Shown: in pieces, positions 1 through 61,360 of the stretch
How the letters are laid out: each line of letters opens with the position of its first letter
Numbering within the stretch: position 1 is the stretch's first letter
NCBI GenBank assembly: GCA_021814565.1
Contig: JAKAIC010000001.1
Coordinates: 1-61,360 of the forward strand
DNA from: Actinomycetes bacterium
GTDB taxonomy: Bacteria > Actinomycetota > Actinomycetes > S36-B12 > UBA5976
Length of the DNA stretch: 61,360 bases
Direction of reading: 5' to 3'
The notes under the pieces: model-generated
The model's input: the letters and a program-made list of their open reading frames with translations, nothing else
Databases searched by the model: none
Told to the model about the DNA's origin: nothing
Translations under genes and position numbers: made by a program

Positions 1-1
1 T

Positions 2-1009
2 CTGCCACTGATCGCGGACGTCCCCGAGTTGGCGCCCGAGCTGTCCGTGATGATCGACGGCTGGTGCCCGCAGGGTGTAGCCGATGCCATCTGGTCCCCT
101 GTTGCGGATGTCGCGGCGATAGCCATGGCCGCTTATGCGCCTGCATCCACGTCATCGGTCATGAACATCCGCTCAATCGTCGCGGACTACTGCCTGTGGG
201 TGCACGCGCGTCCGGCGCGCTCCGCCTGCGGAGACCTCACCGCCGAGGAGCTGCTGGCCGAGGGGCTGCTGGAACACTACTTCGCTGGCCCAGTGTCTGA
301 GCGTCCGCATGCGACGCAGGGGACTGTCCGCAGCGTGCTGCGGCGCGTGGTACGCAACTTGCGTCCTGGCAAGCGACCGGAGCCCATCGCCTACACGCCG
401 GTGCAGGCGCCCTACAGCGAAGCCGAGTGTGCCTCGTTCGTGCTGCTTGCACGACATCAGCCGACCGTGCACGGGCGCCGAGAACTGTCGTCACTTATCG
501 CACTCGGCCTTGGTGCCGGTCTGAGTGCGGAGGACTCCCGCAAGATTGCGCCCTGCCACATCCACGAGCTGGATCTCGGCGATGGCGTCACGACGTTGGC
601 GATCCGAGTACCCGGTGAAGCACCTCGGGGTCGCGTCGTCATCATGCGCAGCGCCTATGTGCCGCTTTTGCTTGAGGCAGTCCAACTGCACCAGAAGTCA
701 CGGCGCGGCACGACCAAGCCGCTGTACGGCAATAGCCCCGCTCGTCGCAATGGTGCGAGCCACGTCACCGAGCGTGCCGTCACGGCGATCGAGCAGGGCG
801 TGGACATTAGTGCAGCGCGCCTGCGCACGACGTGGCTGGTGGCCTGCCTGTCGTCACCGGTGCCGTTTGGTGCGCTCATGCATGCCGCGGGCCTGAAGTC
901 GCCTCGCACGTTCACGGACCTGCTGCGCTTCTGCCCGGCTCCCGATCCAGTTGCCGTTGAGCGTGCACTCGCCGCAGTGGCCACCACGAAGGTGGTGGTG
1001 CAGCCATGA
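2..1009 (+). CDS. Module copy 1, gene A (5' end outside window): integrase-fold protein that appears catalytically degenerate
   Basis: Frame is open back to nt 2. Aligns by eye to the C-terminal ~335 aa of the ORF at 32413..34194 (PLIADVPELAPEL.MIDGWCPQGV vs PLITPVPALATEL.MVDGWRPQGV; ARLRTTWLVAC; LMHAAGL). Stop overlaps the next start in ATGA (1006-1009). Confidence 0.7.
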   Translation: MPLIADVPELAPELSVMIDGWCPQGVADAIWSPVADVAAIAMAAYAPASTSSVMNIRSIVADYCLWVHARPARSACGDLTAEELLAEGLLEHYFAGPVSERPHATQGTVRSVLRRVVRNLRPGKRPEPIAYTPVQAPYSEAECASFVLLARHQPTVHGRRELSSLIALGLGAGLSAEDSRKIAPCHIHELDLGDGVTTLAIRVPGEAPRGRVVIMRSAYVPLLLEAVQLHQKSRRGTTKPLYGNSPARRNGASHVTERAVTAIEQGVDISAARLRTTWLVACLSSPVPFGALMHAAGLKSPRTFTDLLRFCPAPDPVAVERALAAVATTKVVVQP

Positions 1010-2787
1010 CCGGCCGCCGCGAATTCGAACGCGTCATGGCACAACTCGAAGCGAGCGGTGCTTGCGGCTACATCGAGTCGCTGCTCCGCCCCGATGGCGC
1101 TGGAGGTCGCCCCCGGCAACTCTCGGTGGCGGTGTTCTTGACCGCAGTGGTCTGCGCTGTCGATGAAAAGCAGGGTGCATTGTCATTGGTGCGAGTGCAT
1201 CACCAACTCACACAGGGCCTGGCCCGCAGCTACCGCGTGCAACTAGGCATCACCACTTTGGATGCCGGCGGTACGGACAGGTCCATCAGCCTGCGCCAGG
1301 TGCGTTACATGCTGGAAGCGATCGAAACGAAACTCGCGTTCAGCGAAGGGCGTGTGCCCGACCTTGCAGATGACGATCGCGCAAACCGTGCCGACGCACT
1401 ACAGCGAGTCCTGGACCTCATCGTGGCCGGGAGTATCCCGGACCATCTGCCCGCACCTGAGTCATGGGCACTGGATGGCACCGCCGTCGAATCCTGGGGC
1501 AAGGGTCGTAGACGCGGTCCCGTTGACCCGGATGCTGATCACGCGCAGGACGACGACCTCATGCGAGATGGCACGGCTGTTGCCGTACAGCCGTTGTTTG
1601 ATGTGGATGCGCGCTGGGGGTACCAGACCAAGACGTACGACAACAAGACGAACCTCTGCTACGGCTACCACGTGTTCGGCATGGTCGGGCTGTTGCCTGT
1701 TGGCGCCGACCCAGATTTGCGACCCAAACTCACGGAGCGGATCAGCATCCGGCCCGCGAATGCGAACGCGATCGTAGCGGCGCTCACCATGATCGACTCC
1801 CTCAACGTCGCCAACCGGCATGTGCGGGAACTGCTTTCCGATCGTGAGTTCTCCTACAAGTCCGAGCAGTCCTGGGCGCAACCGCTGCGGCAGCGCGGAG
1901 TGTCCCAGGTCATGGACCTGCACCCGAATGATCGAGGCATCCGCGACTACAACGGCATCGCCATGATGGACGGTGTCCCCTACTGCAGCGCCGCGCTGGC
2001 CACCCGGCCGGACCTGGTGAACATCGCGCGCCCAGAACGCTTCTCGGCGCCGCCGCTCAAGGCCAACGCCTCCGTAGAAGAGCGGGAAGAGCATGATCGC
2101 GTCACCGCGCAGATCGCAGAGTTCAACAGGCTCAAGAGTGAACCCGAGCAGCGCGCGTTCCGTCGCGTCGCTGGCCCGGACGCCGATGGCAATGAGAGAT
2201 ACGAGTGCCCGGCGCAAGCTGGCAAGCTCATCTGCGCCAACTGTCCGTTCTCACTGAACTTCCTCGACGGCGTGCCGGTCGTCGAGAAGCCCCACGCCCT
2301 GCCCGCGTTGCCGGTGCGGCCAGTCCGCCTTGACTCGTCGGCGACGGCAGCTGAGCGTGAGCAGTACCGGCAGGACCTCGACAGATACAACACGCAAGCG
2401 GACTTCCTGCGCTGCTGCCGCCAGCGCACCATCACCATCCCCGGCACCGTGACACCCAAGACGCGCCAGAAGTTGGCGTGGGGCTCTGAGGACTGGCAGG
2501 AGTCCTACAAGCGCCGTACCCACGTGGAAGGCGCTTTCGGAAACTGGAAGAGCCCGAAGACCTCCCGCGTCCAACGCGGCTGGATCTACGTCGTCGGCCT
2601 TGTCAAGACTGGAATCATGATCGCCTGCGTCGCCTTCGCCACAAACATGCGACTGCTCCGCCGCTGGTCAGAACGAACCGGCGACATCACCGACCCACTG
2701 ACGAAGCCGCTACCGGAGTCGCTCGGGTTCGAGGAACTCGATGCCGACGGCAACCTTGACCTAGCTGACGGTCCACCAGGCGCGTAG
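1006..2787 (+). CDS. Module copy 1, gene B: IS4-like DDE transposase with Cys-rich insert
   Basis: 593 aa. Candidate catalytic D in WALDGTAVESWGK and D in LLSDREFSYKSE. Exact Y-x2-R-x3-E-x6-K signature in SYKRRTHVEGAFGNWK. Cys cluster RYECPAQAGKLICANCP. Close paralogue of 34191..35972. Confidence 0.75.
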   Translation: MTGRREFERVMAQLEASGACGYIESLLRPDGAGGRPRQLSVAVFLTAVVCAVDEKQGALSLVRVHHQLTQGLARSYRVQLGITTLDAGGTDRSISLRQVRYMLEAIETKLAFSEGRVPDLADDDRANRADALQRVLDLIVAGSIPDHLPAPESWALDGTAVESWGKGRRRGPVDPDADHAQDDDLMRDGTAVAVQPLFDVDARWGYQTKTYDNKTNLCYGYHVFGMVGLLPVGADPDLRPKLTERISIRPANANAIVAALTMIDSLNVANRHVRELLSDREFSYKSEQSWAQPLRQRGVSQVMDLHPNDRGIRDYNGIAMMDGVPYCSAALATRPDLVNIARPERFSAPPLKANASVEEREEHDRVTAQIAEFNRLKSEPEQRAFRRVAGPDADGNERYECPAQAGKLICANCPFSLNFLDGVPVVEKPHALPALPVRPVRLDSSATAAEREQYRQDLDRYNTQADFLRCCRQRTITIPGTVTPKTRQKLAWGSEDWQESYKRRTHVEGAFGNWKSPKTSRVQRGWIYVVGLVKTGIMIACVAFATNMRLLRRWSERTGDITDPLTKPLPESLGFEELDADGNLDLADGPPGA

Positions 2788-2946
2788 CACCAGTCGCCTG
2801 CAAGATCCCTGAACAGCTCGCAACAGCCCGCAGCCTCCGGCTAGCGGGCGAGCCGGCGTTCACCGGCAGCGCTTGCGTCGACGAACCAACCCCTGCGCGC
2901 GTTGCTCCGGCCCGCACCATCTGTTTCGTGAGGTGCCGCAAACCAC

Positions 2947-2992
2947 GAAACTCCCCGCGAGAACCTCTCAGAGGCTCCCATCGGGGAGTTTC
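2947..2992. repeat. Imperfect hairpin GAAACTCCCCG...CGGGGAGTTTC, duplicated at 36136..36181
   Basis: 11-nt perfect outer stem with a partly palindromic interior (CCTCTCAGAGG). Near-identical copy downstream of module copy 3, next to tRNA-Ser. Confidence 0.7.
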
Positions 2993-3135
2993 GCAACTCC
3001 GAATCCACTACTTTCGTAAGGACCCCTCTGGCGTGGAAATGACAGGCTGATCTGGCTCCGGCAGGACGGCTCGAAGTGGCCCCACTGATCTGCGGTTTCT
3101 GTTTGAGCGCGACGGCTTGATTTGGCCCCACCTGC

Positions 3136-4752
3136 GTGTTCGCATGTTCGTCTGCGGCGAGCTGGGGACAGGCGATGGGACGCAACCGGGTGGAACTGTT
3201 CGACAAGATCCGTACCGATCACGCGACGGGTGAGTACTCGATCCGCGCGTTGGCTGACCTGCATGGCGTGCATCGGCGCACGGTGCGGCAGGCGTTGGAG
3301 TCGTCGATTCCACCACCGCGAAAGACGCCGCAGCGTGCGGCACCCAAGTTGGGGCCGGTGGCCTCGATCGTCGATCAGTGGCTGCGTGATGACCTCACTG
3401 CTCCGCGTAAACAGCGGCATACCGCGCGCCGGATCTGGGAACGGCTCATCGATGAACACGGGTTGGAGGGGCTGTCGTATTCGACGGTCCGTGACCATGT
3501 CGCTAAGCGCCGCCAGGTGATCGCTGCCGAGGCCGGTGCCAGTGCTGAGGTGTTCATCGTGCAGCAGCATCTGCCCGGTGCTGAGGGCGAGGTGGATTTC
3601 GCTGAGCTCTACGCATACATCAACAACATCAAGGAGAAGCTGCACCTGTTCACGTTGCGCTTGTCGTGCTCGGGCAGGGCGGTGCATGTCGCGTTTCGCA
3701 CTGAAGCGTTGGAAGCATTCTGCGAAGGCCACGTGATCGCCTTTGAACGTCTTGGCGGCATGCCGGAACGGATCCGGTACGACAACCTGAAAGTGGCTGT
3801 CAGCAACGTCCTGATGGGTCGCGAGCGGCGTGAAGCAGACCGTTGGATCATGTTCCGCTCCCACTATGGATTCGACGCGTTCTATTGCCGTCCCGGCGTG
3901 GAAGGGGCGCATGAGAAGGGCGGCGTGGAAGGTGAAGGCGGACGATTCCGTCGCCGGCACTGCGTGCCCATCCCGCACGCAGCATCGTTGGAGGAACTCA
4001 ACGCCATGTTCGCTGCCGCAGACGCAGCAGATGATGCCCGCCGCATCGGGCAGCGTCCCCAAACCGTGGGCCAAATGTTTGCCCTCGAAGCACCCGCGTT
4101 GCGGCCTCTTCCCACCGAACGCTTCGAGACGGGCATCGAGGTGATGACGACAGTGGATCGGCACGCCCGGGTCACGGTCCGCCAAATCCACTACTCCGTG
4201 CCCGCGAAGTTGATCGGCCGCCGCCTGCGGGTGATCGCTCGTGCCAGTGAAATCCTCGTCTTCGACGGCCGGCACGTGGTTGCCCGTCATGAACGTTCCA
4301 CCGCGCGCGGCAGCCAACACCTGCAACTCGACCACTACCTGGAAGTCCTCGCCCGCAAACCCGGTGCCCTGCCCGGTTCGCTGGCGTTGGAACAAGCCCG
4401 CAAGGAAGGGCTGTTCACGGCCACGCATGAAGCGTGGTGGGCTGCAGCACGCGCCGCCCGCGGCGACAGTGACGGCACCCGCGCCTTGATCGATGTGTTG
4501 CTGCTGCACCGGCATCTGCCATCGCACGCAGTGCTTGCTGGCATCCGTGCCGCGCTCACTGTCGGCGCCCACGACCCCGACGTGGTGAGCCTTGAAGCAC
4601 GCCGTGCCGCACGCGGCGAGATGCCAAACGATGAGACAGCGCCTCATGCTTCAGCGGTCGCCCATCTTCCCGTCGATGTTCGCCCGCTGCCCGACACAGC
4701 CCGCTATGACGAACTCCTGACCCACCATCCGAGACGAAAGGTCACCACGTGA
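3136..4752 (+). CDS. istA: IS21-family transposase IstA (N-terminal HTH plus DDE domain)
   Basis: 538-aa ORF. N-terminal HTH (YSIRALADLHGVHRRTVRQAL). Typical size and a 4-nt overlap with istB. True start may be the MGRNRVELF Met at 3175. Confidence 0.8.
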   Translation: MFACSSAASWGQAMGRNRVELFDKIRTDHATGEYSIRALADLHGVHRRTVRQALESSIPPPRKTPQRAAPKLGPVASIVDQWLRDDLTAPRKQRHTARRIWERLIDEHGLEGLSYSTVRDHVAKRRQVIAAEAGASAEVFIVQQHLPGAEGEVDFAELYAYINNIKEKLHLFTLRLSCSGRAVHVAFRTEALEAFCEGHVIAFERLGGMPERIRYDNLKVAVSNVLMGRERREADRWIMFRSHYGFDAFYCRPGVEGAHEKGGVEGEGGRFRRRHCVPIPHAASLEELNAMFAAADAADDARRIGQRPQTVGQMFALEAPALRPLPTERFETGIEVMTTVDRHARVTVRQIHYSVPAKLIGRRLRVIARASEILVFDGRHVVARHERSTARGSQHLQLDHYLEVLARKPGALPGSLALEQARKEGLFTATHEAWWAAARAARGDSDGTRALIDVLLLHRHLPSHAVLAGIRAALTVGAHDPDVVSLEARRAARGEMPNDETAPHASAVAHLPVDVRPLPDTARYDELLTHHPRRKVTT

Positions 4753-5525
4753 GCCGAACAACCAACAGCGCAGATAGTGCCGCCATGACCGTCATCGACC
4801 GCAGCAGCCGCGCCTTGCGGCTGCCCACCATCCGCACCCGTGCCAGCGAAGTGATCGCTGCCGCGACCCGTGAACAGTGGTCCCACGCCCAGTTCCTGGC
4901 CGAGATCCTGGCCAGCGAATGCGACGACCGAGACCTGCGGGCACGAGCACGTCGCGTCGCCGCCGCGGGCTTCCCACGCGCCAAAACATTGGCCGAGTTC
5001 GACACCGACGCCAACCCCCACGTCGAACCCGCACTGCTCGGCACGCTCGCCACTGCCGCTTGGGTGCAAGCCGGGAAACCGTTATGTCTCATTGGTGATT
5101 CCGGCACCGGCAAAAGCCACCTCCTCATCGCCCTCGGCACCGCCGCCGCCGAAGCCGGCCACCGAGTCCGTTACGTGCTCGCCTCACGCCTGGTCAACGA
5201 ACTCGCCGAAGCCGAAAACGAGCGACAACTCACCAGGCTCATCAACCGGTACGGCCGCGTCGATCTGCTCTGCATAGACGAGCTCGGCTACCTGCAACTC
5301 GATCGCCGCGGCGCGGAACTGCTGTTCCAGGTCATGACCGAACGCGAAGAACGAGCCGCCCTCGCCGTGGCCTCCAACGAGCCATTCAGCAACTGGGGCA
5401 ACACCTTCACCGACCCGCGGCTGTGTTCCGCGATCATCGACCGCATCACCTTCAACGGCACCATCATCGAAACCGGCACCACGTCCTACAGGCTCACATC
5501 AACCCGCGCCAACCGCAGCCACTAA
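4749..5525 (+). CDS. istB: IS21-family helper ATPase IstB
   Basis: 258 aa. Walker A GDSGTGKSH and Walker B-like LLCIDELGY. Start overlaps the istA stop. Confidence 0.85.
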   Translation: MSRTTNSADSAAMTVIDRSSRALRLPTIRTRASEVIAAATREQWSHAQFLAEILASECDDRDLRARARRVAAAGFPRAKTLAEFDTDANPHVEPALLGTLATAAWVQAGKPLCLIGDSGTGKSHLLIALGTAAAEAGHRVRYVLASRLVNELAEAENERQLTRLINRYGRVDLLCIDELGYLQLDRRGAELLFQVMTEREERAALAVASNEPFSNWGNTFTDPRLCSAIIDRITFNGTIIETGTTSYRLTSTRANRSH

Positions 5526-5685
5526 CCGACCAGGTGGGGCCACTTCGCGGCGTCCCCGCGGGGCCAAGTCAGATTGACATTTTCACTGGCGGGAGGATCC
5601 TCAAAATGGCCCGTTCAGAGGCGTCTTCGGTGTCCTGTTCGGTCTCAGTCCGGACTTCCCCCATCTCGAAGCTAGTTTTGCCCCC

Positions 5686-6288
5686 ATGGCCGATGTTGAG
5701 TCAGCAGGGTTCTCAATCACACCCGGTGGCAAGGCACCTGCTGCTGCGATCTTGGTGCCCGGTGCACGCTATGACATGGCCGCCCCGTTGTTCGCGAAGC
5801 TCATTGAGGGCCTGAGCGCCGAAGGCCTGGGTTGGGTCGCCATCTCCTGGACCGATTCCGTGCACGGACATGACCTGTCGACCATGTGCCAGCTCGTGGA
5901 CCGTGCCGTCCGAGCCGTTGAGGCACTCGCATCCCAGGACGCCACGATCGTCGCGAAGTCCTTGGGCACGCTCGCTGTTGCGACAGCAGAAGCCCTGCAT
6001 CGGCCGGGAGTGTGGTGGACGCCGATCGTCGGATCGGCAGCCGATCGGGGCGGCTATGGCGCGTACGTCCGTGAGCGTCTGGTCAGGAGGAGCCGCGCCG
6101 ACCTCGTCTTCGGTGGCTCTGCCGACGCGTTGTGGGATCGAACGGCCATTCCCTCGCAGCACCAGACCGTGGAGTTCCCGGGCGCCGATCACGGCCTGGA
6201 GATCGATGGCGACCCAGCGGCAACGGCAGCAATCCACGAAGCGGTCTCTTCTCAGACCCTCGAGTTCATTCGCGGGCACACGCGGTGA
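5686..6288 (+). CDS. Small alpha/beta-hydrolase-like protein
   Basis: 200 aa. Candidate nucleophile elbow-like IVAKSLGT and C-terminal FPGADHGL. Stop overlaps the next start (GTGA). Confidence 0.45.
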   Translation: MADVESAGFSITPGGKAPAAAILVPGARYDMAAPLFAKLIEGLSAEGLGWVAISWTDSVHGHDLSTMCQLVDRAVRAVEALASQDATIVAKSLGTLAVATAEALHRPGVWWTPIVGSAADRGGYGAYVRERLVRRSRADLVFGGSADALWDRTAIPSQHQTVEFPGADHGLEIDGDPAATAAIHEAVSSQTLEFIRGHTR

Positions 6289-7220
6289 GCGTCTCCGACG
6301 CGCCCGACCTCGCGCTGCCTCATGCCGTCCTGGATGCCATCACTCACCACACGGGCGAGGTTGTGCGTGTGACCGCCGCCGAGGCCGGTTTCACGCCGGG
6401 CGTGAAGTATCTGGCGGAGACTGCCGACGGCGGCTTCTACTTCGTCAAGAGTGCACCTTCGGATACCTGGGTGGCCCACGACTACGAGACGGAGGCGCGC
6501 GCTCACCTGTGGCTGCCAGTCACGGCGACCCGGTCGCTGCTGCTGGCCCACCTGACTGTCGGCGACCACCAGACCCTCATCTTCCGCGGGCTGCGAGATC
6601 GCAACCCCGGAGCCAGCGTGTGGGCCGACGAGACCGAGGTTGCTGATGCCCTTCGGGGTCTTGCACGGACCTACTCGGGTATCGACGCGGCAGCACCGGC
6701 TGACCTGCCGAGCAGCGTCACCGATTTCTGGCCCGGGCTGACGTTCTGGCGCGACTGCGCCGCCGGCTTGGCCGTTGCGCCCGAGGGAATCTCGCCGACG
6801 ACTGTGGCGCTGTTCGCCGACCTTGAAGGCCACTGCGTCGCGGTCCTGTCCCGGCCAGAGTGGGCGAGTGAGGTATCGCACGAAGACCTGCGCAGGGATC
6901 AGTTCCTCATCGAAGATGATGGCACGGCAACCGTTATCGACTGGTCCTTTGTGACCCGCACTCCACGGATCGTCGACGCGGTATCCCTTGGAGTCGGAGT
7001 CTGCGTCGCTGGCCTTGATGCCGAGATGGTGCTCGACCCAGCGGGGCCGTTCGACGGCTACGACGCCGATGACATCGACGCGGTTCTGGCTGCACTGGCC
7101 GGGTACTTCTTTCGTGCGACGCTCGTGACGGACGGGAAGCCCGAACGGCTATGCGCCGCGCAACTCGCGCAGGGTCAGGCGTGCGCCATGTGGCTCGGTC
7201 AGCGACGCGCATCGAACTGA
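6285..7220 (+). CDS. Aminoglycoside-phosphotransferase-like (APH/choline kinase fold) protein
   Basis: Brenner-like motif HEDLRRDQFLI followed by VIDWSF. GTG start at 6285 chosen because it overlaps the upstream stop. The tracked ORF start at 6132 would overlap the hydrolase gene. Confidence 0.6.
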   Translation: MSVSDAPDLALPHAVLDAITHHTGEVVRVTAAEAGFTPGVKYLAETADGGFYFVKSAPSDTWVAHDYETEARAHLWLPVTATRSLLLAHLTVGDHQTLIFRGLRDRNPGASVWADETEVADALRGLARTYSGIDAAAPADLPSSVTDFWPGLTFWRDCAAGLAVAPEGISPTTVALFADLEGHCVAVLSRPEWASEVSHEDLRRDQFLIEDDGTATVIDWSFVTRTPRIVDAVSLGVGVCVAGLDAEMVLDPAGPFDGYDADDIDAVLAALAGYFFRATLVTDGKPERLCAAQLAQGQACAMWLGQRRASN

Positions 7221-7490
7221 AGCGCACTCGTGGAAGCAGGAAGCCGGTGCCCCTGCGAGGTGCCGTGAAGCACGCGCGATCCATCGGACATTCAAGCGAG
7301 AGCGTCGCCATCACAAGTTGGCGGCGACGCCATTGCCGCACTGGCAACATGCCGGGAGGGGGAAGCGGTACAGGTTCTGCCGGGTTGAGCAGAAGGACGG
7401 CCCGATGGCCCGCGCAAGAGTCGGTCAACTTGAACTGTGGGTTCACAAGATGTCTCGCAGACATCCGATCGTGGCAGGTGCCCCACCGTG

Positions 7491-8270
7491 TCAGCGGGCC
7501 GTGCCCGTGACTCCGAGCCAGTCCAATGCCGCATCCAGCGAGGGCACCTGCGGCCACTGCCCGTCGCCGTTCACGTGGAGGCGATTGAGCCATACGGCTG
7601 GTAGTCCGGCGGCGGTGGCTCCTGCCACATCGCTGCTGACGACGTCACCAATGTAGGCCGTGACAGTCGGGAGCGTGTCCAGCGCTCGGCACAGAGCCTC
7701 GAACGCACGTGTATCGGGCTTCCCGGCCGGAAGGTCGCTCGATGCCACCACGACATCGACCGCGTCGTACAGACCGATGGCACGCAACTTTGCCTCCTGC
7801 TGTTCGCGCTGGCCGTTGGTGAGCACGCCGATGCGCAGATCGGCACCGCGGAGGGCATCGAGGAATCGGGCGGCGTCGGGGTACGCGGTCCAGGAGGTCT
7901 CGTAGTGGCGCAGGTAGCGCGAGAAGAGCTCGTCCAGGTCGTGTGCCTGCGGATGCTCACCTACGGCGATGAGCGTGTCGTGCACACGTCGTCGACGCTG
8001 CTCCTGGAACGTGATGGCGCCGGTCGTGAAATGGGGGAAGTGCGTGCGCTCAGCTTCCGCCCATGCGGCAGCGGTGACACTCGCGGGCCAGCCGCACTCC
8101 TCGGCCCAACTGCGTGCTGCCGTGTCTGCTGATGCCGCGTGGTCCATCAGCGTTCCGTCCAGGTCCACGCCGACACCTACGAGGTGGGTGGTTCGGACGG
8201 CACTCCGTGTCGGATTCGCGGTCACAGGCTCCATCCTCTCGTCTCGCACAGTGAACAGGCCCGCCAACAC
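7491..8270 (-). CDS. HAD-superfamily hydrolase (subfamily IA-like)
   Basis: Motif I VDLDGTLMD, motif II VLTNG, motif IV YIGDVVSSD. Start uncertain (alternative Met at 8234). Confidence 0.7.
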   Translation of the reverse strand: MLAGLFTVRDERMEPVTANPTRSAVRTTHLVGVGVDLDGTLMDHAASADTAARSWAEECGWPASVTAAAWAEAERTHFPHFTTGAITFQEQRRRRVHDTLIAVGEHPQAHDLDELFSRYLRHYETSWTAYPDAARFLDALRGADLRIGVLTNGQREQQEAKLRAIGLYDAVDVVVASSDLPAGKPDTRAFEALCRALDTLPTVTAYIGDVVSSDVAGATAAGLPAVWLNRLHVNGDGQWPQVPSLDAALDWLGVTGTAR

Positions 8271-8516
8271 GATCGGCCCGCATCGCCCGACCCCGCAGTT
8301 GGACTTCCACCTGAGTGGGGCCGGATCCGTACCGGGTCGGGCCGTGCAGCATCATCGGTCTGGTGGTGTCACGGGACGTACGTCTGCTGACCTGGACGGC
8401 CGATCGGCCATCGGCAAGTGGCAGGTGCGGCCCGTCTGGCCACCTTCGCGCCTCCTAGCGCGCCGCGCGGAACGGCGGACGTTCCCGCGAGGTGCCCGTG
8501 AGGTTCGTGGGCCACA

Positions 8517-9248
8517 ATGAGTGCGAAGGCCGCCCCGCCCCGAGGGTGGCCTTCGTCATTCGCGTGGGTCGTCGAGGCGAGCCGCCGCTCGACGTTTGAT
8601 CGGGGGATCCCGGAGACTTATCCGAGGCAATTCCTTGGCTCGGAGGCCCGAATGGATGTGCGCATGGGGGACGTCCCCACGTGGATCGCAATGTGTGGGG
8701 CGATTGTCGCGGCGTGGCGAGCGAACTCGATCGCAAGGATCGAGGAACAGCGTGACAAGGATTCGGCAAGGCGCGATCGCGAGAGGCAGGCGGTGCAGGT
8801 GTCCGCTTGGGTCGAGGGTTCGACAATGCAGGGCAGCTACGGCCTTGAAGCAACCTGTGTCGTGTGCGTATGCAATCGTTCCGATCAGCCTGTCTATGCG
8901 GTGGACATCACGGTGAAGGACTCAGTGGGCACGTCTCAGCGACATCAGTTGGCCGTGCTCCCGCCGCGCGTGACCGAGCGCTTCCTCATCTCCGAACAGT
9001 TGAGGAACAACGCGATCCTCCACGTCGACATACCTCGCGGGCAGCAGAGGAATGCTTCGTTTGCCCAGGACGATGCAAGGCGCCTAGCTCAGGACCTGCG
9101 CGTTGAGGTGTCGTTCCGCGACGTCAGCAACAACACATGGCGCCGTGGGCTGGACGGGGCGCTTGTCGAAGCGCCTGAGACAACCGCCGCGCGGCCGCGG
9201 CGGTTCTGGTTCACGCGCGCCTGGGGAGCCGGACGCACCGGCTCGTGA
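8517..9248 (+). CDS. Hypothetical protein with one N-terminal TM helix
   Basis: ORF only. A likely shorter start is at MDVRMGDVPTWIAMCGAIVAAW (about nt 8652). No recognisable motif. Confidence 0.35.
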   Translation: MSAKAAPPRGWPSSFAWVVEASRRSTFDRGIPETYPRQFLGSEARMDVRMGDVPTWIAMCGAIVAAWRANSIARIEEQRDKDSARRDRERQAVQVSAWVEGSTMQGSYGLEATCVVCVCNRSDQPVYAVDITVKDSVGTSQRHQLAVLPPRVTERFLISEQLRNNAILHVDIPRGQQRNASFAQDDARRLAQDLRVEVSFRDVSNNTWRRGLDGALVEAPETTAARPRRFWFTRAWGAGRTGS

Positions 9249-9550
9249 CGGAACCTGTGCTTTCTGTGAGGTTCCTACCTGCTCTGCGAGGGGCGCGTCT
9301 GCCAGGCTCGCCGCGAAGGCTGCTGCATCCCCCAGGAGCGGCCTTCGCGGCTTCCCAGAGCACTGACTAGCCGAGAGGTGTTCCTGTCCACAGGTGCACC
9401 GGCCGCGTCATTCGACGACGACACCACGTCCCTGTCGACCGCCGTACGCCGGCTCGCAAGGTAGACAGCGAGGCTTGGCGCAGCGACCGTGCCGAGGCTC
9501 TCGCTTCGCACGGGATCATCTGCAAGGCTGGATCTGGCGGAAGGGATCGC

Positions 9551-11566
9551 TTGTGGGCTACGGGGGTGCAAGTGACGAAGAGGGTTGACGAACAACTACT
9601 GATTGGCCTCGCCATCCTGCAGGTGAACTGGGATGCGAAGGGGAGGAGTCATCTCGACAACTTCGTACCATTTGCTGTTGAGGCGTTGCGCACAAGCGGA
9701 TCGAGTGAGTTCACCTACGCGGAGGTTCGACAGGCGATCCTTGACACGTCGGGATTGAATCTGCCGGTTCAGGTCGTCGGCGCAGTTCTCAAGCGCGCTG
9801 AACTCGCCCGCTTCGGGACTCGTGCGTCGCATGGAACGTTCCGTCTGAATTCGGAAAAGGCGAGTCGGGTCTCATTGGAGGCGCAACGACAGCGCCTGCT
9901 ACGTGAACAGCGCAATCTCGAGGAATCGCTCGCACAGCACGCTAGCAGCGCCTTCGGTGCCGCGTGGTCCTTGGAAGTCGCCAACGCCGCCTTGCTTGCA
10001 TATGTCGATGGCAATGCAGCAGCGCTCCTTGGAACCGCGCTGCGGGGTGACAATGCACCGCGCGGTGAGGTTGACTCGGAGGAACGCGTCATCGTCGCGA
10101 GCTGGATTGAAGGGATCTCACATTCCGATCCCGATCGATTCGAGTACCTGCTGAACATCGTGAAAGGCAGCATGCTTGCTACGGGTCTCCTGTTGCCCCA
10201 TAGCAGCGAGATGGATCGGCCATTCAAGGCAACGACGCTCATTCTCGATACTCCCGTGTTGCTCGGAGCTTTGGGTCACGAGGGCGAAGAGACGCGAGCC
10301 TCAATCGAAGAGATCCTCGCTCTCGCTCGTCGACAAGGGGCGAAGCTCGCCTGTCTCCAGGGAACTTTGGTAGAGGTCCGCTCCGTCCTAACAGCAGCGT
10401 CGATGTCAATCGGTCGCGCCCACTCTCCGTCTACCAAGCCGGTGGACTTGCACTTCGCGCGAACAGGACAGTCGAGAGCCCAAGTCCTAGCCAAGGCTGA
10501 ACGGCTTGATGCGGACCTGAACCGCATTCAGATTGAAGTGCGGGCGAATCCACACTTCGCTGAGTTCGACACCGTGGACGAAGCCGTTCTTGAGCAACTG
10601 CTAGAACGCGCAGTGCACCATGGCCCGGAGCGAAGAGAAGCGCTGTTGCACGACTTGAATGCACTTACGTCCGTTCATAGATTGCGCAGGAACCGAGACG
10701 GCGATCGGCTTGAGAACTGCGGTGCTGTCTTCATCAGTCCGAACACTGGTGTCGTTGCCATTGCTAACGCATTCGAGGGATTCAAGACGCACCGGTGGCC
10801 GATCGCGATGTCTCTGGACTCGCTTGCCACGATGCTCTGGGTCAAGACTCCACTAGCTGCCCCGGATCTGCCTAGGTATCGCCTATTGGCCAACTGCTAC
10901 AGCGCTCTCGAACCTGAACCGGAGCTGTGGGCCCAGTTCTTGCGAGAAATCGACCGGCTGCGATCTGACGACTCGATCACGGATGACGATGTGACTTTCC
11001 TCAGGTACTCGCAAGAGGTCCGACGCGAACTCGCCCAAGGCGCCGTTGCGAAGCGATCTGGCGCTTCGCATGACCTTGTTATCGATGTACTGGCACGAGT
11101 GCAAGGCAAGCTCAGTGAACCAGCCGAAGGTCAACGCGTTGCCGCCGAACAGAAGTTGAGGGAGGTAGAGGCCGTTCATGAGGCTCTAGCGGTGCGGGCC
11201 CAATCGACCGAAACGGATCTCGAGAAGATCACTAGAGAACTCGCGGAGGAGCGCCAGCGTAGGGAGCGTCGGGACAAGCACTCAGAGAGCGTGCTCACCG
11301 ATGTCGCTGGACAAGCAGAACGAGTGGGCAAGTGGGCGGGTTGGGGAATCACGGTCCTCATCGGTGCCAGTTACTTCTGGGCAACAAGGCATACCAGTTG
11401 GCTTGCCCATCTCATAACCTCACTAGCCGTGACTGTCGCGCTGCTTGTCGGGAACCTCCAGGCTCCGGGCAAGGCCGTCGAGCGGTTCATTGCGGACTGG
11501 TTCAAGCGGGTCCGCATCGCACTCCTCAAATTGCCTACCGAGGAAGCGCTGGACACCAGGTTGTAG
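9551..11566 (+). CDS. Large hypothetical protein: N-terminal wHTH-like region, central PIN-like acidic motifs, coiled coil, two C-terminal TM helices
   Basis: 671 aa. TLILDTPVLLGALG, LHDLNALT and VFISPNTG resemble PIN-like Asp motifs. Heptad-rich LREVEAVHEALAVRAQSTETDLEKITRELAEERQRRERRDK. Hydrophobic WAGWGITVLIGASYFW and LITSLAVTVALLVGNL. Confidence 0.5.
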   Translation: MWATGVQVTKRVDEQLLIGLAILQVNWDAKGRSHLDNFVPFAVEALRTSGSSEFTYAEVRQAILDTSGLNLPVQVVGAVLKRAELARFGTRASHGTFRLNSEKASRVSLEAQRQRLLREQRNLEESLAQHASSAFGAAWSLEVANAALLAYVDGNAAALLGTALRGDNAPRGEVDSEERVIVASWIEGISHSDPDRFEYLLNIVKGSMLATGLLLPHSSEMDRPFKATTLILDTPVLLGALGHEGEETRASIEEILALARRQGAKLACLQGTLVEVRSVLTAASMSIGRAHSPSTKPVDLHFARTGQSRAQVLAKAERLDADLNRIQIEVRANPHFAEFDTVDEAVLEQLLERAVHHGPERREALLHDLNALTSVHRLRRNRDGDRLENCGAVFISPNTGVVAIANAFEGFKTHRWPIAMSLDSLATMLWVKTPLAAPDLPRYRLLANCYSALEPEPELWAQFLREIDRLRSDDSITDDDVTFLRYSQEVRRELAQGAVAKRSGASHDLVIDVLARVQGKLSEPAEGQRVAAEQKLREVEAVHEALAVRAQSTETDLEKITRELAEERQRRERRDKHSESVLTDVAGQAERVGKWAGWGITVLIGASYFWATRHTSWLAHLITSLAVTVALLVGNLQAPGKAVERFIADWFKRVRIALLKLPTEEALDTRL

Positions 11567-11684
11567 GGCGTAGAGCCGATTGTCCACAGTGAGATTGAAG
11601 CGTGCCGTTCCGAGTCGCAGCCCGATGGCCGTCCCTAGGGCGGTGACACTGGAACAGGCACGCTGGTGATTGCGCGGGTGACAG

Positions 11685-13451
11685 GTGGCCGGACGCTGGT
11701 CCGGCATGACCACACATACACATACTGGGAATCAGGACCTGCCGGGGACCACGGAGGCCGCTTCGGTGGTCGCTGCTGCGGCTGCCTTGTTGACGAACTT
11801 GCATCAACAGCGCGCGAGTACGGCCCGCGGCAGGCTCATGGAGTTCCTCCGGGATACGACGTCCTCGGGCTGGGATGGGGAGACTCGCCCTGATCTTGTT
11901 GCCCTCCTGACGGAGGCCGCGATCGAGCGCCATGTGCGCGCGCGTGCTGCCGCCGGCGAGGGCAACCGGGGGCTGTCGGATCGGCGTACCGATCTGCGGA
12001 ACATCCGCAGGGCGCTCATCGCTGACCCGAATGACATCCGACGCAAGCCTGCGAAGAGTCACGGCACTCCGGCCGGTAGCGACATGCTGCTGGCGGGGCT
12101 GCTCGCCGGTGCGAATGGCGTCGAAGTACACGCACTAGTCACTGCGCTTCGCGAGCAGGGCCACGTCACCGCGCAGCACATGCGCACGCTGCTGTCGACT
12201 CGACTGCTGCGGCAGCTTCCTGTGAATGCGGTGGTGAGCCAGGTCGGCACTCCTTCGGCGGAGGGGTGCCGTCTCATGAGGGCAATGGCAACCGCCAACG
12301 CCGCGGCATCCGGGAGCGTGATGCGGTCCATGCCACGAACCTCAACCACGGCAGTAACGAAGTCGCGTCGCAAGAGCAACCGCGAGGTCATGCGCGAAGC
12401 AGCCGACAAGGCGAAGGCGGTGACGGTCGAGAAGACGTTGCACGACCTCGCCGCCACAACATGGCCGCAATTGCGTAGCATGCCTACGGCGACGCGCACC
12501 GCAATGATGAAATACCGGCCGCAGGGCGTTCCCGACACCGAATGGATCCTGCTGCGGCCTGCGTTCCTTCGGCTCATGTCGCTGCTGCAGCAGGAGTCCC
12601 CACGCGTTGCACGCAACACGGCCTCGCTGCTCGTGCGATACCTGCGGTGGCGGCTGTCGAACCGGACTCCCGCGGGTGCCCAACCGTTGGCAATGGCGGA
12701 GGTGGGTGTCCGGGAGGACGTCAACACCTGGTTGGCCGTCATGCGTTCTCGAGGGACGCCACCTGCGACCCTCGCGACGATGCGATCGGAGGTTCCCTAT
12801 GTCATCGATGCCCTCCACCCCGATTTGGCACCCGTGCGGCTGCCCTACACCCCGGCGCCGGCGCCCTACAGCGATCGCGAGGTGGCAACGTTCCTCGCGA
12901 TTGCGCGATATCAGCCGACCGAACGCAGTCAGCAGGAGACGACGGCGCTGATCGCGCTCTGTGCTGGTGCCGGCCTCACCCCTGGTGAGGTCACGTCCGT
13001 CACCCCCGCGGACCTTCAGCCGCTGGAAATGGGCGACGGCTTCCGCACCTACCTGGTTCGTGCTGGACGTGGGAGGCAGGAGCGTGTGGTTCCCCTGCGG
13101 TTGGCCTTCGTCGCTCCTCTGGAGGATGCGCTGCGCATTCACAAGGAGCGCAGGCAGGGCACGCGCCCTCTTGTACCGAAGCTGGCTGCGCCGGGTACCC
13201 ACGGCATCGTGGCCAGAGTCGAACTCAGCGATGAGGTGGGACTCGATCTTCAGGCCTACCGGTTGCGCAACACGTGGCTGGTGGCCCAGATGCAGGCATC
13301 GGTTCCGCTGGCCGATCTGCTCCGTGCCGCAGGTCTCGTGAGCGCGCGCCCCCTGACTGACCTGCTGCCACATTGCGCGCCAGCAGAGCCAGCACGCATC
13401 CAGCACCTGCTCGCCGCTGCGACGGTCGTGAAGGCCGGTGAGCACGCATGA
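11685..13451 (+). CDS. Module copy 2, gene A: integrase-fold protein that appears catalytically degenerate
   Basis: 588 aa. C-terminus parallels copies 1 and 3 (YSDREVATFLAIARYQPT, LCAGAGLTPGEV, YRLRNTWLVAQM, LLRAAGL). ATGA overlap with gene B. Start may be the Met at 11706 (MTTHTHT). Confidence 0.65.
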   Translation: MAGRWSGMTTHTHTGNQDLPGTTEAASVVAAAAALLTNLHQQRASTARGRLMEFLRDTTSSGWDGETRPDLVALLTEAAIERHVRARAAAGEGNRGLSDRRTDLRNIRRALIADPNDIRRKPAKSHGTPAGSDMLLAGLLAGANGVEVHALVTALREQGHVTAQHMRTLLSTRLLRQLPVNAVVSQVGTPSAEGCRLMRAMATANAAASGSVMRSMPRTSTTAVTKSRRKSNREVMREAADKAKAVTVEKTLHDLAATTWPQLRSMPTATRTAMMKYRPQGVPDTEWILLRPAFLRLMSLLQQESPRVARNTASLLVRYLRWRLSNRTPAGAQPLAMAEVGVREDVNTWLAVMRSRGTPPATLATMRSEVPYVIDALHPDLAPVRLPYTPAPAPYSDREVATFLAIARYQPTERSQQETTALIALCAGAGLTPGEVTSVTPADLQPLEMGDGFRTYLVRAGRGRQERVVPLRLAFVAPLEDALRIHKERRQGTRPLVPKLAAPGTHGIVARVELSDEVGLDLQAYRLRNTWLVAQMQASVPLADLLRAAGLVSARPLTDLLPHCAPAEPARIQHLLAAATVVKAGEHA

Positions 13452-15346
13452 TCCGTGATTGGGAAATCGAACGTGTGCGACTGCTCGTGGACCGTTCCGG
13501 CGTCGTTCCCCTGGTCGAGGCCGAAATGAGGCGTCGTGGCACTGGCCGTTTGAGCAGCGTGACCCTTCGAGACTGGTTCGTCTGTGAGGTGCTCACCGCC
13601 ATCCACGGCCAGAACCTTCACAGCAGTGAGGTGCGACGCATGTTCACTGACCTCAAGGAGTCAACCCTTGCAGCCCAGTTCCTGGTGGGGACGCGCATCC
13701 CGACTTCCGATGTCTTGGAAGGCGATCGGATCGTCTCCGTGAGCCCGTTCGAGACCCGGCTTCGCACCATGAACGAGCGGCTGTCGTTCCTGCAGAGTTC
13801 CGCCCCGGACATCACACCGGAGGAAGCCATGCGTCGAGAGGCGTTGCAGCAAGAGATCTCGTACCGCCTGTTGCGAGCCACGCGGCCGATCGACCTCCCA
13901 GACACTCGCGCGATGGCGGCGGACAGCACCGCCGTCGAGGCCTGGGGTCAGTTTCGGATCGGCGGCAACGATCCCGACGCCCGTCCGGGGTATCGCACGC
14001 CGAAACTCGGGGAGCGATCGGTCTTCCACGGCCATGCGTACTTCGTGTTCAGTAGCGTGGACCGCGACGGCGTACGTCCCGCGGTTGCCGCGCCACGACT
14101 GTTCGAGCAGCTTGTGGTGCGGCCTGCCAACGTCGAAGGTGGTGTCGGCATTCCGGTGCTGCCCTTCGCGCTGCGAGCAGCAGCCGAAGGCAGACTGCAG
14201 GAGTTGCTGCTCGATAGTGCCTGGTTCAACACATCATTCGAGGACTTCTTCGCGCCGCTGCAGGAGGCGGGCGTGCGCGTCATCATTCCCCCGAAGGCGT
14301 CCATGAAGCGCATCACCGTACGGGCCGATGGAACTCCGATGTTCTTCGCCGTCCCGCTCTGCCCTGGAACTCCGCAGGAGATGATCGACCTTGCCCGCAC
14401 TCTCAAGCAGCCAGCAGCAATGACACTCGAGCCTGGATTCACCGAGCAGGAACTCGACGAACTCGCACGAATGGCCGACCAAGAGCTCGATGCTGCAGAG
14501 CTCGTCCTGCCCGACGATGCGGATCAGGAGATCCATCTGGCGGAGGATGACGAAGAGTATGAGCAACCGGTCGGGTCTACGCCCGACGAGGATTCCGAAC
14601 GGTGGTGGCGCAAGGTTCGCAAACTCTCATGGCCGGAGCGTCGCGAGCACATCAAGCGGCGCAAACACAAGGTCTATGAAGACACTATCCAGTTCATCGA
14701 GGCCTCGGAGAAGGTCAAGGCCTACGCCTTGACCCGCAAGGAGTCCGCGACCGCCGAGAACGGTTGGCAGGAGCGGTGGGAATGCGGGGCGAAGTCCGGA
14801 CTTCTGCGATGCCCGCGAATCCCCGAAAGCATGCTTATCGATCCGGCTGACCGGCCGACGGTCCTGCCCTGTGACACAGGGTTCTGCGCCCAGACGCGGC
14901 CTGCTGACGGACGCGACAAGGACGTCCGAGATGGCACCATTCCCTTGGGCACCCCTGTCTACGTGACGTCTCTCCGATTGGACCGCAACGAGCGACCGAA
15001 GGTGCGCAGCAAGCATTTCCCGGGCACGCTCGCATGGATCAAGGACGTCACCCGACGATCCCGCGTGGAGGGCGACTTCGGCGTCCTCAAGTCACAGTCC
15101 GGTAGCGGCCTTACCAAGGGCTACTTCGCAGTCGGCGGGCAAGCCGCACACGTGATCCTGGGAACCATCGTCCTCGCCGCACGCAACATGAAGAACATCG
15201 AGGCATGGCTGGCGCGCGGTGGCGAGACCGCGGATCCTCTGTATGCACCCGAACCGGTGCTCCAGGGCTTCGGCGAACTCACAGTGGCCCAAGCCGCGCA
15301 AGTGCGGCGCAGCCACCTCGACCGCACTGACCAGCAGGCCGCATGA
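13448..15346 (+). CDS. Module copy 2, gene B: diverged IS4-like DDE transposase
   Basis: 632 aa. MAADSTAVEAWGQ (D), LLLDSAWF (D), RRSRVEGDFGVLK (R-x3-E-x6-K). Acidic insert. Confidence 0.65.
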   Translation: MIRDWEIERVRLLVDRSGVVPLVEAEMRRRGTGRLSSVTLRDWFVCEVLTAIHGQNLHSSEVRRMFTDLKESTLAAQFLVGTRIPTSDVLEGDRIVSVSPFETRLRTMNERLSFLQSSAPDITPEEAMRREALQQEISYRLLRATRPIDLPDTRAMAADSTAVEAWGQFRIGGNDPDARPGYRTPKLGERSVFHGHAYFVFSSVDRDGVRPAVAAPRLFEQLVVRPANVEGGVGIPVLPFALRAAAEGRLQELLLDSAWFNTSFEDFFAPLQEAGVRVIIPPKASMKRITVRADGTPMFFAVPLCPGTPQEMIDLARTLKQPAAMTLEPGFTEQELDELARMADQELDAAELVLPDDADQEIHLAEDDEEYEQPVGSTPDEDSERWWRKVRKLSWPERREHIKRRKHKVYEDTIQFIEASEKVKAYALTRKESATAENGWQERWECGAKSGLLRCPRIPESMLIDPADRPTVLPCDTGFCAQTRPADGRDKDVRDGTIPLGTPVYVTSLRLDRNERPKVRSKHFPGTLAWIKDVTRRSRVEGDFGVLKSQSGSGLTKGYFAVGGQAAHVILGTIVLAARNMKNIEAWLARGGETADPLYAPEPVLQGFGELTVAQAAQVRRSHLDRTDQQAA

Positions 15347-15365
15347 CAGTTGACCTGCAATGCGC

Positions 15366-15393
15366 TGAGGGCCGCCCCGATGGGGCGGCCTCA
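15366..15393 (+). terminator. GC-rich hairpin downstream of B2
   Basis: GGCCGCCCC / GGGGCGGCC 9-bp stem with a 3-nt loop, 20 nt after the stop. No clear U tract. Confidence 0.45.
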
Positions 15394-15926
15394 GCCACAT
15401 TCTGACCGTGCAGGTTCACACGTTCATTTTGAGGATCCTCAGCTCAGAATGGACTTCCATTCTGAGGATCCCCCTGGCAAGTTGTTGACCAAACTCCGGT
15501 TCCCTCACGATTCAGGCCCATTTCTGGGCCTCACGAAGAGGCTTGCACACGAAAACACGATTTTTTGCACACAGGCGCACGAATTCATCCGCTGCGACTT
15601 CCCGGTCCCGCCCCGCAAGCCGATGGCGCTGGCGCGCTCGTGGGATCAGCATTCCCAGCAATCCTCGAACGGAGCCCTCTGACATACGCACTCGCAGGAC
15701 CCGTCTGGATCTGAAAATGTGACGTTCCCATCAGTATCCGCGCCAGCTTCGGCCCAAGTGACGTCAAGGATTGCCCGATGCTCCGGCCCCCATCGACGGA
15801 CCGACGCGTTGGCCGCACCGTACGGCCACTTCGGATTGCACACAGCCTGGTTGCTTCACAGCAATTCGCGCGCACAGTTCGGTATCGGACTCAATGCTGT
15901 GCGGCTACGCTGCGGAGGTGCTCGCC

Positions 15927-16691
15927 ATGACTCGGTCTGGAACTTTCCGCTGGGAATCGGAACTGGTCAAATCGCTTCTCCCGGCGGTCGCGAAAATGAG
16001 TCCAGGGCCACGGGACCTAAGTGTGGTTACAGAAGTGCCATGTCCGTCAGGCGGCATTCCCGACATTGTCGGAGTGCTGCTCGACGCGGCCGCCATCGAA
16101 CGTCGAGAGGCATCTGGTCTGGGCGCCGTCACGAATCCGCATGAAGCGGTGATTCTTTCGCGACTGTCAGAAGGCGAAGCCACTTTGACCGAGTTGGCGA
16201 ATGTCGTCTTCCTATCTCGGGAGCACCTGCGTCGCAGCATTCTTCCTCGATTGATCAGTGCGGGCTGGATAGCGCCGCTTCAGGGCAGAGGCGAATCCGC
16301 CTCAACGATGCTGTTGGTCCAATACGAAGACGTCGCGCAGTGGGTAGTGACCGTGGAGGCGAAACTCACAGACTGGCGTGGAGGCATGAGCCAAGCCCTA
16401 AGGCACGCACCCAGTGCGGATGCTGCATATCTCGCACTCGATGCACGGTTCTCGCGTCGAGTGACCCTGCAAGCTTCGGCTGCGAGCGAACGCGGAGTCG
16501 GGATACTGACAGTCGATGCCTCCACCGGTGCCGTTGAAGAGCGCTCAACACCAGTCCGTTGGCAGACGCAGAACGTCCTTCGCCGCATCCTCGCGGAGCG
16601 TGTTTGGACGCAGCTGCGCTCCGACCATGTACCAGGTCATAACGCGCTGGTGTTCGGGCGTGACTTGGGAGCGCTCGCTCTAGCCGGCTAG
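15927..16691 (+). CDS. PD-(D/E)xK-like nuclease-fold protein with an inserted winged-helix segment
   Basis: GGIPDIVGV ... VTVEAKL (D ... ExK pattern), with wHTH-like LTELANVVFLSREHLRRSILPRLISAGWI in between. GGAGG lies 8 nt upstream of ATG 15927. The stop shares a CTAG palindrome with the convergent gene. Confidence 0.5.
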   Translation: MTRSGTFRWESELVKSLLPAVAKMSPGPRDLSVVTEVPCPSGGIPDIVGVLLDAAAIERREASGLGAVTNPHEAVILSRLSEGEATLTELANVVFLSREHLRRSILPRLISAGWIAPLQGRGESASTMLLVQYEDVAQWVVTVEAKLTDWRGGMSQALRHAPSADAAYLALDARFSRRVTLQASAASERGVGILTVDASTGAVEERSTPVRWQTQNVLRRILAERVWTQLRSDHVPGHNALVFGRDLGALALAG

Positions 16692-18079
16692 CGCAATAGA
16701 GCCAGCCACCTATCAAGGTGCTTTGGCAGGTTGTCACCAGCAAGCGGTGTGGGACCGGACGCAATCTTCTGCACCATGGTTCGCGCATCGTTGACCATGC
16801 GTTGCGCGGCGAGGCGCGGCCTGCGGCTCGCCAGCACGCTCGATAGTGCCGCGGTGGCTATGAGGTAATGCTGGCCAGCTACCTCTTTGTTCCAGCCTGC
16901 CGATGTCGGAGCGCTCAAAGGCAGTCGTCTGCAGAAATCGCAACTGCACAACGCATAGGAAGGCTCCCCCATCATTGTGAGATGTGCAGCATGTTCCACC
17001 GTATGGAGAACGGATGATTCGAAGTATCGGACACGTGGTGGGCGCCAATTCTGCCGAGTCGATCCGAATCGGGGTTGATCCGCGTACGCCTGTTCGCTCC
17101 ACCCGATTCCAGTTGAGAAGCCGGTGGCTCCAATAGCGCTCATCACCCATCCCGTAAGACCCGAGTTCGGGAGAATAAGGTTCTTGCCTTCCAGCGCAGC
17201 GGTCGAACAAAGCTCCTTGTACCCGTCGAGCACCTTGGGGTCGACAAGTTGCCCGAACCTTGGTGCAGTCAACGGCCAGCGAAAGCGCAAGTACCACAGT
17301 GACTCACTGGATTCGACGAGTTCGTGTAGCAGGACGTTGCGAAGAGTCGGGTTGGTGAGCCATACGTGATCGAACGTAAGATTGACAAACATTGGCTCGT
17401 CGGGCGCTTGGCTGCGACTGGCTGATACCCATCTCATTGCATGCTGCATCGCCCTTTGCGGAGCTGCATTGTCCACCCAGCCCGTAGCGGACACGAGGGC
17501 GGTAGCTCCCGCGTTACGTTGGACTCTTAGCACTTCCGTCACCCAGGCCGGATCCGTAGGCGAGTCCTGCGCCGGGGCATTGACGAACCAAGGCGAGCGC
17601 CTCCCGGCGCGAGGTCCAAGCGTCTTCGCATCTGGACACTGCGACCGCTCCGCCCTGAAGAGTTCAGGATCCGCCAACAGAAGCCTGTTCGTTGTGAACT
17701 GGCGAAGGAACTGTGTTCGCGCATCCAATCCGGCATTCAGCAATGGAAGTACCGCCCCGATGCCGACTTGACCTCTCGTCGCACGATCGGCCGCAGGAAG
17801 AGTGTCCGCGAAGTGTTGAGAAAGGCGGGCACCTCGCACGAACAAGACGACAGGTACATCACCATCGAGCTGTTTGCTCAATGACGGCCCACCAGTCCGT
17901 ACCGATTCGTCCGGCGGGGTCGTCACCTCGCCGGTTTCCAAGTTGACAATGCGGCCGTCTTCGAGGATCTCAGTGCGACTTTGGTCTGAGCCAGGACCGG
18001 TTTGTGGCTCGATGTGCTGCTGCGTGGACGCGAGATCCCCGTCCATGGGAACGAGGCGATCAGTCGGGTTGCGCGCCAT
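16688..18079 (-). CDS. Hypothetical protein with a TGT/DpdA-like zinc motif (CxCxxC-x20-H)
   Basis: 463 aa. C-terminal ALCSCDFCRRLPLSAPTSAGWNKEVAGQH. No other motif recognised. Alternative start Met at 18046. Confidence 0.5.
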   Translation of the reverse strand: MARNPTDRLVPMDGDLASTQQHIEPQTGPGSDQSRTEILEDGRIVNLETGEVTTPPDESVRTGGPSLSKQLDGDVPVVLFVRGARLSQHFADTLPAADRATRGQVGIGAVLPLLNAGLDARTQFLRQFTTNRLLLADPELFRAERSQCPDAKTLGPRAGRRSPWFVNAPAQDSPTDPAWVTEVLRVQRNAGATALVSATGWVDNAAPQRAMQHAMRWVSASRSQAPDEPMFVNLTFDHVWLTNPTLRNVLLHELVESSESLWYLRFRWPLTAPRFGQLVDPKVLDGYKELCSTAALEGKNLILPNSGLTGWVMSAIGATGFSTGIGWSEQAYADQPRFGSTRQNWRPPRVRYFESSVLHTVEHAAHLTMMGEPSYALCSCDFCRRLPLSAPTSAGWNKEVAGQHYLIATAALSSVLASRRPRLAAQRMVNDARTMVQKIASGPTPLAGDNLPKHLDRWLALLR

Positions 18080-19022
18080 CTCTCTCTTCCATTTCTCGAA
18101 GTGCCCGGCGGGCGGAACCCCGTTCGTGTGGTTCGAAGCTCAGGAGACGCCATACCAAGACTTGCAGGTGTGCTGGCACCTGAACAGGCATGGCGCGGGG
18201 CCCAGATTCGATTCTCTTGAGGAGCTCCTCTGGGAGCACCTGCGCTTCGGAGGCATCGAGGAAGGGGTGTTCGTGCGCGAGCACGAGGTGCGCCACCGCA
18301 CCCGCGGCCCAGACGTCCGCCTGTTTACGACTGCTCTCTCCACGAAGTTGCTCCGGTGCCATGAACGGCACCGTGCCCTTTAGCGTGGGATAAACGGTCA
18401 GCGTCTCAACGTCCAGTTGCTTCGCTAGACCAAGGTCTAGAAGAACCGGCTGGGACCACGCATCGCGACGAAGAGCGATGTTTGCTGGCTTGATGTCCCG
18501 ATGAACTGTCTCTGTCGCGTGCAGAGCTGCAACGGCGCCGAGCAGGGATCGGACAAAGTGCTCGGCGTCGATCAGGGATGGCCAGTCTCCCGAGTCGAGG
18601 TGCCTAGCGACGTCGCGGCCATCCACGTACTCAAACTCGAGTGCCGGCCTGTCCCCTCTGGACAATGTGACGATTGTGCAATCAAGCAAGCGAACGACAC
18701 GTGGATCGGAGACTCTTCGCAGACCGGCGATCTCTCGATCGAGAATCTGTTGCGGATATGCGGAGTGCAGGATGAACTTCACTGCGCTCACGGAATCATG
18801 TCCGCGTTCGACTCGCCAAGTCTCTCCATAGCTACCTCGGCCAAGAAAGGCCACGGAGGCAGCACCGGTCGCGGCAATGACCTCGGCGGCATCTAGTTCG
18901 GCAATACTTCCGTTCCACGCAGGTGCCGCCGTGTTCCCGGTTGTCAAGTGGTCCTCGTTCCTGCTGACCTCTCGAAATACCAACCTCCGCGCTCTAGATG
19001 GGTCGGACCAGCCGAGAACCAA
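18060..19022 (-). CDS. Soluble Hanks-type Ser/Thr protein kinase
   Basis: GRGSYGETW glycine loop, AVKF lysine, HRDIKPANI catalytic loop, DLGLAK, MAPE. No TM or sensor domain. Confidence 0.85.
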   Translation of the reverse strand: MVLGWSDPSRARRLVFREVSRNEDHLTTGNTAAPAWNGSIAELDAAEVIAATGAASVAFLGRGSYGETWRVERGHDSVSAVKFILHSAYPQQILDREIAGLRRVSDPRVVRLLDCTIVTLSRGDRPALEFEYVDGRDVARHLDSGDWPSLIDAEHFVRSLLGAVAALHATETVHRDIKPANIALRRDAWSQPVLLDLGLAKQLDVETLTVYPTLKGTVPFMAPEQLRGESSRKQADVWAAGAVAHLVLAHEHPFLDASEAQVLPEELLKRIESGPRAMPVQVPAHLQVLVWRLLSFEPHERGSARRALREMEERDGAQPD

Positions 19023-19049
19023 ACTTCTGAGGCGGGTTGATCGACCAAT

Positions 19050-19733
19050 TCACTCATCGCTTCGCAGCTCGTTCGGTTGCGCGATGTCTTCATCGGGAGG
19101 CGCTTGGCCTGGCGCCGGTGGGAGTTGCAGGCCACGAGCGATTCGCCACTGGTAGTAGCGCTCCCTGACGAACTCTTCCGCTTCAGTCCAATTGACGGCA
19201 CGAGGTGCCGTCACCTGCTCCGAGACATTCGACGGGTTTGTGAAGCAAAGTACGTCTACACCGTGTGCCTGTAGCCGCGCAATGTTGCCGGCTGAATCTT
19301 CGACGAAGACGTCGGCTCGCACGGCTGCCTTGTCTTCGATCAGGCAGAGGTCTCGGTACGGAATTCCGTGCAGTTCCAGCCAGCGAATGGTCTGGCTCGC
19401 AGCGGGTTCGTGAAAGTACGGGATAAACAGGCGATGTGTGGCAATCCTGATATGAACGCCCTCTGCGCTCAAGCGGCGTAGCGCTTGCGGCGCACCAGCG
19501 ACCGGCTGCATCTTCGCAAAGAGATCGCGCTGCGTGACCGCAAATCGGTGCAAGCGTCGGTACTGAACCATGTCCAGATCCCATTCAGGGAACCCGTATC
19601 GAGGCGATGGGTGCAACGTCTCTATCGGCTGGCCGGACCACTCGGCGAACACTTCGCGCATGCTTTGCAAGAAGTCTGCGACACAACCGTCGAGATCCAG
19701 TCCAAGAACGAACTTGTCAAACTTGTCGGCCAC
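19050..19733 (-). CDS. 5'(3')-deoxyribonucleotidase-like HAD protein (NT5C family-like)
   Basis: Motif I LDLDGCVADF, IATHR, VFVEDSAGN. GTG start at 19733 preceded by GGAAGGGGG. The tracked ORF extends to 19865. Confidence 0.6.
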   Translation of the reverse strand: MADKFDKFVLGLDLDGCVADFLQSMREVFAEWSGQPIETLHPSPRYGFPEWDLDMVQYRRLHRFAVTQRDLFAKMQPVAGAPQALRRLSAEGVHIRIATHRLFIPYFHEPAASQTIRWLELHGIPYRDLCLIEDKAAVRADVFVEDSAGNIARLQAHGVDVLCFTNPSNVSEQVTAPRAVNWTEAEEFVRERYYQWRIARGLQLPPAPGQAPPDEDIAQPNELRSDE

Positions 19734-19859
19734 ATCGGCCCCCTTCCGATACGACAACGCTAGACCTGCTTCGCAGTGCTTGGGCTGCGTGACGCGTCTG
19801 CGTATGAGCGTGTTGCGCTCATGGTGCGAATGAGACATCCATCTCGGAGGCCGAACCCC

Positions 19860-20006
19860 ATGCAAGACCTATCATTGACAGTAACCGAAGTCCCGTGCGC
19901 TGGGTGCGGGGAGTTGATTCCTGTACAGCACTTCGCGCACGCACGGCATACGGAGTTTGCGCCTAGGTACCACCTCGAATGCGCAATCTCAGAGGCGCAG
20001 AACTGA
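19860..20006 (+). CDS. Possible 48-aa CxxC/His-rich mini-protein
   Basis: MQDLSLTVTEVPCAGCGELIPVQHFAHARHTEFAPRYHLECAISEAQN. GGAGG lies 9 nt upstream of the ATG. No homology evidence. Confidence 0.25.
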   Translation: MQDLSLTVTEVPCAGCGELIPVQHFAHARHTEFAPRYHLECAISEAQN

Positions 20007-20173
20007 GCCTGCTGCTGCTTCGTCCTGGCGGACAGTTCGTCGGCCATCTTGAGCCTGCCCCCAGCCCGCGGGCAGGCTCAAGATCTTCTTCCGAGAATCT
20101 TCAACGAGCGAGTGCAGCGTCTCGGGCGGCGGTAAGTCATAGCAGGCACCCCCGATCCCGACCACAAGCTTGC

Positions 20174-20728
20174 CTACGAGTGGTTCAACGCCTGTTTAGC
20201 TACCCCTGTAGTGCTGTAGCGGAACCTCGCCATTTCAACGGTTACGTCGTAGTCGTTGGCGATCTGTTCGACGCTGGCGCGACGTCGAGCGGCGCTGAGG
20301 AGGAGAGGGCGCGGGAGGAGGAGAGTGCCGCCGAATGCGGTTGCTTCCTCTTCTTCGTCCGGTCTACATGTCCGGAACGGCATGCCATCGAGTTCCTTGA
20401 TCTCAGACAGGTCATGCTTGAGCATCACATGCGAAAGTTCGTGCGCTAGGTCGCTGTTCTGGCGCCCCACGCTTCGCAGCGGGCTGACCACGATGATCTT
20501 GCGATTCTGGATCTCAAACGTTGCGGCGGAAAAGGAGAACGACTGAAGGCGTTCGAGTTCCTCGAGTTCAGACATGGTCACGAGGTCGGCGGCGTCGACG
20601 ATAGCGAGGCCAAGGTGGCGTGCTAACTCGCGTGGGTCGAGACGGTCATGCGGGGCGAGGCCCAGTTCTCTTCGCACTCGCGCCGCTTCACGTTCAGCTT
20701 CCGCCTTGAACCCGCGCCGTAGCGTCAC
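20174..20728 (-). CDS. ImmA/IrrE-family zinc metallopeptidase (CapP-like)
   Basis: 184 aa. HExxH in AHELSHVMLKH. Start overlaps the stop of the upstream XRE gene. Confidence 0.8.
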   Translation of the reverse strand: MTLRRGFKAEAEREAARVRRELGLAPHDRLDPRELARHLGLAIVDAADLVTMSELEELERLQSFSFSAATFEIQNRKIIVVSPLRSVGRQNSDLAHELSHVMLKHDLSEIKELDGMPFRTCRPDEEEEATAFGGTLLLPRPLLLSAARRRASVEQIANDYDVTVEMARFRYSTTGVAKQALNHS

Positions 20729-21225
20729 AATTCCCCAGCGGCGACGCGAGCGGCCAATTTCTCGTGCATCTCGACGAGCAGACTATTGAGGCGATGTGGG
20801 ACGCCCGGGCGGAGGACCGATGCCGCTCGAAGGTGGCAGGCCACCACCTGCCTTTGCGTCGGGGCCTTCGCCAGTCCGTCGTACATGCTTCGGAGGAAAT
20901 CGGCGATCTTCCTTGCCGCCTCAGGTTCGAGCCGCGGGTCTGATGCGAGATGGGCGATTGCCTCGTCGATGGGCGTCACCTCGCGCACAGTGACTGGAGT
21001 GAAGAACTCGCCCGGGGACACCCCAAGCCACGCGCAGAGCAGCGTGAACGACGTGAGGTCTGGTTGAGCGCCGGCTTCAATCCGGGTGAACGTGCTGAAA
21101 CTGACGCCCGCATCTTCGGCCGCCTTACGGAGCGACAACTTCCCTCGACGCTCCCGAAGGAGGGCACCGAGTTGGGCAATATCGAGCCGCTCCACACGGT
21201 CAGGGGCGCTGGAGGCGGAAGTCAC
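20725..21225 (-). CDS. XRE-family helix-turn-helix regulator (CapH-like)
   Basis: LGALLRERRGKLSLRKAAEDAGVSFSTFTRIEAG is a canonical Cro/C1 HTH. Co-operonic with ImmA and divergent from the ubiquitin-like operon. Confidence 0.8.
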   Translation of the reverse strand: MTSASSAPDRVERLDIAQLGALLRERRGKLSLRKAAEDAGVSFSTFTRIEAGAQPDLTSFTLLCAWLGVSPGEFFTPVTVREVTPIDEAIAHLASDPRLEPEAARKIADFLRSMYDGLAKAPTQRQVVACHLRAASVLRPGVPHRLNSLLVEMHEKLAARVAAGEL

Positions 21226-21300
21226 GCTGCCTCCGCACGACTGCTGGACCCGAAATCGACTGGTTCCATGCGCCGGAGTGTAGCGCCGAATTGGCGCTCT

Positions 21301-21324
21301 GGTGACACGACACGACGTGTCACC
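21301..21324. promoter_or_regulatory. Candidate operator: 9-bp inverted repeat GGTGACACG-N6-CGTGTCACC
   Basis: Perfect 9-bp arms in the 175-bp divergent intergenic region between the XRE gene and the Mub gene. Confidence 0.45.
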
Positions 21325-21345
21325 AACTCAGCAATGACGCTTTGC

Positions 21346-21354
21346 TGATACAAT
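21346..21354 (+). promoter_or_regulatory. Candidate extended -10 element TGATACAAT
   Basis: TGn-TACAAT about 47 nt upstream of the Mub ATG. AGGAG lies 6 nt before ATG 21401. Confidence 0.3.
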
Positions 21355-21400
21355 TTCTGTGGTGTCCGAACCGCGGAGCCGAGCCTTTTAGGAGCCACAA

Positions 21401-21643
21401 ATGCATGATGCGAACAATGCTTCACCAATCAACTTCACGATCGACGGTCAGAGTTTCACGACCGACGATGCCACGCAATCACCCGCCTCGCTCTTGGCGT
21501 TCGTGGGGTTCGACACCGCCTCCTACGACCTCATGCAGATGTTGCCCGACGGCAAGCCGCGCAAGTTCCAAGAAGGCCAGACAGTGCACATCGAGAATGG
21601 CGAGGAATTCTTGACGGTGCGCAAGGAAGCGTCGGTGGCCTGA
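21401..21643 (+). CDS. Multiubiquitin (Mub)-type beta-grasp domain protein
   Basis: 80 aa. INFTIDGQSFTTDD...QTVHIENGEEFLTV pattern and its position upstream of Prok-E2 and E1-JAB genes. Stop overlaps the next start. Confidence 0.6.
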   Translation: MHDANNASPINFTIDGQSFTTDDATQSPASLLAFVGFDTASYDLMQMLPDGKPRKFQEGQTVHIENGEEFLTVRKEASVA

Positions 21644-22020
21644 TGAGCGAGCGTCCGCCGCGTGACGGAGTCGATGGCTTCATCGCCGACCTCGCAGACT
21701 TCAACATCGCCGCGTTCATCGATGGACCTGTCGTGCGCTACTCGGTGACACCGATCGATGGGTCTATGAGCGGATCCGCCGTGGAGACCGCCGTGGGAAT
21801 CGTCGAACTCGCTCCGTGGCCCGCTGCACCTCCGCACTGGATCCATCTTCCAGCGCACTTCACGTTTGCGCACACGAACACCCAACCCCAGGGCTCGCTG
21901 CTCGGCTGGCTCTGCCACTCGCGCAACATCACATCGTGGACGCCAAGCGCTCACCCTGGCCGGCAATGGCTTGCGCATGTCCGCACTGTTCTCGGTCAGA
22001 TCACTGGAACGGCGGCCTGA
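21643..22020 (+). CDS. Prokaryotic E2-like protein (Prok-E2_E-like)
   Basis: 125 aa. PPHWIHLP motif and candidate Cys in GWLCHSR. Gene order Mub-E2-JAB/E1. Confidence 0.55.
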   Translation: MSERPPRDGVDGFIADLADFNIAAFIDGPVVRYSVTPIDGSMSGSAVETAVGIVELAPWPAAPPHWIHLPAHFTFAHTNTQPQGSLLGWLCHSRNITSWTPSAHPGRQWLAHVRTVLGQITGTAA

Positions 22021-22021
22021 T

Positions 22022-23494
22022 ATGCGTCACAGCGTTGCCATGTCAGTGCAAGTCGACGCGGCCCTCCGGGAGCACCTTGATCGACCAGATGGTCAAGAGG
22101 ACATCTGTCTTGCGACCTACTCGGTATCCACGGGCCGAACGCGTATTTCCCGCCTCATAACCCAGGTCGAACTCCCCGCGACAGGCGAACGTCGCGTCCA
22201 CGGAAACGCGACGATCACCGGGGACTACGTGCTTCGGGTCGCGGCCGTGGCCGCCGCCCGAGAAGAAGGCCTCGTCATTCTCCATTCACACCCCGGTGGT
22301 CACGGCTGGCAGGAACTCAGCGGCCCCGACCACGACGCCGAGCGTTCCTACTCGCACCTCGTGCAGCGCATCACTGGACTCCCGCTAGTGGGAATGACCT
22401 ACTCGGGTGGCGACCAGGCATGGTCGGCCCGCGAATGGGTCATCGGATCTCCCATCTGGCACGAGAGTGTCCGTGTCGTCGGGAACACACTGCGCATCAC
22501 CTGGAACGACACGCAACGGCGGCCACCGGCAACGACGGTCGAGCAGATCCGCACCGTCTCTGCTTGGGGCGAACAACTGCAGCAGGACATTGCCCGGATG
22601 CGCGTCCTTGTTGTCGGCGTCGGCAGCGTCGGACTCGATGTGGCCATTCGCCTCGCGGCCACCGGCATCCAACACATCGGCGTCATGGACTACGACACTG
22701 TCGAGCCGCTGAACCGTGACCGCATGATCGGAGCAACGCGCAAGGATGCGCGACGCAAGACTCCAAAGGTCGAGGTGGCGGACCGGCTTATGACGACCGC
22801 TGCAACCGCCCGATGCCCTGAGATCGCGCTCCATTACCTCAGCATCTGCTCGCCGGAGGGCTTGGCCACCGCGCTCGACTACGACGTCATCTTCTCCTGC
22901 GTCGACCGTCCGTGGCCTCGGGCAGTCATGAACACCCTTGGCTACTCAGACCTGATCCCTGTCATTGATGGCGGTATCAACATCGACACATTCCCCAACG
23001 GATGCATGCAAGGGGCAAGTTGGCGTGTACAGGCCGTAGCACCCGGTGTCCCTTGTCTGTCGTGCTCCGGGCAGATAAACATGCCGCAGGTTGCCCTAGA
23101 CCGGGCTGGGCTACTCGATGACGCGAACTACATCTCACAAGCCGGCCTCCATTCACCCGCAAGTCAGAATGTCGCGCTGCTCTCCGCAAGTGTGAGCGCT
23201 GCACAGCTCGCGCAATTCGTCACGCTCACTGTCTCGCCAGGCGGTCGCGGTGTGTACTCGCCGCTGCGGTACATCCTTGCGGCGCACCACCAAGAACACC
23301 TCGATGGCATCAGCCAGCCCGGCTGTCGCTTCGAACATCGACCTGGCGAAGGCGACAAGCGGAGCGAATTCGTTAGCAACACCGGTCCTTGGATCGACGC
23401 AATGGCAGCACGCACACGCAAGCGGCGCAACTTCGCGTTGCCGTGCGCACTCGCCCGGTTCGTCGCCAGTGCACGCATCACGGACCGCAAGTAA
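22022..23494 (+). CDS. JAB/JAMM deubiquitinase-like domain fused to ThiF/E1-like adenylation domain
   Basis: EEGLVILHSHPGGHGWQELSGPD (E...HxH...SxxD) followed by Rossmann VLVVGVGSVGLDVA...VMDYDTVEPLNRDR and PCLSCSG. ATG at 22022 lies 2 nt after the E2 stop. Confidence 0.75.
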   Translation: MRHSVAMSVQVDAALREHLDRPDGQEDICLATYSVSTGRTRISRLITQVELPATGERRVHGNATITGDYVLRVAAVAAAREEGLVILHSHPGGHGWQELSGPDHDAERSYSHLVQRITGLPLVGMTYSGGDQAWSAREWVIGSPIWHESVRVVGNTLRITWNDTQRRPPATTVEQIRTVSAWGEQLQQDIARMRVLVVGVGSVGLDVAIRLAATGIQHIGVMDYDTVEPLNRDRMIGATRKDARRKTPKVEVADRLMTTAATARCPEIALHYLSICSPEGLATALDYDVIFSCVDRPWPRAVMNTLGYSDLIPVIDGGINIDTFPNGCMQGASWRVQAVAPGVPCLSCSGQINMPQVALDRAGLLDDANYISQAGLHSPASQNVALLSASVSAAQLAQFVTLTVSPGGRGVYSPLRYILAAHHQEHLDGISQPGCRFEHRPGEGDKRSEFVSNTGPWIDAMAARTRKRRNFALPCALARFVASARITDRK

Positions 23495-23496
23495 TC

Positions 23497-23616
23497 ATGC
23501 GCACGGAAATCGAAGCGAATAATCGAGCTGATCGCAAGTCGCGGGAGCGGCAGCTGAAGTCGATGCAAATGAACAGCTCGACCATTGCACCGCAACCTTC
23601 TGGAGGTCACCCATGA
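23497..23616 (+). CDS. Possible 39-aa mini-ORF wedged between the E1-JAB gene and the next gene
   Basis: ATG lies 2 nt after the E1 stop. Its stop overlaps the next start in ATGA. Peptide MRTEIEANNRADRKSRERQLKSMQMNSSTIAPQPSGGHP. No SD. Confidence 0.25.
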   Translation: MRTEIEANNRADRKSRERQLKSMQMNSSTIAPQPSGGHP

Positions 23617-23855
23617 CGGACGTGTTGGTCGAAATCGGCAACATACTTCTGGAACAATCGAGCAGGCTGCCCCGCGTCATGAAGGACAGCATCGTCGTCG
23701 GGTTTCTACTCCTTGCGGTCATCGCCCCACAGGCGCTACGTCATGTCGTTGACGCCTGGGTGCATCTGGAGACGCAGACGATCATGCATCGCCTGCAACC
23801 GCTGCTTGAGGCGGCCGCCGGCGCGGCCACAACGGCCACTACCACTCACGCTTGA
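23613..23855 (+). CDS. Small single-pass membrane protein
   Basis: 80 aa. GGAGG lies 9 nt upstream of the ATG. Hydrophobic IVVGFLLLAVIAP. Last gene of the same-strand run. Confidence 0.45.
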   Translation: MTDVLVEIGNILLEQSSRLPRVMKDSIVVGFLLLAVIAPQALRHVVDAWVHLETQTIMHRLQPLLEAAAGAATTATTTHA

Positions 23856-24102
23856 GTGAATGCTGCTGACAGCCGGACCGCCAGAATCTTGCGCTCATGT
23901 TCTGCCGCTGCATCCATGCGTTAGTGCTGCAACGACATGGCGACTTGATTGACGTGGTGGGAGGCTACGCGCCCGCACCTTCGAAAGTCTGGCAGGCTCT
24001 GCGTGCGAATTCCTTGGACGCGCGCCATCGAGCCCTCAGCGAGTTTGCTCCTCAGTGTCTTCTGCCGGCATTCGCCCACCAGTCATGCGGCCGCCACGAG
24101 AA

Positions 24103-25338
24103 TCAGTTCTGGCGCAGGACGGTTCCGCTGGGCCCCGCGGTCTCACAGTCGGGACTGGCGCAGTCGACGCCATGGCTGCCGGACAACGCGATCAATATGA
24201 CGCAGACAAGCAGGATGAGACCGCCCACGCTTGCCAAGCTGGCAACTTCGTTGGTGTGCGCAACCATGACCGCGGCGAGCACTGGGCCGACCGGTCCGAT
24301 TGCATACGATCCAAGCGCGTCGATCGCGAAAACGCGGGAAAGCTCTTGCGACGGTATCGATCGTTGAAGCACGGTCACCCACAGGACTCCGAAGACCTCA
24401 ATGCCCGCACCTGTGAGGAGTGCAGCCACTAAGACTTGCGAAATGCTTCCGACCGCGAGCGCAAGTGGCTCGAGGGCGATGAGGCTCGCGTATTGGAGAG
24501 CGCGAAGAAGCGGCTTGGTGGGATCGAGCCTAAGCGCAAGCGCCGCACCGAGCACTGAACCAACCCCGGTTGCAGCCGATACGCTGCCCCACACTTCCGC
24601 CCCGCCAAGGTGCGTCACGGCTTGCATGGGTCCCAGTACGTTGATGCACGCGAGGAATGCAGCGTTGATCAGGGCAAACCCCGCCACCGTTTGCAGCAAC
24701 CATGGTCTAGAGACAACGGCTTTCACGCCTTGCTTTGCTGCTTGTCGCCAAGACTCCTGCGCTTCCGCCACTTGCGGAATCTCGCGCAATCCCATCCGGC
24801 TCACTGCACCAAAAAGGCAACTAACTCCGACAAACGTCAGGATCGCGGAGCCGTAGCGCCCGGCCAACCAAGCTCCCAGGAACGCCCCGCCGATCTGCGC
24901 TACATTGGCGATAATGCGACGGATACTGTTCGCTGACTGAATCTTTGCGGCGTCCACGACTTGCGTGAGAATGCCTTGGCTTGCGGGCAGGTAGAAGCCG
25001 AGCCCAACCCCTCGCAGCGCGGTGAACGCCGCCACCGGAAGTAGCTGCAAAGGTGCCCTCTCGAAAGTGACACTCAAACTGAAGGCTGCCGCTGCCTGCA
25101 TCAAGTCTGCCAGCAGCATCACGTCACGCCTGGACCTACGATCGGCGATCAACCCGCCAAAGACCAGCGCCAGGACCTGCGCCGCCAGGAGCGCTACCGA
25201 CACGACCGCCAGGTCCGCACCGCTGCCACGGGCCGAAAGGATGAGCACCGGCGTTGCTGTCGTCGCGGCGGCGCCAGCCAGCAACGTCGCAGCGTCACTC
25301 GCGCAGAGCCATACGAAGCGTCGACCCAACCGGTTCAT
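24103..25338 (-). CDS. MFS transporter
   Basis: 411 aa with ~12 hydrophobic segments. GGLIADRRSRRD loop motif typical of MFS. Confidence 0.8.
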   Translation of the reverse strand: MNRLGRRFVWLCASDAATLLAGAAATTATPVLILSARGSGADLAVVSVALLAAQVLALVFGGLIADRRSRRDVMLLADLMQAAAAFSLSVTFERAPLQLLPVAAFTALRGVGLGFYLPASQGILTQVVDAAKIQSANSIRRIIANVAQIGGAFLGAWLAGRYGSAILTFVGVSCLFGAVSRMGLREIPQVAEAQESWRQAAKQGVKAVVSRPWLLQTVAGFALINAAFLACINVLGPMQAVTHLGGAEVWGSVSAATGVGSVLGAALALRLDPTKPLLRALQYASLIALEPLALAVGSISQVLVAALLTGAGIEVFGVLWVTVLQRSIPSQELSRVFAIDALGSYAIGPVGPVLAAVMVAHTNEVASLASVGGLILLVCVILIALSGSHGVDCASPDCETAGPSGTVLRQN

Positions 25339-25937
25339 GAAGGTCGGTTGGATGCTCGTTTGCCGCTGCTTGCGGCACTCTTCGCTGCGGACGGTGTCTT
25401 CGAGCTACCGGGATCTGGAGAAGTTTGTACCTCGGCGCTGCTGAACATCATAACCGTCGAACTCACGTGAACAACTCCCGAGGCAGACTTGTCGGTGGCG
25501 GCCTTGTGCAAGCGCTCCAACGCCTTGGCTACCGCTCGAGCGCATTGAATCCATGCGTCCTCGCTCACCCATAGCTCCGCATCGCTGAAGAGGTCCCAAG
25601 AGTCTGGCTTTGCCGCCAACAGGCGGCGACGGACCTCGGCGGAAGCTGCTGCTGCGCTCGAAGGCAGATCGACGGCAGCACCATCAGCGAAGTCGCCCGC
25701 GGTTCGATACAGCCGCTCCTGGCCACCGCGCACGCTGCGCACGTCCACCAACTCGATCAAACCAGCCGCAGCCAATTGACGAACGTGGAAACTGACCGCG
25801 GCCTGAGACTTTCCGAGTTCGCGTCCCAGTTCAGTTGCCGATCTCGGGGCGCCCGTGAGCATGGAAAGGATCCGCAAGCGCACGGGATGCGAGAGCGCAC
25901 GGAGGTGCTGGCGTTCAGCATCATCCACCAAAGACAT
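25335..25937 (-). CDS. ArsR-family winged-helix regulator with C-terminal extension
   Basis: LRALSHPVRLRILSML...ATELGRELGKSQAAVSFHVRQLAAAGLI. 4-nt overlap with the MFS gene. Confidence 0.8.
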   Translation of the reverse strand: MSLVDDAERQHLRALSHPVRLRILSMLTGAPRSATELGRELGKSQAAVSFHVRQLAAAGLIELVDVRSVRGGQERLYRTAGDFADGAAVDLPSSAAAASAEVRRRLLAAKPDSWDLFSDAELWVSEDAWIQCARAVAKALERLHKAATDKSASGVVHVSSTVMMFSSAEVQTSPDPGSSKTPSAAKSAASSGKRASNRPS

Positions 25938-26216
25938 GTTTTGGAGCCTCCCACTGGAGACGCGGACACGTCAAGGAATGCATGTTGCACGCTCTTCGCG
26001 CTGAATCTCTGCGGAGCACCAATCGGTGCACCAGAAGTCTGCACGGCGGGCCCGAGCCCGCCCTACCGAGTGCGTCGCTGCAGCCGCTAGAAGTGCGTGC
26101 GACAGACCCGGGCGAGGCGACCACAAAAGGAGTGCTTGACGGTAGCGTCGGCATGATGCAGCATCCGCACAAGAGTTGCTTTGCAGTTGAGTGCTTGGCG
26201 CAACGGGGGGATTGCA

Positions 26217-27389
26217 GTGGTATCGCTGACTGGCGTTCGAGTACTTCCTGGTCGCTATGGCACCTGGTACACGCGGAACGGCCGTTCGATCTTGATCTCA
26301 GAAGAGGCCGATCCATTCGCTCCCAGCGGCGAAGTGCTCCAGGTGATTTCGGACGCTGGGCTTCTTGACAAGCGCGACAAGCTCTATGGGGCGACGGTCA
26401 TGCTGACATCGCGCTGCAACCTTGCCTGCGCCTACTGCTTTCAAAACGAATCTGGCGGCGAGTCAGGCATCACGAGAATCGATCGGCATGACTTGACGGC
26501 ACGCAACGTAGAGCGTGTCCGAGATTTCGTCGCAGAACAGATGCTGCGGCACGGAAAGTCGGAACTTCACTTGCTGCTGACGGGCGGAGAGCCGCTCATG
26601 AACTATGCAAACTGCCTCGAACTGCTGGACGCGATGGCGCCTCTTGGAGCCGTCCAAGCCGAAATGTTTACAAATGGAGTCTTGCTCAGCAAGGATCGTG
26701 CCGTCGCGCTTTCGCAAGCTGGGCTCACACGCATCCAGGTGTCGTTTGACGGTGCAGGCGACGAACACGATCGGTACCGCAAGACGCCGGCCGGCGTCGG
26801 CTCCTACGCGCGCATCATGCAGAACCTGGTGAACACGCTTGACGCCGCACCGAATCTCAAGGTGACCATGCGCCTAAACATCACCGCTCGCAACGTTCCG
26901 ACGCTTGATCAACTTCTCCTTGCGCTGAGCGAAGTTGCTGCCGGACGGAAGTTGGCCATTCGATTCGGCCTCGTTGATGACATTGGGCTCAACTTCGTCG
27001 ACGCGCCTGATCGAAGCGCAACGACAGCAGAACAAATTCGAGACCTCGCACTAATCGCAATGGAACTTGGCCTGGACGTGGAGCCGATGGCTGCCCCCGG
27101 AGACTGCCTGTTCTGTGGCGTCATCGGAGGCGGTTCCGGGTCTGTCATCAACGCCGACGGAACGCTGTACAGCTGTTGGGAGAGTGTCGGTCGGACCGAA
27201 CTCGCCGTTGGCGATGTGACACGGGGCTATCTAGCCGGCAATGACTTGACCGAACGATGGGTGGACTGCTCATACAACATCGTTGACAGGAACGCGGCTA
27301 CCAAGTCTGCCAGGCAGATCAGTGACGTTGTGGACACGGCGGTTCTTGATCGTTCGTTTGAGCTGCTCAACGTAGGGAGTGCAAGTTGA
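26217..27389 (+). CDS. Radical SAM enzyme with C-terminal auxiliary Cys cluster (SPASM/twitch-like)
   Basis: CNLACAYC (Cx3Cx2C), GGEPL, and C-terminal DCLFCG...GTLYSCWE...VDCS. GTG 26217 is preceded by GGGGGG. The tracked ORF starts at TTG 26181. Confidence 0.8.
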   Translation: MVSLTGVRVLPGRYGTWYTRNGRSILISEEADPFAPSGEVLQVISDAGLLDKRDKLYGATVMLTSRCNLACAYCFQNESGGESGITRIDRHDLTARNVERVRDFVAEQMLRHGKSELHLLLTGGEPLMNYANCLELLDAMAPLGAVQAEMFTNGVLLSKDRAVALSQAGLTRIQVSFDGAGDEHDRYRKTPAGVGSYARIMQNLVNTLDAAPNLKVTMRLNITARNVPTLDQLLLALSEVAAGRKLAIRFGLVDDIGLNFVDAPDRSATTAEQIRDLALIAMELGLDVEPMAAPGDCLFCGVIGGGSGSVINADGTLYSCWESVGRTELAVGDVTRGYLAGNDLTERWVDCSYNIVDRNAATKSARQISDVVDTAVLDRSFELLNVGSAS

Positions 27390-28165
27390 GCGTCACCGAC
27401 TATGGCGTATGGGGGACGCTCAACGACGCGCTCGCTGGGCCTGCAGAACCGGAATTCGTTGAATACTTCAACTCACTTCTGCAGCCGAATGCCCGTGTAT
27501 TCGAGGTGGGCATTGGATCCGGTCGACTGGCATTGCCGCTGGCCAAGTCGGGCTTCAGAGTGTCGGGCATCGACACCAGTCAGCGCATGCTGCAACTCCT
27601 CGCCGAAAACGACCCCGATCAACTCATTAGTTATTCCACGGGAGACATCACAGAAGACCGGAACTTCGGCCGCTTCGATGCCGTATTGCTTGCCTACAAC
27701 GTCCTCTCGATGCTACCAAACAGAGAAGCGCAAGAGCGCGGCCTGCGCAACGCCTGCAGGCACTTGGCATCCAACGGCTTCCTCATCATCGAGAACGTGA
27801 CTCCGCACGCCATCACCTCCCAGTTGAATGAACGACGCCAAGCGATTGGCGTTCAATTTCACGACGATGAACTCTGGCTGAACCTGAGCCGCTATTACCC
27901 GGAAGAGCAGCGCTACAAAGCGCGATTCCTCGCCCTCGAGACCGGCGGCTTCGTCGAGCGTTCTGGCGATCTCACCCTCATCGAAGCAACGACAGTTTGC
28001 GACCTTGTCACGAGTCAAGGCCTGGACCTCATTCGCCAAGCGGACAGTTGGGCGGGGCATCAATTCTCCAACGACAGCGCCAGTTACATCCTGACCTTCC
28101 AGCGATGCGCCGATGCCACAGGCGGCAGTAAGAAGCCGGCTCCTACTTCGCGACAGGGGAGGTGA
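27386..28165 (+). CDS. Class I SAM-dependent methyltransferase
   Basis: VFEVGIGSGRLALPLA (motif I), GIDTS, AVLLAYNV. Start overlaps the rSAM stop. Confidence 0.8.
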   Translation: MSVTDYGVWGTLNDALAGPAEPEFVEYFNSLLQPNARVFEVGIGSGRLALPLAKSGFRVSGIDTSQRMLQLLAENDPDQLISYSTGDITEDRNFGRFDAVLLAYNVLSMLPNREAQERGLRNACRHLASNGFLIIENVTPHAITSQLNERRQAIGVQFHDDELWLNLSRYYPEEQRYKARFLALETGGFVERSGDLTLIEATTVCDLVTSQGLDLIRQADSWAGHQFSNDSASYILTFQRCADATGGSKKPAPTSRQGR

Positions 28166-28170
28166 ATCAA

Positions 28171-28227
28171 ATGGTGAAGGCAATTCTCATTCAGTCAGAG
28201 CCCATCATCGTGTGCGTCGTGCACTAG
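28171..28227 (+). CDS. Unannotated 18-aa ORF MVKAILIQSEPIIVCVVH (candidate RiPP precursor)
   Basis: GGGGAGG lies 7 nt upstream of the ATG and 5 nt after the methyltransferase stop. Followed 12 nt later by an 11-bp perfect GC hairpin. Too short for the ORF track. Confidence 0.4.
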   Translation: MVKAILIQSEPIIVCVVH

Positions 28228-28239
28228 GGATCTCGCACG

Positions 28240-28269
28240 GGTGGGGGCGCGATCTCAAGCGCCCCCACC
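28240..28269 (+). terminator. Strong GC hairpin GGTGGGGGCGC-N8-GCGCCCCCACC
   Basis: 11-bp perfect stem and 8-nt loop immediately after the 18-aa ORF. Confidence 0.6.
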
Positions 28270-28455
28270 GCGCGCTCGAATTCCTGGGACGCCCTTGAGA
28301 TGTGTAGACCCACCGTTCGACGAGATTCCTCTCCGCGACGAGCCGACCCGGATCGGCCCGGCAGGGCAACTCGTGCGGACGTTGTTGGACGGAACCGAAC
28401 TCCACCCAGACGTGCCTGATCAAGTCGACCAAGCACATGAGACAGACGGAGACTT

Positions 28456-29133
28456 ATGAAGACATCAAGACCTGCGTTACTGAGCGCGCTCGCCCTCACC
28501 GCACTAGTGATTGCCACCGGCGGATTCACGAGTGGCGCCACCGCAACTGAGCGATTGGCCACTTCGGCAGGGGGATCCACGGCAGCCAGCGGTTCGAGGC
28601 CTGTGTACGTTGTAGCCATTCATGGGCCGGGCGTTGTGCACCAGGCCGACGGCACCGCCTTCTACCCGACAGGCAAGTTAGCGGCGGGGACGATCATGGT
28701 TATCCCAAATGAGGACGGCACGCTTCCCGGCGGGATGTCAATCTCAGAAATTGCGCGTCGAGCCAACAGTTCTACAACAATGGCGGCTGCGTCATCATGC
28801 CTCGGCGGAACGTATCTGACCACACTGAACACATGGACGAGTGTCCAAACGGCAACGAATTGTGTCGTCATCGGATCGTCCACGGGCACAGTGAGCTACT
28901 GGTTCGGGATTGCCCCCGGAACCAACGGGTCAGCTTTAGGCCAAGGTCTTGGGTACTACCAGGGCTACAACGGATCGACATTCGGCATTTGGGCGAAGTG
29001 GTACGGACTTGGCATGGCTTCCGATGGTTTGCCGGGAGGCGCAACATTGCCATGGGTGAACGTTGCGGCGAACCCAAAGTTCATGGCAATGGGTATGTCA
29101 ATCGTCCCGGCAATGGGCAACTGGGGCGTGTAG
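28456..29133 (+). CDS. Secreted protein of unknown function
   Basis: 225 aa. Signal peptide MKTSRPALLSALALTALVIATGGFTSGATA. Gly/Thr/Ser-rich mature part. Confidence 0.6.
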   Translation: MKTSRPALLSALALTALVIATGGFTSGATATERLATSAGGSTAASGSRPVYVVAIHGPGVVHQADGTAFYPTGKLAAGTIMVIPNEDGTLPGGMSISEIARRANSSTTMAAASSCLGGTYLTTLNTWTSVQTATNCVVIGSSTGTVSYWFGIAPGTNGSALGQGLGYYQGYNGSTFGIWAKWYGLGMASDGLPGGATLPWVNVAANPKFMAMGMSIVPAMGNWGV

Positions 29134-29273
29134 AGCGCAGCGGCGTGGCGGGCTCGCTGATCCATCGGCTGGCCCGTCACGTCTCGCCTGCTCGTTCATT
29201 GCTCGCTGACCGGTTGATTGCGCAGCCAGCGCAGCTGAGCACAATACTTTCGACTGGACCGAGGGGCGTGTAC

Positions 29274-29777
29274 GTGTTGAGGAGACTGAGACAGCATTCA
29301 TGTTCGCAGAACGTCCTTGGGCCTGCCTCGATTCTATTGGCGCTGGCGCTCACTTCCGGCTGCGGGACTGTTCAGAAGTCGGCGTCGCCAAACGAAATGA
29401 CGGCGCTACGCTTGGTGGTAGCTGAATGCTCGACCATAAGCAGCGCGAGCAGTGAACTTGCGACGGATGTTGGACTCCCCGAGGCAATCGAACGTGATCG
29501 GCGACTTCGGCAGTTTGCTGCCTCGCTGAATTCCGCTTCAGCCACGGTGAAGATGGTGGAGCAGAGGATGCCCGCTGGTGTAGCCAGGAGCAACGTCGAA
29601 GCTGTGGCGGGGGCACTCAAGCGGTTTTCGAGTCGCACGGCCTCGTACGTCGATGCTGTGCCGGCGGCAACAACTCAAACCGACCCCCGCACGCTCCATG
29701 CGTTTGCAGAGCTACTCTCAGCAAACGCAGAGTTCGCAACCGCGTGCGCCCGCCTGGTGGATCCGCGCATCAAGTAG
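29274..29777 (+). CDS. Putative lipoprotein
   Basis: Lipobox LALTSGC after a basic n-region. GAGGGG lies 7 nt upstream of GTG 29274. The upstream part of tracked ORF 28797..29777 overlaps the previous gene out of frame. Confidence 0.5.
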   Translation: MLRRLRQHSCSQNVLGPASILLALALTSGCGTVQKSASPNEMTALRLVVAECSTISSASSELATDVGLPEAIERDRRLRQFAASLNSASATVKMVEQRMPAGVARSNVEAVAGALKRFSSRTASYVDAVPAATTQTDPRTLHAFAELLSANAEFATACARLVDPRIK

Positions 29778-30055
29778 ATCGACCGTGGTCGAGGCGTCAC
29801 GCCGATCGCCGCGGAAAACGGCTTCAGGCATGAATCCCACGGGCTCGGACCATTCCTGGCGGAGATGACTTCGACCCTCTTCGCGACCGACTCTTCGAGC
29901 GGCCACAGATTCTGATTGTGATGGAGCGCCTTGCAACCGCTCCCGCGATGTTGAGGAGCAGAGTCCGAGAATCTGAGTAGCAGTCACTCGTCGGCCACGC
30001 GGCCGCGACTCTCGGAACACCAATCGATTTCGACTAGCTGCGAAGCAGACGGCTT

Positions 30056-30481
30056 CTAGTCGATAAAGCCATCGACATTGGTCGGCTTGTCGCTCAGGCG
30101 AACTCGCGACTTGTTCCACAGCAACCTGCGAAGAAGTGCGTCGTCGGCGGCGGCGCGCGATAGGACCATCCACACCGCTAACGAGCCAATATCCATTTTC
30201 ATGATGCGGTCGCGCCAAACAAGGTACGCCTGGGGTTGAATCATGCAGTAGAGGCTGACGACGATGGTGCCACACATGAGCAACTGAATCGTCGTAAAGG
30301 TCCAAAACCCCATCGCGCGCACCGAGGAGGATCTTCTCGCGCCGAAGGCGCGCTTGTTCGGCAAGTCAGCGAATTTGGCACGTGCCTTGGCCGCCCGAAT
30401 CAGCAAGGAACTCCCGATCGTCAAAGCGATAGACAGGGTGGCCGACATAGTAAGGAAGGACTGATCGCCTGCAGTCATCAT
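30056..30481 (-). CDS. Small integral membrane protein
   Basis: Start at MMTAGDQSF with GGGGGA 5 nt upstream. Three or four hydrophobic segments. Confidence 0.45.
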   Translation of the reverse strand: MMTAGDQSFLTMSATLSIALTIGSSLLIRAAKARAKFADLPNKRAFGARRSSSVRAMGFWTFTTIQLLMCGTIVVSLYCMIQPQAYLVWRDRIMKMDIGSLAVWMVLSRAAADDALLRRLLWNKSRVRLSDKPTNVDGFID

Positions 30482-30761
30482 GCGAATCCCCCATTGAGTA
30501 TGACGGCAGGTTAGGCGCACCGCGGTACTTAGTCGAGCACCGCCAACAGCAGCCAAAAGAAGACCTGCAGCATGCCACCAAATATCACTCCGAACAGCGG
30601 CGCACCGCCTGGATCCGCCTGCCAATCGGCTCGTCCGAGTATTGCGTACAGAATGAAGAACACCGTGTAGCCGACTGAGATCACCAAGCCACGGCGTCCG
30701 CGGCGATCTGGATATTCGAAGATGGGGTGGGACTGACCCGAGTTCGGTTGACTCCTAACAT

Positions 30762-31079
30762 GTGGGGCTGCGGCCCTGCTGGAAGGAGCCCAAGATGCCG
30801 AGGGCGTATCCGCAAGAGTTCAAGGACGATGTCGTTCGGATCGTGCTTTCCGGCGAGGTAACGATGGCGCAGGCGGCACGCGATTTCGGAGTGTCCGAGA
30901 CGTGCGTGTCGAACTGGGTTCGCAAGGCCCAGGTCGAAGCCGGGCAGCGGCCTGGCGTGACGGCCAAGGAGTCGACGGAGCTGAAGGAGGCGCGCAAGCG
31001 GATCCGGATCCTGGAGCAGGAAAACGAGATCCTGCGGAGGGCGGCGATCTATCTGGGTCGGGGAACGCTCCCAAAATGA
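30762..31079 (+). CDS. IS3-family OrfA (HTH plus leucine zipper)
   Basis: MPRAYPQEFKDDVVRIV...AARDFGVSETCVSNWVRK...ELKEARKRIRILEQENEILRRA. Confidence 0.85.
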   Translation: MGLRPCWKEPKMPRAYPQEFKDDVVRIVLSGEVTMAQAARDFGVSETCVSNWVRKAQVEAGQRPGVTAKESTELKEARKRIRILEQENEILRRAAIYLGRGTLPK

Positions 31080-31942
31080 TCTACCCCTTGGTGACGGAGC
31101 TGGCTGCCAAGGGGATCCCGATCGCCCGGTCGTGCAAGGTGTTGGGCTTCTCCAAGCAGGCGTTCTATGCGTGGAAGGCGGCGCCGGTGAGTCAGCGCGA
31201 TTGGGATGACGCGCACCTCATCAACGCCGCCCGCGATGTCCATGCCGACGATCCGACGTTCGGTTACCGGTTCATCCATGACGAACTCGAACTCACCCAC
31301 GGGCACTCGGTGGGACGTAACCGCATCCACCGGTTGTGTCGGCAGGAAGGTCTCGGCTCGGTCATCGTCAAGGGCCGCGGCAAGGGCAAGCGTCCAGGCC
31401 CTGCCGTGCATGACGATCTCGTGCAACGCCAGTTCGGTGCCGAACGCATCGACCGGCTTTGGTACGTCGACATCAGCGAGCACCCGACCTTCGAGGGCAA
31501 GCTGTATCTGTGCGCCATCAAGGACGCAGCATCCGCGCGGATCGTGGGCTATTCCATGGATTCCCGTATGACTGCCGATCTCGCCTGCAATGCGCTGCGT
31601 CACGCGATCCTGCGACGGCGACCCATCGGCACCATCGTCCACTCGGACCGTGGCAGCCAGTTCGGTGCCAAGAAGTTCCGCACCATCCTCACCGAACACG
31701 GGCTTCGCGGCTCCATGGGACGTGTCGGTGCGGCAGGCGACAACGCGGCCATGGAATCGTTCTTCGCGCTGCTGCAAAAGAACGTCCTCAACCGCCGCCA
31801 ATGGCAGACCCGAGACCAATTGCGGATGGCGATCTGCACCTGGATCGAACGCGACTACCACCGTCGCCGCCGGCAGGCTGGCCTGGGACGACTCACCCCC
31901 GTCGAATACGAGACAATCACCACCGCAGCATTAGCTGCCTAG
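31076..31942 (+). CDS. IS3-family OrfB (DDE integrase core), probably made as an OrfAB fusion
   Basis: WYVDISEH (D), HSDRGSQF (D), DNAAMESFF (E). The frame is open from 30902. Slippery C CCA AAA at 31070..31076. Confidence 0.85.
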   Translation: MIYPLVTELAAKGIPIARSCKVLGFSKQAFYAWKAAPVSQRDWDDAHLINAARDVHADDPTFGYRFIHDELELTHGHSVGRNRIHRLCRQEGLGSVIVKGRGKGKRPGPAVHDDLVQRQFGAERIDRLWYVDISEHPTFEGKLYLCAIKDAASARIVGYSMDSRMTADLACNALRHAILRRRPIGTIVHSDRGSQFGAKKFRTILTEHGLRGSMGRVGAAGDNAAMESFFALLQKNVLNRRQWQTRDQLRMAICTWIERDYHRRRRQAGLGRLTPVEYETITTAALAA

Positions 31943-32412
31943 CCACGAAGAACCCGAGTCAACGAAACTCGGGCCAGTCCCGGTTGTACCTCCGATTGAA
32001 TCGACGCCACCACACTGAGTCTGCGATTTTCGAATCATTGATGCGCATGCCGGTACCCACGTCCTCACCTTCCGCAGTAGATACCTGCCGGAGGGTCCGG
32101 CACTCTCAGGAATCGTCAAGCAGCTCGCGCTCGACGATGCTGGGCCGGCAAGCGCTAGCGGTGTGATGGACCAGAACGTCTCTCAGTGACCGTTTCGCTC
32201 GCGTAGGGCGAACTAGATACTTGGCGATCTGGCACAACTTGGCAGCGCAAGCTCTACCGAAGCAATCACACTGACATGGGCCTGCCACTCGGGCGCTGGG
32301 TCGCACCGCCAATGCATTGCGCAGCACTCGCACGGGCCGGCGCTGCGTTCGGACCGGCAGGTGAAGCCCGTGACCGATTGAACGAGAGTCGTAGGGACCG
32401 GCCCGCTGGCGA

Positions 32413-34194
32413 TTGCGCTATCGCCGTTATGCCGGACCAGTCCCCGGCATGGTGACACCCACACACACAGAGATCACGGTCCGTGTACGCCGCTTCACGC
32501 CCAGCCGCCTGGATGCTCCCGCGTGGGCTGCTGCCCGCGATGCGGCGGTTGAGGCGGTGCTCGCTGCGAACCCGCCGACGCTGCTGGAAGCCGACTACTA
32601 CTGCACGCACTTGACGTTGTTTCTGGCGAGTCTCTCGACTGGGGTATGGGACCGGGTCAGTGAACCTGACATAGCGCAGCTGCTGACTTCGACGGCAATC
32701 GACGTGTTCACCTCCGAGACAGGCATGCCTGGCAAGTCCAAGTACACGCGGAAGACGGCGCGCACGAGGCTTCGCCAGTTGCAGCGGGCCGCGCTCGATC
32801 GAACGAAGGCACCGAGCCGCCCGCGGGCGACGTCGAGGAAGGCTTCCCGGTTCTGGATGCGGGTGACGGGTCTGGCGCCATTCACGGCACTGGCGGAGGC
32901 ATACCGCACGGCCGGTGGCTCTCTGCACATCACTTCGTGGATGGAGATTGCCGAATCGTTGACCACGGATTTGCGCACGATGTCCCCTGCGGCGAATGCG
33001 ACGACGCCCCCGGTGGGCACGCTCCGCGGTGTCCAAATGGGTGCCGAGGCGCTTCGTGAGGTCAAGGCCCCGCAGGGGGTGAGGCTGATGGCAACGCAAC
33101 CGACATCATCGACAACTGTAGCCAAGCCAATGTCGCGAGCCGCGGCACTCCGAATGGCTCGGGCAGCGCAAACGGCCGTGGCTGCACCACTGATCACACC
33201 CGTGCCGGCACTGGCTACCGAGCTGCAAACCATGGTGGATGGCTGGCGCCCGCAAGGCGTGTCCGAGCAGGTGTGGGCGCCGGTGGAGGCAGCCGCAGCG
33301 ACCGCGATGGCGGCGTATGCGCCGACATCGCAGTCCTCGCTCATGAACATCCGTTCCGTGATCGCGGACTATTGCCTATGGGTGCACGACCACCAGACAC
33401 ACGCTGCGGGAGCAGACCTGACGCTCGAGGCGCTGGTCGCGGCAGGTGTCCTCGAGGCGTACTTCGCCGGACCACTCACCGTGCGTCCGGATGCGACGCA
33501 GGCCACGGCACGCAGTGTGCTGCGCCGAGTAGTGCGGAAACTCGCCCCGCAGACCGCGCCGACACCGATCAGCTATCAGCCGGTGCAACCCCCATACAGT
33601 GACGCTGAATGCGCATCGTTCGTGCTCCTGGCACGCAATCAGCCGACTGCACACATGCGCCGCGAACTGTCCGCCATGATCGCGCTCGGCCTAGGTGCCG
33701 GGTTGGCGGCGGAGGACTCGCGGCTGATTGCACCGTGGCATGTGCGGGAACTCGACCTCGGTGACAGCGCGCCCGCGCTGGCGGTGCTGGTGCCTGGTGA
33801 GGCACCGCGTGGCCGCCTCGTGGTGGTGCGCCGTGAGTATGAGCCGCTGCTGCGGGAAGTACTCGCCCTACACAAGCAGGCACGCCGCAGCTCCAGCACC
33901 CCGCTGTATGGGGTGAACCCGAAGCGTCGTAACGGTGCGAACCGGGTCACGGAGAAGGCGGTCACCGCCACCGGTCAAGGCGTCGACGTGAGTGCCGCAC
34001 GTTTGCGCACCACGTGGCTGGTGGCGTGCATGTCGTCACCGGTGCCGTTCGGTGCCCTGCTCCACGCCTCCGGCCTGCGGACTCCGCGTACCTTGACCGA
34101 TCTGCTGCCGTTCTGTCCCGCACCCGATCCGCTGGCGGTTGCGTTGGCGCTGCAGGTCGCGGGCGGAGCCTCGAATGCGCAGGTTGCATCATGA
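32413..34194 (+). CDS. Module copy 3, gene A: integrase-fold protein that appears catalytically degenerate
   Basis: 593-aa ORF. Likely start is the Met at 32449 (MVTPTHTEI). C-terminal half nearly collinear with copy 1. Confidence 0.7.
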   Translation: MRYRRYAGPVPGMVTPTHTEITVRVRRFTPSRLDAPAWAAARDAAVEAVLAANPPTLLEADYYCTHLTLFLASLSTGVWDRVSEPDIAQLLTSTAIDVFTSETGMPGKSKYTRKTARTRLRQLQRAALDRTKAPSRPRATSRKASRFWMRVTGLAPFTALAEAYRTAGGSLHITSWMEIAESLTTDLRTMSPAANATTPPVGTLRGVQMGAEALREVKAPQGVRLMATQPTSSTTVAKPMSRAAALRMARAAQTAVAAPLITPVPALATELQTMVDGWRPQGVSEQVWAPVEAAAATAMAAYAPTSQSSLMNIRSVIADYCLWVHDHQTHAAGADLTLEALVAAGVLEAYFAGPLTVRPDATQATARSVLRRVVRKLAPQTAPTPISYQPVQPPYSDAECASFVLLARNQPTAHMRRELSAMIALGLGAGLAAEDSRLIAPWHVRELDLGDSAPALAVLVPGEAPRGRLVVVRREYEPLLREVLALHKQARRSSSTPLYGVNPKRRNGANRVTEKAVTATGQGVDVSAARLRTTWLVACMSSPVPFGALLHASGLRTPRTLTDLLPFCPAPDPLAVALALQVAGGASNAQVAS

Positions 34195-35972
34195 GGCGCA
34201 GCGAGTTCGGCCGCATCCTCGATCGCGTCCAAGCCGGTGGCGTCACGACGTATGTGGAAGGACTACTGCGTCCCGAGGGCAAGGGTGGGCGTCCGCGCCA
34301 GTTGACCGTTGCCGTGTTCTTGACGGCCGTCATTTGCGCGGTCGATGAGAAGGAAGGCAAGTTGTCGCTGACGAACGTGCACGACTTGCTCATCAACGGT
34401 CTTGCACGCTCATACCGCATCGTGCTGGGCATCACCTGGACGGATGATGCCGGCAATGATTGCTCAGTCACACAACGGCAGGTCCGCTACTTGCTGGAGG
34501 CGATCGAGCTCAAGCTCGCGCACACGCAGGGTCGTGCAGCGGACCTGACCGACGAAGACCGAGTCACCCGTGCCGCCGCCCTGCAGAACGTGCTGGACCT
34601 GCTCGTGCAGTCGAGCTTGCCCTCGCACCTTGCCGCTCCCGGCATCTACGCCTTGGATGGAACGGGTCTGGCGTCTTGGGGTAAGGGCCGCAAGCGCACC
34701 CCTGTCGACCCGAATGCGGACCACGCTGAAGACGATGACTTGACCATCAACGATGACAATGCCGAAACCGCACTGCACAAGCGGCTTGATCCGGACGCGC
34801 AGTGGGGTTATCAGACGAAGACGTATGACAACAAGACGAACTACTGCTTCGGCTACCACGCGTTCGCCATGGTCGGTCTAGACCCGGTCGGAGTTGACCC
34901 GGATATTCGACCCAAGCTCATTGAAGGCATCGCGTTGCGGCCGGCCAACGCCAACGCCATCGACCCGGCACTCACGCTCATCGACTCACTGATCGCTGCG
35001 GGACGTCCCGTCAACGAGTTGCTGTCGGACCGTGAGTTCTCCTACAAGTCTGAAGAATCGTGGGCCGGTCCGCTGCTCGATCGCAAGGTCGCACAGGTCA
35101 TGGACATCCACAGCAAAGGCCGTGGCGTCCGTGACTTCAACGGTGTCGCGATGATCGATGGCACCCCGCACTGCCGCGCCGTACTCGGTGACCGCGACGA
35201 CCTCATCATCATTGCGCGACCAGCGAACCTGTCGGCCGGCACGTTGAAGGCCAACGCCACCGATGAGGAACGCGAGGAGCACGCCACACGTGTGCGGGAA
35301 CTGGCCGAGTTCCGTGCCAAGATCGCGCAGCGGGAAGTCGCTGCGTTCCGACGTGTCTCCAGCGCGGACGAGAATGGCGACGAGCGTTGGGAATGCCCCG
35401 CCCAGGCCGGCAAAGTGATCTGCGCCAACTGCCCACTGTCCTTGGGCTACCCCAAGGACCGCCCCGTCGTTGCCGAACCGCACCAAGTGCCCGCGCTGCC
35501 ACCGCGCCCCACGCCGCCGGCAAAGCGCACCAAGCATGCCGTCGAGCAGCACCGGCAGGCACTCAAGGCGTACGAGAAGCAGGCTGATGTCTTGCGCTGC
35601 TGCCGTCAACGCACCATCACGATTCCCGGCAATGTCACACCCAAGCAGCGGCAACGCCTGTACTGGGGTTCGGATGCCTGGATCGAATCCTTCGCGCGCC
35701 GCACCCATGTCGAAGGCGTCTTCGGCAACATGAAGAGCACGAAGGGCGCGAACCTCAAGCGCGGCTGGATCTACGTCGTCGGCATCGTCAAGACGAGCAT
35801 CATGCTCGCCTGCGTCGCCTTCGCCACGAACTTGCGCCTGCTGCGCTCTTGGTCCGAACGCACCGGCGATGTGACCGACCCACTGTGCCAACCGCTACCA
35901 CCGTCGTTGGGCTTCGAAGAACTCGACGCCGACGGCAACCCCGACCTGGCCGTCGCGCCACCAGAGCAGTAA
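34191..35972 (+). CDS. Module copy 3, gene B: IS4-like DDE transposase
   Basis: Start placed at the ATGA overlap (MRRSEFGRILDRVQAGG), by analogy with copies 1 and 2. YALDGTGLASWGK, LLSDREFSYKSE, FARRTHVEGVFGNMK, RWECPAQAGKVICANCP. Confidence 0.75.
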   Translation: MRRSEFGRILDRVQAGGVTTYVEGLLRPEGKGGRPRQLTVAVFLTAVICAVDEKEGKLSLTNVHDLLINGLARSYRIVLGITWTDDAGNDCSVTQRQVRYLLEAIELKLAHTQGRAADLTDEDRVTRAAALQNVLDLLVQSSLPSHLAAPGIYALDGTGLASWGKGRKRTPVDPNADHAEDDDLTINDDNAETALHKRLDPDAQWGYQTKTYDNKTNYCFGYHAFAMVGLDPVGVDPDIRPKLIEGIALRPANANAIDPALTLIDSLIAAGRPVNELLSDREFSYKSEESWAGPLLDRKVAQVMDIHSKGRGVRDFNGVAMIDGTPHCRAVLGDRDDLIIIARPANLSAGTLKANATDEEREEHATRVRELAEFRAKIAQREVAAFRRVSSADENGDERWECPAQAGKVICANCPLSLGYPKDRPVVAEPHQVPALPPRPTPPAKRTKHAVEQHRQALKAYEKQADVLRCCRQRTITIPGNVTPKQRQRLYWGSDAWIESFARRTHVEGVFGNMKSTKGANLKRGWIYVVGIVKTSIMLACVAFATNLRLLRSWSERTGDVTDPLCQPLPPSLGFEELDADGNPDLAVAPPEQ

Positions 35973-36135
35973 CTGGACAAACCCAAGCAAGTACAACTGA
36001 ACGCAACCGTTCGCCCGCAGCCACAAGGCTCGCGGGCTTAGCGGCGTTCAACCCAACGCCGCGTCGATAGCGGATACATGTGGCATCGGAACTGCCAGGG
36101 CAGCACAATCCGTGAAATGACGGCCCGCAAAGCAC

Positions 36136-36181
36136 GAAACTCCCCGCGAGAACCCCTCAGGGGCTCCCATCGGGGAGTTTC
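36136..36181. repeat. Second copy of the GAAACTCCCCG...CGGGGAGTTTC hairpin; likely also the terminator of tRNA-Ser(CGA) on the minus strand
   Basis: Near-identical to 2947..2992. Lies 36 nt beyond the tRNA 3' end. Confidence 0.65.
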
Positions 36182-36216
36182 GTAAGCAGTTGCTCCCTAG
36201 TTTCGGAAACAACCCC

Positions 36217-36306
36217 TGGCGGTGACGGTGGGATTTGAACCCACGGTGAGCTTTCACCCACACACGCTTTCGAGGCGTGCTCCTTAGGCCACTCGGACAC
36301 ATCACC
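36217..36306 (-). tRNA. tRNA-Ser (anticodon CGA), CCA encoded
   Basis: Reverse complement folds as acceptor GGTGATG/CGTCACC, anticodon stem CACGC/GCGTG with loop CTCGAAA, a long variable arm, and T-arm GTGGG-TTCAAAT-CCCAC. Confidence 0.9.
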
Positions 36307-36352
36307 GCGGCGAACAATAGCGGAGGAGGCTGCAGCCGAAGAATCCGCTGCC

Positions 36353-36907
36353 TCAGAGCTGGGGGCAGCCCTTGCCGACCGCCTGTGCCGAAGGAATGGC
36401 GAGGATGACTTGGACCTGCGCATCGGGCGCCAGCTGCCCGAAGGCCTCACCCAGGACGAGGTCTATGGAGGCGTCCCCGGGCTTCTTCGTCGGATCATGC
36501 TTGAGCAGGGTCCCGGGGGCGTAGGCCGCCACTCGCTCCGCCGCTGCACGGCTGCCGCTGCCGTAGCGGATCTCGCCGATGCCCCGGATGTTGTCCTTGG
36601 ATGAGCCCACGATGCCTCCCTTGAAGCCCCGGGTCTTGAGGTCAATGGCGGTAATAGCGGCTAAGCCCACACGTTTCGTCGAGTTGTAGACGTTCACCGT
36701 GATCTGCGATGGCTTGGGCAGCACCTTGGCGGGGATGACCGACACGTACCGGCAGCCGGTTGTGGGATCCACCGCCTTGGCCCCCGGCTTCACCAGCCAC
36801 GCCAGACCGAAGCCGATGAGGAAGACGACGAGGAATGGGATTACGGCCCGCAGGCGATTGTTCCGTTCGACGCGGCGCTGGCGGGAACTCAATATCGGCC
36901 GCGACAT
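36353..36907 (-). CDS. LytR_C-domain membrane-anchored protein
   Basis: Start at MSRPILSSRQRR. TM helix AVIPFLVVFLIGFGLAWLV. ITVNVYNSTKRVGLAA...LKTRGF is typical of the LytR C-terminal domain. The longer tracked ORF would run through a tRNA gene. Confidence 0.7.
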   Translation of the reverse strand: MSRPILSSRQRRVERNNRLRAVIPFLVVFLIGFGLAWLVKPGAKAVDPTTGCRYVSVIPAKVLPKPSQITVNVYNSTKRVGLAAITAIDLKTRGFKGGIVGSSKDNIRGIGEIRYGSGSRAAAERVAAYAPGTLLKHDPTKKPGDASIDLVLGEAFGQLAPDAQVQVILAIPSAQAVGKGCPQL

Positions 36908-36958
36908 GTAAGACACGGCGACCTCCACTGGCTCCAACACGGTCCCGGCGGACCGCAG

Positions 36959-37046
36959 TGGCGGAGGATGCGGGATTCGAACCCGCGAGGCGTTTCCACC
37001 AACACGCTTTCCAAGCGTGCGCACTAGGCCACTATGCGAATCCTCC
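36959..37046 (-). tRNA. tRNA-Ser (anticodon GGA), CCA encoded
   Basis: Acceptor GGAGGAT/ATCCTCC, anticodon loop TTGGAAA, long variable arm, T-arm GCGGG-TTCGAAT-CCCGC. Confidence 0.9.
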
Positions 37047-37127
37047 GCGGCGAAGGTTACTGGGCCGGGCGTTGACGCCGAAATCCTGCGCCGGGCGGCC
37101 AAGCCGGTGTGCCGCCTACAATTGCGC

Positions 37128-37220
37128 CAGCCCCCCATGCGGTGGCAACACGCCCAATCCCCCCAGGGCCGGAAGGCAGCAAGGGTAAGCGTGCTCTGGC
37201 AGGTGCATGGGGGGCCCTTT
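37128..37220 (+). ncRNA. ffs: Signal recognition particle RNA (small/4.5S type)
   Basis: Closing helix CCCCCCATGC (37131..37140) pairs with GCATGGGGGG (37205..37214). Apical CCAGGGCC-GGAA-GGCAGCAAGGG matches the conserved SRP domain IV with its GGAA tetraloop. Position between tRNA-Ser and dnaX is typical. Ends are approximate. Confidence 0.8.
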
Positions 37221-37283
37221 CCGTCGCTCCACGCGCCACGGCAGGAAGTGCCGCTGTCGGCCCCGACGACTACCCTCGGGCAC

Positions 37284-39188
37284 ATGTCGCTCGCCCTGTA
37301 CCGCACCTACCGTCCAGGGCGGTTCGCTGACCTCATTGGTCAGGATCACGTCACCGTGCCGCTGATGCGCGCGCTCACCGCCAATCGTGCCCACCACGCT
37401 TACCTCTTCTCCGGGCCCCGCGGCTGTGGCAAGACCTCGAGCGCCCGCATCCTGGCCCGCTCCCTGAACTGCGAGCAGGGCCCCACTGCGGATCCATGTG
37501 GTGTGTGCCAAAGCTGTATCGAATTGGCACCCAACGGTCCCGGGTCCATCGACGTCATCGAACTCGACGCCGCCAGCAACCGTGGCATCGACCAGGCACG
37601 GGAGCTGCGTGAAAAGGCCGTGTACGCGCCTGCCGCATCGCGCTTCAAGATATACATCATCGACGAAGCACACCAGCTCACCACCGAAGCCGCGAATGCA
37701 CTGCTGAAGCTGGTGGAGGAGCCGCCGGAACACCTGCGCTTCGTGTTCGCAACAACCGAGCCAGACAAGCTGCTCGGCACCATCCGCTCACGCACACATC
37801 ACTATCCCTTCCGGCTGGTGCCGGCCAAGTTGCTCGTCGAGAACCTGGCCATGATCTGCGCCAAGGAAGGGGTTGCCGCCGATCCGGCAGCGCTTGCTCT
37901 GGTCGCGCGTGCAAGTGGTGGCAGCGTTCGCGACGCACAGTCCATCCTGGGCCAGCTGGTCGGCGGCGCCGGCGACGACGGCGTCACCTACACCGATGCG
38001 CTCTCGCAGCTGGGCTTCACCAGCGATCGACTGCTCGACGCGGTGCTCGACGCGCTCGGTACGGGTTCCGGCGCAGCCCTCTTCAACGTCATCGACGACG
38101 TCGTAACCGGCGGCCACGATCCGCGTCGCTTCGTCACAGACCTGTTGGAGCGCCTTCGCGATCTCATCATCCTGTCCGCGGCGCCGGAAGCTGCCGAGCA
38201 TGGGCTTATCGATGCCCCCGAAGATCGCTTCATGGTGCTCCGGGCGCAGGCGGAGACCCTTGGATTGCCAACGCTTTCCCGCGCTGCGGATACGGTGAGC
38301 GACGGCCTGAGCGCGTTGCGCGGTGCCACCGCGCCACGTCTGCAACTGGAGCTGCTCGCGGCCCGGCTGCTGCTGCCTTCCGGCGAAGCAGGAGTCGGCG
38401 CATTGGCCGCGCGTCTTGACGTCATGGAACGTCGGCTGTCTGCGCTCCCCGTGCATTCTGCCTCGGTTGCCCTCCCGGAGGCCTCGGAACCAGTTGCCGC
38501 GTCTGCACCGGCGCATGTGCCCGCGTCCAGCAAACCGCGCAAACTCTCGGATCTCGCACCCTCCAAGGCCGTGCAGTCCGCGGTGGATGCTGATCCGGTG
38601 CTGGCCGAACTGGCCGCCCCACTCCAGTCGGCGTCGGTCCCGGAGGCAGCTGGTCCAAAGGCGAACGTCGCGGCGGTGCCCGTCGATCTGGACTCAATCC
38701 GCACCTTGTGGCCCGCCGTGCTGGAGAGCGTGAAGGCCATTCCGGCTGGTGGTCGCACGGCCTGGACGGTCTTCGCCGATTCCGCGCCCAAGGGTGTGAA
38801 CGGCGATGAACTCGTCGTTGCCCTGCCTCAGCAGGGTTCATTCACCGTGGCCCGTTCCCGCAATCTCGACGCCGTGCTGGCCACGGCTGTGCAACAGGTG
38901 GTGCGCCGTGCCCTGCGCATCGACCTGGTACTCGATCAGGGAGCCAGGACCACCACACCCGCGCCCGCAGAGGCGCCTTCGGACAGCACCTCCACGCCGC
39001 CCCGCGCTGCCAAGGGGGCGCGGGCCCGTGCCATGGCGGCGGTAGCGGCCGAAGCGCCGGCGCCGGATGCCGTTCCCGACACTCCCTCCGTCGATGATGA
39101 AGACGCTGAGGACGTGTTGCGTGGCATCGAATTGGCCAAGCAGGCGCTGGGCGGCGTGGTCATTGCCGAAGTCGATGCGGACTCGTGA
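37284..39188 (+). CDS. dnaX: DNA polymerase III subunit gamma/tau
   Basis: [23 protein letters not shown], Walker [10 protein letters not shown], zinc module CGVCQSC, DEAHQL. Low-complexity Ala/Pro-rich C-terminal half. Confidence 0.95.
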
Positions 39189-39781
39189 TGTACGAGGGCA
39201 TCGTTCAGGACCTCATCGATGAGCTTGGCCGTCTGCCGGGTATCGGCCCCAAGAGCGCCCAGCGCTTGGCCTTCCACATCTTGCAGGCCGACCCCACTGA
39301 CGTGCACCGGCTCTCGCAACTGCTAGCCGAGGTGAAGGAGCGCGTGCGCTTCTGCAGCGAGTGCGGCAACGTCAGCGAGACCGAGGTGTGCCGCATCTGC
39401 CGTGACCCGCGTCGCGATCAGACGTCGATCTGCGTCGTGGAGGAGCCCAAGGACGTGCTGGCCATCGAACGCACCCGTGAGTTCCGTGGGAAGTACCACG
39501 TGCTGGGTGGGGCCATCAATCCCATCGACGGAGTGGGCCCAGACGATCTCCGCATCCGCGAACTGCTGCCGAGACTCAGTGACGGCACGGTCAAGGAGAT
39601 CATCATCGCCACCGACCCCAACCTCGAAGGTGAGGCCACGGCCACCTACCTGGCCCGGCTGCTAGGCCCCATGGGCCTCACGGTGAGTCGGCTAGCCAGC
39701 GGCCTGCCGGTGGGCGGAGACCTGGAATATGCCGACGAAGTGACCCTGGGTCGGGCCTTCGCTGGTCGCCGCACGGTCTGA
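39188..39781 (+). CDS. recR: Recombination protein RecR
   Basis: [24 protein letters not shown], zinc finger [16 protein letters not shown], Toprim [10 protein letters not shown]. The ATG overlaps the dnaX stop by 1 nt. Confidence 0.95.
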
Positions 39782-39889
39782 ATCTGGAGGGAAATCTCAA
39801 ATACTGGGCATTTTCCGTGTCTCATTATGTGGACATGCCTGAAAGCGGCGATTTCACCGTGCCACCATTTCCCTGCTCGAGGAAGGGGA

Positions 39890-42216
<2,327 letters not shown>

Positions 42217-42225
42217 CGCACTCCT

Positions 42226-42275
42226 GATCCGGTGTGAGCAGAGCGGCCGCGAGTTGCTGGTGCTCACACCGGATC
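42226..42275 (+). terminator. Hairpin with 15-bp perfect stem after asd
   Basis: GATCCGGTGTGAGCA ... TGCTCACACCGGATC with a 20-nt loop, 10 nt after the stop. Confidence 0.6.
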
Positions 42276-42311
42276 ATTGCGTTGGGCTGATGTCGCTGCT
42301 TCGATCGGTAC

Positions 42312-42674
42312 ATGCTCACCGTTGAATGCGTCACCATCGACTGCCACAATCCCGCACTGCTCGCGGATTTCTGGGCCGAACTTCTGGATTGGGAGATCGC
42401 ACAGCAGTCGGAGAGCGAGGCCGTACTCCAGCCGCGCAATCGTGAACTGGTGCTCTCCCAGGTGCTGCTCTTCCTCAAGGCACCCGACGACAAACTGACG
42501 AAGAATCGCCTGCACCTCGACCTACGCCCGGACAATCAGGCGGTGGAAGTGGCCCGTGCGGAAGCGCTCGGTGCCAAGCGGATCGAGATAGGACAGAGTG
42601 CCGATCCAGCCACCACCTGGGTGGTCATGGCTGACCCCGAGGGCAATGAGTTCTGCATCCTCCGCAGCCTCTGA
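42312..42674 (+). CDS. VOC/glyoxalase-like domain protein
   Basis: 120 aa. VTIDCHNPALLADFWAELLDW ... HLDL ... MADPEGNEFCI. Confidence 0.7.
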   Translation: MLTVECVTIDCHNPALLADFWAELLDWEIAQQSESEAVLQPRNRELVLSQVLLFLKAPDDKLTKNRLHLDLRPDNQAVEVARAEALGAKRIEIGQSADPATTWVVMADPEGNEFCILRSL

Positions 42675-44630
42675 TCAGCGCCGGGCACCGATCTGACCCG
42701 CCAGCAACTCGGGGTCCGCGCTGGGCAGTGAACAGGTGCTGTGCCGGCACACCATGGCCGTTCCCCGGGGACCGTCAGCGCTGCGCAGTACGACGGCACC
42801 GGGGGCGGTGGCCCGGAAGGCCAAGGCGGTGAGCTCAGGCGATGTGGGCAGGTGCAGGGTGATCTCCGCCGGCCCGTCCAGCAGGGCGCTGCACGCCGCC
42901 AGTGCCCAGCCCGCTGCCCGAGGCGTGCTGGTGGCGATCCGGGCCAGGGGAGCCAGCGCCCGGAGTGCCTGCCCACGATGTGTGGCCGATCCTGTGAGCG
43001 CGCTGTAGGTGAGCAAGGCGTGGGCCGCTGCTGACCAGCCTGAGGGTTCGGCGTTATCGCCCCATTCGCGGGGTCGCACAAGCAGGGTGGCACCGTCGGC
43101 GGGCGTGGTGTGGAAGCCGGCGTCTGCCGCCCGGAAGCGCTCGAGCACGGCGTCGAGCAGTTGCCCGGTGCGCGTGATCCACTCGCTGCGGCTGGTCACT
43201 TGGGCCAACGCCAACAGCCCCTCGGCAACATCGGCATAGTCGTTGAGTACACCCGGGCTGGATCCGGCCACACCGTGGATGGAGGTGCGCAACAACTGTG
43301 TGTCCGGCCGCAGGTGCACGCGCATCAGCAGTTCCGCAGCCTCTGCCGCCGCCGTGATCCACGCGGGTTCCTCGAAGAGTGCCCCGCATTCGGCCAGGGC
43401 CGCGATGGCCAGACCGTTCCAAGCCGCCACCACCTTGTCATCTCGGCCGGGACTCACCCGCCGCGCTCGAGCCGCCAACAGGCGCTCGCGGATGCTCCGC
43501 CAACGATCCCAATCCTCGGGATCGCGCAGCATGCGCAGTGTCGAATACTCGTGCTCGAAGCTGCCCGGCATCGACACGGACAGCAGTTGCTGTGCCCATT
43601 CGGCATCCTCCACGCCCAGCTCCTCGACCAGCTGCGCGGCGGACCACACGTAGAAGCGACCCTCAACGCCTTCGCTGTCGGCGTCGAAGGACGCGGCAAA
43701 GGCTCCCTCTTCGGTGCGCATGTGCTGCAACAGGAAGGACGCGGTGTCGCGTACCACCCGCTCCGCCAGCGGCGAGGCCGTCAAACGCCACCAGTGCGCG
43801 TAGACGCGGAGGAGCAAGGCATTGTCGTAGAGCATCTTCTCGAAGTGCGGAACCACCCACGCAGCATCCACGGAGTAGCGGGCGAAGCCGCCGCCCAATT
43901 GGTCGTACAGGCCGCCACGAGCCATGGCCTCGAGCGTGCTCTCTGCCATGGCCAAGGCCTGCCGATTGCCGGTACGCGCGGCCTCACGCAACAGGAACTC
44001 CAGGAGCATGGATGGCGGGAACTTGGGAGCGCCAGCGAAGCCGCCACGGGCATCATCGAACTGCCGTGAAAGCTGCTCCACGGCAGCGTCGAGAACTGAC
44101 TGGTTGATCTCGATACCCTCAAGCTCGACACCGGCGTTCAGGCGCAGGGCCTCGGAGAGTCGCGCGGCTGCACCGGAGATGTCGTCGCGCCGCTCCGACC
44201 AGGCCTCGCTGATGGCACGCAGTAGCTGGGGGAGCGAAGGCGAGCCCTGACGTGGCTCGGGCGGGAAGTAGGTGCCGGCGTAGAAGGGACGGGCCTGGTG
44301 ATCCAGGAACACCGTCATCGGCCAGCCGCCGCTTCCGGTGAGTGCCAGCGTGGCGTCCATGTAGATGGCGTCGAGGTCCGGCCGCTCCTCACGGTCAACC
44401 TTGATGCTGACGAACTGCTCGTTCATCTGAGCGGCGATCTGCTCATTCTCGAACGACTCATGGGCCATCACATGGCACCAGTGGCAACTCGAGTAGCCGA
44501 TGGAGAGCAGCACCGGCACATCACGTCGACGTGCCTCCGCGAAGGCCTCGTCGCCCCACTCGTACCAGGCGACGGGATTGTCCTTGTGCTGCAACAGGTA
44601 TGGCGAGGTGGCAGTGGCCAGGCGATTCAT
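42675..44630 (-). CDS. Thioredoxin-domain protein of the DUF255/YyaL type
   Basis: Start at [48 protein letters not shown]. Long alpha/alpha-toroid-like C-terminus. The upstream 72 codons of the tracked ORF were rejected. Confidence 0.85.
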
Positions 44631-44679
44631 TGGGCGGCCTCCCTCTGGGGCTTGATGGCGATGGTGTGCCGCAGGCCCG

Positions 44680-45180
44680 CTACATGCCGGAACGCAATGC
44701 CCGGATGGCGTCCAGCGCCTGATCGGCCTGGTCGACCGTGAGCACGAAACTGCTGCCATTGCTGAGTTCCAGTCGCAGACCCTCCCCAGCGCGGAGTACG
44801 ACAGCCTGCGCGCGCCGAAGCGGCAGGATGCGGTAGCCCCAACCACCCCACTGCAGGGGATGCACGGTGAGGTACTCCACCGAGATCACACGGCTCCAGG
44901 GGATGCGGCGAACCGGCCAACCGGGGCCAAAGCGCACGCGCAGCTCCGTGGCGTCGATCTCCACGGCCAAGCGGGACGACCAGATTGCCGCGACGACACC
45001 CAGCACCAACACCAGCACCGGCCCCAGCCAGCCAAGACCTTGCAGCTTCTTGCCCGGCTCGACGGTGAGGGCGTTGGCCATGACGATCAGGCCGAAGATC
45101 AGCGCGAAAATCGCCAGTAGGACACCGGCCAGTACCTGTGATCTGGCGCTGCCACGCCACAGCAGTTTCCCGCTCATCAC
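44680..45180 (-). CDS. Membrane protein with two TM helices and a PH-like C-terminal domain
   Basis: 166 aa. [18 protein letters not shown] and [17 protein letters not shown]. No catalytic motif. Confidence 0.55.
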
Positions 45181-45641
45181 GCACCGAGCGCGGCCCGCAC
45201 GGCAGCCGCCACGGCGGCGCCGTCGGCCCGGCCCGCAACCTGCGGTTGTAGCAGCTTCATGACGGCTCCCATGGCCTTCATGCCTTCCGCACCGGCTCCC
45301 TTGACCTCCGCGAGCGCGGCGTCGATGAGCTCCTGCAATTCCTCTGCGGACAACTGCGCAGGCAGGTAGCGCTCGAGCACCTTGAGTTCTGCCGCCTCCT
45401 TGTCGGCCAGATCGTGACGATTGGCAGCAGTGAAGGCCTCGATCGATTCACGACGCTTCTTGCCCTCGCGGGTGATGACGGTGAGTTCCTCGGCTTCCGT
45501 GAGTGTGCGAGCAGTCTTGCCGGCCACTTCCTCGTTCATGATGGCGGCAAGCGCCATGCGGATGGTGCTGCTCGCCAACTCGTCACGCGCTCTGATGGCT
45601 GCGGTGAGATCGTGCTGCAACTGTTCCTTCAAGGTGGTCAT
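45177..45641 (-). CDS. GatB/YqeY-domain protein
   Basis: MTTLKEQLQHDLTAAIRARDE...ITREGKKRRESIEAF...ELKVLERYLP. Only the last 154 codons of the 433-aa tracked ORF. Confidence 0.8.
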   Translation of the reverse strand: MTTLKEQLQHDLTAAIRARDELASSTIRMALAAIMNEEVAGKTARTLTEAEELTVITREGKKRRESIEAFTAANRHDLADKEAAELKVLERYLPAQLSAEELQELIDAALAEVKGAGAEGMKAMGAVMKLLQPQVAGRADGAAVAAAVRAALGA

Positions 45642-45698
45642 ACAGCAATCCTGCCATCCGGCGATGGCTTCAGCTCTGGAGCGTGTTTGGATGTGCCC

Positions 45699-46571
45699 AT
45701 GAATCCCCTTGCCGCACTTGGTCTGGTGGCGCTCGGTGGCCTGGCCTACAGCGCGGGGTATGAGGTACGGGCCTTCCGCGTGCGGCAGCTGACGGTGCCG
45801 GTGTTGCCGGCCGGCGCTCGGCCGGTGCGGATCCTGCACATCTCGGACATGCATCTCACACCACGCCAGAAGCGCAAGCAGGCGTGGCTGCGCACACTGG
45901 GCGAGCTGGGCGCGGATTTCACCATTGTCACCGGTGACTTCTGGGCCAGCGCGAAGGCCCTGCCGGCACTCTTGCACGCTCTCGAGCCGCAGCTGCGTGG
46001 GCCAGGGGCCTTCGTTTTCGGCAGTAATGACTACTACGGCCCGCGCCCCAAGAATCCTGCGCGCTACCTGGGCAGGGACCGGGGCAGGCGCATCCATGGC
46101 GAGGAATTGCCGTGGCAGGACCTGCGCCATGCTCTCACCAGCGCCGGCTGGTTCGATCTGACGCAGCGTCGCGTGCGGTCCGACATCAACGGCAACAGCG
46201 TGGAACTGCGTGGGGTGGACGACCCGCACCTGCAGCGTGATGACTACGCGCTCGTGGCCGGTCCGCGAGCACCTGTTGACGTGGCGCTGGGCGTCACACA
46301 CGCCCCGTACCTGCGGATTCTCGACGCCATGGAGGAGGACGGCGTTGATCTGATACTGAGTGGTCACACGCACGGCGGTCAGCTGTGCCTGCCGGGTGTG
46401 GGTGCGCTGGTGACCAATTGCGACCTCGATCGTCGCCGCGCCAAGGGCCTGCACCGTCACCGGCGGTCCTGGTTGCACGTGAGCGCCGGCGTCGGCACCA
46501 ATCCCTTTACGCCCGTGCGATTTGCCTGCAACCCTGAAGCCACGCTGCTTACATTGGTGCCACGTGCCTGA
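45699..46571 (+). CDS. Membrane-anchored metallophosphoesterase
   Basis: Start at [40 protein letters not shown]. Confidence 0.8.
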
Positions 46572-46631
46572 TCGGCGATTTCAGGGCTTCTGACGCATCG
46601 CATAGGATGCGCTGGCTGGTGGTGACACCGG

Positions 46632-46708
<77 letters not shown>

Positions 46709-47074
46709 AATGCAGGTTCGCCTGCGCGCAAGGCCCCCGCAGAAATGCGGGGGTTTTGGTGCATATCGGACACGATCCGTTGCCGGCGGCCTGACTTTCT
46801 CGGCCGTTTCTCGGTCCTTTCTCGGCGGTTCGCCCAAGTTTCTCGGCATTCCGGAGCGCACGCCTGGGAACGTATTCACACGAATCCCCCAGCGTTGCCG
46901 GGCGCTATTCCCAGGCGTCAAGCCCTTCCTTGGCAACGCATATTGGCGATCGACACCGCGGAATGTCACCGGCCGGTCGCCAGGCATAGGAAGCGAGACC
47001 GCACGGATTCACATTCATTCCTGGCCGAGCGCCGGTTCGCGAGGGCTCTGACGGGCGAGATATTCGGGGTGCCG

Positions 47075-47548
47075 ATGTCGCAGTACGTCAATGTCCTGCG
47101 ACCCGAAAGGCCGGCAACCATGCCCATGCCCCCCGCACTCGATACTCCATTCCGTACCCCGAGCGGCCTGCTCGACCCCCAGGCTTTCGTGCCCATCGCC
47201 ACCGCTGCCGAACTCTGTGACTGCAGCCCTGACACTTTTCGTAAGCGCCGCAAGAAGGGCAAGCTTCGCCTGACCACGCTCCCGGATGATGGCTCGTCAC
47301 GGCTATACATCCGCATCGAGGACCTCGCCGGCATCGGGAGGTTGACAGCTGCCGATCTTGAGCCAGTTCGGTTGCCGCATGAGCCCGCTGGCGCCCTCGG
47401 GACCTCGGAACTCAGCCAAGAGCTGGTCCAGCTTCGTGCGGAACGTGAGCGGCTGACGCTCGAACTCGAACTGAAAGATGAACTGCTGGCGGCTCGTAAC
47501 GAGCTCATCCACGTGCTCAAGGCCGCGCAACGGCGGGTGGCAGCATGA
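47075..47548 (+). CDS. Excisionase/MerR-like HTH protein with coiled-coil tail
   Basis: VPIATAAELCDCSPDTFRKRRKKGKLRLT...YIRIEDL (Xis-type HTH). C-terminal heptads. Stop overlaps the integrase start. Confidence 0.55.
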   Translation: MSQYVNVLRPERPATMPMPPALDTPFRTPSGLLDPQAFVPIATAAELCDCSPDTFRKRRKKGKLRLTTLPDDGSSRLYIRIEDLAGIGRLTAADLEPVRLPHEPAGALGTSELSQELVQLRAERERLTLELELKDELLAARNELIHVLKAAQRRVAA

Positions 47549-49575
47549 GGACCGGACGGCCGGCAGGCTCGGGAATCAAGCAAACAGCACGCGGCTGGAG
47601 TGTCCAGGTTCCGGCGTGCACCGGGTCCAAGGCGCGCAAGCAGTGGACGTTCGCAACACGCCAAGCGGCCGTCGCGAGGCTGGCTGAGGCCCGCCAAATC
47701 TTGGCCGCGGGCGGCTCCGTGAAGGACCTTCCCGCGACGGTGGTTGTGGCCTCCAAGGCCCCTTCGACTCGGTCCTCGTCGTCCAGGCCAACGCATACAG
47801 GTGGGCCTACGCCGAAGATCCAGCTCAAGGCTGACTTCCGCGAGGTCGCGGCCGACGCCATGGACAGCCGCTACAACCGCCTGCGCAAGGGAAGCCCGGG
47901 GACGCGTGATCGCGCGATCTCGGACATTCGCATCCACATCCAGCCGTGGATGGATCGGATGGGCTTCCGCAGCGGTGAGGACCTCACCTACGACGCTTGC
48001 GAGGACCTCATGACTGCCTGGGCTTACGGGTCCAGCACCAGCAGCGACGCTCGGAGCGGCAAGCGGGGCCGTGGGCGGCCGACGAACGGCAAGGGCTGCG
48101 CCGCAGGAACGTTGCGCATGCGTCGGCGCACGCTGATCGCAGTCTTGGAGCACGGCGCCGCGCGCTACGGATGGAAGCTGCCCTTCGATACTGCGCAGAT
48201 CCCGATTCCGTCCATCGAGGCGTCACCGGCCCGCACACTGCTGACGCTGTCCGATTGCCGTCGGATCGCCCGGCACCTGCACCCAGTGCACCAACTGGTG
48301 TTGTGGCTCGTGCGCATCCTCGGTCTGCGCTTGGGTGAGGCGTTCGGAGTGCTCCTGTCCGACGTGGAACTCATCGGGGATCGTGGGACCATCCACATCA
48401 GTAAGCAAGGCGGTCAGATCTACCAGGTGCGCAACGCGGACGGTACTGAGGCCAGGGTGACCTCGAAGCTGCAACTCAAGACGCGCGATAGCGAACGCAC
48501 GCTCGTGTTGCCGCATCACTTGGCTTCGTTCTTCCGGAACTACCTTGAGGTCTTCCATCCGTTCCACGCGATGCCAGGGCACGAGCACGACCGCCTCGTT
48601 CGGGGGCTGCGGCACAACGACACGGGCGGCGTACAGGCCTTCCAGAGCGCGTTCAGGCGCGCCGCAGAAGCGGAACGCATCTCAATCGGTCGATCGGATG
48701 CGGGCATCGAGAAGTCGATCCGGCCGACGCCGAAGGATGGGCGCGCGGGAGCGTTCACCGACCTACAGATCCAGGACGCCGACCCGGTGTGGTCACGTCG
48801 CGCGGCGGGGCATCGCGCGGGCGCCGACGTGCATGCCGTGCACTACCTTCGCGACGATCCGCGGAACGCGCCCATGCAGGCCATCGCGAAAGCGTGGGAG
48901 ACCGGCATTGACTCAGAGATTCCGGGCAGCCTTTGCGTGCCCACGAGCAAGTCGTGCACGACGCGTATGCAGCCAGCACTCTGGGCTGAACGTGTGCATA
49001 TCGACAGCACGCTCGTTGCCATGCGCTGGCTGGTACCGGCAGGCGAGGGCGATGGCGAGACGATCTCGACCGCGGAGGCTGCGCAAATCCTGCAGGTTGA
49101 ACCCAAGCGCGTCCGCAAGCTCATCGACACCAACGAACTCGAGGCAAAACGATCCGCCGGAAAGCGCGCGGAGCACCGCGTTGACCTGGCCTCGGTGCTG
49201 GAACTCCGGCAGATGCAACTCTCGCATTCGACCCTCAGCCGCGCTGCGAAGGCCATCGGCATCTCACGCAAGCGTGCGTGGGTATTGGTCGGCCGCCTGC
49301 AACTCAAGGTCGTTCAGCGGGCCCCAGGAGCGACGGTGTACCTGCCGCCGGTAAGTGTGAAGGTGCTGAAAGAACACGTGGCGCACGAGCGTGCAATCAA
49401 GCTCCGCTCCGTCACGTTCGCGGAGGCTGCCGAGAAGTTGGATCTGGGCTCACTCCTCGTGGAGGACCTTGTCAGTCAGGGGCTCCTTGAAGTGGACCCG
49501 GAAATTGGTCCGCAGAACGCTCGGATGATCACGCGCAAGTCACTGGAGCGCTGCCACATGAAGTTGCGTAGCTGA
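47545..49575 (+). CDS. Tyrosine-type integrase with a long C-terminal extension holding three Xis-like HTH modules
   Basis: LGLRLGEAFG (Arg I), LKTRDSERTLVLP, GHRAGADVHAVHYL (His/Tyr region). Lies directly downstream of tRNA-Pro. Confidence 0.7.
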   Translation: MRTGRPAGSGIKQTARGWSVQVPACTGSKARKQWTFATRQAAVARLAEARQILAAGGSVKDLPATVVVASKAPSTRSSSSRPTHTGGPTPKIQLKADFREVAADAMDSRYNRLRKGSPGTRDRAISDIRIHIQPWMDRMGFRSGEDLTYDACEDLMTAWAYGSSTSSDARSGKRGRGRPTNGKGCAAGTLRMRRRTLIAVLEHGAARYGWKLPFDTAQIPIPSIEASPARTLLTLSDCRRIARHLHPVHQLVLWLVRILGLRLGEAFGVLLSDVELIGDRGTIHISKQGGQIYQVRNADGTEARVTSKLQLKTRDSERTLVLPHHLASFFRNYLEVFHPFHAMPGHEHDRLVRGLRHNDTGGVQAFQSAFRRAAEAERISIGRSDAGIEKSIRPTPKDGRAGAFTDLQIQDADPVWSRRAAGHRAGADVHAVHYLRDDPRNAPMQAIAKAWETGIDSEIPGSLCVPTSKSCTTRMQPALWAERVHIDSTLVAMRWLVPAGEGDGETISTAEAAQILQVEPKRVRKLIDTNELEAKRSAGKRAEHRVDLASVLELRQMQLSHSTLSRAAKAIGISRKRAWVLVGRLQLKVVQRAPGATVYLPPVSVKVLKEHVAHERAIKLRSVTFAEAAEKLDLGSLLVEDLVSQGLLEVDPEIGPQNARMITRKSLERCHMKLRS

Positions 49576-49587
49576 CAGCGCGTAGCT

Positions 49588-51162
49588 CTAGACGCCCTGC
49601 TGTGCGCCGGCCTTCCTTGAGGCCGGCGCACAGCCGCGCGTCTTGCGAGGGGCACGCTTCGGGACGCCGGCCTGCTCAATGACGGCGTACACGTCGTGGT
49701 GGTCGCGAAGGCCGTTAACGCGTGCGATTTCGCGAACGTTGTGGCCGTCCCTGTACTGGTCGATCACGGAGTGGCGTTGCTCCGGAGTGAGTGCTTCGAG
49801 GCGGTCCTTTCGTGAAGCGTGGGTGCGCTTTGATGTGCTGGCGGCAACCTCGGGTGCAGCAGACAGCAACTGCACGCCTGCAGCTGCCCAGAGGCTGGGG
49901 AAGGCCACGTATTGGTCGTAGGGCTCTGCTGGCCACAGCGTGCCATCGCCGTCTGCGCGACATCGAAGACATACGTAGCCCGCGGGTTCATCGATGACCA
50001 GCCGTGCTCGTGTGGTGCCGCCGCAACTGGGACAAGCGCGTAGGCGCATGCTGCCCGGGAGAATCGCCCACTCGTGGGCGATGTTTGGCCAGTTGTGTCG
50101 CCGGAGCTCGCGACCGAGCGCGCCGCTGGTGATCAAAGTGCCGTCACCGATGCACCCGATCAAGGCGTCCGTCTCAAGCCTAGAACGTCTGTGCAGCCAC
50201 GTGCAGCGGGCATGAGTCCGGTTGCGCTTTAGGGTCCTACGTGCAGCGTCGATGAGGCCGGGCGCCAGCTTGGAATCAGCAACAGTGCATGTCGTGGCCA
50301 CCGTCGCGCCGGAGTCCTTGGTGGGCAGCAGAGATAGGTAGGCGCGCAGAAGTAGTGGATCGCGCACCGTCACCACCCACGCATCCCGCGATGCGAGGCC
50401 CAATTCTGCGGCCAGGAGATGGGTCCTGGCCTGCGCTTTGCCTCGTTCAAGCCCATCGTCGGCGCGGACGGTCGTGCGCTGTGGGACGCCAGCGCGCAGT
50501 TGCTGGGCGAGTCGTTCGATGCCGGCCGGGTTCGGAGAGGTCTCGTGCTGGCCTTCGAAAGTGATCCTCACGCGGTCGGAGCCGATGCCCAGAATGAGAG
50601 CTCCTTGCCAAGTCACTGTGGCGGGTTCGACGCCCGGTTCGCTCTGCGTGAAGGACAGCTTGTCTATGGCGTGGCGCAGGAACCGTCGCGCGACGTTGGA
50701 GTGAGGGTTGCGCAGTTCGCTTACGAGTTGGAGTACCGATGCGAGTTGCCCGGCCTCCTGTGTCTGAACATTGGCTCGCTTCAGCACTTCGACCGATGTT
50801 TCCAGGCGACGCAGTTCGGCCGTCGCGCGTTCGAACTCCCGCTGCAGGGCCTCTGCCTTCTCGCCGAGTTGGCGCAGGAAATTGTCCGGCAGCCCGCCGC
50901 GCGCCACGGCGTCGATGAGGTTCTGCTCATGCTCCTTGAGCATGGTCAGACGCGAGACGGCGGTCTGCATTTCAGCTTGCGCCGCAAGCAAGTCCGGGCT
51001 GAGTCCGTCGCTTGAGGAGAGCAAAGCCAGGTGGCCGTCGCGAAACGCGCGGGCGACGCCCTGGGCAATGGAGCGGTTCAGCACGCTGCTCTCAATGCTG
51101 AACCGCAGCTGCTCCCCGTCTTCGGTCTCGAGGCGATACCGCATGGCACAGGCGGCACTCAT
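49588..51162 (-). CDS. Coiled-coil / zinc-ribbon / C-terminal HTH protein (resembles the C-terminal modules of large serine recombinases)
   Basis: LKEHEQNLIDAV...AEALQREFERATAELRRLE (coiled coil), CPSCGG...YVCLRC (zinc ribbon), LTPEQRHSVIDQYRDGHNVREIARVNGL (HTH). Confidence 0.5.
   Translation of the reverse strand: MSAACAMRYRLETEDGEQLRFSIESSVLNRSIAQGVARAFRDGHLALLSSSDGLSPDLLAAQAEMQTAVSRLTMLKEHEQNLIDAVARGGLPDNFLRQLGEKAEALQREFERATAELRRLETSVEVLKRANVQTQEAGQLASVLQLVSELRNPHSNVARRFLRHAIDKLSFTQSEPGVEPATVTWQGALILGIGSDRVRITFEGQHETSPNPAGIERLAQQLRAGVPQRTTVRADDGLERGKAQARTHLLAAELGLASRDAWVVTVRDPLLLRAYLSLLPTKDSGATVATTCTVADSKLAPGLIDAARRTLKRNRTHARCTWLHRRSRLETDALIGCIGDGTLITSGALGRELRRHNWPNIAHEWAILPGSMRLRACPSCGGTTRARLVIDEPAGYVCLRCRADGDGTLWPAEPYDQYVAFPSLWAAAGVQLLSAAPEVAASTSKRTHASRKDRLEALTPEQRHSVIDQYRDGHNVREIARVNGLRDHHDVYAVIEQAGVPKRAPRKTRGCAPASRKAGAQQGV
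49599..49634. terminator. 14-bp perfect hairpin between convergent genes
   Basis: GCTGTGCGCCGGCC-N8-GGCCGGCGCACAGC. Overlaps the last codons of the minus-strand ORF. Confidence 0.5.
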
Positions 51163-52475
51163 GGCAGGTCCAATGTCGGTTTGCAGTGACAGGTGGCGCT
51201 CATCATCGCGAGCTTCGCGGTCTTGCCGGCTATCTCGACGGTGATGCCGGCGAGTGAGGACCGCGCGCGATGCGACGCCGCGCGCTCACTGCGTTCCACC
51301 ATGGTGTGGAGTTTGGCAAGCACCGCCGGCTCGGCCCATCCGCCTGGTGGCATGCATCCTGCAACCGTCACGTCATAGCCGCTGGCTCGAAGGTTGAGGA
51401 CGCCCGTTTCGTACAGGTCGAGACGAGAGAGCAACGAACTGCGAATGTTGCCGGCAACGGTCGGATCCATGCGTTCGAGCTGCGTGAGGTAGGACGTGCC
51501 TCGACCGTTTCGGCGCTGGAACTGTTCCGTGGTGAAGCCTCGCGCCATGAGCACAGCGCCGACGGTCTCAGCCATGAGCCCGTCGGCGTATGCGGCAAGC
51601 GCCCAGCGCACACAATCCACCTGATCCGCCACGTTGCCCGATGCGTCGAGAATCGGCACTGCGACGGTGAACAGTTCGTTAGAACTCGGTCGCCACTGTG
51701 CGGCATCCAGGTAGCCGATCGCCGGGCCCTGGCCACCACGCTGGTCTCGAAGGCGGGCATGCGCCAACCCCGCGGGCAGAGGGTTCGGGTACGCATAGAC
51801 GAAGCGTCCCAATGACATGCTGGTTGAGGTGCGCTTGGCCATGGTAGCCCGAGACCGAGTGGTGAGGTCCTCCGCTTGAATGCGTGACTGCCGACCACTG
51901 AAGAAGATGTCGATGTCCCAGCCCGGATACCGTGGCTTGATGCCAGAATTGCCGGCACCTAGCCAGCATTCAGCACCGTTCGCGGAATTGCGATCGATGG
52001 TCCTGACGATCTGGCCAAGGCCGAGCTCATCTCGCCCGAAGCGATCCAGCATCTTGGCCCAGACGAGGCAGGGCTTGTCATTCTGGATCCAGGTCTGAAG
52101 TCGCTTGAGCACGGGTTGCACGCTGTCATCGTCGGTCTTGGTTCCTGACCCTGAACAGACGGAGAGCATGACGGAGCCGTCGGGGGAGGTCCAATCGAAG
52201 AACGTCCACCTTCCCGTTCCCGCAACGAGGATGTCCGTGGAGCCTGCCAGCGCGTCTTGGATCTCCTCCTCGCTCGGGATCAGCTGGCGCACGTCGATGA
52301 TTTGCTGTTGCGCCAACGAAGCGACCGCCATCACCGCGTCCTGCGCAGCCTGTTGCCGTGCGCGCTTTCCACTCTGTGCCGATGCGCGGGCGCTGACGGA
52401 AATTCGGGCACCAGCTGCGAAGCGTGCGGCGACGCCTGGGTGGCAGCCGGGCATTGTGGATAGTCGGGTTGTCAT
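51159..52475 (-). CDS. Serine-recombinase-like protein (degenerate resolvase-type N-terminus)
   Basis: ARISVSARAS, LVWAKMLDRFGRDE (compare LDRLxR), FVYAYPNPLPAG. Start at MTTRLSTM preceded by GAGGAAGGGA. 4-nt overlap with the downstream gene. Confidence 0.4.
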   Translation of the reverse strand: MTTRLSTMPGCHPGVAARFAAGARISVSARASAQSGKRARQQAAQDAVMAVASLAQQQIIDVRQLIPSEEEIQDALAGSTDILVAGTGRWTFFDWTSPDGSVMLSVCSGSGTKTDDDSVQPVLKRLQTWIQNDKPCLVWAKMLDRFGRDELGLGQIVRTIDRNSANGAECWLGAGNSGIKPRYPGWDIDIFFSGRQSRIQAEDLTTRSRATMAKRTSTSMSLGRFVYAYPNPLPAGLAHARLRDQRGGQGPAIGYLDAAQWRPSSNELFTVAVPILDASGNVADQVDCVRWALAAYADGLMAETVGAVLMARGFTTEQFQRRNGRGTSYLTQLERMDPTVAGNIRSSLLSRLDLYETGVLNLRASGYDVTVAGCMPPGGWAEPAVLAKLHTMVERSERAASHRARSSLAGITVEIAGKTAKLAMMSATCHCKPTLDLP

Positions 52476-52880
52476 CGTGAACTCATCCCTTCCTCGTTGG
52501 ATTTCCTTGATCTTGGGCGATCGTTGGCCTGTTGGGCGTGGTGGACGTCCGAATGCGACGACGCCCTGCATGGCACCACGCAGACGTGCATCGCATTCGG
52601 AACGATCCATTTCACCGAGCGTTCCAACGTGGCATCTATCGGCATCTTGACCCGCCAACTGCCACGGCCAGATGCATCCGACGCGCATTCCGTGGATGCT
52701 GATTGCCGCGGATATGCGGCCTAGGAGCGCCACTATTGCCGGGGCACCCAACGTGGAGCCGAACGCCCTCAAGTTGGCGTTGCCACAAACGGTTGAGCGG
52801 CTGGCCGCGTCAAATGCCGCTTTCACTCCTGAGCGCTGCGACGCGCACGGGGCGGAGTGGCACGGGCCGATAGTGCGCAA

Positions 52881-53396
52881 ATGACGACCACCTCTGATGG
52901 ATCATGCTTCGTCCGGCGGGACTCGTGGCTGCTTCGCGATGCGCTGGATGCTGGGCTTGAGTCCGTCTGCCTGCAGGTTCTCCAAGCGGGACTCACCATC
53001 GGGTTCCTTGCGGCCGTTGGCTCCGAGGATCACTCCGAGTTCCTCATTAGCTCACTCACATCCATGTGGCCCAAAGTCCCGGTCGTTCGCCTTCCGCGAC
53101 AGTCAGGCGGCCTAGCACTGGAGCGGCCGCGTATGTGGACCAGCGAGGTCTGCCATGCCCTGATCGCAGGTCTGGAGTCCGATTGCGGTTGTCTGCTGCT
53201 CGCCGGGCCAGGCGTCGATGCCGTCGACACCTATCTCAGTGGTTACGTCGAAGAGAACCCCTACCTCGGTGAGTCGCGCTCCTATGCCGCAGCGCTGCTT
53301 CGGAAGCGCGTCCATGCGCTCATCGACGTGGAACGCATCTGGGCACCTGCAGAAGTGGCGTGGTATAGCCGGGCGCGCCAGCGAACGTCACACTGA
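52881..53396 (+). CDS. Hypothetical protein
   Basis: ORF with ATG at 52881. No motif recognised. Confidence 0.35.
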   Translation: MTTTSDGSCFVRRDSWLLRDALDAGLESVCLQVLQAGLTIGFLAAVGSEDHSEFLISSLTSMWPKVPVVRLPRQSGGLALERPRMWTSEVCHALIAGLESDCGCLLLAGPGVDAVDTYLSGYVEENPYLGESRSYAAALLRKRVHALIDVERIWAPAEVAWYSRARQRTSH

Positions 53397-53423
53397 TTTG
53401 AATGGGCTCGTACGCTCGGCGCT

Positions 53424-53786
53424 ATGCCTGATGCCAAAGACCCAGCTCTGCAATACCTGCTCACTAAACTGGAGATGGCCGAGCTGTCAGTTGCGCTCGA
53501 CGCCACAGAGCAGGAATACGTAGGTCGAGTTGCTGACGGTCTGGTAGACGAGATACGTCACGCTCAACGCGTCTTTCGCAACCTGGTGCCAGGCCATGCC
53601 CTGACGCAGGAAGACTGCGCACGGTTGGAACAGATGACGGCCGACATGACTGAGATCATTCGGACGGATACCCAAGAGCGGTCAAACAACTCCTCGACGT
53701 TCATGGAGGGTTCTGAAGCTGCGCAGCTCGCGGTCGATGCGTGGCGCAAGACACTACGTCGGATCTACCGACAGGCGGGCCTCTAG
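53424..53786 (+). CDS. Hypothetical helical protein
   Basis: 120-aa ORF. No motif recognised. Confidence 0.35.
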   Translation: MPDAKDPALQYLLTKLEMAELSVALDATEQEYVGRVADGLVDEIRHAQRVFRNLVPGHALTQEDCARLEQMTADMTEIIRTDTQERSNNSSTFMEGSEAAQLAVDAWRKTLRRIYRQAGL

Positions 53787-54023
53787 TCCCATGACAAGTT
53801 CGATCGCTCCCTGGTGACGGGTGCCCTTGAAATCAGCCCACGAGAGGTGTTTCACAAGGCTCGCAAACGTCGTTCCGCCCCTCCGGTCGATCGGCAATAG
53901 GGGTCCAAACGGCAATGTAATGCCGGCGCATTGGTGACTACCCGCTTCACGCGTGTCACGAGCGCGAGCGCGGTGTCCGCGGACCGGCATGGTCGTCGGC
54001 GTTTATCGGGCCGAGCCGATGAT

Positions 54024-54123
54024 TGTCAGAACCATAACGAAAGCGTTACTATTTTGACAGATCGGGCCTTCTGGGGGCGCCTTGCCTGTCAAAACGACAA
54101 CGAATCCGTTATGGTTCTGACAG
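54024..54123. promoter_or_regulatory. Two 37-nt inverted-repeat operators upstream of abiEi
   Basis: TGTCAGAACCATAACGAAAGCGTTACTATTTTGACAG (54024..54060) and CTGTCAAAACGACAACGAATCCGTTATGGTTCTGACAG (54086..54123). 30 of 37 positions match in inverse orientation. AGGAGG and GTG 54134 follow. Confidence 0.65.
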
Positions 54124-54133
54124 GAGGTGTGCT

Positions 54134-54694
54134 GTGACCATTCGAACCGCACTCTGGGACGTGGCGATGCACCAGCATGGCTACTTCACGCTCGAAGACG
54201 CCCGCGACCTTGGATTCGACGAGGTCGCCGTGCGCATGATGGCGACCCGTAACAGACTGGAACGCGTCGCCCGAGGTGTCTACCAGTTCCCCCAAATGCC
54301 GGCCAGCGAGGTCGATCCGTACGCACTGGCCGTGCTCTGGACCGGCGTGCCCGAGGCCGCCTTAAGCCATGAGACGGCCCTCGCGGTACGAGGTTACGGG
54401 GACATCAACCCCGACCGGATCCACATGACGGTGGGCGCGCACCGGCGGATCCGCCGCACACCCACCGGACCTTATGAACTGCACTACGAAGACCTGACAC
54501 CGCACAGCATCGGATGGTGGCAGGACGTGCGGACGGTGACCGCGGCAACGGCGGTGCGCCAGTGTATTGACGCGGGAACGCCTGGGTACCTCATGCGACA
54601 GGCCATCGACGTAGCGCGAGATGACGGACAACTCACCACCGCAGAGGCAGCCGAGCTCATGAAGCAACTCGACATGCGGTACGCGAATGCCTGA
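54134..54694 (+). CDS. abiEi: Type IV toxin-antitoxin antitoxin AbiEi
   Basis: HGYFTLEDARDLGFDEVAVRMMATRNRLERVARGVYQF is the typical AbiEi N-terminal wHTH. Overlaps the toxin gene by 8 nt. Confidence 0.8.
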   Translation: MTIRTALWDVAMHQHGYFTLEDARDLGFDEVAVRMMATRNRLERVARGVYQFPQMPASEVDPYALAVLWTGVPEAALSHETALAVRGYGDINPDRIHMTVGAHRRIRRTPTGPYELHYEDLTPHSIGWWQDVRTVTAATAVRQCIDAGTPGYLMRQAIDVARDDGQLTTAEAAELMKQLDMRYANA

Positions 54695-55634
54695 ACCAGT
54701 GGCCCGATCCACCGATCCACGCGCCCTCGATCAACTCGCAGAACGCGGAAAGGCACCCAACAGCAAGAGTGTGCTGGACAACTGGGTGAACCGGGCGCAG
54801 GCGACGACCGGCATCGAGGTTGGGCGCTTGTCCCATCTCATCGCATCCACGGTGGCAGTGGCGGTCTTGCAGCAAGCCGTCGATGAGAGCGGACTTCCAC
54901 TGTTCCTGCTCAAAGGTGGGACCTACCTGCAGTACCGACTCCCTAGCGGTAGCCGCGCCACCAAAGACGTAGACGGTCTGGTCCGAGGCGACCTCGAAAC
55001 GTTCCTTGAAGCGCTAGACGAGGTACTGGCGCTGGATTGGGGTGTCATCTCGCTGCAACGCACCGCCGCCGAGACCATTGCAGTGCCCGGCAAGATCCTG
55101 AAACCCCGACGCTTCCAGTTGAAGCTCGCGATCCGAGGCGTCGTCTGGCGGAGTATCAAAGTCGAAATATCGCCTGATGAAGCAGGGGCTGGCGACCTCA
55201 GCGAGATGCTGCGGCCGGTACAACTGAAACACTTCGGCATCCCTACGCCAGATCAGCTTTTCGGCATCGCCGTGCAGTACCAAATCGCCCAGAAGTTCCA
55301 CGCCTGTACTGACCCGCACGACCCGCCTCAATATCGCAACGAACGTGCCCGTGACCTCCCGGACCTGCTGCTGCTCAAAGACCTGACGGAAACGGAAGGC
55401 GCTCCAAGCCTCAACGAACTTCGAGCAGCATGCGAAGCAGTATTTGCTGCCCGGGCCACAGAGGCGGCAGAGCTGGGCCGTGACGCCCGGACGTGGCCCC
55501 CGCAAGTGACGGCATATGCAGGCTGGGAGAGCGACTACCAGGCAGCCGCGAGCGAGGCCGGTATTGGACACTCGCTGGACGACGCTGTGGACGAACTCAA
55601 TGGGTGGATATTCGTCATTGCCAACGTCGGCTGA
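54687..55634 (+). CDS. abiEii: AbiEii/AbiGii-family nucleotidyltransferase toxin
   Basis: LLKGGTYLQYRL...RATKDVDGLV (NTase G-x-n-DxD region). Size 315 aa. Confidence 0.8.
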   Translation: MPEPVARSTDPRALDQLAERGKAPNSKSVLDNWVNRAQATTGIEVGRLSHLIASTVAVAVLQQAVDESGLPLFLLKGGTYLQYRLPSGSRATKDVDGLVRGDLETFLEALDEVLALDWGVISLQRTAAETIAVPGKILKPRRFQLKLAIRGVVWRSIKVEISPDEAGAGDLSEMLRPVQLKHFGIPTPDQLFGIAVQYQIAQKFHACTDPHDPPQYRNERARDLPDLLLLKDLTETEGAPSLNELRAACEAVFAARATEAAELGRDARTWPPQVTAYAGWESDYQAAASEAGIGHSLDDAVDELNGWIFVIANVG

Positions 55635-55715
55635 GTGCACGCCCGCCACGCCCGTGATCAGAGTGCACCACGAACGAACAGCGCCCGCACGTGATGCGAA
55701 TATGGTGCGCGACGG

Positions 55716-55910
55716 TTACGGCACCAAGCAGGCGCCCATCGCATTCGAATCCGGTTGCACCCGCACGGTCGTTGAGACGGTCCAGTCGTCGGGCGTTTCG
55801 GTGCCGTCAAAGATGGCGAGAATGACCTGTTCCGCGTCATGCCCTGCGAGCGGCGCGCCATCAGGATCCATCATGCGAATCTGCACAGTCAGCGCTGAAG
55901 TAGTTTCCAT
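55716..55910 (-). CDS. Possible 64-aa hypothetical protein
   Basis: ORF starting METTSALTVQIRMMDPDG. No support beyond the ORF. Confidence 0.25.
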   Translation of the reverse strand: METTSALTVQIRMMDPDGAPLAGHDAEQVILAIFDGTETPDDWTVSTTVRVQPDSNAMGACLVP

Positions 55911-56791
55911 GGCTGACACATCGGCACGGCCTTCCCTTGGGACGCGTGTCAGTGAGCAGTTGGTGCGCACGCACGCGAGGTGGCAATTCGCAGGGTCCAG
56001 ACGGCTTTCCGGGCGCAGTGGGCTATTGAATGGTCTTGATCGTCGGTTGGTCGACTCGACTGATGTGACAGAGACAGAGACTTCGGCGTGACATTGTGCG
56101 TGTCACACCGAAGTCACATGTGACACCGCACCGCCGTGTGTCGGAGCGAAGTCTCGCGAGGATGCGACAACAGGGGGCATCCGCTTGAAGCGACTTCGAA
56201 GTTCCGCGCGGCGTTGCGGCCGCGGTCGCAACCTCGTCATCAAGGCCGCAACCTCACCACTCTGAGCCCGGCTATCGGCGGCGACATGCTCGGCGCAGTG
56301 GCGGGCAACGCTGGGCCAGCCGCCCATTGGGTTCCGCTGATCCCGAAAGTCGCCAAGGGCGTCGACCGGCGGCCTTCGACCGTCCGCCTCTGGCAGCGAC
56401 GCGGCACGGTCCGCGCCCCGTCGACGGATGTCTGCGGAGCTTTTCGATGGGGGTGGTCATCGAGTGCAGGGCACAGGACACGCGGTGTCCCATGTCCGCG
56501 ACGAGCAGTGACGAGCCGAGCACCACGTGGGTCTTCGCTCGGGAATGCGGCCGATGGCGTGCGGCCCACCGCCATAGCAACAGCCCACGCAACACGCGTG
56601 GCTGCGCTCCTGCTCCGACGAGGATCCGCGATCGTCACGCCTCGACCCAGACCATCGGCTACGCGGCGATGCCGCGCATTTGCGCGGGCGGGCGACGCTG
56701 GCTTTGCGGGTGCAGTACCGACGCACCTTTCGTGGCCGCGCCGGTTGGCGCCGGAGACGAGCCGACTACGGGGAGATGGCATCCTTGAAGC

Positions 56792-57499
56792 ATGAGCGAT
56801 CTCATCGATACGACGGAGATGTTCCTGAAGGCGATCTACGAGTTGAATGAAGTGGGTGCGCCCGCCATGCGCGCGCGACTCGCGGAGCGACTCGACCAGG
56901 CGGTCCCGACCGTCTCCCAGACCATCGCCCGCATGGAGCGTGAGGGTCTGGTGTCATTGGATGAGGATCGCCATGTGGTGCTCACCGCGCTGGGCGCGTT
57001 GCGTGCGACGTCGGTGCTGCGCAAGCACCGTATGGCCGAGCGACTGCTGCACGACGTGCTCAATCTGGAGTGGGCCAAATGCCACGACGAGGCCTGCCGC
57101 TGGGAGCACGTGATCACCGATGAGGCGGAACTGCTCATCGCCCGTTTGCTGCCGACCCTGGCTGCCGATCCGTACGGCAACCCCATTCCCGGCCTGGAAC
57201 TCCTGGGGCTGGCGCGTGCATCGAAGACGGCTGCGAAGGTGGCATTGTCCGACGCGGTGAGCGCGGATGAAGCCGAGTTCCAGTTGGCGTCCATCGGTGA
57301 AGTCGCGCAGGCGCGGCCACAGTTCCTGTGCACGTTGGCAGACGCGGGCATCGGCATCGGCTCCACGATCACAGTGCATCGCACCGCTGGTGTCTTGACG
57401 ATGGCTGGCGCCGCGGCGGGGGCGCGAGTGGAACTCGATCGGCATTTGGCCGAGCAGATCTTCGTCGTGGCCGGCAAGCACCGACGCCGGGCCGGGTGA
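56792..57499 (+). CDS. ideR: Iron-dependent repressor, DtxR/IdeR family
   Basis: DTTEMFLKAIYEL...VSQTIARMEREGLV...LRKHRMAERLL...HDEACRWEHV plus an SH3-like C-terminal domain. Confidence 0.9.
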   Translation: MSDLIDTTEMFLKAIYELNEVGAPAMRARLAERLDQAVPTVSQTIARMEREGLVSLDEDRHVVLTALGALRATSVLRKHRMAERLLHDVLNLEWAKCHDEACRWEHVITDEAELLIARLLPTLAADPYGNPIPGLELLGLARASKTAAKVALSDAVSADEAEFQLASIGEVAQARPQFLCTLADAGIGIGSTITVHRTAGVLTMAGAAAGARVELDRHLAEQIFVVAGKHRRRAG

Positions 57500-57539
57500 A
57501 GCAAGCGCGGTCGATTTGACGACACACAGCTCCATCTAG

Positions 57540-57558
57540 TTAGGTAAGCCTTACCTTA
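57540..57558. promoter_or_regulatory. IdeR/DtxR iron box
   Basis: TTAGGTAAGCCTTACCTTA versus the DtxR/IdeR consensus TTAGGTTAGCCTAACCTAA (16/19). Core AGGTAAG-C-CTTACCT is palindromic. Lies 20 nt upstream of the FTR1 start. Confidence 0.75.
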
Positions 57559-57577
57559 CTGACTTGATGGAGACTGC

Positions 57578-58399
57578 ATGTTCGCCAACTTCCTGATCGG
57601 ACTACGCGAAGGCCTGGAGGCCACGCTGCTGGTGAGCATCCTGCTCGCCTACCTGGTGAAGACCGGCCGCACCGACGCCCGTCGGGCGCTGTGGACGGGT
57701 GTGGTGCTCGCCGCAGGATTGAGCCTTGGCTTCGCCGCCCTGCTCACCTTCGGCATCTCCGATCTCTCCGAGGAGGCGCAGGAGGCCGTCGGTGGCGCCC
57801 TGTCGGTGATCGCCGTGGGATTCGTCACCTGGATGGTGTTCTGGATGAAACGCACGGCGCGCGACCTCCGCAGCAGCCTGCATGGGCAACTCGACACCGC
57901 CTTCGGCGTCGGCAATCGCGCCATCGCCGTGGTGGCCTTCCTGGCGGTAGCCCGCGAAGGCCTGGAGACCGCACTGTTCATTTGGGCCTCCATCCGCTCG
58001 GCCGGTTCGGGTGCGGCACCTTCGTCTGGCGCCGCCCTTGGCCTGGCCGCCGCGGTGATCCTCGGATGGGGCTTCTATCGCGGGGCCGTGAACCTGGACC
58101 TGCGCAAGTTCTTCACTTGGACCGGAGCCGCCCTCGTGGTGGTGGCGGCCGGAGTGCTCGCCAATGCGGTCCTCGACCTGCAAGCCGCCGGAGTCCTGCC
58201 CTGGCCCAACAGCCTGGCATTCGACGCCTCCGCCATCCTGCCCCTGGAGAGCTGGTACGGCTCGCTCGTCAAGGGCATCTTCAACATCTCAGCGACACCG
58301 TCCTGGCTGGCAGTCGCATCCTGGTTCGCCTACCTCGTACCCGTGATGGCCATGTTCCTGCGCGCACCATCGCCGGCCCGCGTCGACGCCAGGCACTGA
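57578..58399 (+). CDS. FTR1/EfeU-family high-affinity iron permease
   Basis: Two REGLE motifs (GLREGLEATL and VAREGLETAL) and seven hydrophobic segments. Confidence 0.85.
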   Translation: MFANFLIGLREGLEATLLVSILLAYLVKTGRTDARRALWTGVVLAAGLSLGFAALLTFGISDLSEEAQEAVGGALSVIAVGFVTWMVFWMKRTARDLRSSLHGQLDTAFGVGNRAIAVVAFLAVAREGLETALFIWASIRSAGSGAAPSSGAALGLAAAVILGWGFYRGAVNLDLRKFFTWTGAALVVVAAGVLANAVLDLQAAGVLPWPNSLAFDASAILPLESWYGSLVKGIFNISATPSWLAVASWFAYLVPVMAMFLRAPSPARVDARH

Positions 58400-58590
58400 G
58401 GTTCTGGGCTCTTGGCTGTCGGCCGCGTCGACGACGTTCCGGCGTCGACGCTTGTTCCGAAGACTGTCGGCAGCCGATCAGGGGTTCGCGCGTCAAGGCC
58501 CAAGTAGGCATCGGCGACCCTCGTCACATGAGTTGTCAGCGGGCCCTGATCGAGCATGCCAAGTCTGACCAGCAGGCATTATTCAGGCGG

Positions 58591-59706
58591 CTAGTGCTCG
58601 GATTGGATCGGTAGGGTCAATGTGAAGGTGGCACCCTGTGCCAGACCTTCCGACGACACGGTTAGTGAGCCGCCATGGGCGTGCGCGATCTCCCTCGCGA
58701 TGGTGAGACCAACCCCGGACCCTTTCGACCGCCTGGTGGCGCCAGGTGCGCGGTAGAAGCGCTCGAACACCCGCGTGAGATCCTCGGCGTTCAGGCCGAC
58801 ACCGTTGTCCTGTACGCGAATCGTGGCGTTCTGGGCATCGTGTTGGATGTCGATCGTGACGCTTCCTCCAGGCGGGGTGGCCACGAGTGCATTGCCGAGA
58901 AGGTTCGTCACCACTTGCGTGATGCGATCGGGGTCCACGGATGCTCGCACGGCAGGTGTGGTGCCGACCACCAGTCGAACTTGCCCGTCGTCGAACTGGG
59001 GCGCCAGTCTCGTGGCTGCCGCGCGTACGAGGGCCACGAGGTCCGTCGGCCCGAGCTTCAGGTCGAAGCGTTGCTCCTGTGCGCGCGAAAGCGCCGATAG
59101 GTCATCGGCCAACCGTTGCAACCGTCGGAGCTCGGCTGTAAGCGCATCCAGCGTTGCTGGATCGGGCGAGAAGACGCCATCGATCATGCCTTCCACGTAA
59201 CCATCCAGTGTTGTCAATGGCGTGCGCATCTCGTGTGCCACGTCACCCAGAAGTCTCGTGCGACGCTGTTCCGTCGCTGCCAAGTTCGCGGCGAGGGTGT
59301 TCACATCGGCCGCGAGTGCCGCCATCTCGGGTTCGCGGGGTAGCGGCACGCGCCACAGGTACTCGCCGTCCGCTATGCGCCGCGTCGCCTGCCGAACCGC
59401 GGTCAGCGGTTGCATCAGCCGCCGCGTCACCAGCAGGGCTGCTCCTCCCGCGATGAGCAGTGCCACTGCCATTCCGATGAGGAGGGCCCCGTTGAGTGAG
59501 GACGTGTAGGCGGCGCGCACGCTCTGTGCATTGGCGCTGCCGCCCATCATTGACCAGTCACCGCTCGTCATGCCCGCCATCATCGACATCTGCGCTTCGA
59601 ACAGACGTGGGGCGAGCAGGCGCGTGGTTGCGAACGCCGTCGCCGCACCAGCGATGACTACGGCTACGTATGAGAGATAGAGACGTGCCGGCAGTCGGAG
59701 GGTCAT
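58591..59706 (-). CDS. Sensor histidine kinase (two TM helices, HAMP, HisKA, HATPase)
   Basis: HEMRTPLT H-box, NLLGNAL N-box, DNGVGL, GSGVGLTI. Short Met-rich extracytoplasmic loop. Confidence 0.9.
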   Translation of the reverse strand: MTLRLPARLYLSYVAVVIAGAATAFATTRLLAPRLFEAQMSMMAGMTSGDWSMMGGSANAQSVRAAYTSSLNGALLIGMAVALLIAGGAALLVTRRLMQPLTAVRQATRRIADGEYLWRVPLPREPEMAALAADVNTLAANLAATEQRRTRLLGDVAHEMRTPLTTLDGYVEGMIDGVFSPDPATLDALTAELRRLQRLADDLSALSRAQEQRFDLKLGPTDLVALVRAAATRLAPQFDDGQVRLVVGTTPAVRASVDPDRITQVVTNLLGNALVATPPGGSVTIDIQHDAQNATIRVQDNGVGLNAEDLTRVFERFYRAPGATRRSKGSGVGLTIAREIAHAHGGSLTVSSEGLAQGATFTLTLPIQSEH

Positions 59707-60389
59707 GAGGGGGTACCAGTGAACCGGTAGCCGACGCCGCGTACCGTGGCGATGAAAAGCGGGTTGTTGGCGTCGTCGCCAAGTTGACCGCGCAGATTGC
59801 GAATGTGGACGTCCACGACGCGATCATCCCCGTAGAAATCGAATCCCCACACTTGCTGCAACAGTTGCTGCCGGGAGAAGACACGGCCTGGCGAACTGGC
59901 CAGAGCAACCAGGAGTTCGAACTCGAGCGCGCTGAGTTCGGTGGGTGCGCCGCGAACCTCAAGCGTGTGCGCATCGAGGTCAATCGTGAGGTTCGTGAAG
60001 TGCATTTGGTTGTGGTGTTCTGCGACCGCCCGCTGCCGGCGCAGGATTGTGCGGACTCGTGCCACTACTTCGCGTGGGCTGAATGGCTTGGTGATGTAGT
60101 CATCGGCTCCCACGCCAAGGCCGACGAGCTTGTCCACTTCCTCGGCCTTTGCGGTGACCAGGATGACGAACACGTCGCTGAAGGTGCGCAACTGTCGGAG
60201 CGTCTCCAGTCCGTCCGTGCCCGGCATCATCACATCGAGGAGTACAAGGTCTGGCTCAGACTGGCGAACCGCCTGCACTGCGGAGGCGCCTGAATCAGCT
60301 TCGGTGACCGCGAAGCCGTCCGCTTCGAGGTAGCCACGCAACACGGCACGGATGCTCGGCTCGTCGTCGACGACCAGGACGCTGCGCAT
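59703..60389 (-). CDS. OmpR/PhoB-family response regulator
   Basis: VLVVDDEPSI, LLDVMMPGTDG, KPF, and a C-terminal winged helix (VRGVGYRF). Confidence 0.9.
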   Translation of the reverse strand: MRSVLVVDDEPSIRAVLRGYLEADGFAVTEADSGASAVQAVRQSEPDLVLLDVMMPGTDGLETLRQLRTFSDVFVILVTAKAEEVDKLVGLGVGADDYITKPFSPREVVARVRTILRRQRAVAEHHNQMHFTNLTIDLDAHTLEVRGAPTELSALEFELLVALASSPGRVFSRQQLLQQVWGFDFYGDDRVVDVHIRNLRGQLGDDANNPLFIATVRGVGYRFTGTPS

Positions 60390-60463
60390 TCACCCTCCAA
60401 ATCGATCAGTGCCGGCAAGGGTGTGGGGCGTCTGCTGGTTCAGGCGCCCCACACCCGTCTTGC

Positions 60464-61024
60464 TCAGTATGAGTTACCCCAGTTGCCGCCCATCATGCCG
60501 CGGAATCCGGAGCCGTTTGTGCCAGAAGCGTGCTTCGCATTGAGCATGACGGTAACGGAGGCGCGCATGTGCGCGAGCATGCTGGACCTCTGCGAGGCGG
60601 TCAGCGAGCCTCCGTCAAGGTACTGCTGCATGCCGCGCAACATGATGTCCTTCAATCCGCTGACACTCTTGCCCTGGCTGGCCGCAATGTCGGCGAGGGA
60701 GGATCCGCTACGAAGCTGTGTCAGCAGATCAGCGGTGGGCAGGCCCAGGTAGTCAGCCACCGATGTCATCATGGCGCCACCATTGAGGCCGCCCATCATG
60801 CCCAGGCCGTATCCGTTGCCGGTGCCGCCCATCATGCCGAGGCCGTATCCGTTACCGGTGCCGCCCATCATGCCGAAACCGGTTCGTGAGCCACCCATCA
60901 TGGTGCCCCACGGGTTGTTCGATGAGCTGGTGGCGGCGATGGCGACGCCAGTGCCGGCCGCGAGGACGCCGGCCGTGGCGAGTGCCGCCATGGTGCGCAG
61001 TGCAGCCTTGCGATTCATGTTCAT
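60464..61024 (-). CDS. Secreted Met/Gly-repeat protein
   Basis: Signal peptide MNMNRKAALRTMAALATAGVLAAGTGVAIA, then MMGG-containing repeats (GFGMMGGTGNGYGLGMMGGTGNGYGLGMMGG) and a C-terminal RGMMGGNWG. Confidence 0.7.
   Translation of the reverse strand: MNMNRKAALRTMAALATAGVLAAGTGVAIAATSSSNNPWGTMMGGSRTGFGMMGGTGNGYGLGMMGGTGNGYGLGMMGGLNGGAMMTSVADYLGLPTADLLTQLRSGSSLADIAASQGKSVSGLKDIMLRGMQQYLDGGSLTASQRSSMLAHMRASVTVMLNAKHASGTNGSGFRGMMGGNWGNSY
60791..60905 (-). repeat. 36-bp tandem repeat (two full units plus a degenerate third) encoding GTGNGYGLGMMG
   Basis: 60791..60826 and 60827..60862 differ at 3 positions by eye. A third, degenerate unit follows. Confidence 0.8.
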
Positions 61025-61148
61025 GAGGTCCTGCCTTCGTTGGTCGTGAACTCGATGTCCTCACTGTCGTCCGCTGGTGTGAAGCGTCGAGGTTCGCGGT
61101 TGTGAAGGTCCCATGAAGATCGGCGCGACATGGCGCTGGAAACGTCAT

Positions 61149-61176
61149 GAGGCCCCCGCGGGGCGGCGGGGGCCTC
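61149..61176. terminator. GC hairpin GAGGCCCCCGC-N6-GCGGGGGCCTC
   Basis: 11-bp stem lying between the Met/Gly-repeat gene (60464..61024, -) and the stop of the partial minus-strand CDS at the window edge. Confidence 0.5.
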
Positions 61177-61231
61177 AAGAGCGGCAGCGACGTTCGAGCA
61201 CCTGGTGCGTGGTGCTCGAACGTCGACCGCT

Positions 61232-61360
61232 TCAGCCTGCCAGCACGGAGGTCACCTTTGCCAGCAGGTCCTTGGGTTCCAGCCACATCGACGGGTATTC
61301 GCCGTACCAGCGCTTGATGCCGCTGCTGTCGATGGCGACGAAGCTGTGGCCCGGGAGGCC
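61232..61360 (-). CDS. 3' end of a thioredoxin-fold (TlpA/redoxin-like) gene, truncated by the window edge
   Basis: Reverse translation gives GLPGHSFVAIDSSGIKRWYGEYPSMWLEPKDLLAKVTSVLAG-stop. GxPxxFxIDxxGxI is typical of redoxin C-termini. Confidence 0.4.
   Translation of the reverse strand, partial: GLPGHSFVAIDSSGIKRWYGEYPSMWLEPKDLLAKVTSVLAG

Follow-up and report, generated by a model that had tools for sequence, protein, structure and literature searches.

TnsF, an inactivated tyrosine-recombinase protein, is the experimentally proven target selector of the transposon Tn6022 (PMC10293859). In the TnsF and Tsy systems, such a recombinase fold lies beside a DDE machine, and Tn6022 inserts at comM with site and orientation specificity, duplicates its target and carries defence or resistance cargo (Faure et al. 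2023, PMC10293859). Tn7, by way of TnsD and attTn7, and the tRNA-homing CRISPR-associated transposons home to a safe site by an essential gene in a fixed orientation; they carry defence-rich cargo and regenerate the target, so that islands accumulate. Genomic islands at the 3' ends of tRNA and tmRNA genes, including tycheposons, depend on tyrosine integrases and form tandem arrays with an integrase-fold protein at the tRNA-side end (Islander, PMC4383910); their attL/attR direct repeats contain a block of the tRNA 3' part. The Dada elements are DDE transposons reported to be strictly specific for small RNA genes, including tRNA genes (PMC3706591).

Here we describe elements that share features with each of these systems, found in a stretch of 61,360 nt from an Actinomycetes bacterium (contig JAKAIC010000001.1, positions 1 to 61,360; hereafter the window). 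They are built around two coupled genes, A, encoding an integrase-fold protein, and B, encoding a DDE transposase. We give about even odds to the full reading, in which a dead tyrosine recombinase directs a lone Tn5-like DDE transposase to the 3' ends of tRNA-Ser and tmRNA genes, in a minimal two-protein system that arose independently of Tn7 and TnsF and builds defence islands across Actinomycetota. Unlike Tn6022, these elements are without TnsA, TnsB, TnsC and TniQ, the partner of A being a single Tn5-like enzyme, and their target is the tRNA-Ser or tmRNA 3' end instead of comM. The TnsB (rve/Mu-type), TnsC AAA+ and TniQ/TnsD core genes are not conserved in the A/B elements, and the rve and IstB genes of the window occur only in IS21 and IS3 intruders. 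Whereas Tn7 and the CRISPR-associated transposons use heteromeric TnsABC with TniQ or Cas, the A/B family has two proteins. The class of target is that of the classical tRNA/tmRNA islands, but there is no long att repeat with a tRNA 3' segment, only about 9 bp, the ends are inverted repeats, and the integrase-like A, apparently without catalytic residues, is paired with a conserved DDE enzyme. Dada elements differ in being eukaryotic and in having an unrelated transposase family and no reported recombinase-like partner (PMC3706591).

The window contains three A/B pairs, all on the plus strand at the coordinates where the preliminary description had placed them. In island 1 the integrase-fold gene, A1, is truncated by the window start, so that only its 3' part is present (29/2..1009); this part matches positions 266-592 of the A profile (E 2e-157) and is followed by B1, which encodes a transposase of 593 aa (1006..2787). 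A2 (11685..13451, 588 aa, A-profile E 1e-150) and B2 (13448..15346, 632 aa), the latter from a diverged subfamily, belong to island 2. Island 3 carries A3 (32413..34194), which encodes 581 aa if translation begins, as is likely, with the ATG at 32449, and B3 (34191..35972), which starts with the ATG at 34191 and whose 593-aa product is the database protein P0001 (100% identity and coverage). In three of three pairs the stop of A overlaps the start of B in ATGA, and our survey of actinobacterial loci found this coupling kept family-wide. Copies 1 and 3 are close (68% identity for A1/A3, 63% for B1/B3 and 68% for the DNA over 3 kb), and copy 2 shows 26-34% protein identity to the other two, as the earlier reading had it. 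Judged from the sequences, this likeness is far beyond chance, since homologous pairs recur in dozens of unrelated contigs.

A tRNA-Ser(CGA) gene on the minus strand (36217-36306) is the target against which the three pairs are stacked; its 3' end points towards the right end of island 3. The direct-repeat copy CCCTGGCGG adjoining it (36214..36222) consists of 3 nt of trailer, CCA, the discriminator base and 2 nt of acceptor stem. Island 3 (20.7 kb, 15481..36213, plus strand) has a right end (35973..36213) with a stable hairpin (arms 36135-36146 and 36171-36182) and the terminal motif GTTTCGGAAACAAC at 36200-36213. Its left end, GTTGTTGACCAAAC at 15481-15494, is accompanied by two TTGCACAC boxes (15543-15550 and 15565-15572), and among its cargo are defence-like genes as well as an IS3-family element (about 30.8-31.95 kb). 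The junction with island 2 holds the direct-repeat copy CCCTGGCAA (15472..15480). Island 2 (9.9 kb, 5592..15471, plus strand) begins with the left inverted repeat GGAGGATCCTCAAAATGG at 5592-5609, carries an APH-like kinase, a HAD hydrolase and unknowns, and has the end motif twice in its right end (15425-15438 and 15457-15471). Island 1, with A1/B1, has its right boundary at 3024, and its right end (2788..3024) contains hairpin arms at 2946-2957 and 2982-2993 and the terminal motif CTTTCGTAAGGACC at 3011-3024. At the junction of islands 1 and 2 the direct-repeat copy CCTCTGGCG (3025..3033), a relic of the tRNA 3'-end target, is followed by an IS21-family insertion sequence (3034..5585, plus strand; istA 3136-4752, istB 4749-5525) flanked by a 6-bp duplication, CTGGCG, at 3028-3033 and 5586-5591. 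This IS is an intruder from outside the A/B family.

The terminal inverted repeats of each island measure 14-18 bp, and its direct repeat, of about 9 bp, covers the tRNA 3' end. A generic repeat search around each pair gave no convincing terminal inverted repeats until the tRNA junction set the register, and a search of the window for a second copy of the 28-nt tRNA 3' segment with up to 3 mismatches found none; only the 9 bp or so are repeated. An ARAGORN call of a tRNA-Gly inside B2 (13908-13996) was treated as a false positive. On this sequence evidence, the window holds one tandem array of three distinct transposons lying head to tail against tRNA-Ser(CGA), which were inserted successively into one tRNA-Ser 3'-end target. 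The plasmid collection contained no near-identical DNA, and the protein search returned just seven distant "hypothetical" matches. The earlier reading had been silent on the tRNA/tmRNA target, the element ends, the cargo and the missing recombinase catalytic residues of A.

The preliminary description took the three pairs for old paralogues, and an old segmental duplication of one locus would indeed leave pairs on the same strand, in the same order and within 36 kb. However, every pair lies at the right-hand end of a separate element whose inverted repeats match each other and whose cargo is unrelated to that of the others, and the junctions hold copies of the tRNA 3'-end target. Moreover, copy 2 belongs to a different subfamily whose relatives adjoin tRNA-Ser in other genomes, and the same stacking is seen in L008, L017, L023 and L032. 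We regard duplication in situ as scarcely credible; the three copies are instead the core modules of as many separate transposons, which differ in their cargo and have their own ends.

Protein B had been read as an IS4-type DDE enzyme from motifs in its translation, and both profile and structure comparisons agree. DDE_Tnp_1_6 was matched by 23 of 32 B relatives at E <= 0.01 (best 7e-7) and DDE_Tnp_1 by four; of the window copies, two reach 19.9 and 22.7 bits, below the Pfam gathering cut-off of 25.1, and B2 has no match. An AlphaFold2 model of B3 (pLDDT 86.8, pTM 0.84) has structures of Tn5 transposase as its top three Foldseek matches (4dm0, 3ecp and 1mm8; probability 0.98-0.99 over about 590 alignment columns), with modest E-values of 6e-3 to 1e-2. 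A sequence search of the PDB with the A and B profiles gave no real matches. These profile and model comparisons support placing B in the IS4/Tn5 superfamily (DDE_Tnp_1 clan).

The triad D156 (in ALDGT), D280 (in SDREF) and E508 is invariant in all 32 B family members, as is R504, and K515 is kept in at least 90%. The two Asp motifs had been noted before, but the exact Y-x2-R-x3-E-x6-K signature, also claimed then, is found solely in B1: the Y position is Y or F across the family, and F in B3. Similarly, the Cys motif ECPAQAGK.ICANCP is present in B1 and B3 but not in B2. Four Cys residues (C328, C402, C411 and C414) are invariant in an alignment of 22 sequences that leaves out the copy-2 clade, and are conserved in at least 90% of the full set of 32.

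Like the Tn5/IS4 superfamily, including IS1182, B has an RNase-H-type core with an inserted domain, the D-D-E triad and the R, E and K of YREK, and the A/B elements resemble it in their short terminal inverted repeats and in a duplication that would fit 9 bp. In contrast to that superfamily, B lies far under the NCBIfam IS-family cut-offs (and, in the window copies, under the Pfam gathering score), carries the conserved four-Cys insert and is always coupled to a second gene, and the elements carry 5-17 kb of cargo and occupy one defined site in one orientation. The earlier reading recognised no named IS family with such a pair, and none fits: the best NCBIfam match of B, IS1182 (NF033551), reaches 22-27 bits against a cut-off of 270 and covers the C-terminal 80 aa only. 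Membership of IS1182 was rejected on this score and because the A/B elements are two-gene elements of 6-21 kb, compared with a single-ORF IS of about 1.3-2 kb.

The integrase fold ascribed to A was borne out by structure comparison. With a model of A3 (pLDDT 84), Foldseek ranks 1-44 are all tyrosine recombinases, including Cre and its variant Tre, XerH, XerA, Tn1549 Int and lambda Int, and the match covers the core-binding and catalytic-domain folds over about 300-370 aligned columns. The best E-value is a modest 6e-4, and only ranks 1-2 are at E <= 0.001. The A family comprises about 2,500 clusters at 50% identity and has no Pfam model; Phage_integrase (PF00589) is significant in none of 39 members, the best E being 0.18 in one member.

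The residue register of A was taken from a profile alignment with E. coli XerD that is non-significant (E 0.33) and was used for register only. In this weak register, Arg-I falls on a variable residue after an invariant GAGL, His-II falls on Ala, and Arg-II (R520) is the only invariant catalytic position; W523 is also invariant. In the Tyr region the residue is Y, F or H: A2 has H, the clade of A1 and A3 has F, and most family members keep Tyr in DLLxYCP. By this alignment A looks like a disabled integrase-type DNA-binding protein that has lost most of its catalytic residues. The case for an inactive A comes from the XerD profile alignment and motif reading, not from structural superposition. 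Sequence repeats suggest tandem core-binding-like domains in the long form of A, as in TnsF, but A differs from TnsF in being without N-terminal zinc fingers or a Cys-rich N-terminus and in keeping a full catalytic-type domain. A functional analogy, and no closer kinship between A and TnsF, is proposed.

It is also conceivable that A is a true integrase, an atypical active tyrosine recombinase that would integrate a circular element into the tRNA 3' end by conservative recombination at a crossover of about 9 bp, with B as an accessory protein or leftover transposase. A has the full core-binding and catalytic-type recombinase fold, R520, W523 and, in most members, the Tyr of DLLxYCP are kept, and tRNA and tmRNA 3' ends are classic integrase targets (PMC4383910). 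A reconstructed circle junction would, in addition, have 14-bp inverted arms around a 9-bp spacer, like lox and FRT sites. However, Arg-I and His-II are missing in all members in the weak XerD register (E 0.33), about a quarter of them have F or H in place of the candidate Tyr, and a whole clade with F (A1, A3 and P0078-P0080) has gone on inserting. The tRNA-side sequence is unlike the element arms, whereas attB arms are normally similar, and significant Pfam Phage_integrase matches are absent (best E 0.18, in one of 39 members). Furthermore, the DDE triad of B is invariant and the ORFs are intact over roughly 25-65% sequence divergence. We find an active A quite improbable and continue with B as the putative catalyst.

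The same A/B pair was found in about 25 further loci across many actinobacterial orders. In these loci, as in the window, B is followed on the opposite strand by the target, a tRNA-Ser (cga, gga or gct) or a tmRNA gene, whose 3' end faces B at a distance of 74-268 bp from the B stop. Across the roughly 25 loci the orientation of the pair relative to this gene is always the same, and the spacing from the terminal ...ACCCC of the element to the discriminator base is constant. In seven delimited elements (L003, L004, L006, L008, L012 and islands 2 and 3) the inverted repeats measure 14-18 bp and the direct repeat 7-9 bp; the direct repeat of L004, CCTGAGCGG, is perfect, and L006 combines a 16/16 inverted repeat with the direct repeat CCCTGGCGG. 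Tandem junctions, in which a right end, 9-12 nt and a left end follow each other, occur in the window, L008, L017, L023 and L032. Right ends hold two or three copies of the end motif, and left ends hold one copy and two TTGCAC(A/G)C boxes. When 16 right ends were folded jointly with RNAalifold, only five pairs were recovered because the stems align poorly, and the hairpin is reported per locus, not as proven covariation. The inverted arms around the 9-bp spacer also resemble the core site of a tyrosine recombinase. Left ends of the tmRNA-type elements were not found within the available flanks, and no pair of empty and occupied sites was found. The copy-2 subfamily, in which B is just 26% identical and the end sequences are different, is found in L037, L038 and L041 in the same register at tRNA-Ser(cga).

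Twelve elements have only A and B in common, with no third conserved gene among them. The cargo (5-17 kb in elements of 6-21 kb) differs from one element to the next and often includes defence genes, such as restriction-modification systems and GmrSD, TIR, kinase, E1-like and viperin-like genes. Two apparent A-B fusions were set aside as interaction evidence: P0035 is an internal-deletion derivative of a copy-1-type element, and the contig of L011 has a coverage of 1.15x. Literature searches yielded no description of this A/B family. The A/B elements are probably a widespread, unnamed and undescribed actinobacterial family of target-site-specific DNA transposons. What the data show directly are the element ends and repeats, a fixed register and orientation, the two protein folds, the conserved residues, and a conserved gene set made up of A and B alone.

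The proposed element would consist of a left inverted repeat, variable cargo, A, B and a right end with repeated motif and hairpin. B, which we infer to be the catalyst of a cut-and-paste transposition, would bind the 14-18 bp terminal inverted repeats, excise the element and join it to staggered cuts at a fixed position in the tRNA-Ser 3' end, or tmRNA in one subfamily. Insertion would duplicate about 9 bp, running from 2 nt inside the acceptor stem through the discriminator and the CCA position to 3 nt into the trailer. Tn5 and Tn10 produce 9-bp duplications. Because CC and GG form the two ends of the direct repeat, a 5-bp duplication (CTGGC) between longer inverted repeats is an alternative to the 9-bp reading. 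The duplication would keep the tRNA gene intact and recreate the target beside it, so that later arrivals could use this position again and displace older elements away from the tRNA, and this would give the three stacked copies of the window.

A, translationally coupled to B, would be the DNA-binding target selector and orientation determinant, a role that we infer by analogy with TnsF, or with TnsD in Tn7-like elements. Alternatively, B alone could recognise both the ends and the tRNA target, with A as an end-binding architectural or regulatory factor for orientation, inhibition or immunity. Extra end-motif copies and TTGCAC(A/G)C boxes are typical of accessory-protein binding, and the conserved four-Cys insert of B could bind DNA. 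One element in the L023 tandem array at the target has B and is without A, so A may be dispensable in cis. On the other hand, known Tn5/IS4 enzymes acting alone have loose target preferences, and TnsF, the nearest parallel to a transposon-encoded dead recombinase, serves to select the target. In the three sampled lineages (the main and copy-2 clades at tRNA-Ser and the tmRNA clade at tmRNA), A, B and the ends all differ, which does not separate the roles. We consider recognition by B alone rather unlikely and favour A as the target selector.

If this is true, the A/B elements would be a new family among the few bacterial transposons that strictly target a safe site, and the first case of a simple Tn5-type enzyme with a dedicated selector instead of the multi-protein Tn7 machinery. 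They would also represent a second, independent recruitment of a tyrosine recombinase as a DNA-targeting module. Insertion of 6-21 kb at one conserved site by two proteins could serve as an integration tool for actinobacteria. For the genomes of Actinomycetota, the A/B elements would explain tRNA-Ser- and tmRNA-linked islands that integrase-based island finders would mis-assign or miss.

All six A and B open reading frames of the preliminary description, with an integrase-fold protein (A) preceding a DDE transposase (B) in each pair, were recovered in place on the plus strand, and in all three pairs the stop codon of A and the start codon of B overlap as ATGA. A1 is truncated by the window start, translation of A3 probably begins at the ATG at 32449 (581 aa), and B3 should be read from the ATG at 34191, which yields 593 aa and an exact match to a database protein. 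The uneven divergence of the copies also held, as copies 1 and 3 share 63-68% protein and 68% DNA identity, whereas their identity to copy 2 is just 26-34%. An 89-nt "tRNA-Gly" called by ARAGORN within the B2 coding sequence (13908-13996, minus strand) is most likely a false positive.

Each pair lies in an island with its own ends. Island 1 ends at 3024 and is followed by the repeat CCTCTGGCG (3025-3033). Island 2 (5592-15471) is delimited by GGAGGATCCTCAAAATGG and an inverted partner (16/18 matching) and is separated from island 3 (15481-36213) by CCCTGGCAA (15472-15480). The last repeat, CCCTGGCGG (36214-36222), overlaps the 3' end of a tRNA-Ser(CGA) gene (36217-36306, minus strand), which faces B3 with its 3' end at a distance of 245 bp from the B3 stop. 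Exactly in the junction of islands 1 and 2 sits an IS21-family element (3034-5585; istA 3136-4752, istB 4749-5525). Its inverted ends are imperfect and ~27 bp long, and it is flanked by a 6-bp duplication of its own, CTGGCG. Identical tandem junctions, in which a right end, 9-12 nt and a left end follow one another, occur in loci from other genomes (L008, L017, L023, and L032). The pairs had been taken for old paralogues; since every island has its own ends and target-repeat junctions and stacking occurs elsewhere, each is instead the core module of a separate transposon, the three being successive arrivals in one regenerated target, and paralogy arising in situ can practically be dismissed. 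Presumably the element closest to the tRNA arrived last.

The same end structure is seen in other genomes. In L006, the 16 tRNA-adjacent bases recur 8.4 kb upstream as a perfect inverted copy, and both copies are flanked by CCCTGGCGG; this pattern of inverted ends and direct repeats is shared by L003, L004 (a perfect 9-bp repeat, CCTGAGCGG), L008, and L012. Right ends repeat the end motif ~30 bp inward, and this inner copy is the base of a stable hairpin (-64.6 kcal/mol, z = -6.7 in island 3); the stem starts there and varies in sequence between loci. A strong hairpin was found in every right end (36135-36182 and 2946-2993 in the window; L003, L006, L008, L012, and others). It may terminate transcription in both directions between B and the tRNA, or it may be a palindrome to which a protein binds. 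Inside left ends, two TTGCAC(A/G)C boxes ~23 nt apart occupy positions +70 to +105 (15543-15572 in the window; L003, L004, L006, L008, L012, and L023). They are kept across elements with unrelated cargo and are candidates for promoters, operators, or sites bound by accessory factors.

Thirty-three loci encoding B relatives, taken from one-genome-per-species contigs, were compared. The coupled pair sought in other actinobacterial genomes was found wherever upstream DNA was present, with A directly upstream of B (degraded in L030), except in L023. In that tandem array, one element (7052-9000) has an intact B and no recognizable A upstream; this element may lack autonomy or rely on a neighbor acting in trans. 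Nearly every locus with downstream DNA has a convergent tRNA-Ser (cga/gga) or tmRNA gene 199-268 bp past B (truncated by the contig end in L010); copy-2 relatives adjoin tRNA-Ser(cga) 74-174 bp past B, and the cultured isolate Cellulomonas sp. CW35 shows the identical arrangement at tRNA-Ser(gct). With the tRNA as alignment reference, the element end always reads ...ACCCC, followed by one base, the CCA-position triplet, the discriminator base, and the acceptor stem, so that elements insert at a fixed point and in a fixed orientation. The Streptomyces clavuligerus linear plasmid pSCL3 (255367-258095) encodes a distant A-like (322 aa) and B-like (579 aa) pair with no tRNA within 13 kb, which may be a family branch with another target. 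In Blastococcus carthaginiensis, a second, diverged B-like ORF (L031, 2998-5184, minus strand) lies on the opposite strand a few kilobases from an A/B pair.

B matches Pfam DDE_Tnp_1_6 weakly, under the gathering score, and only C-terminally, as it does the NCBIfam IS1182 model (22-27 bits, cut-off 270); 23 of 32 family members match DDE_Tnp_1_6 and 4 match DDE_Tnp_1. Its AlphaFold2 model is confident (pLDDT 86.8, pTM 0.84), and the best three PDB structural matches are all Tn5 transposase, with retroviral integrases and P-element transposase ranking next. D156, D280, E508, and R504 are invariant in family-wide alignments, and four cysteines show at least 90% conservation overall and full invariance once the copy-2 clade is left out of the alignment. 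Modeled fold, conserved residues, and weak family-model scores together identify B as a DDE transposase of the IS4/Tn5 superfamily outside every named IS family model, in agreement with the preliminary description, which also rightly assigned A an integrase fold. A metagenome protein (P0035, ENA contig of 13,973 nt) is a 756-aa fusion created by an in-frame internal deletion, in which copy-1-type A runs as far as PYSEAECASF and B resumes at residue ~230; the protein represents a dead derivative of almost the same element from another sample.

A has no sequence match in Pfam, NCBIfam, or PDB. Foldseek ranks 1-44 for its model (pLDDT 84) are all tyrosine recombinases, including Cre, XerH, XerA, Tn1549 Int, and lambda Int, with 300-370 columns aligned, although only ranks 1-2 reach E <= 0.001. 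In a 39-sequence alignment, the catalytic Arg-I position, after an invariant GAGL motif, is variable and the His-II position is Ala. The sole candidate nucleophile sits in DLLx(Y/F/H)CP and is F in A1, A3, and their entire clade and H in A2. A thus has a tyrosine-recombinase fold but is not recognized as a recombinase by its catalytic residues or by profiles. From what is a weak alignment, we interpret A as a DNA-binding protein of recombinase origin that has probably lost recombination; the arms-plus-spacer geometry of the element junctions resembles a recombinase core site, and yet, with these residues decayed, an active recombinase is quite improbable. Judging by sequence repeats, long forms of A (~580 aa) seem to have an extra N-terminal core-binding-like module, and short forms (~300-370 aa) occur in the tmRNA subfamily and some others. 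The family comprises 2,482 clusters at 50% identity (E <= 1e-3).

In an all-against-all comparison of 12 elements, A and B were the only common genes. Island 2 carries an APH-like kinase and a HAD hydrolase. The island 3 cargo (18060-29777) looks like a defense island, with a PD-T4-6-like Ser/Thr kinase (18060-19022), NT5C nucleotidase, a Peptidase_M78 and HTH pair (20174-21225), an E1-like ThiF protein (21866-23494), an MFS transporter with ArsR, and a viperin-like radical-SAM enzyme (26181-27389) with a methyltransferase. Cargo in other genomes includes type I and type II restriction-modification systems, GmrSD, and TIR genes. An IS3-family element (about 30790-31950; OrfA-like HTH start near 30795, ORF 30902-31942 with rve, HTH_21, and rve_3 domains) lies within island 3 just upstream of A3. 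Right of tRNA-Ser(CGA) is ordinary chromosome (LytR_C protein, tRNA-Ser(gga), dnaX, ask, asd). Farther on, tRNA-Pro(cgg) (46632-46708) is followed by lower-GC DNA with large ORFs of no known identity (47545-49575, with an HTH_17 domain; 49588-51162; 51159-52880) and an AbiEii toxin gene (54687-55634). This region (46632-56000), in which no integrase or att repeat was identified, may be another tRNA-linked island.

The best-supported model is DDE transposition in which B would insert the element at a staggered cut at the 3' end of a tRNA or tmRNA gene. It is suggested by the Tn5-like fold and conserved triad of B, by the inverted repeats of the elements together with a duplication as long as those of Tn5 and Tn10, and by the absence of any long att repeat from the window. 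The target repeat could be 5 bp instead of 9 bp, and the loci compared included neither an empty site nor an excision product. The duplication would leave the tRNA whole, and the right-end hairpin, replacing its former downstream sequence, may, speculatively, terminate transcription between the convergent tRNA and B. By analogy, A would supply target recognition and orientation; its catalytic set is decayed, and the dead recombinase TnsF of Tn6022 is an experimentally proven precedent (PMC10293859). That B selects the target, with A as an end-binding or regulatory factor, is unlikely beside this precedent.

With A as the putative selector, A/B elements behave as safe-site transposons like Tn7-type elements and use a dead recombinase like Tn6022/TnsF, but belong to neither, since they are without TnsABC and TniQ genes; B, although of the IS4/Tn5 superfamily by predicted fold and motif, falls outside IS1182. 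No description of the family was found in the full-text literature. Judging novelty without an ISfinder comparison, we rate A/B elements as a family of target-site-specific DDE transposons with a putative dedicated selector.

Follow-up and report, generated by a model that had tools for sequence, protein, structure and literature searches.

Probable cargo transposons with a two-gene transposition module, arrayed in tandem at the 3' end of an actinomycete tRNA-Ser gene

A DDE transposase is paired with a tyrosine recombinase in the Tn3-family transposons Tn4430 (TnpI) and Tn4651 (TnpS/TnpT), where an active recombinase serves to resolve cointegrates at a site within the transposon. The transposase of these elements is of the Tn3 type, their repeats are 38 bp long and their insertion is not specific for tRNA genes. 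Genes for a DDE transposase and a protein of the tyrosine-recombinase fold likewise lie side by side, as the genes B and A, in the putative cargo transposons described here. Genomic islands, prophages and actinomycete integrative elements moved by tyrosine integrases offer a second comparison, since they also target the 3' end of a tRNA gene and regenerate the tRNA, accrete in tandem at one tRNA, keep their recombination module next to it and encode the fold seen in A. Their att repeat, however, is a copy of 15–60 nt of the tRNA, as against a 5-bp repeat here, and the A–B elements have true terminal inverted repeats and an ever-present DDE protein, whereas A lacks Arg-I and often Tyr. The IS1182/IS5/IS4 insertion sequences resemble our elements in their short inverted repeats and short duplications, and resemble B in its D-D-E triad and C-terminal R-x3-E-x6-K-type motif region (PF13751; NCBIfam IS1182 positions 403–485). 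Yet B, a protein of ~600 aa with large insertions that always accompanies A, scores 22–26 bits against the IS1182 family (NF033551), far below the curated cut-off of 270, and A–B elements are 6–21 kb long, cargo-bearing and strictly site-specific.

Tn7 and Tn7-like elements (attTn7, TnsD/TniQ) insert in one orientation just downstream of a conserved gene that is left undamaged, have asymmetric ends with several transposase-binding repeats, and carry large, defence-rich cargo (mBio 2021, PMC8649781). A–B elements share these features, including the 5-bp target duplication and fixed orientation beside a conserved gene, and may also share the choice of target by a separate DNA-binding protein, a role that would fall to A. 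They differ in having no TnsA, rve-type TnsB, AAA+ TnsC or TniQ/TnsD: none of these domains is found in A or B, and the smallest elements hold no other conserved gene. The machinery here would instead pair a DDE protein of the IS4/IS1182 superfamily with a protein of the tyrosine-recombinase fold, the two acting at the very CCA end of tRNA-Ser. Strict specificity for multicopy small RNA genes has been described for the Dada transposons in a paper that also mentions a DDE transposase and tRNA-Ser (PMC3706591). Dada elements differ in being eukaryotic, with an unrelated transposase, and are not known to have a recombinase-fold partner or cargo. No description of an A–B transposon family was found in the literature searched, and public databases list the proteins of both families simply as 'hypothetical protein'.

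We estimate a probability of about three in four that the A–B pairs, judged by comparative sequence analysis, serve as transposition modules in DNA transposons that carry cargo and insert at the 3' end of tRNA-Ser genes. The 61,360-nt contig segment analysed (the window) contains three such elements. Rather than being free-standing copies, they form a head-to-tail array at a single gene, in the order I, II, III, tRNA-Ser(CGA), and each junction reads CTGGC. Element I (1..3027, + strand) is represented by its right part, the contig beginning inside A(I) (2–1009, +). B(I) (1006–2787, +) is followed by a right arm (2788–3027) with a hairpin (2946–2958/2982–2994; z-score -3.9) and the terminal repeat CTTTCGTAAGGACCCC (3011–3026). 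The A and B proteins of I are 68% and 63% identical to those of III. The I/II junction (3028..3032), read from the sequence, lies within the hexamer CTGGCG that was duplicated (3028–3033/5586–5591) by an IS21-family insertion (3034..5585, +), a secondary arrival outside the A–B machinery. It encodes IstA (3136–4752, +; NCBIfam IS21 transposase, 1.5e-70) and IstB (4749–5525, +; NCBIfam IstB, 5e-74) between 53-nt inverted repeats (3033–3085/5534–5586). The insertion is polymorphic: a contig free of IS21 in metagenome run X1 joins 3027 to 5586 with 6 letters in common. R(I) and L(II) are both sides of one junction, later split by IS21.

Element II (5591..15473, +; 9.9 kb) belongs to a divergent subfamily with 26–31% amino-acid identity. 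Its left repeat GGGAGGATCCTCAAAATGG (5591–5609) precedes cargo that includes an APH-like kinase, then A(II) (11685–13451, +), B(II) (13448–15346, +) and a right arm in which CATTYTGAGGATCC occurs as a subterminal (15424–15440) and a terminal (15457–15473) copy; the inverted repeats match at 15 of 17 positions. Two relatives of the same type (L050 and L052) end in GGATCCCC and GGGGAACCTC, each followed by CTGGC and a tRNA-Ser(CGA). The II/III junction is read from the sequence at 15474..15478, and a variant contig in run X4 shares sequence with the window only from 15473 rightwards, diverging exactly there. Element III (15479..36215, +; 20.7 kb) begins with the repeat AAGTTGTTGACCAAACT (15479–15495), which abuts R(II) and is homologous to the left end on contig C146 of the same genome. 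It carries 16.9 kb of cargo ahead of A. Just upstream of A(III) lies an IS3-family insertion sequence (30729..31981, +), likewise outside the A–B machinery, whose ORF (30902–31942) has the domains rve, HTH_21 and rve_3 and whose 26-nt inverted repeats are complementary at 88% of positions. A(III) (32413–34194, +) and B(III) (34191–35972, +) are followed by a hairpin (36134–36146/36171–36183; z-score -4.3) and the terminal repeat GTTTCGGAAACAACCC (36200–36215); the inverted repeats of III match at 14 of 20 positions. Right arms measure ~245 bp in I and III and 127 bp in II, and contain an ACGAAAC motif in three copies, of which one is inverted and thereby forms a hairpin. At the last junction (36216..36220) the bases TGGC (36217–36220) are the encoded CCA and the discriminator of an intact tRNA-Ser(CGA), the probable insertion target (36217..36306, - strand; ARAGORN); the Rfam tRNA model does not include CCA and spans 36220–36306.

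A shared 13-nt motif had been proposed to mark five element ends, and all five strings are found at the positions given for them: GCCAGAGGGGTCC at R(I) (3020–3032, -), GGCGGGAGGATCC at L(II) (5588–5600, +), GCCAGGGGGATCC at R(II) (15466–15478, -), gccggagggtcc at a proposed L(III) (32087–32098, +) and aacaacccctggc at R(III) (36208–36220). Four of these ends are real. III instead has its left end at 15479, 16.6 kb away from the string at 32087. The motif is not a single repeat but a composite of the duplicated CCA end of the tRNA-Ser gene (GCCA/TGGC, 4 bases, discriminator plus CCA) and the first 9 bases of the terminal inverted repeat, whose family consensus is GGGGTSSTNACGAAAC. The TGGC duplication is direct and not inverted, which is why L(II) has GGC where the right ends have GCC. 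R(III) agrees with the 13-mer in its first 8 bases only, and the 32087 string fits it only with a deletion. An extended motif, GAGGATCCTCARAATGG, occurs exactly three times in the window, as had been claimed (5593–5609, +; 15424–15440, -; 15457–15473, -). It does mark L(II) and R(II), but its GGATCC extension is specific to II and not common to the other elements, because II is a divergent subfamily with its own repeat sequence.

Support for the ends also comes from a weight matrix trained solely on 22 ends from other genomes. Scored over ~123,000 window positions, it ranks R(I) at 3026(-) first, R(III) at 36215(-) second and 15479(+) sixth, and position 32087 is absent among the 12 top-scoring positions listed. 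Furthermore, a paired motif, TGCACRC-N-TGCACRC, occurs 64–66 nt within six left ends that are not in the window, five of them in other genomes and one on C146. Its single occurrence in the window, as TGCACAC at 15544–15572, is 65 nt inside 15479, hence no such pair follows 32087; that string, rejected as the left end of III, falls in the 430 bp that separate the IS3 element from A(III). The earlier proposal that A–B pairs reside in discrete mobile elements bounded by motif-marked inverted repeats is upheld, with confirmation from occupied and empty sites.

The same architecture recurs in other Actinomycetota genomes and in metagenomes, where a converging tRNA-Ser (anticodon CGA, GGA or GCT) lies ~250–400 bp after B in 17 loci. 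It is present on the opposite strand in 10 of 14 loci scanned outside the source genome and in seven fetched later; in the remaining four the sequence stops within ~120 bp of the match, except at L022, which has no tRNA within 8 kb downstream. The tRNA-Ser of the window itself adjoins B in G041 and 16 other loci. Right termini read GTTTCGTNAGGACCCC, then NTGGC, then GG. Seven elements are complete (L011, L013, L015, L018, L020, L047 and L048; 6.1–8.5 kb), with inverted repeats matching at 14–17 of 20 positions and direct repeats of TGAGC, CTGGC, CCGGC, GCAGC, TTGGC, GTGGC and TTGGC. These flanking repeats co-vary with the local tRNA end, and the fifth base matches in all five cases where it is not C. 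Altogether, a 5-bp repeat that follows the host sequence flanks 9 of 9 complete elements.

An empty site is available in a genome of the same genus (G043), which reads spacer, ATGGC, tRNA. The source genome (G000) has spacer, ATGGC and a left end on C146, and a right end, CTGGC and the tRNA in the window; we infer that C146 is joined to the start of the window contig. This comparison of empty and occupied sites, for which the first-pass annotation had called, agrees with the termini, as does the X4 variant. Tandem junctions are also found in L015 and in Nocardioides G093. The leftmost junction on C146 is ATGGC, as against CTGGC at all three junctions of the window, and one internal Nocardioides junction is AGCGC; a strict 5-bp duplication by itself leaves these two unaccounted for, as it does the one additional T of R(I).

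What could be the roles of the two proteins? The triad of B (D156, D280, E508) does not vary among 28 sequences with identities as low as 27%. Pfam matches in the family are to PF13751 (19 of 28) and PF01609 (3 of 28), with the window copies at 19.9–22.7 bits, below the curated PF13751 cut-off of 25.1. The matches of the structure model (pLDDT 86) are all weak, the Foldseek list consisting nearly entirely of DDE/RNase-H transposases and integrases (P element, Mu, TnsB, retroviral integrases) at E-values of 0.04–1. B is distantly IS1182-like, and is best read as the putative transposase of a cargo transposon specific for both site and orientation, in which it would catalyse cleavage and strand transfer.

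For the model of A (pLDDT 84.5), XerH, Cre and Flp are matched at a probability of about 1.0. XerH, Cre, Tre and Flp make up its top 33 matches, the first 29 of which have probabilities of 0.9–1.0; E-values start at 1.6e-3. Five A proteins have no match in Pfam, including Phage_integrase, and a 30-sequence profile has no sequence match in the PDB. The active site is degenerate, in a register taken from a low-confidence hhalign alignment to XerD. Of 30 sequences, 28 have D, S or G, the three commonest residues, at the Arg-I position (GAGL-x), and Arg is not one of these three. The His of H-x-x-R is replaced by Ala, Asn or Ser, again in 28 of the 30. The Tyr position, ~35 residues past R532, is Y in 20 sequences, H in 5 and F in 3, and the three copies of the window have F, H and F there. 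H487, R530, R532 and W535 are invariant, but the full R-K-H-R-H/W-Y set is not found across the 30 sequences in this low-confidence register. We therefore regard A, on its residues, as most plausibly a non-catalytic partner of B, a DNA-binding protein that probably no longer cuts DNA. Some recombinase role may nevertheless persist, as two thirds of the homologues retain Tyr at the nucleophile position.

These features of A raise the alternative that the islands are moved by site-specific recombination, A (with B perhaps accessory) joining an attP of abutted ends, GGACCCC-CTGGC-GGGGTCC, to an attB at the tRNA-Ser 3' end, with the 5 bp as crossover core. The target is classic for tyrosine integrases, the two-domain fold and conserved residues of A would suit the task, and the abutted ends, with 16-bp inverted arms around a 5-bp spacer, resemble a recombinase core site. 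We nonetheless consider this alternative unlikely, given the apparent loss of Arg-I, the replacement of Tyr in the window copies, the absence of Pfam or PDB sequence matches for A, and the intact, invariant triad of B, which is under selection. The repeat, moreover, is just 5 bp and tracks each host's sequence, including the fifth base outside the tRNA, which is automatic for a duplication but would require recombination to have attP cores matched to every host. Direct repeats of at least 15 nt copied from the tRNA 3' part, as expected of integrase-type att sites, are absent; no tRNA-derived repeat longer than 11 nt is found in the upstream 10 kb, the true repeats being 5 bp. A 17-nt tRNA remnant of integrase type does exist on C146 and in G043, but it predates the elements and is shared with a genome without B.

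Another possibility is that A and B are passengers, such as a domesticated or decaying IS-like pair, with some other function or a host factor mobilizing the islands. The activity ascribed to A–B comes from comparison, and signs of decay are present: the C146 copy (IV) is a pseudogene that contains 2 stops, G042 retains only a 130-bp right arm, and several left flanks resemble decayed right arms. However, A and B are the only genes common to all complete elements, whose cargo is entirely different; their end, orientation and distance to the terminus are constant, and both are intact despite 26–68% divergence within one window, which makes passenger status distinctly improbable. That the 13-mer is a chance or generic repeat, or merely a repeated tRNA end, unrelated to A–B, is hardly credible and is refuted for every end except the 32087 string: 4 of its 13 bases are truly tRNA end, the degenerate 13-mer by itself is at chance level (20 matches against 18.6 expected at the 2 mismatches that L(II) requires) and a loose 16-mer consensus has 57 genome matches against 39 for a reversed control, but exact GCCRGRGGGRTCC occurs 2 times in the window against 0.04 expected and the extended motif 3 times against 0.01, the external matrix puts R(I) and R(III) ahead of all other sites in the window, the end architecture recurs beside A–B in the 17 independent loci, and consensus matches preceded by TGGC/GCCA occur in the source genome only at A–B element ends.

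Under the transposon reading, an element would run from a left inverted repeat, through the TGCACRC pair 65 nt inside it and variable cargo (often defence genes), to A, B, the right arm and the right inverted repeat. Insertion would always have the same orientation and fall precisely on the 3' end of a tRNA-Ser gene, duplicating 5 bp (N + TGGC, that is discriminator, CCA and one downstream base), so that the tRNA stays intact and the site reusable. Repeated use of the site would have produced the array, with IS21 arriving in the I/II junction later. By reading the tRNA-Ser gene, the repeated end motifs or both, A might fix site and orientation, like TnsD for Tn7. More specifically, A could be a tyrosine recombinase turned target selector, binding tRNA-Ser acceptor/T-arm DNA and/or the ACGAAAC and TGCACRC repeats and handing the site to an IS1182-like DDE transposase; we offer this as a tentative suggestion to which we give somewhat less than even odds.

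If the transposon reading is true, the A–B pair would be a compact system of two genes that inserts large DNA specifically at one universal, harmless site, the CCA end of tRNA-Ser, and a clear case of a tyrosine-recombinase fold kept without its chemistry beside a DDE enzyme. Should A indeed be a target selector, insertion of 6 to >20 kb at a safe harbour would be achieved with specific site and orientation by two proteins and no ATPase, in a system evolved independently of Tn7 and serving as a vehicle of defence islands in Actinomycetota. With the left end of III moved to 15479, the candidate defence and radical-SAM clusters at 15.9–28.3 kb become cargo of this element rather than chromosomal genes. 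Besides these clusters, type I restriction-modification, CBASS-type SMODS, TIR, Schlafen-like, GmrSD and BamHI-like systems are among the cargo seen here and in relatives. The transposon reading, if it holds, would account for the assembly and exchange of defence islands beside the tRNA-Ser/SRP RNA/dnaX locus in Actinomycetota.

The A-B elements have ends that can be placed by comparison, duplicate their target, are specific for tRNA-Ser, keep a fixed orientation, occur in arrays and have an identifiable empty site. Elements I, II and III of the window stand as a tandem array whose last right end, R(III), abuts tRNA-Ser(CGA) (36217-36306, reverse strand), with TGGC at 36217-36220 forming the encoded CCA and discriminator of that gene. 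Among the 14 loci scanned outside this genome, tRNA-Ser lies on the opposite strand some 250-400 bp after B in ten; the remaining four either stop within ~120 bp of the match or, as in L022, have no tRNA in the 8 kb downstream. Seven further loci have a tRNA-Ser placed likewise after B, and the neighbouring isoacceptors comprise CGA, GGA and GCT. Homologues of B were found in Actinomycetota only, almost always annotated as hypothetical proteins. On the chromosomal side of the target in the window lies a conserved actinobacterial block (36959-41167) with tRNA-Ser(GGA) (36959-37046), SRP RNA (37127-37221) and three open reading frames (37017-39188, 39185-39781 and 39827-41167) that by position correspond to dnaX, recR and aspartate kinase, as placed in L046 and L047. 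The relatives of element II and locus L048 are found instead at a tRNA-Ser whose neighbours are tadA and an Rv3753c-like gene. In G044, a genome of the same genus, tRNA-Ser(CGA) has no encoded CCA (...CGTCACCGCG followed by gta; L034, ~1490) and no adjacent element, a single case that fits a requirement for encoded GCCA.

What defines the ends of these elements? Right ends read ...GTTTCGTNAGGACCCC, followed by five bases and the tRNA acceptor stem; a second copy of ACGAAAC stands ~29 nt inward, and a third, inverted copy pairs with the second as a hairpin. Left ends were located by searching upstream for the reverse complement of each right end (L011, L013, L015, L018, L020, L047 and L048), using 20-nt windows with shifts; comparing right ends without gaps over 30 nt against every upstream position did not discriminate. 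The left ends start with GGGGTSSTNACGAAAC in seven genomes and in Nocardioides G093, where a pattern search yielded two further left ends, and none was found within 10 kb in L037, L046, L050 and L052. The seven complete elements span 6.1-8.5 kb, share A and B as their sole common genes, and are each preceded and followed by an identical 5-base repeat (TGAGC, CTGGC, CCGGC, GCAGC, TTGGC, GTGGC and TTGGC). This repeat tracks each host's own tRNA end, and its fifth base, not itself part of the tRNA, agrees in all five non-C cases. Such co-variation, extending to the fifth base, is what a target duplication by staggered cut predicts. Not every junction fits a strict 5-bp duplication: contig C146 of this genome has ATGGC, as against CTGGC at all three window junctions, and one Nocardioides junction has AGCGC. 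A search of the upstream 10 kb for tRNA-derived att repeats returned none longer than 11 nt, and possible mimicry of the acceptor sequence by the left repeat, suggested by L047 and not by L013, was discarded.

This structure accounts for the motif from which the first-pass annotation had derived five element ends. The five strings do occur at R(I) (3020-3032), L(II) (5588-5600), R(II) (15466-15478), L(III) (32087-32098) and R(III) (36208-36220). In degenerate form the 13-mer is weak, with 20 window matches against 18.6 expected at two mismatches, the looseness needed to admit L(II); its exact form matches R(I) and R(II) only (2 against 0.04 expected). The extended motif GAGGATCCTCARAATGG is significant, its three window copies (5593-5609, forward; 15424-15440 and 15457-15473, reverse) comparing with 0.01 expected. 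Read inward, an end starts with four duplicated bases, GCCA at right ends and TGGC at left ends, and continues with the opening 9 nt of the inverted repeat; L(II) has GGC where right ends have GCC because the duplication is direct, not inverted. A loose consensus search of the whole genome gave 57 matches, barely more than the 39 of a reversed control, and a pattern fitted so as to admit L(III) was circular and was set aside as evidence. Elements I and III have the family inverted repeat in common, and R(I) carries one extra T. Element II is a member of a subfamily whose repeat contains GGATCC; the right ends of its relatives read GGATCCCC, CTGGC, tRNA-Ser in L050 and GGGGAACCTC, CTGGC, tRNA-Ser in L052, with a subterminal copy in each.

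One of the five proposed ends did not hold. The true left end of element III is 15479, directly after R(II) and CTGGC, and four independent lines of evidence converge on this position. The sequence at 15479 aligns with the left end on C146 (TGGC followed by GGGTTGCTTACGAAACT...TTCCCTCACGA...CTTGCACAC), a homology visible only in the MAFFT alignment, as blastn of the left arm of III against the genome returned the self-match only. With a weight matrix built from 22 ends, all from other genomes, and ~123,000 window positions scored, 15479 on the forward strand ranks sixth, 3026 and 36215 on the reverse strand being first and second. In L013, L015, L018, L047, L048 and C146, the left end is followed 64-66 nt further in by a TGCACRC-N-TGCACRC pair, whose single window occurrence (15544-15572) is 65 nt inside 15479. 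Finally, a second contig in metagenome run X4 has CCTGGCAAGTTGTTGACC... in common with the window only from 15473 rightwards, with unrelated sequence before. None of these four features is present at 32087, where L(III) had been placed; the string there is located between the start of A(III) and an IS3-family element (30729-31981) that is itself inside III, 430 bp upstream of A(III), and has inverted repeats of 26 nt, 88% complementary, and an open reading frame (30902-31942) with an rve domain.

The empty site is seen in G043, a same-genus genome without a match to B, which has a 17-nt tRNA remnant, a ~100-bp spacer with a terminator hairpin, ATGGC and tRNA-Ser(CGA). Remnant and spacer recur on C146, where ATGGC leads instead into the left end of an element; in the window, R(III) precedes the tRNA. 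The comparison of empty with occupied sites proposed in the first-pass annotation agrees with the termini: C146 up to TGGC plus the window from 36221 onwards is the G043 arrangement, from which we infer that C146 and the window contig, C121, are linked. Remnant and spacer are conserved in these two genomes of the genus (L003 2298-2411 on C146; L032 1642-1765 in G043), and the remnant, which repeats 17 nt from the 3' end of tRNA-Ser (TGGCGGTGACGGTGGGA), resembles a scar left by an older element of the integrase type with T-loop crossover. A degraded fourth copy, IV, whose B has two stops, terminates exactly at the remnant's own TGGC. In other genomes, an element resembling III occupies the tRNA in G041, G042 retains only a 130-bp right arm, tandem junctions recur in L015 and Nocardioides G093, and several left flanks resemble decayed right arms.

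The mine drainage metagenome population is heterogeneous at the array, as seen in runs X1-X4 compared over 2500-16500, 15380-15620 and 36080-36340 of the window. Runs X1-X3 contain a right end of the I/IV type (CGTAAGGACCCC) directly on a tRNA-Ser differing by 2-3 SNPs. A complete IS21-family element (IstA 1.5e-70, IstB 5e-74; 53-nt inverted repeats at 3033-3085 and 5534-5586; duplication CTGGCG) lies between R(I) and L(II), which are therefore two sides of one junction; an X1 contig links 3027 directly to 5586, and hence an IS21-free form exists. The depth of this IS21 element, 3-5 times that of its flanks in runs X1-X4, indicates that it is multicopy in the community. A tRNA-Gly(GCC) called by ARAGORN within the coding region of B(II) (13908-13996, reverse strand) is without Rfam support at gathering score and is probably a false positive.

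The amino-acid identity of A and B is 63-68% between I and III and 26-31% between II and either, a divergence that marks the three pairs as old paralogues rather than recent copies. Profile searches of both proteins against PDB sequences gave no meaningful match. At its C terminus B weakly matches DDE_Tnp_1_6 and the IS1182 model, with 19 of 28 homologues matching PF13751 and three PF01609, and its AlphaFold model (pLDDT 86, pTM 0.84) matches, weakly, almost only DDE transposases and integrases. Its intact DDE triad (D156, D280, E508) is invariant in 28 sequences, at identities down to 27%. A, which matches nothing in Pfam or NCBIfam, is a degenerate recombinase: its model (pLDDT 84.5) aligns with XerH, Cre and Flp across ~300-375 columns, at a probability near 1, yet the Arg-I position after an invariant G-A-G-L is D, S or G in the 28 sequences, of 30, that were counted, the motif A-R-L-R-x-T-W keeps Arg-II and not the His, and the Tyr position holds Y in 20 sequences, H in five and F in three; the three copies in the window have F, H and F there. 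The register is plausible, although hhalign of the A profile with E. coli XerD (probability 0.1) supports it weakly and is unreliable alone. One ENA protein, P0035 (756 aa), has matches to 72% of the A query and to 62% of B; it may be a fusion of A with B, or the 4-nt overlap may have misled gene calling.

The main rival explanation, conservative site-specific recombination across a 5-bp core, is made less likely, on sequence evidence, by the co-variation of the flanking repeat with host sequence, by the catalytic residues that A lacks and by the triad that B conserves. Under transposition with target duplication, B would perform the chemistry, and A would act as a non-catalytic DNA-binding partner setting site and orientation.

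No description of such elements was found in the literature searched. In behaviour they come closest to Tn7, which likewise inserts one way round beyond a conserved gene, duplicates 5 bp, has asymmetric ends with multiple binding motifs and carries defence genes; the A-B elements have none of the Tn7 proteins. B is distantly related to IS1182-type transposases and scores below their membership thresholds, and A fails the catalytic test of tyrosine recombinases. In the II-type relative L050/L051 (3649-5087 and 12015) the cargo includes an endonuclease like BamHI/BglII and an N6/N4 methyltransferase, and GGATCC, the BamHI site, is in its right terminus and in both termini of the window's II; chance may explain this, or a connection of the cargo with the ends. 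The cargo is rich in defence functions in L037, L046, L048, L050 and L052, relatives carrying type I restriction-modification (three loci), SMODS (CBASS), a TIR_2 protein, Schlafen/AlbA_2-HATPase, GmrSD and a YhcG nuclease, and the candidate defence clusters noted earlier at 15.9-28.3 kb of the window fall inside element III. We rate the A-B elements as a kind of site-specific cargo transposon.

Follow-up and report, generated by a model that had tools for sequence, protein, structure and literature searches.

Genes and features at the locus

The window analyzed here is a stretch of 61,360 nucleotides from an Actinomycetes bacterium (GCA_021814565.1 JAKAIC010000001.1:1-61360). The following genes and features lie between its positions 15,927 and 19,733.

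15927..16691, plus strand: convergent PD-(D/E)xK-fold protein, 254 aa, with P45-D46 and E144-A-K146; core component
16673..16706, no strand: junction of the convergent genes, with CTAG, a 12-bp palindrome, and imperfect 10-nt inverted arms on either side
16688..18079, minus strand: TGT-fold protein, 463 aa, with a (beta/alpha)8 barrel, a C-terminal zinc subdomain, and a helical tail; core component
16931..16948, minus strand: codons of the putative zinc ligands of the TGT-fold protein, C378-S-C380-D-F-C383, ligands together with H404
18060..18947, minus strand: minimal Hanks-type Ser/Thr kinase, 295 aa from TTG 18947; core component
19050..19733, minus strand: NT5C-family 5'(3')-deoxyribonucleotidase, 227 aa; neighbor, not a conserved component

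The ORFs and motifs that the original prediction listed for the four genes are all present in the sequence, and its domain calls hold: a PD-(D/E)xK protein with an inserted winged helix-turn-helix (wHTH), a sensor-less Hanks kinase, a TGT-like protein, and an NT5C nucleotidase. It described the three minus-strand genes as tightly packed, which is right for the kinase and TGT-like genes and less so for NT5C. The former pair was said to overlap or to be at most 13 nt apart; the overlap is 20 nt if the TGT-like gene starts at ATG 18079, and the genes are 13 nt apart if it starts at Met12. NT5C is packed more loosely, since 27 to 102 nt separate it from the kinase, according to which kinase start is chosen (the longest ORF starts at 19022, and public gene callers choose TTG 18947). 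The proposed sharing of stop codons is confirmed: CTAG at 16688..16691 ends both the TGT-like and the nuclease genes, and it is contained in a perfect 12-bp palindrome, CTAGCCGGCTAG, at 16680..16691.

The surrounding region has a G+C content of 58 to 63%, against 64 to 68% in its flanks, and carries IS transposases close to two tRNA-Ser genes, which fits the accessory island that had been proposed. The claim that another defense-type operon adjoins the cluster holds only in part. Three large ORFs at 9551..15346 had no match in Pfam, NCBIfam, PADLOC, or PHROGs, gave only nonsignificant sequence matches in the PDB (E >= 0.28), and accompany the trio of kinase, TGT-like, and nuclease genes in this window only. 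On the other side, a capP/capH-like regulator pair and a ThiF/E1 operon lie about 0.4 to 2 kb beyond NT5C.

A module of three genes

We collected loci from ENA, JGI, NCBI, and Logan contigs, from GTDB contigs (one genome per species), and from JGI metagenomes. Of about 36 distinct complete loci, 35 have the order kinase, TGT-like gene, and convergent nuclease. The same layout was present in a distant TGT-like subfamily of 382 aa, and the trio was complete in both of the loci found by starting from the nuclease. The sole incomplete locus, L007, kept the kinase and the TGT-like gene and lost the nuclease. At the convergent junction, the spacing of the 3' ends of the TGT-like and nuclease genes varies in the 23 loci measured between an overlap of 38 nt and a gap of 53 nt, and in two distant loci the ends were called 56 nt and 149 nt apart. 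The trio is rare and patchy, with 21 loci in 185,579 species genomes, and is extremely sparse even inside genera. None of the viral contigs of IMG/VR carried it. The PADLOC models had no match for either the TGT-fold family or the convergent nuclease family.

The co-occurrence of four families, as originally predicted, is thus true of three: kinase, TGT-like, and nuclease genes occur together in essentially every locus, but NT5C was found in none of the other loci. The window's NT5C is a clear member of its family (its match to Pfam PF06941, E = 1.7e-38, spans 174 of the 180 positions of the profile, and residues 13 to 17 are DLDGC), and tblastn with it returned no homologs in the other trio loci. 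The functional unit is three genes, not four. This bears directly on the idea of a four-gene system in which NT5C would deplete dNMPs or dNTPs in connection with kinase signaling, the TGT-like protein, and the nuclease. Co-transcription of NT5C and the kinase is plausible in the window, because they are on the same strand, separated by 27 to 102 nt that contain no hairpin, and a perfect 15-bp hairpin at 20046..20084 insulates NT5C from the upstream capP. Still, as a general system the four-gene arrangement is refuted by the absence of NT5C from all other trio loci; in addition, NT5C has no PADLOC match, and the genes directly upstream of the kinase vary between loci. The nucleotide depletion suggested by the original prediction hence lacks comparative support, and we find it highly implausible. 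NT5C looks like a local passenger that may be co-transcribed with the trio in this window.

A kinase coupled to the TGT-like gene

The kinase consists of the kinase domain alone, without a sensor (Pfam Pkinase, PF00069, E = 9e-34), and has the motifs GRGSYG (36), AVK (55), HRD (149), DLG (171), APE (197), and DVWAAG (211) in the numbering of the 295-aa protein. In PADLOC, it matches PD-T4-6 best (E 4e-42), followed by mad6 (E 1e-39), and it scores 104 bits against the NCBIfam MAD6 model, whose cut-off is 460 bits. The likeness to PD-T4-6 and MAD6 is largely generic.

In every complete locus, a kinase 41 to 56% identical to that of the window lies directly upstream of the TGT-like gene, and a start/stop overlap of 4 nt is usual between the two. 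Two kinase::TGT-like single polypeptides were also found, with Pkinase at the N terminus and the TGT-like domain at the C terminus, and the convergent nuclease persists next to one of them. The kinase and TGT-like genes are translationally coupled, and the fusions and overlaps speak for a physical link between the two proteins.

A putative nuclease with an inserted winged helix

Homologs of the convergent protein are about 255 aa long. E36, P45, D46, E144, K146, and Q156 are invariant among 31 sequences, and these residues are also retained in the distant loci L035 and L036. The AlphaFold2 (AF2) model (pLDDT 89.9) has the order alpha-beta-beta-[wHTH, residues ~54 to 130]-beta-alpha-beta, with the winged helix interrupting the core between strands 2 and 3. 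The D...(D/E)xK residues and this order of secondary-structure elements agree with the alpha-beta-beta-beta-alpha-beta core of PD-(D/E)xK proteins. Foldseek and a PDB profile search matched the insert to ArsR/MarR wHTH proteins and returned no nucleases for the rest of the protein; in Pfam, no nuclease family was matched, Mrr_cat included. The assignment of a nuclease fold thus draws on the motifs and the order of secondary-structure elements, because Foldseek returned the wHTH only. We consider this protein a putative DNA-cleaving effector.

A TGT-like fold without a recognizable nucleophile motif or base-binding residues

Searches of Pfam, NCBIfam, PADLOC, PHROG, and PDB sequences with the TGT-fold protein gave no match, 10 distant relatives likewise had no match to TGT, and a PDB profile search did not find TGT. 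Its family, with 264 representatives, has members of 380 to 520 aa, and 2 of the 264 are fused to the kinase. Judged by sequence, the protein is the founder of a new family without a Pfam model. The resemblance to TGT emerges from the AF2 model (pLDDT 87.5, pTM 0.84). The best Foldseek match is QTRT1 (6h62_B, E 6e-5, 413 columns, TMt 0.57), and a bacterial TGT is also at the top (4gg9, E 1.8e-4, about 400 columns, TMt 0.48); generic TIM barrels rank below the TGTs, with E >= 1e-3 and shorter alignments. The likeness is at the level of the fold, with TM values of 0.47 to 0.57 and nonsignificant profile comparisons; hhalign against a 7-sequence TGT alignment gave a probability of 5.5%.

In this low-probability hhalign alignment, C378, C380, C383, and H404 align with C302, C304, C307, and H333 of E. 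coli Tgt. Of the 28 family members aligned, only 15 have all three zinc-site cysteines, whereas all have H404. Judging by the order of strands, the invariant D137 (ADPE), at the end of strand 3, would occupy the place of the general acid/base of TGT (TDSGG), and GFSTG on strand 8, which contains no Asp, appears to stand in place of GxDMFD, the nucleophile motif of TGT. Neither this nucleophile motif nor the guanine/preQ base-binding residues could be recognized in the protein. The base exchange that had been proposed for the TGT-fold protein is therefore possible but less likely: the fold and the zinc ligands are TGT-like, but the base-binding residues and the nucleophile motif are unrecognizable.

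These observations matter for an explanation modeled on restriction-modification (R-M), in which the TGT-fold enzyme, with help from the kinase, would modify host DNA by exchanging bases in the manner of DpdA, and the nuclease would restrict unmodified incoming DNA. Several observations are in line with it. Among known structures, the TGT/DpdA fold matches best, and the best viral match of the TGT-fold protein is an uncharacterized Gordonia phage protein. Abutting convergent genes for a nuclease and a modification enzyme are a common R-M layout. The loss of the nuclease in L007, with the kinase and the TGT-like gene kept, is the order of loss that the logic of R-M tolerates. DpdA requires an ATP-using partner in Dpd systems (PMC12839542), and the kinase could serve as one. 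However, both substrate-binding motifs of protein kinases, APE and DxWxxG, are complete in the kinase, which does not point to an ATPase helper; the nucleophile and base-recognition motifs of TGT are unrecognizable; and no DpdB, DpdC, or preQ0-synthesis genes were found in the annotated loci or among the 25 commonest of 92 neighbor families. We regard this explanation as unlikely.

Genomic context

No conserved chromosomal neighborhood of the trio was found across loci. Among 107 neighbor ORFs, the commonest families were Resolvase (5) and Phage_integrase (3). The annotated loci carry integrases, a TrwC relaxase, and IS elements, together with defense-type genes: a Type ISP R-M enzyme, GmrSD, SNIPE, a Bil-type ubiquitin-like system, and PIN/Phd. 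PADLOC identified dGTPase, Old, MTase_II, and RecD-like genes near the trio. The enrichment in defense genes is modest, as it consists of single matches to defense families that amount to a handful among the 107 neighbor ORFs. Some loci are bordered by ordinary metabolic genes. A literature search found no paper on the trio, and the cluster does look like an undescribed conflict or defense-like one, as predicted. The trio is a strictly conserved module on mobile, integrative, or accessory islands of Actinomycetota, and apparently an undescribed one.

This context could also be produced by a system for addiction, stabilization, or competition between elements, where the nuclease or the kinase would be toxic, the other members would keep it under control, and the island would profit, not the host. 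The trio lies most often beside recombinases, integrases, relaxases, and IS elements, the family is rare and patchy, and overlapping convergent transcription could plausibly control a toxic gene through antisense RNA. The mobile-island context does not discriminate, because many bona fide defense systems share it. Moreover, three enzymes with conserved active sites exceed the needs of typical toxin-antitoxin pairs, and a small labile antitoxin-like protein is absent. We thus consider it quite improbable.

A role outside of conflicts would be kinase-regulated DNA repair or base processing, or else control of transcription by the wHTH protein. Enzymes of the TGT fold and PD-(D/E)xK or wHTH proteins are known from repair and regulation as well, and the metabolic flanks of some loci would suit such a role. 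It is difficult to reconcile with the lack of conserved synteny, the extreme sparseness inside genera, the association with recombinases and defense genes, and the lower G+C content of the region in the window, and we rate it lower still.

Proposed function

The reading that we favor, with a probability of about one half, is that the trio is an immune module against phages or mobile elements, where the TGT-fold protein reads nucleic acid in a complex with the kinase and the nuclease is the effector. The TGT-fold protein would be the nucleic-acid-reading subunit, engaging a base flipped out of invading DNA, or perhaps of tRNA, and it might excise this base. Recognition would lead the kinase, in complex with the TGT-fold protein, to phosphorylate proteins of the host, the phage, or the system itself. 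The wHTH nuclease would cut DNA, and its dosage could be held down by overlapping convergent transcription from the kinase operon. We infer the role in defense, as well as the assignment of sensor, transducer, and effector, the base-excision chemistry, and the regulation by convergent transcription.

Comparison with known systems

The TGT-fold protein shares with TGT, QTRT1, and DpdA the (beta/alpha)8 barrel, an N-terminal hairpin, a beta-hairpin after strand 8, and a C-terminal CxCxxC...H zinc subdomain followed by a helical tail. It differs from TGT and DpdA (PF01702) in having no significant sequence or profile similarity to them, and in its obligate partner, a Hanks kinase that in some cases forms a single polypeptide with it. 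The trio also differs from the Dpd system: in the annotated loci and among the 25 commonest of 92 neighbor families there are no DpdB, DpdC, preQ0-synthesis, or dpdD-K genes. The kinase, a Hanks kinase with all catalytic motifs, resembles PD-T4-6 of E. coli (its best PADLOC match) and Stk2 of Staphylococcus. Yet, these are single-gene defenses, whereas the kinase of the trio always comes with the TGT-fold protein and the convergent nuclease. The kinase::TGT-like fusions resemble the layout of Ser/Thr-kinase defenses in which a kinase is followed by a C-terminal sensor domain. Mrr-type Type IV enzymes are small proteins that pair a wHTH with a PD-(D/E)xK core, as the convergent protein does, but the wHTH of Mrr is N-terminal and that of the convergent protein lies between core strands 2 and 3.

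The kinase domain also matches the mad6/MAD6 models of MADS. However, MAD7 and MAD8 are mandatory for a MADS call (bioRxiv 10.1101/2023.03.30.534895), and the trio has no MAD7, MAD8, or methyltransferase, while its kinase is far below the MAD6 cut-off. Finally, PglW of type 2 BREX and some DndF proteins combine, in a defense context, a NERD restriction-endonuclease fold, an active Ser/Thr/Tyr kinase, and a wHTH (PMC12839542), and the trio also unites a predicted nuclease of restriction-endonuclease fold, a protein kinase, and a wHTH. No BREX or Dnd genes were found near the trio. In PglW and DndF, these modules are parts of one giant protein within the multigene BREX or Dnd systems, with PglZ, a methyltransferase, and others; the trio instead splits them over small proteins, places the wHTH inside the nuclease core, and adds a TGT-fold protein.

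A conserved three-gene unit

The four genes of the original prediction, with their motifs, are present as described, the ORF listing and direct reading being in agreement. The window corresponds to contigs of metagenome-assembled genomes, for instance GCA_027393445.1.

Genes of the predicted cluster in the window
15927..16691, + strand: convergent candidate PD-(D/E)xK/wHTH protein, 254 aa (ORF listing, direct reading)
16688..18079, - strand: protein resembling tRNA-guanine transglycosylase (TGT), 463 aa (ORF listing, direct reading)
stop at 18060, longest ORF start at 19022, - strand: kinase; public calls start at TTG 18947 (295 aa)
19050..19733, - strand: NT5C, predicted 5'(3')-deoxyribonucleotidase (Pfam E 1.7e-38)

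The kinase and TGT-like genes had been said to overlap or to lie at most 13 nt apart; they overlap by 20 nt, or are spaced by 13 nt if Met12 is the start, and NT5C lies 27 to 102 nt from the kinase gene. The CTAG at 16688..16691 does provide, as claimed, both stop codons of the convergent pair, and is enclosed by a perfect 12-bp palindrome, CTAGCCGGCTAG (16680..16691). Arms of 10 nt, 90% complementary, flank this palindrome (window 16673..16706), and together they could form a bidirectional hairpin spanning both gene ends.

To see these genes in other genomes, we used the contigs encoding the family, 21 GTDB loci (one genome per species), 20 JGI metagenome loci and two loci reached from the convergent protein instead of the TGT-like protein, and compared by tblastn and hmmsearch those contigs that were long enough to judge. 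The trio of kinase, TGT-like protein and convergent protein is complete in 35 of about 36 distinct complete loci, a comparative signal that is unusually clean and directly testable. Kinase homologues (267-316 aa, 41-56% identical to that of the window) lie immediately 5' of the TGT-like gene and usually overlap it by 4 nt. The homologues of the convergent protein (236-281 aa) converge on the TGT-like gene, with 3' ends that overlap by up to 38 nt or are separated by up to 53 nt (23 loci measured). Called overlaps are bigger in two distant loci (56 nt in L035, 149 nt in L036), the second of which encodes a distant 382-aa TGT-like subfamily and retains all three genes. Two family representatives, P0250 (677 aa) and P0254 (669 aa), carry an N-terminal Pkinase and a C-terminal TGT-like domain in one polypeptide, and the P0250 locus retains a convergent nuclease homologue (hmmsearch E 6e-32). 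This gene fusion, together with the pervasive translational coupling, suggests that kinase and TGT-fold protein work as physical partners.

The exception is L007 (9749..12402), the sole locus without the convergent nuclease gene, where an IS110 transposase lies about 1.6 kb 3' of the TGT-like gene. At L063 (3403..6068, 7770..8792) a short TGT-like gene (340 aa) lies 190 nt from the kinase gene, with two IS110 copies nearby. Both look like decaying copies. At L064 a second, larger Pkinase gene (481 aa; 5116..6561, - strand) is divergent from the nuclease gene, the trio being otherwise standard.

The original prediction also counted NT5C as a member, and proposed co-occurrence across genomes as the check. 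When all trio loci were searched by tblastn, NT5C and three large ORFs upstream of the cluster accompanied the trio in the window only. Since NT5C is absent from the other trio loci, the four-gene hypothesis fails by its own measure and a three-gene one stands: the idea of an undescribed defence-like cluster survives for the trio, and nucleotide depletion by four genes is effectively refuted.

A TGT-like fold and a sensor-less kinase

With 31 clusters among 5.8 billion in a word-indexed search and 264 representatives at 50% identity in an exhaustive profile search, the family of the 463-aa protein is rare. The protein has no match in Pfam, NCBIfam, PADLOC, PHROGs or PDB sequences (phmmer), and a PDB profile search returned nothing meaningful. 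Among viral proteins, an uncharacterised one from a Gordonia phage matches it best, and no relative of the family was found in IMG/VR viral contigs. The AlphaFold model (pLDDT 87.5, pTM 0.84, from a 28-sequence alignment) consists of an N-terminal hairpin, eight beta/alpha units, a beta-hairpin, a Cys-rich segment and C-terminal helices. Its best Foldseek match in the PDB is mouse QTRT1 (6h62_B, E 6e-5, 413 columns, TMt 0.57), followed by bacterial TGT (4gg9, E 1.8e-4) and then by generic TIM barrels with shorter alignments. Profile methods (PDB profile search, hhalign) did not detect TGT from the family. Hhalign against E. coli Tgt and a 7-sequence TGT alignment, which serves only as a consistency check (the E. 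coli Tgt query is 97.8% identical to the database record), gave two short low-probability matches, in the strand-4 region and the zinc motif. The latter, at 5.5% probability, places C378, C380, C383 and H404 on the E. coli zinc ligands C302, C304, C307 and H333; all three cysteines occur in 15/28 aligned family members and H404 is invariant.

The active site was compared with that of TGT by matching the order of strands, a tentative map that is not a structural superposition. On this map the invariant D137 (ADPE, end of strand 3) occupies the position of TDSGG, SATGW replaces the base-binding FDEC, and GFSTG replaces the nucleophile motif GxDMFD. Conserved polar residues sit at the C-terminal ends of strands (D137, N233/T235, R265/W268, N305/S306, S322/T323). 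In the model this cluster suggests a real ligand or active site, not the canonical guanine/preQ exchange site. The protein is predicted to have TGT architecture at the fold level only: of the TGT-like zinc protein originally proposed, the fold and the C378/C380/C383/H404 site are retained, sequence membership fails, and the base-binding and nucleophile motifs are not recognisable.

This bears on the main rival explanation, in which the trio would follow a restriction-modification-like logic with base exchange as the modification. Such a role would fit the TGT/DpdA fold of the 463-aa protein and the fact that the nuclease is what the sole incomplete locus lost. However, the TGT catalytic and base-binding motifs are not recognisable, and the partner or precursor genes were not found at the annotated loci or among the 25 commonest of 92 neighbour families. 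We regard this explanation as unlikely, if still the strongest of the alternatives.

The kinase is a Pkinase (Pfam E 9e-34) with all catalytic motifs and no additional domain, in line with the sensor-less Ser/Thr kinase first proposed.

A convergent protein with a nuclease-like fold

The 254-aa protein has one sub-threshold HTH match, to SgrR_N (E 1.3e-4, 22.7 bits against a cut-off of 24), over its winged-helix insert; there was no other family match, and none in PADLOC or PHROGs. Alignments of 13 and 31 homologues reveal invariant E36, P45-D46, E144-x-K146 and Q156, which persist in the most distant loci. The model (pLDDT 89.9) runs helix, strand, strand, an insert of about 75 residues, strand (ExK), helix (Q) and strand. 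The insert is made of helices plus a beta-wing and matches ArsR/MarR/HlyU winged helices (Foldseek, PDB profile search). Because Foldseek on the model returned wHTH proteins only and no nuclease, the nuclease assignment is based on motif conservation and topology. With these, the protein is a predicted PD-(D/E)xK nuclease-fold protein whose core is interrupted by a winged helix, as originally read.

Genomic context

Surroundings of the trio in the window
9551..15346, + strand: three large consecutive ORFs (671, 588 and 632 aa)
20174..21225, - strand: IrrE/M78 peptidase (PADLOC capP, E 1.7e-13) and HTH protein (weak capH match), about 0.4 kb beyond NT5C
21401..23494, + strand: 80-aa ORF, 125-aa ORF and 490-aa ThiF/E1-like protein (PADLOC E1-E2, E about 1e-9), divergent from capP/capH
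24103..28165: ArsR-family regulator and MFS transporter (- strand), then radical-SAM protein and class I methyltransferase (+ strand), in the same accessory region
30902..31942, 34014..35972, 36217..36306, 36959..37046: adjoining IS3-type rve transposase, DDE transposase and two tRNA-Ser genes

The trio region of the window has lower G+C, and the transposase/tRNA-Ser cluster is a plausible right-hand edge of a lower-G+C accessory region starting near 9.5 kb. Within it, 20174..23494 has the appearance of a ubiquitin-like or E1 defence operon under CapH/CapP control. Between the stop of capP and the start of NT5C there is a perfect stem of 15 bp with a 9-nt loop (20046..20084), likely a terminator that insulates the capP/capH regulators from NT5C and from the kinase and TGT-like genes. 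A Bil-type system (BilD_N, Rad60-SLD) adjoins L035, the locus with the fused kinase::TGT-like gene.

The three upstream ORFs matched nothing in Pfam, NCBIfam, PADLOC or PHROGs, and their PDB sequence matches were non-significant (E >= 0.28). Neither they nor NT5C nor capH/capP/ThiF are associated with the trio in other loci (tblastn), except for the C-terminal third (about 200 aa) of the middle ORF (11685..13451), which has weak tblastn matches in L047, L022 and L016, beside or near the trio in the first two (L047 7255..8226, L022 2143..2985). This segment resembles a degenerate tyrosine-recombinase domain (Pfam E 0.17; motifs GAGLxxxE, RMRxTW, TRY), a likeness too weak to assert; the ORFs might weakly be read as serving a mobile element rather than defence. 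ARAGORN calls a tRNA-Gly(GCC) at 13908..13996 (- strand) inside the third ORF (13448..15346), probably a false positive, unless the ORF is miscalled. Directly 3' of this ORF lies a G+C-rich hairpin (15364..15395), and a nested perfect palindrome (GGATCCTCAG / CTCAGAATGGA .. TCCATTCTGAG / CTGAGGATCC, 15433..15471) falls within a doubtful 100-110-aa ORF 5' of the nuclease gene; either could be a terminator or operator.

Elsewhere, carriers are almost all Actinomycetota, especially Microbacteriaceae (GTDB one-per-species loci). Cultured carriers include Leifsonia sp. Root4, Klenkia soli DSM 45843, Agromyces mediolanus and Microbacterium spp. Flanks differ from locus to locus and therefore give no housekeeping synteny. 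At annotated loci there are tyrosine integrases, a TrwC relaxase, IS110 and rve transposases, a Type ISP R-M enzyme, GmrSD, a SNIPE nuclease, Ea47/DUF4238, PIN/Phd and a ubiquitin-like system of the Bil type. The 107 neighbouring ORFs of 19 genome loci belong most often to Resolvase (5), the GDSL-like lipase Lipase_GDSL_2 (4) and Phage_integrase (3). Near the trio PADLOC found one gene each of dGTPase, Old, MTase_II, RecD-like and PDC-S68, a modest signal of defence. That the trio is an addiction module of such islands seems improbable to us.

Possible function and relation to known systems

The strict trio, the fusion, the conserved active sites, the mobility, the rarity and the variable flanks fit a conflict system better than housekeeping, and a non-conflict role in repair or regulation is more doubtful still than island addiction. 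The function and mechanism that we infer from this, with a probability of about one half, combine a nucleic-acid reader, a signalling kinase and a nuclease effector. The TGT-fold protein would read nucleic acid in complex with the kinase, the kinase would signal through phosphorylation, and the wHTH nuclease would act as effector, at a level tuned by overlapping convergent transcription. A different mechanism, to which we give little credence, is that a kinase-gated TGT-fold enzyme excises or swaps a base in invading DNA or a tRNA anticodon, for example stripping 7-deazaguanine-type protective modifications from phage, and that the wHTH nuclease finishes the attack. If true, this would be a new immune chemistry, directed against DNA modification and not for it.

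Candidate defence systems are numerous, and to our knowledge Actinomycetota are under-sampled for them. We found no description of the trio in the literature, our coverage of which was not exhaustive. We rate its kind as known (kinase- and nuclease-based mobile-island defence), two of its protein families as unmodelled, and the coupling of a kinase to a TGT fold as unprecedented. If immune, the trio would be a compact, testable module built from two families modelled in no current database, tying phosphorylation directly, even by fusion, to a TGT/DpdA-type fold. This could help to explain the activation of defence kinases that lack a sensor. Were modified phage DNA or tRNA the target of the TGT-fold protein, it would bring a new effector or sensor chemistry and possibly a base-specific nucleic-acid tool. 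With its strict synteny, the trio can be defined cleanly, in a form suitable for DefenseFinder or PADLOC.

We know of the TGT/DpdA fold in defence so far only as a DNA-modifying enzyme. The 463-aa protein shares the fold and zinc site of TGT/DpdA but fails sequence membership, and membership in Dpd was rejected, as no Dpd partner gene occurs at the annotated loci or among the 25 commonest of 92 neighbour families. MADS membership was also rejected: MAD7 and MAD8 are absent and the likeness is limited to generic kinase similarity. The window kinase matches the PD-T4-6 HMM well but, unlike PD-T4-6 and Stk2, is never stand-alone. Finally, PglW and DndF combine a REase fold, a kinase and a wHTH (PMC12839542); the trio has this grammar in common with them, whereas theirs is contained within giant BREX or Dnd proteins.

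What the first reader, a model, noticed from the sequence alone, without database searches (positions are those of the whole stretch)
20174..23855. Multiubiquitin / E2 / JAB-E1 conjugation operon under a divergent XRE + ImmA (CapH/CapP-like) regulator pair
Gene order on the + strand is a Mub-type beta-grasp protein (80 aa), an E2-like protein (PPHWIHLP, Cys in WLCHSR), and a JAB (HSHP...SGPD) fused to a ThiF/E1 domain (GVGSVG, PCLSCSG). All have overlapping or 2-nt junctions. This matches the operon class predicted computationally by Iyer, Burroughs and Aravind (multi-ubiquitin + Prok-E2 + E1 + JAB). It is also related to the Bil and CBASS Cap2/Cap3 machineries that act in antiviral defence. 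Divergently transcribed are an XRE HTH repressor and an HExxH ImmA peptidase, the architecture described for DNA-damage-responsive CapH/CapP control of defence operons. To my knowledge the Mub-type class has no established target or phenotype, so this compact regulated example is a good experimental handle.
Basis: partly seen in the sequence, partly recalled or inferred. Interest (0 to 1): 0.7.

Follow-up and report, generated by a model that had tools for sequence, protein, structure and literature searches.

The report
Minimal bacterial ubiquitin-like tagging operon
This is a real five-gene module: a small ubiquitin-like protein, an E2-like enzyme and a peptidase-E1 fusion, placed under a repressor/protease switch; it is a stripped-down, so far undescribed relative of the recently characterised bacterial 'Bub' protein-tagging pathway and probably works through serine and tyrosine rather than cysteine.

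Summary
The genes are there and form one conserved module, 20174-23494: an ImmA-type peptidase and an XRE repressor, divergent from Ubl (80 aa), an E2-like protein (125 aa) and JAB-E1 (490 aa). Ubl > E2 > JAB-E1 recurs in all 84 related loci that could be scored.

That class is no longer only predicted. It is now 'Bub', shown to conjugate through an E1 tyrosine and an E2 serine. The JAB-E1 here is a clear BubCD relative (Foldseek E 2e-33, TM 0.7-0.8).

The Cys of WLCHSR occurs in 3 of 82 relatives, while His92-Ser93 are invariant and Arg94 is in 81 of 82. In the E1, Tyr370 is invariant and no Cys is conserved in the crossover loop. The PCLSCSG cysteines look like the ThiF/MoeB zinc site.

This clade differs from described Bub operons in three ways:
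- It has no DUF6527/BubE.
- Ubl and E2 are never fused.
- The Ubl ends in an encoded Val-Ala.

The peptidase lacks CapP's GAF domain. The ORF at 23613-23855 and the '7-gene locus' are not supported.

Verdict: a new variant of a known kind. Target and phenotype are unknown.

The parts
20174..20728 (-). ImmA/IrrE-type Zn metallopeptidase (184 aa, HELSH motif). Putative protease of the adjacent repressor. It has the peptidase domain only, with no GAF domain.
   Evidence: Pfam Peptidase_M78 9.1e-16. PADLOC capP 1.7e-13, covering only profile positions 5-154 of 242. Overlaps the XRE gene by 4 nt. Co-conserved with the operon in L001, L020 and L083.
20725..21225 (-). XRE-family helix-turn-helix repressor (166 aa): N-terminal HTH at residues 18-74 plus a C-terminal region of about 90 aa.
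   Evidence: Pfam HTH_31 4.4e-8 and HTH_3 4.6e-6. PADLOC capH only 0.0067. Transcribed divergently from the Ubl operon.
21300..21325 (.). Perfect palindrome TGGTGACACG-N6-CGTGTCACCA in the divergent intergenic region. Candidate operator for the XRE dimer.
   Evidence: It is the only inverted repeat found in 21200-21420. GTGTCAC-like half-sites recur in the intergenic regions of L020, L083 and L001. Its function is inferred.
21346..21354 (+). Extended -10-like element TGATACAAT inside a sequence block (CTTTGCTGATACA) conserved between loci. Candidate promoter of the Ubl operon, 21 nt downstream of the palindrome. An AGGAG ribosome-binding site lies at 21390-21394.
   Evidence: Read from the sequence. 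The block is conserved in an alignment of four intergenic regions from different genera. The sigma-70 consensus scan found nothing, so this is an inference.
21401..21643 (+). Ubiquitin-like protein (80 aa, one Multi_ubiq-type beta-grasp domain). Its encoded C-terminus is ...KEASVA.
   Evidence: Multi_ubiq E 1.1e-3 for this protein. 15 of 22 relatives hit it, best 2.5e-13. In 85 loci the C-terminus is Ala in 83 and Val-Ala in 80, and 19 have two tandem domains.
21643..22020 (+). E2-like (UBC-fold) protein of 125 aa. The proposed catalytic residue is Ser93, in the motif His92-Ser93-Arg94. Other conserved residues: Trp59-Pro60, Pro64-His65-Trp66, Trp109, His112.
   Evidence: AF2 model pLDDT 91.5. 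Foldseek top hit is Citrobacter BubB 9eae_C (prob 0.90, TM 0.48, E 0.09), followed by UbcH7 E2s. Conservation was measured over 82 distinct sequences; Cys91 occurs in 3 of 82. There is a transitive link to Pfam Prok-E2_E through P0320.
22022..22516 (+). JAB/JAMM metallopeptidase domain of the fusion protein (about residues 1-165). Its active-site set is intact: Glu26, His88-x-His90, Ser100, Asp103.
   Evidence: Aligns to the BubCD peptidase domain. Glu26, His88, His90 and Asp103 are invariant in 80 of 80 sequences and Ser100 in 79 of 80. Prok-JAB scores only 0.0037.
22538..23494 (+). E1-like adenylation domain (about residues 173-450) plus a C-terminal helix. Features: GxGxxG at residues 199-204, Arg234, Asp295, Cys345-x-x-Cys348, and a crossover region at about 340-383 that contains the invariant Tyr370.
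   Evidence: ThiF 2.2e-24. BubCD profile match E 9e-27. AF2 model pLDDT 87.9, with two short helices in the crossover region. The top 8 Foldseek hits are all BubCD, E 2e-33, TM 0.7-0.8. Residue conservation is 80 of 80, and no Cys is conserved in 349-383.

Best explanation
A five-gene, horizontally mobile module encodes a minimal Bub-like (Iyer/Aravind class 6e) ubiquitin-like conjugation pathway under an ImmR/ImmA-type switch.

Proposed mechanism:
1. The XRE dimer sits on the 21300-21325 palindrome next to the operon promoter and keeps the operon off (inferred).
2. A stress or infection signal activates the short M78 peptidase, which cleaves the repressor and de-represses the operon (inferred by analogy with CapH/CapP, ImmR/ImmA and DdrO/IrrE). 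The sensing step is unclear because the GAF domain is absent.
3. The E1 domain adenylates the C-terminal Ala of the 80-aa Ubl. The Ubl is made ready to use and needs no processing.
4. The Ubl passes to Tyr370 on the flexible crossover loop as an oxyester.
5. It then passes to Ser93 of the E2-like protein, with His92 and Arg94 assisting.
6. It finally reaches a lysine of an unknown target.
7. There is no precursor to cut and no BubE protease. The fully conserved JAB domain is therefore most likely the pathway's deconjugating or editing isopeptidase.

What is shown here: the gene set, its conservation, the folds, the homology to BubCD and BubB, and the pattern of conserved residues. What is inferred: the chemistry, the target, the regulation and the biological role. 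The likely role is defence against phages or other mobile elements, or a damage response.
For: Module and synteny:
- Ubl > E2 > JAB-E1 occurs in all 84 related loci that could be scored.
- Only 20192-23356 is shared with the closest related locus.

JAB-E1:
- BubCD is the best solved relative: phmmer 5.5e-20, profile 9e-27, over both domains.
- The AF2 model (pLDDT 87.9) gives BubCD as its top 8 Foldseek hits (E 2e-33, TM 0.70-0.82). The next hit is MoeB at 5e-14.
- Glu26, His88, His90, Asp103, Arg234, Asp295 and Tyr370 are 80 of 80, and no Cys is conserved in 349-383.
- The region holding Tyr370 is modelled as two short helices plus coil with lower pLDDT. This matches the published description of the BubCD crossover loop that carries catalytic Tyr370 (PMC11601596).

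E2:
- The model is confident (pLDDT 91.5). BubB is the top structural hit, followed by UbcH7-type E2s.
- His92-Ser93 are 82 of 82, Arg94 is 81 of 82 and Cys91 is 3 of 82.
- Ser93-Arg94 stay invariant in remote relatives that touch Pfam Prok-E2_E.

Ubl:
- Multi_ubiq hits at family level.
- The encoded terminus is Val-Ala in 80 of 85 loci.

Published biochemistry:
- Bub E1 Tyr and E2 Ser are required for conjugation in vitro and in cells (PMC11601596).

Regulation:
- M78 and HTH hits, a palindrome beside a conserved -10-like block, and M78-containing regulators of three architectures next to 44 of 85 loci.

Context:
- Relatives sit beside DarTG, Abi_2, a type ISP restriction enzyme, Wadjet, integrases and relaxases, and on plasmids.
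Against: - Nothing here is experimental for this clade.
- The E2 structural match is weak in statistical terms (E 0.09, TM 0.48). There is no direct sequence match to BubB or Prok-E2_E.
- I could not align Tyr370 residue by residue with BubCD Tyr370. HMM alignments stop at residue 347, and the C-terminal part alone finds nothing in the PDB. The equivalence rests on position and conservation.
- Cys345 and Cys348 are invariant and lie at the base of the crossover loop, so a cysteine intermediate on the E1 is not excluded by conservation alone.
- The residues that accompany the E2 serine (His-Ser-Arg) differ from those published for Type I (Ser-x-His plus Asp) and Type II (Lys + His).
- Even canonical Bub operons have no demonstrated phage phenotype (PMC13373217).
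- The peptidase lacks the GAF domain of CapP/IrrE, so DNA-damage sensing is not implied.
Confidence: 0.6

Rival explanations
1. One reading: a canonical thioester cascade. The Ubl would be charged on an E1 cysteine (PCLSCSG) and passed to the E2 cysteine of WLCHSR, as in Bil or eukaryotic ubiquitination.
For: The window protein does have Cys91 next to the conserved motif. Cys345 and Cys348 of the E1 are invariant, 80 of 80. All classical E1 and E2 enzymes use cysteine (established knowledge).
Against: Cys91 occurs in 3 of 82 family members; the position is usually Arg, Met, Gly or Lys. The CxxC lies about 22 residues before Tyr370. That is the spacing and position of the structural zinc CxxC of MoeB, ThiF and UBA5 relative to the UBA5 catalytic residue (my knowledge of those structures, not tested here). 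His422 and Cys435 are also invariant and could complete a zinc site. The nearest characterised homologue, BubCD/BubB, works without cysteines (PMC11601596).
Confidence: 0.08
2. The E2-like protein is a non-catalytic UBC/RWD-type adaptor, as Iyer et al. first proposed for class 6e. In this reading the module does something other than protein tagging. Examples: the E1 modifies the Ubl C-terminus only, or the Ubl acts as a carrier as ThiS and MoaD do.
For: Iyer et al. 2006 called the 6e E2 'inactive E2-/RWD like'. There is no catalytic Cys. The Ubl ends in Ala, not Gly-Gly. The E1 is closest, outside Bub, to MoeB, ThiF and UBA5.
Against: An invariant His-Ser-Arg sits in the loop 12 residues before helix 2, where E2 catalytic residues lie. 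The homologous BubB serine is catalytic. There are no sulfur-transfer partners nearby, such as a rhodanese, ThiG or MoaE. An intact JAB isopeptidase is conserved. Mobile and defence-island contexts are not metabolic ones.
Confidence: 0.1
3. The chemistry is as in the best explanation, but the biological role is not antiviral. The module would serve the mobile element that carries it, or act as a general DNA-damage or stress response. Examples: tagging host or element proteins during induction, exclusion of competing elements, or addiction.
For: Relatives lie on plasmids and next to relaxases and integrases. The regulator is of the ImmR/ImmA type, known from ICE and prophage induction (discussion of bioRxiv 10.1101/2022.04.27.489752). 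In several loci the upstream pair is annotated as HigB/HigA-like. Bub operons have not been shown to protect against phage, and the authors themselves raise a stress-response role.
Against: Neighbours in several loci are bona fide defence systems: DarTG, Abi_2, type ISP R-M and Wadjet. The related Bil and CBASS-Cap2 systems are antiviral. This rival concerns the role only and is compatible with the proposed mechanism.
Confidence: 0.3

Closest known systems
Type I Bub operon (formerly 6E.1/DUF6527): BubAB + BubCD + BubE. Ye, Gong, Chambers, Corbett, bioRxiv 2024 (PMC11601596) / NSMB 2026. Structures 9ea4, 9eae, 9eav.
   Same: - JAB-E1 fusion with the same two-domain fold (Foldseek E 2e-33, TM 0.7-0.8).
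- Invariant Tyr in a cysteine-free crossover loop.
- UBC-like E2 without catalytic Cys and with an invariant Ser.
- Multi_ubiq-type Ubl, sometimes in tandem.
- Frequent HTH + M78 regulators.
   Different: - No DUF6527/BubE gene.
- Ubl and E2 are separate genes in all 85 loci, whereas the paper states that all Type I operons fuse them.
- The Ubl C-terminus is an encoded Ala rather than a Gly exposed by JAB cleavage.
- The E2 motif is His-Ser-Arg rather than Ser-x-His plus Asp.
- The E1 keeps a CxxC that BubCD lacks at the aligned position.
- Only about 20% identity.
- Centred on Actinomycetota and Chloroflexota.
Iyer/Burroughs/Aravind class 6e (polyUbl operons), Genome Biol 2006 (PMC1779556). 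Pfam Multi_ubiq PF14452 and Prok-E2_E PF14462.
   Same: Same predicted parts list for three of the four components. Multi_ubiq hits at family level. 19 of 85 loci have two tandem Ubl domains.
   Different: - The fourth component (metal-binding protein 'Y', now DUF6527) is absent.
- The window Ubl has a single domain and scores below the Pfam threshold.
- Prok-E2_E does not detect the window E2. The link is only transitive (P0320, 4.8e-5, below the gathering score).
CapH/CapP (Lau et al. 2022) and the related ImmR/ImmA and DdrO/IrrE repressor-protease pairs.
   Same: An XRE HTH repressor and an HExxH M78 peptidase. The genes are adjacent, overlapping and divergent from the controlled operon. 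A palindrome lies in the shared intergenic region. PADLOC capP 1.7e-13.
   Different: The peptidase is 184 aa and covers only the peptidase part of the capP profile (5-154 of 242). The GAF domain described for CapP and IrrE is missing, so it resembles short ImmA enzymes. The capH profile hit is marginal (0.0067).
Bil (BilABCD) and type II CBASS Cap2/Cap3.
   Same: Bacterial E1/E2/JAB machinery that makes covalent conjugates. Both are found in defence contexts. The precedent for a non-Gly (Ala) C-terminus comes from CD-NTases (my recollection, not checked here).
   Different: - Bil has a separate JAB, a tandem IAD-AAD-CYS E1 and cysteine chemistry.
- CBASS has an E2-E1 fusion and conjugates a CD-NTase, and none is present here.
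- PADLOC E1-E2 hits are limited to the nucleotide-binding region of the E1.

Membership tests
Bub / 6e operon (Type I) | JAB/JAMM peptidase fused to an E1-like adenylation domain (BubCD) | tested here: met
   phmmer 5.5e-20 and profile 9e-27 to 9ea4 over residues 5-347. Foldseek E 2e-33, TM 0.70-0.82, 469-482 aligned columns.
Bub / 6e operon (Type I) | E1 crossover loop without cysteine and with an invariant tyrosine | tested here: met
   Tyr370 is 80 of 80, and no conserved Cys lies in 349-383. The region is modelled as two short helices plus coil. Caveat: an invariant Cys345-x-x-Cys348 sits at the base of the loop, and residue-level equivalence to BubCD Tyr370 could not be aligned.
Bub / 6e operon (Type I) | UBC-fold E2 lacking catalytic Cys and carrying an invariant Ser | tested here: met
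   AF2 pLDDT 91.5. The top Foldseek hit is BubB, then UbcH7, but only E 0.09 and TM 0.48. Ser93 is 82 of 82 and Cys91 is 3 of 82.
Bub / 6e operon (Type I) | The E2 serine is accompanied by an invariant His two residues later and an invariant Asp (S333/H335/D299) | tested here: not met
   The motif here is His92-Ser93-Arg94. The residue two positions after the Ser is variable (Asp, Gln or Asn). The invariant acidic residue is Glu55, not Asp. No residue-level alignment to BubB was available, so the structural equivalence of His92 or Glu55 is open.
Bub / 6e operon (Type I) | Ubl encoded as a fusion to the E2 (BubAB) and released by JAB cleavage after a conserved Gly | tested here: not met
   Ubl and E2 are separate ORFs with stop/start overlap in 85 of 85 loci. 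The Ubl terminus is Ala in 83 of 85 and Gly in 1. Rare fused forms do exist in metagenomic relatives (P0263, P0300).
Bub / 6e operon (Type I and II) | DUF6527/PF20137 protein (BubE serine protease; 'metal-binding protein Y') | tested here: not met
   - No PF20137 hit among 20 window neighbours scanned.
- None in the precomputed Pfam tables of L001-L005 and L089-L091.
- None in the RefSeq annotation of two plasmid loci.
- No recurrent fourth gene across 85 loci, and none of the six most recurrent neighbour families scanned is DUF6527.
Bub / 6e operon | Ubl made of one to three Multi_ubiq-type beta-grasp domains | tested here: met
   Window protein E 1.1e-3, below the gathering score. 15 of 22 relatives hit, best 2.5e-13. 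There are 66 single-domain and 19 double-domain Ubls. No structure model of the Ubl was made.
Bub / 6e operon | ATP-dependent Ubl-lysine conjugation through oxyester intermediates | not testable with these tools
   This needs biochemistry. Only conservation of the corresponding residues is shown here.
Pfam Prok-E2_E (PF14462) | Profile match at or above the gathering score (25 bits) | tested here: not met
   The window protein has no hit even at E 10. None of 215 homologues carries a precomputed Pfam domain. Remote relatives P0320 (23.6 bits, 4.8e-5) and P0348 (0.012) come close.
CapH/CapP regulator pair | XRE HTH repressor plus HExxH M78 peptidase, adjacent and divergent from the regulated operon | tested here: met
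   HTH_31 4.4e-8, Peptidase_M78 9.1e-16, capP 1.7e-13, HELSH motif. 4-nt gene overlap. A palindrome lies in the shared intergenic region.
CapH/CapP regulator pair | CapP three-domain architecture: peptidase, HTH-like linker and C-terminal GAF domain (ssDNA-activated) | tested here: not met
   The protein is 184 aa. The match covers capP profile positions 5-154 of 242 and Pfam M78 residues 67-171. The domain description is from bioRxiv 10.1101/2022.04.27.489752.
CapH/CapP regulator pair | Peptidase cleaves the repressor on DNA damage and de-represses the operon | not testable with these tools
   This needs cleavage and reporter assays.
Bil (BilABCD) | [quoted passage not shown] | tested here: not met
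   The JAB is fused to a single-adenylation-domain E1 of 490 aa. The E2 has no conserved Cys.
Type II CBASS (Cap2/Cap3) | CD-NTase plus an E2-E1 fusion (Cap2) and a JAB (Cap3) | tested here: not met
   No CD-NTase was found in the neighbourhood. PADLOC E1-E2 hits (best 2e-9) cover mainly the nucleotide-binding segment. Cap2 structures rank far below BubCD.

The most novel reading that the evidence does not exclude
This locus represents a third, minimal type of Bub-like pathway, widespread in Actinomycetota and Chloroflexota and present on Mycobacterium abscessus and M. avium plasmids. In it, a ready-made Ubl ending in alanine is conjugated purely through Tyr and Ser oxyesters by a distinct His-Ser-Arg E2. 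The fused JAB domain, freed from precursor processing, acts as the sole deconjugase. The whole module is an inducible defence against phages or other mobile elements.
Probability: 0.3. Interest if true: 0.75.

Novelty: new variant of a known kind. Interest (0 to 1): 0.55.

Why it matters
Oxyester-based ubiquitin-like conjugation has so far been described for one operon family, Bub, mainly from proteobacteria. That family always has a fourth protease gene and often needs precursor cleavage.

This clade would show that the same chemistry runs with three proteins only. It uses a different set of residues around the E2 serine and an alanine C-terminus. Comparing the two would show which residues are really required.

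It is also a cleaner experimental handle, for three reasons:
- The Ubl needs no processing.
- There is a single candidate deconjugase.
- The regulator is compact.

The system occurs in culturable Rhodococcus, Nocardioides, Microbacterium and Mycobacterium with available phages. That makes the still-open question of what Bub-type pathways tag, and whether they defend against phage, directly testable in a native-like host.

Tried and rejected
1. Direct sequence or profile match of the E2 to solved structures. Nothing relevant turned up. P0348 against the PDB also gave nothing.
2. Aligning Tyr370 with BubCD Tyr370. HMM alignments end at residue 347, and a profile of the C-terminal 140 residues found nothing in the PDB. 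The equivalence therefore stays positional.
3. A structure model of the Ubl with a family alignment. I spent the last model on the JAB-E1 instead, so the beta-grasp call rests on Pfam only.
4. Supplementary tables of the Bub paper, to get BubE and BubB sequences or the operon catalogue. None are held. The published NSMB version is not held either.
5. A search for a conserved fourth gene. Clustering all ORFs within 3.5 kb of 85 operons gave only lineage-restricted neighbours.
6. The ORF at 23613-23855 as part of the system. Rejected: no family hit, no conservation, one marginal tblastn hit.
7. The neighbouring Ser/Thr kinase as a CapK-type regulator. Rejected: CapK is an HTH-STAS-GHKL kinase, whereas this is a Pkinase-fold protein in a separate minus-strand operon that relatives do not share.
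8. The sigma-70 consensus scan of the intergenic region found nothing. The promoter call rests on an extended -10-like block conserved between loci.
9. A literature search for this actinobacterial variant found nothing specific.

Full report
**What is in the sequence**

Five ORFs form a compact divergent module:
- an M78 peptidase, 20174-20728 (-), 184 aa;
- an XRE HTH protein, 20725-21225 (-), 166 aa, overlapping the peptidase gene by 4 nt (GTGA);
- on the other strand, an 80-aa protein (21401-21643), a 125-aa protein (21643-22020) and a 490-aa protein (22022-23494).

The junctions of the plus-strand genes are a 1-nt overlap (TGATG) and a 1-nt spacer.

Profile searches give:
- Peptidase_M78 9e-16 and PADLOC capP 1.7e-13;
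- HTH_31 4e-8 (capH only 0.0067);
- ThiF 2e-24;
- Multi_ubiq 1.1e-3, below Pfam's threshold;
- Prok-JAB 0.0037;
- nothing at all for the 125-aa protein in Pfam, NCBIfam, PADLOC or PDB sequences.

**How far the unit extends**

Against 88 related loci, DNA similarity to the closest relative covers 20192-23356 only. Nothing outside the five genes is shared with any locus.

It has no family hit and no conserved counterpart. The '7-gene locus' is therefore not supported.

The flanking genes belong to other units. They are an NT5C nucleotidase, a Pkinase-fold kinase and a 463-aa unknown on the minus strand, and an MFS transporter with an ArsR regulator downstream.

**Is the arrangement more than chance?**

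The JAB-E1 has at least 1961 relatives at E <= 1e-10 in the protein collection. Of 185,579 species genomes scanned, 205 encode a relative.

I fetched 80 of those genomic loci plus five from contig look-ups. All 84 loci that could be scored have the order Ubl > E2-like > JAB-E1 on one strand, with the Ubl stop at the E2 start. One further locus loses its Ubl at a contig end, and one, whose JAB-E1 is cut by a contig end, could not be scored.

Hosts are mostly Actinomycetota: Nocardioides, Rhodococcus, Mycobacterium, Microbacterium, Amycolatopsis, Arthrobacter and Frankia relatives. Many are Chloroflexota and Acidimicrobiia MAGs.

Copies also lie on plasmids of Rhodococcus, Clavibacter, Mycobacteroides abscessus and Mycobacterium avium. 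RefSeq calls the three genes 'multiubiquitin domain-containing protein' or 'hypothetical', 'hypothetical protein', and 'ThiF family adenylyltransferase'.

**The JAB-E1**

Its best solved relative is Citrobacter BubCD. The match is E 5.5e-20 with the single sequence and 9e-27 with a family profile, running from the peptidase domain into the adenylation domain.

An AlphaFold model built on 23 sequences is confident (pLDDT 87.9, pTM 0.89). Its eight best Foldseek matches are all BubCD chains (E 2e-33 to 3e-30, TM 0.70-0.82, about 475 aligned columns). MoeB and UBA5 follow at about 1e-13.

In 80 distinct family members the following are invariant:
- the JAMM set Glu26, His88-x-His90 and Asp103 (Ser100 is 79 of 80);
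- the glycine-rich loop;
- Arg234 and Asp295;
- Cys345-x-x-Cys348, Tyr370, His422 and Cys435.

No cysteine is conserved between residues 349 and 383. The model shows residues 340-383 as coil plus two short helices with reduced confidence. Tyr370 lies in the second helix.

The Bub paper describes the BubCD crossover loop (347-377) as two short helices followed by coil. Its only invariant residue, Tyr370, is required for conjugation (PMC11601596). I could not obtain a residue-level alignment of the two tyrosines. The equivalence is positional.

From my knowledge of MoeB, ThiF and UBA5, that is where the structural zinc CxxC lies relative to the UBA5 catalytic residue. BubCD has no cysteines at the aligned position ('kpggstls' against 'aPGvPCLS').

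**The E2-like protein**

The word-indexed search found only 14 relatives with the single sequence and 215 with a profile. None carries any Pfam domain. An exhaustive profile search of 1.8 billion representatives found 102.

The model is confident (pLDDT 91.5). Its order of elements is helix 1, a strand meander, then a long helix at residues 105-117.

Foldseek puts Citrobacter BubB (9eae_C) first (prob 0.90, TM 0.48, E 0.09). A run of UbcH7/UBE2L3 structures follows (TM 0.40-0.48). This supports a UBC fold, but the statistics are modest.

- Position 91, the Cys of WLCHSR, is Arg in 39, Met in 18, Gly in 9, Lys in 6 and Cys in only 3.
- His92 and Ser93 are 82 of 82, and Arg94 is 81 of 82.
- Trp59-Pro60, His65-Trp66 and Trp109 are also 82 of 82. 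Pro64, His112 and Glu55 are 81 of 82.

Ser93 lies 12 residues before the long helix. That is the usual place of the E2 catalytic residue (inference from the model's secondary structure).

Remote relatives keep Ser93-Arg94 (motif KWSRP). One of them, P0320, matches our profile at 2e-8 and reaches Pfam Prok-E2_E at 4.8e-5, just below the threshold. A Ubl-E2 fusion, P0348, shows Multi_ubiq plus Prok-E2_E at 0.012.

The family is therefore an outlying branch of the 6e E2s that current profiles miss.

**The Ubl**

The window protein alone is marginal for Multi_ubiq. Of 22 diverse relatives, 15 hit it, best 2.5e-13.

In 85 loci, 66 Ubls have one beta-grasp domain and 19 have two in tandem.

The encoded C-terminus is Val-Ala in 80 of 85, Ala in 83 and Gly in one. 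The stop codon touches the E2 start, so no precursor has to be cut.

Two metagenomic relatives are true Ubl-E2 fusions, in which the same '...VA' is followed by a linker (P0263, P0300). This links the split form to the fused BubAB form.

**Comparison with the literature**

Iyer et al. (2006) list class 6e as polyUbl + inactive E2/RWD-like domain + JAB-E1 + a metal-binding protein.

Ye et al. renamed it Bub. Type I is BubAB (a Ubl-E2 fusion) + BubCD + BubE (DUF6527 serine protease). Type II is BubA + BubBD + BubE. The paper states that 'All Bub operons possess bubE' and that in all Type I operons the Ubl is fused to the E2. Of 544 operons, 31% carry CapH+CapP.

Conjugation needs E1 Tyr370 and E2 Ser333/His335. 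As of June 2026 no phage protection had been shown for Bub.

Our locus shares the JAB-E1, the Tyr, the Ser-E2, the Multi_ubiq Ubl and the regulator type.

It lacks DUF6527. The evidence:
- There are no PF20137 hits among the window neighbours scanned.
- There are none in the precomputed Pfam tables of eight look-up loci.
- There are none in two RefSeq-annotated plasmids.
- No recurrent fourth gene exists in 85 loci.

It also has split genes, an Ala terminus, and His-Ser-Arg instead of Ser-x-His + Asp or Lys + His.

I found no paper describing this variant. The published catalogue itself was not available to me. I therefore cannot exclude that some members were seen and set aside.

**Regulation**

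The 175-nt divergent intergenic region holds one perfect palindrome, TGGTGACACG-N6-CGTGTCACCA (21300-21325).

It lies 21 nt upstream of a TGATACAAT element. That element sits in a block (CTTTGCTGATACA) conserved in the intergenic regions of relatives from other genera, where GTGTCAC-like half-sites also recur. A good AGGAG precedes the Ubl ATG.

This fits a repressor-operator arrangement but remains an inference. The consensus promoter scan was negative.

The peptidase has HELSH but is only 184 aa and matches capP profile positions 5-154 of 242. [quoted passage not shown] This enzyme is better described as ImmA-like, and what activates it is open.

Across the 85 loci, M78-containing regulators appear in three architectures, 44 loci in all:
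- a separate HTH + M78 pair in 13 loci;
- an HTH-M78 fusion, often with a HigB/RelE-like gene, in 18 loci;
- an M78 with a zinc ribbon in 13 loci.

**Context**

Relatives sit next to DarT/DarG, Abi_2, a type ISP restriction enzyme, Wadjet JetABC, SLFN/AlbA_2, integrases and MOBF/TrwC relaxases.

In the window the module lies in a lower-GC stretch, about 0.58-0.62 from roughly 15 to 32 kb against 0.64-0.68 beyond. That stretch also holds a PD-T4-6/MAD6-like kinase, a radical-SAM protein with weak pVip similarity, a MAD2-like methyltransferase and an rve transposase.

This is typical of a variable island. It is compatible with a defence role but does not prove one.

**Mechanism proposed**

1. 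The repressor keeps the operon off. The peptidase removes it on an unknown stress or infection signal.
2. The E1 adenylates the Ubl's terminal Ala.
3. The Ubl passes to Tyr370, then to Ser93 of the E2, then to a target lysine.
4. The JAB domain has nothing to process here and no BubE to share the work with, yet all its catalytic residues are invariant. It most likely removes or edits conjugates.

The anatomy, homology and conservation are shown. Every step above is inferred.

**Verdict**

The catalytic-residue reading, the extent and the CapP equivalence are not supported.

This is a minimal, BubE-less, split-gene, Ala-terminated branch of the Bub family, common in Actinomycetota and apparently undescribed.

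Noticed in passing
window 16688-19865 (-): A separate minus-strand operon: an NT5C-type deoxyribonucleotidase (271 aa), a Pkinase-fold Ser/Thr kinase (320 aa; PADLOC PD-T4-6 4e-42, MAD6-like 1e-39) and a 463-aa protein with no family hit. A 306-aa ORF with a weak wHTH hit follows at 15771-16691 (+). This could be a defence or nucleotide-depletion system of its own. It is not shared with any relative of the Ubl operon.
   Followed up: partly
window 9551-15682 (+): Four consecutive ORFs (671, 588, 632 and 110 aa) with coding-like GC3 but no Pfam or PADLOC hit. ARAGORN calls a tRNA-Gly(gcc) at 13908-13996 on the opposite strand, inside the 632-aa ORF. Either the tRNA call or the ORF is doubtful.
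   Followed up: partly
window 26181-28165 (+): A radical-SAM protein (402 aa; PADLOC pVip 3e-14, partial) translationally coupled to a SAM methyltransferase (259 aa; MAD2-like 1e-12). An rve-family transposase follows at 30902-31942.
   Followed up: partly
window about 15000-32000: GC content is 0.58-0.62 here against 0.64-0.68 in the flanks, with another dip at 10-11 kb. This suggests that the Ubl module lies in a horizontally acquired, variable island. No integrase or direct repeats were looked for.
   Followed up: no
L010, L019, L029, L031, L033, L037, L042-L044, L048, L052, L059, L066, L068, L080, L082, L004/L005, L021: In 19 of 85 loci the Ubl has two tandem beta-grasp domains. Only the second ends in ...VA. 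These loci are mainly from Microbacteriaceae and some mycobacteria.
   Followed up: partly
P0263, P0300 (metagenomic representatives): Rare genuine Ubl-E2 fusions within the same E2 family. The conserved '...VA' is followed by a short linker (AGGRM.., AGYADRL..) and then the E2. These are natural intermediates between the split form and BubAB, and candidate JAB substrates.
   Followed up: partly
L016, L018, L028, L030, L038, L045-L047, L050, L054-L078 (mostly Chloroflexota and Acidimicrobiia): In 20-27 of 85 loci the operon is flanked by a sigma-70-like protein (about 232 aa), an SMC/RecN-like ATPase (about 600 aa) and an unannotated 300-aa protein. This may be a lineage-specific accessory or sensor module.
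   Followed up: partly
L088 (Haloprofundus halobius plasmid, NZ_CP083669.1) 3059-5584; also hits H12-H15: Haloarchaeal plasmids carry an analogous split three-gene set: 90 aa, 163 aa and a 587-aa ThiF-family protein that is 30% identical to the window JAB-E1. The Ubl there ends ...KGSGRS and the E2-like protein has DPHWVV and RWSH motifs. A PLD-like protein and a DEAD-box helicase lie beside it.
   Followed up: partly
L086 (Mycobacteroides abscessus subsp. bolletii plasmid 1) and hits H5, H10: The three-gene system lies on mobilisable plasmids of M. abscessus and M. avium, next to an ImmA/IrrE-family peptidase and a MobF relaxase. This is relevant if the system affects mycobacteriophage or plasmid biology.
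   Followed up: no
L003, L087 (Rhodococcus plasmids): Here the upstream divergent pair is a RelE/HigB-like toxin gene plus a 358-aa 'HigA' that is really an HTH-M78 fusion (Pfam HTH_3 + Peptidase_M78). The regulator of the Ubl operon may double as a toxin-antitoxin module.
   Followed up: partly
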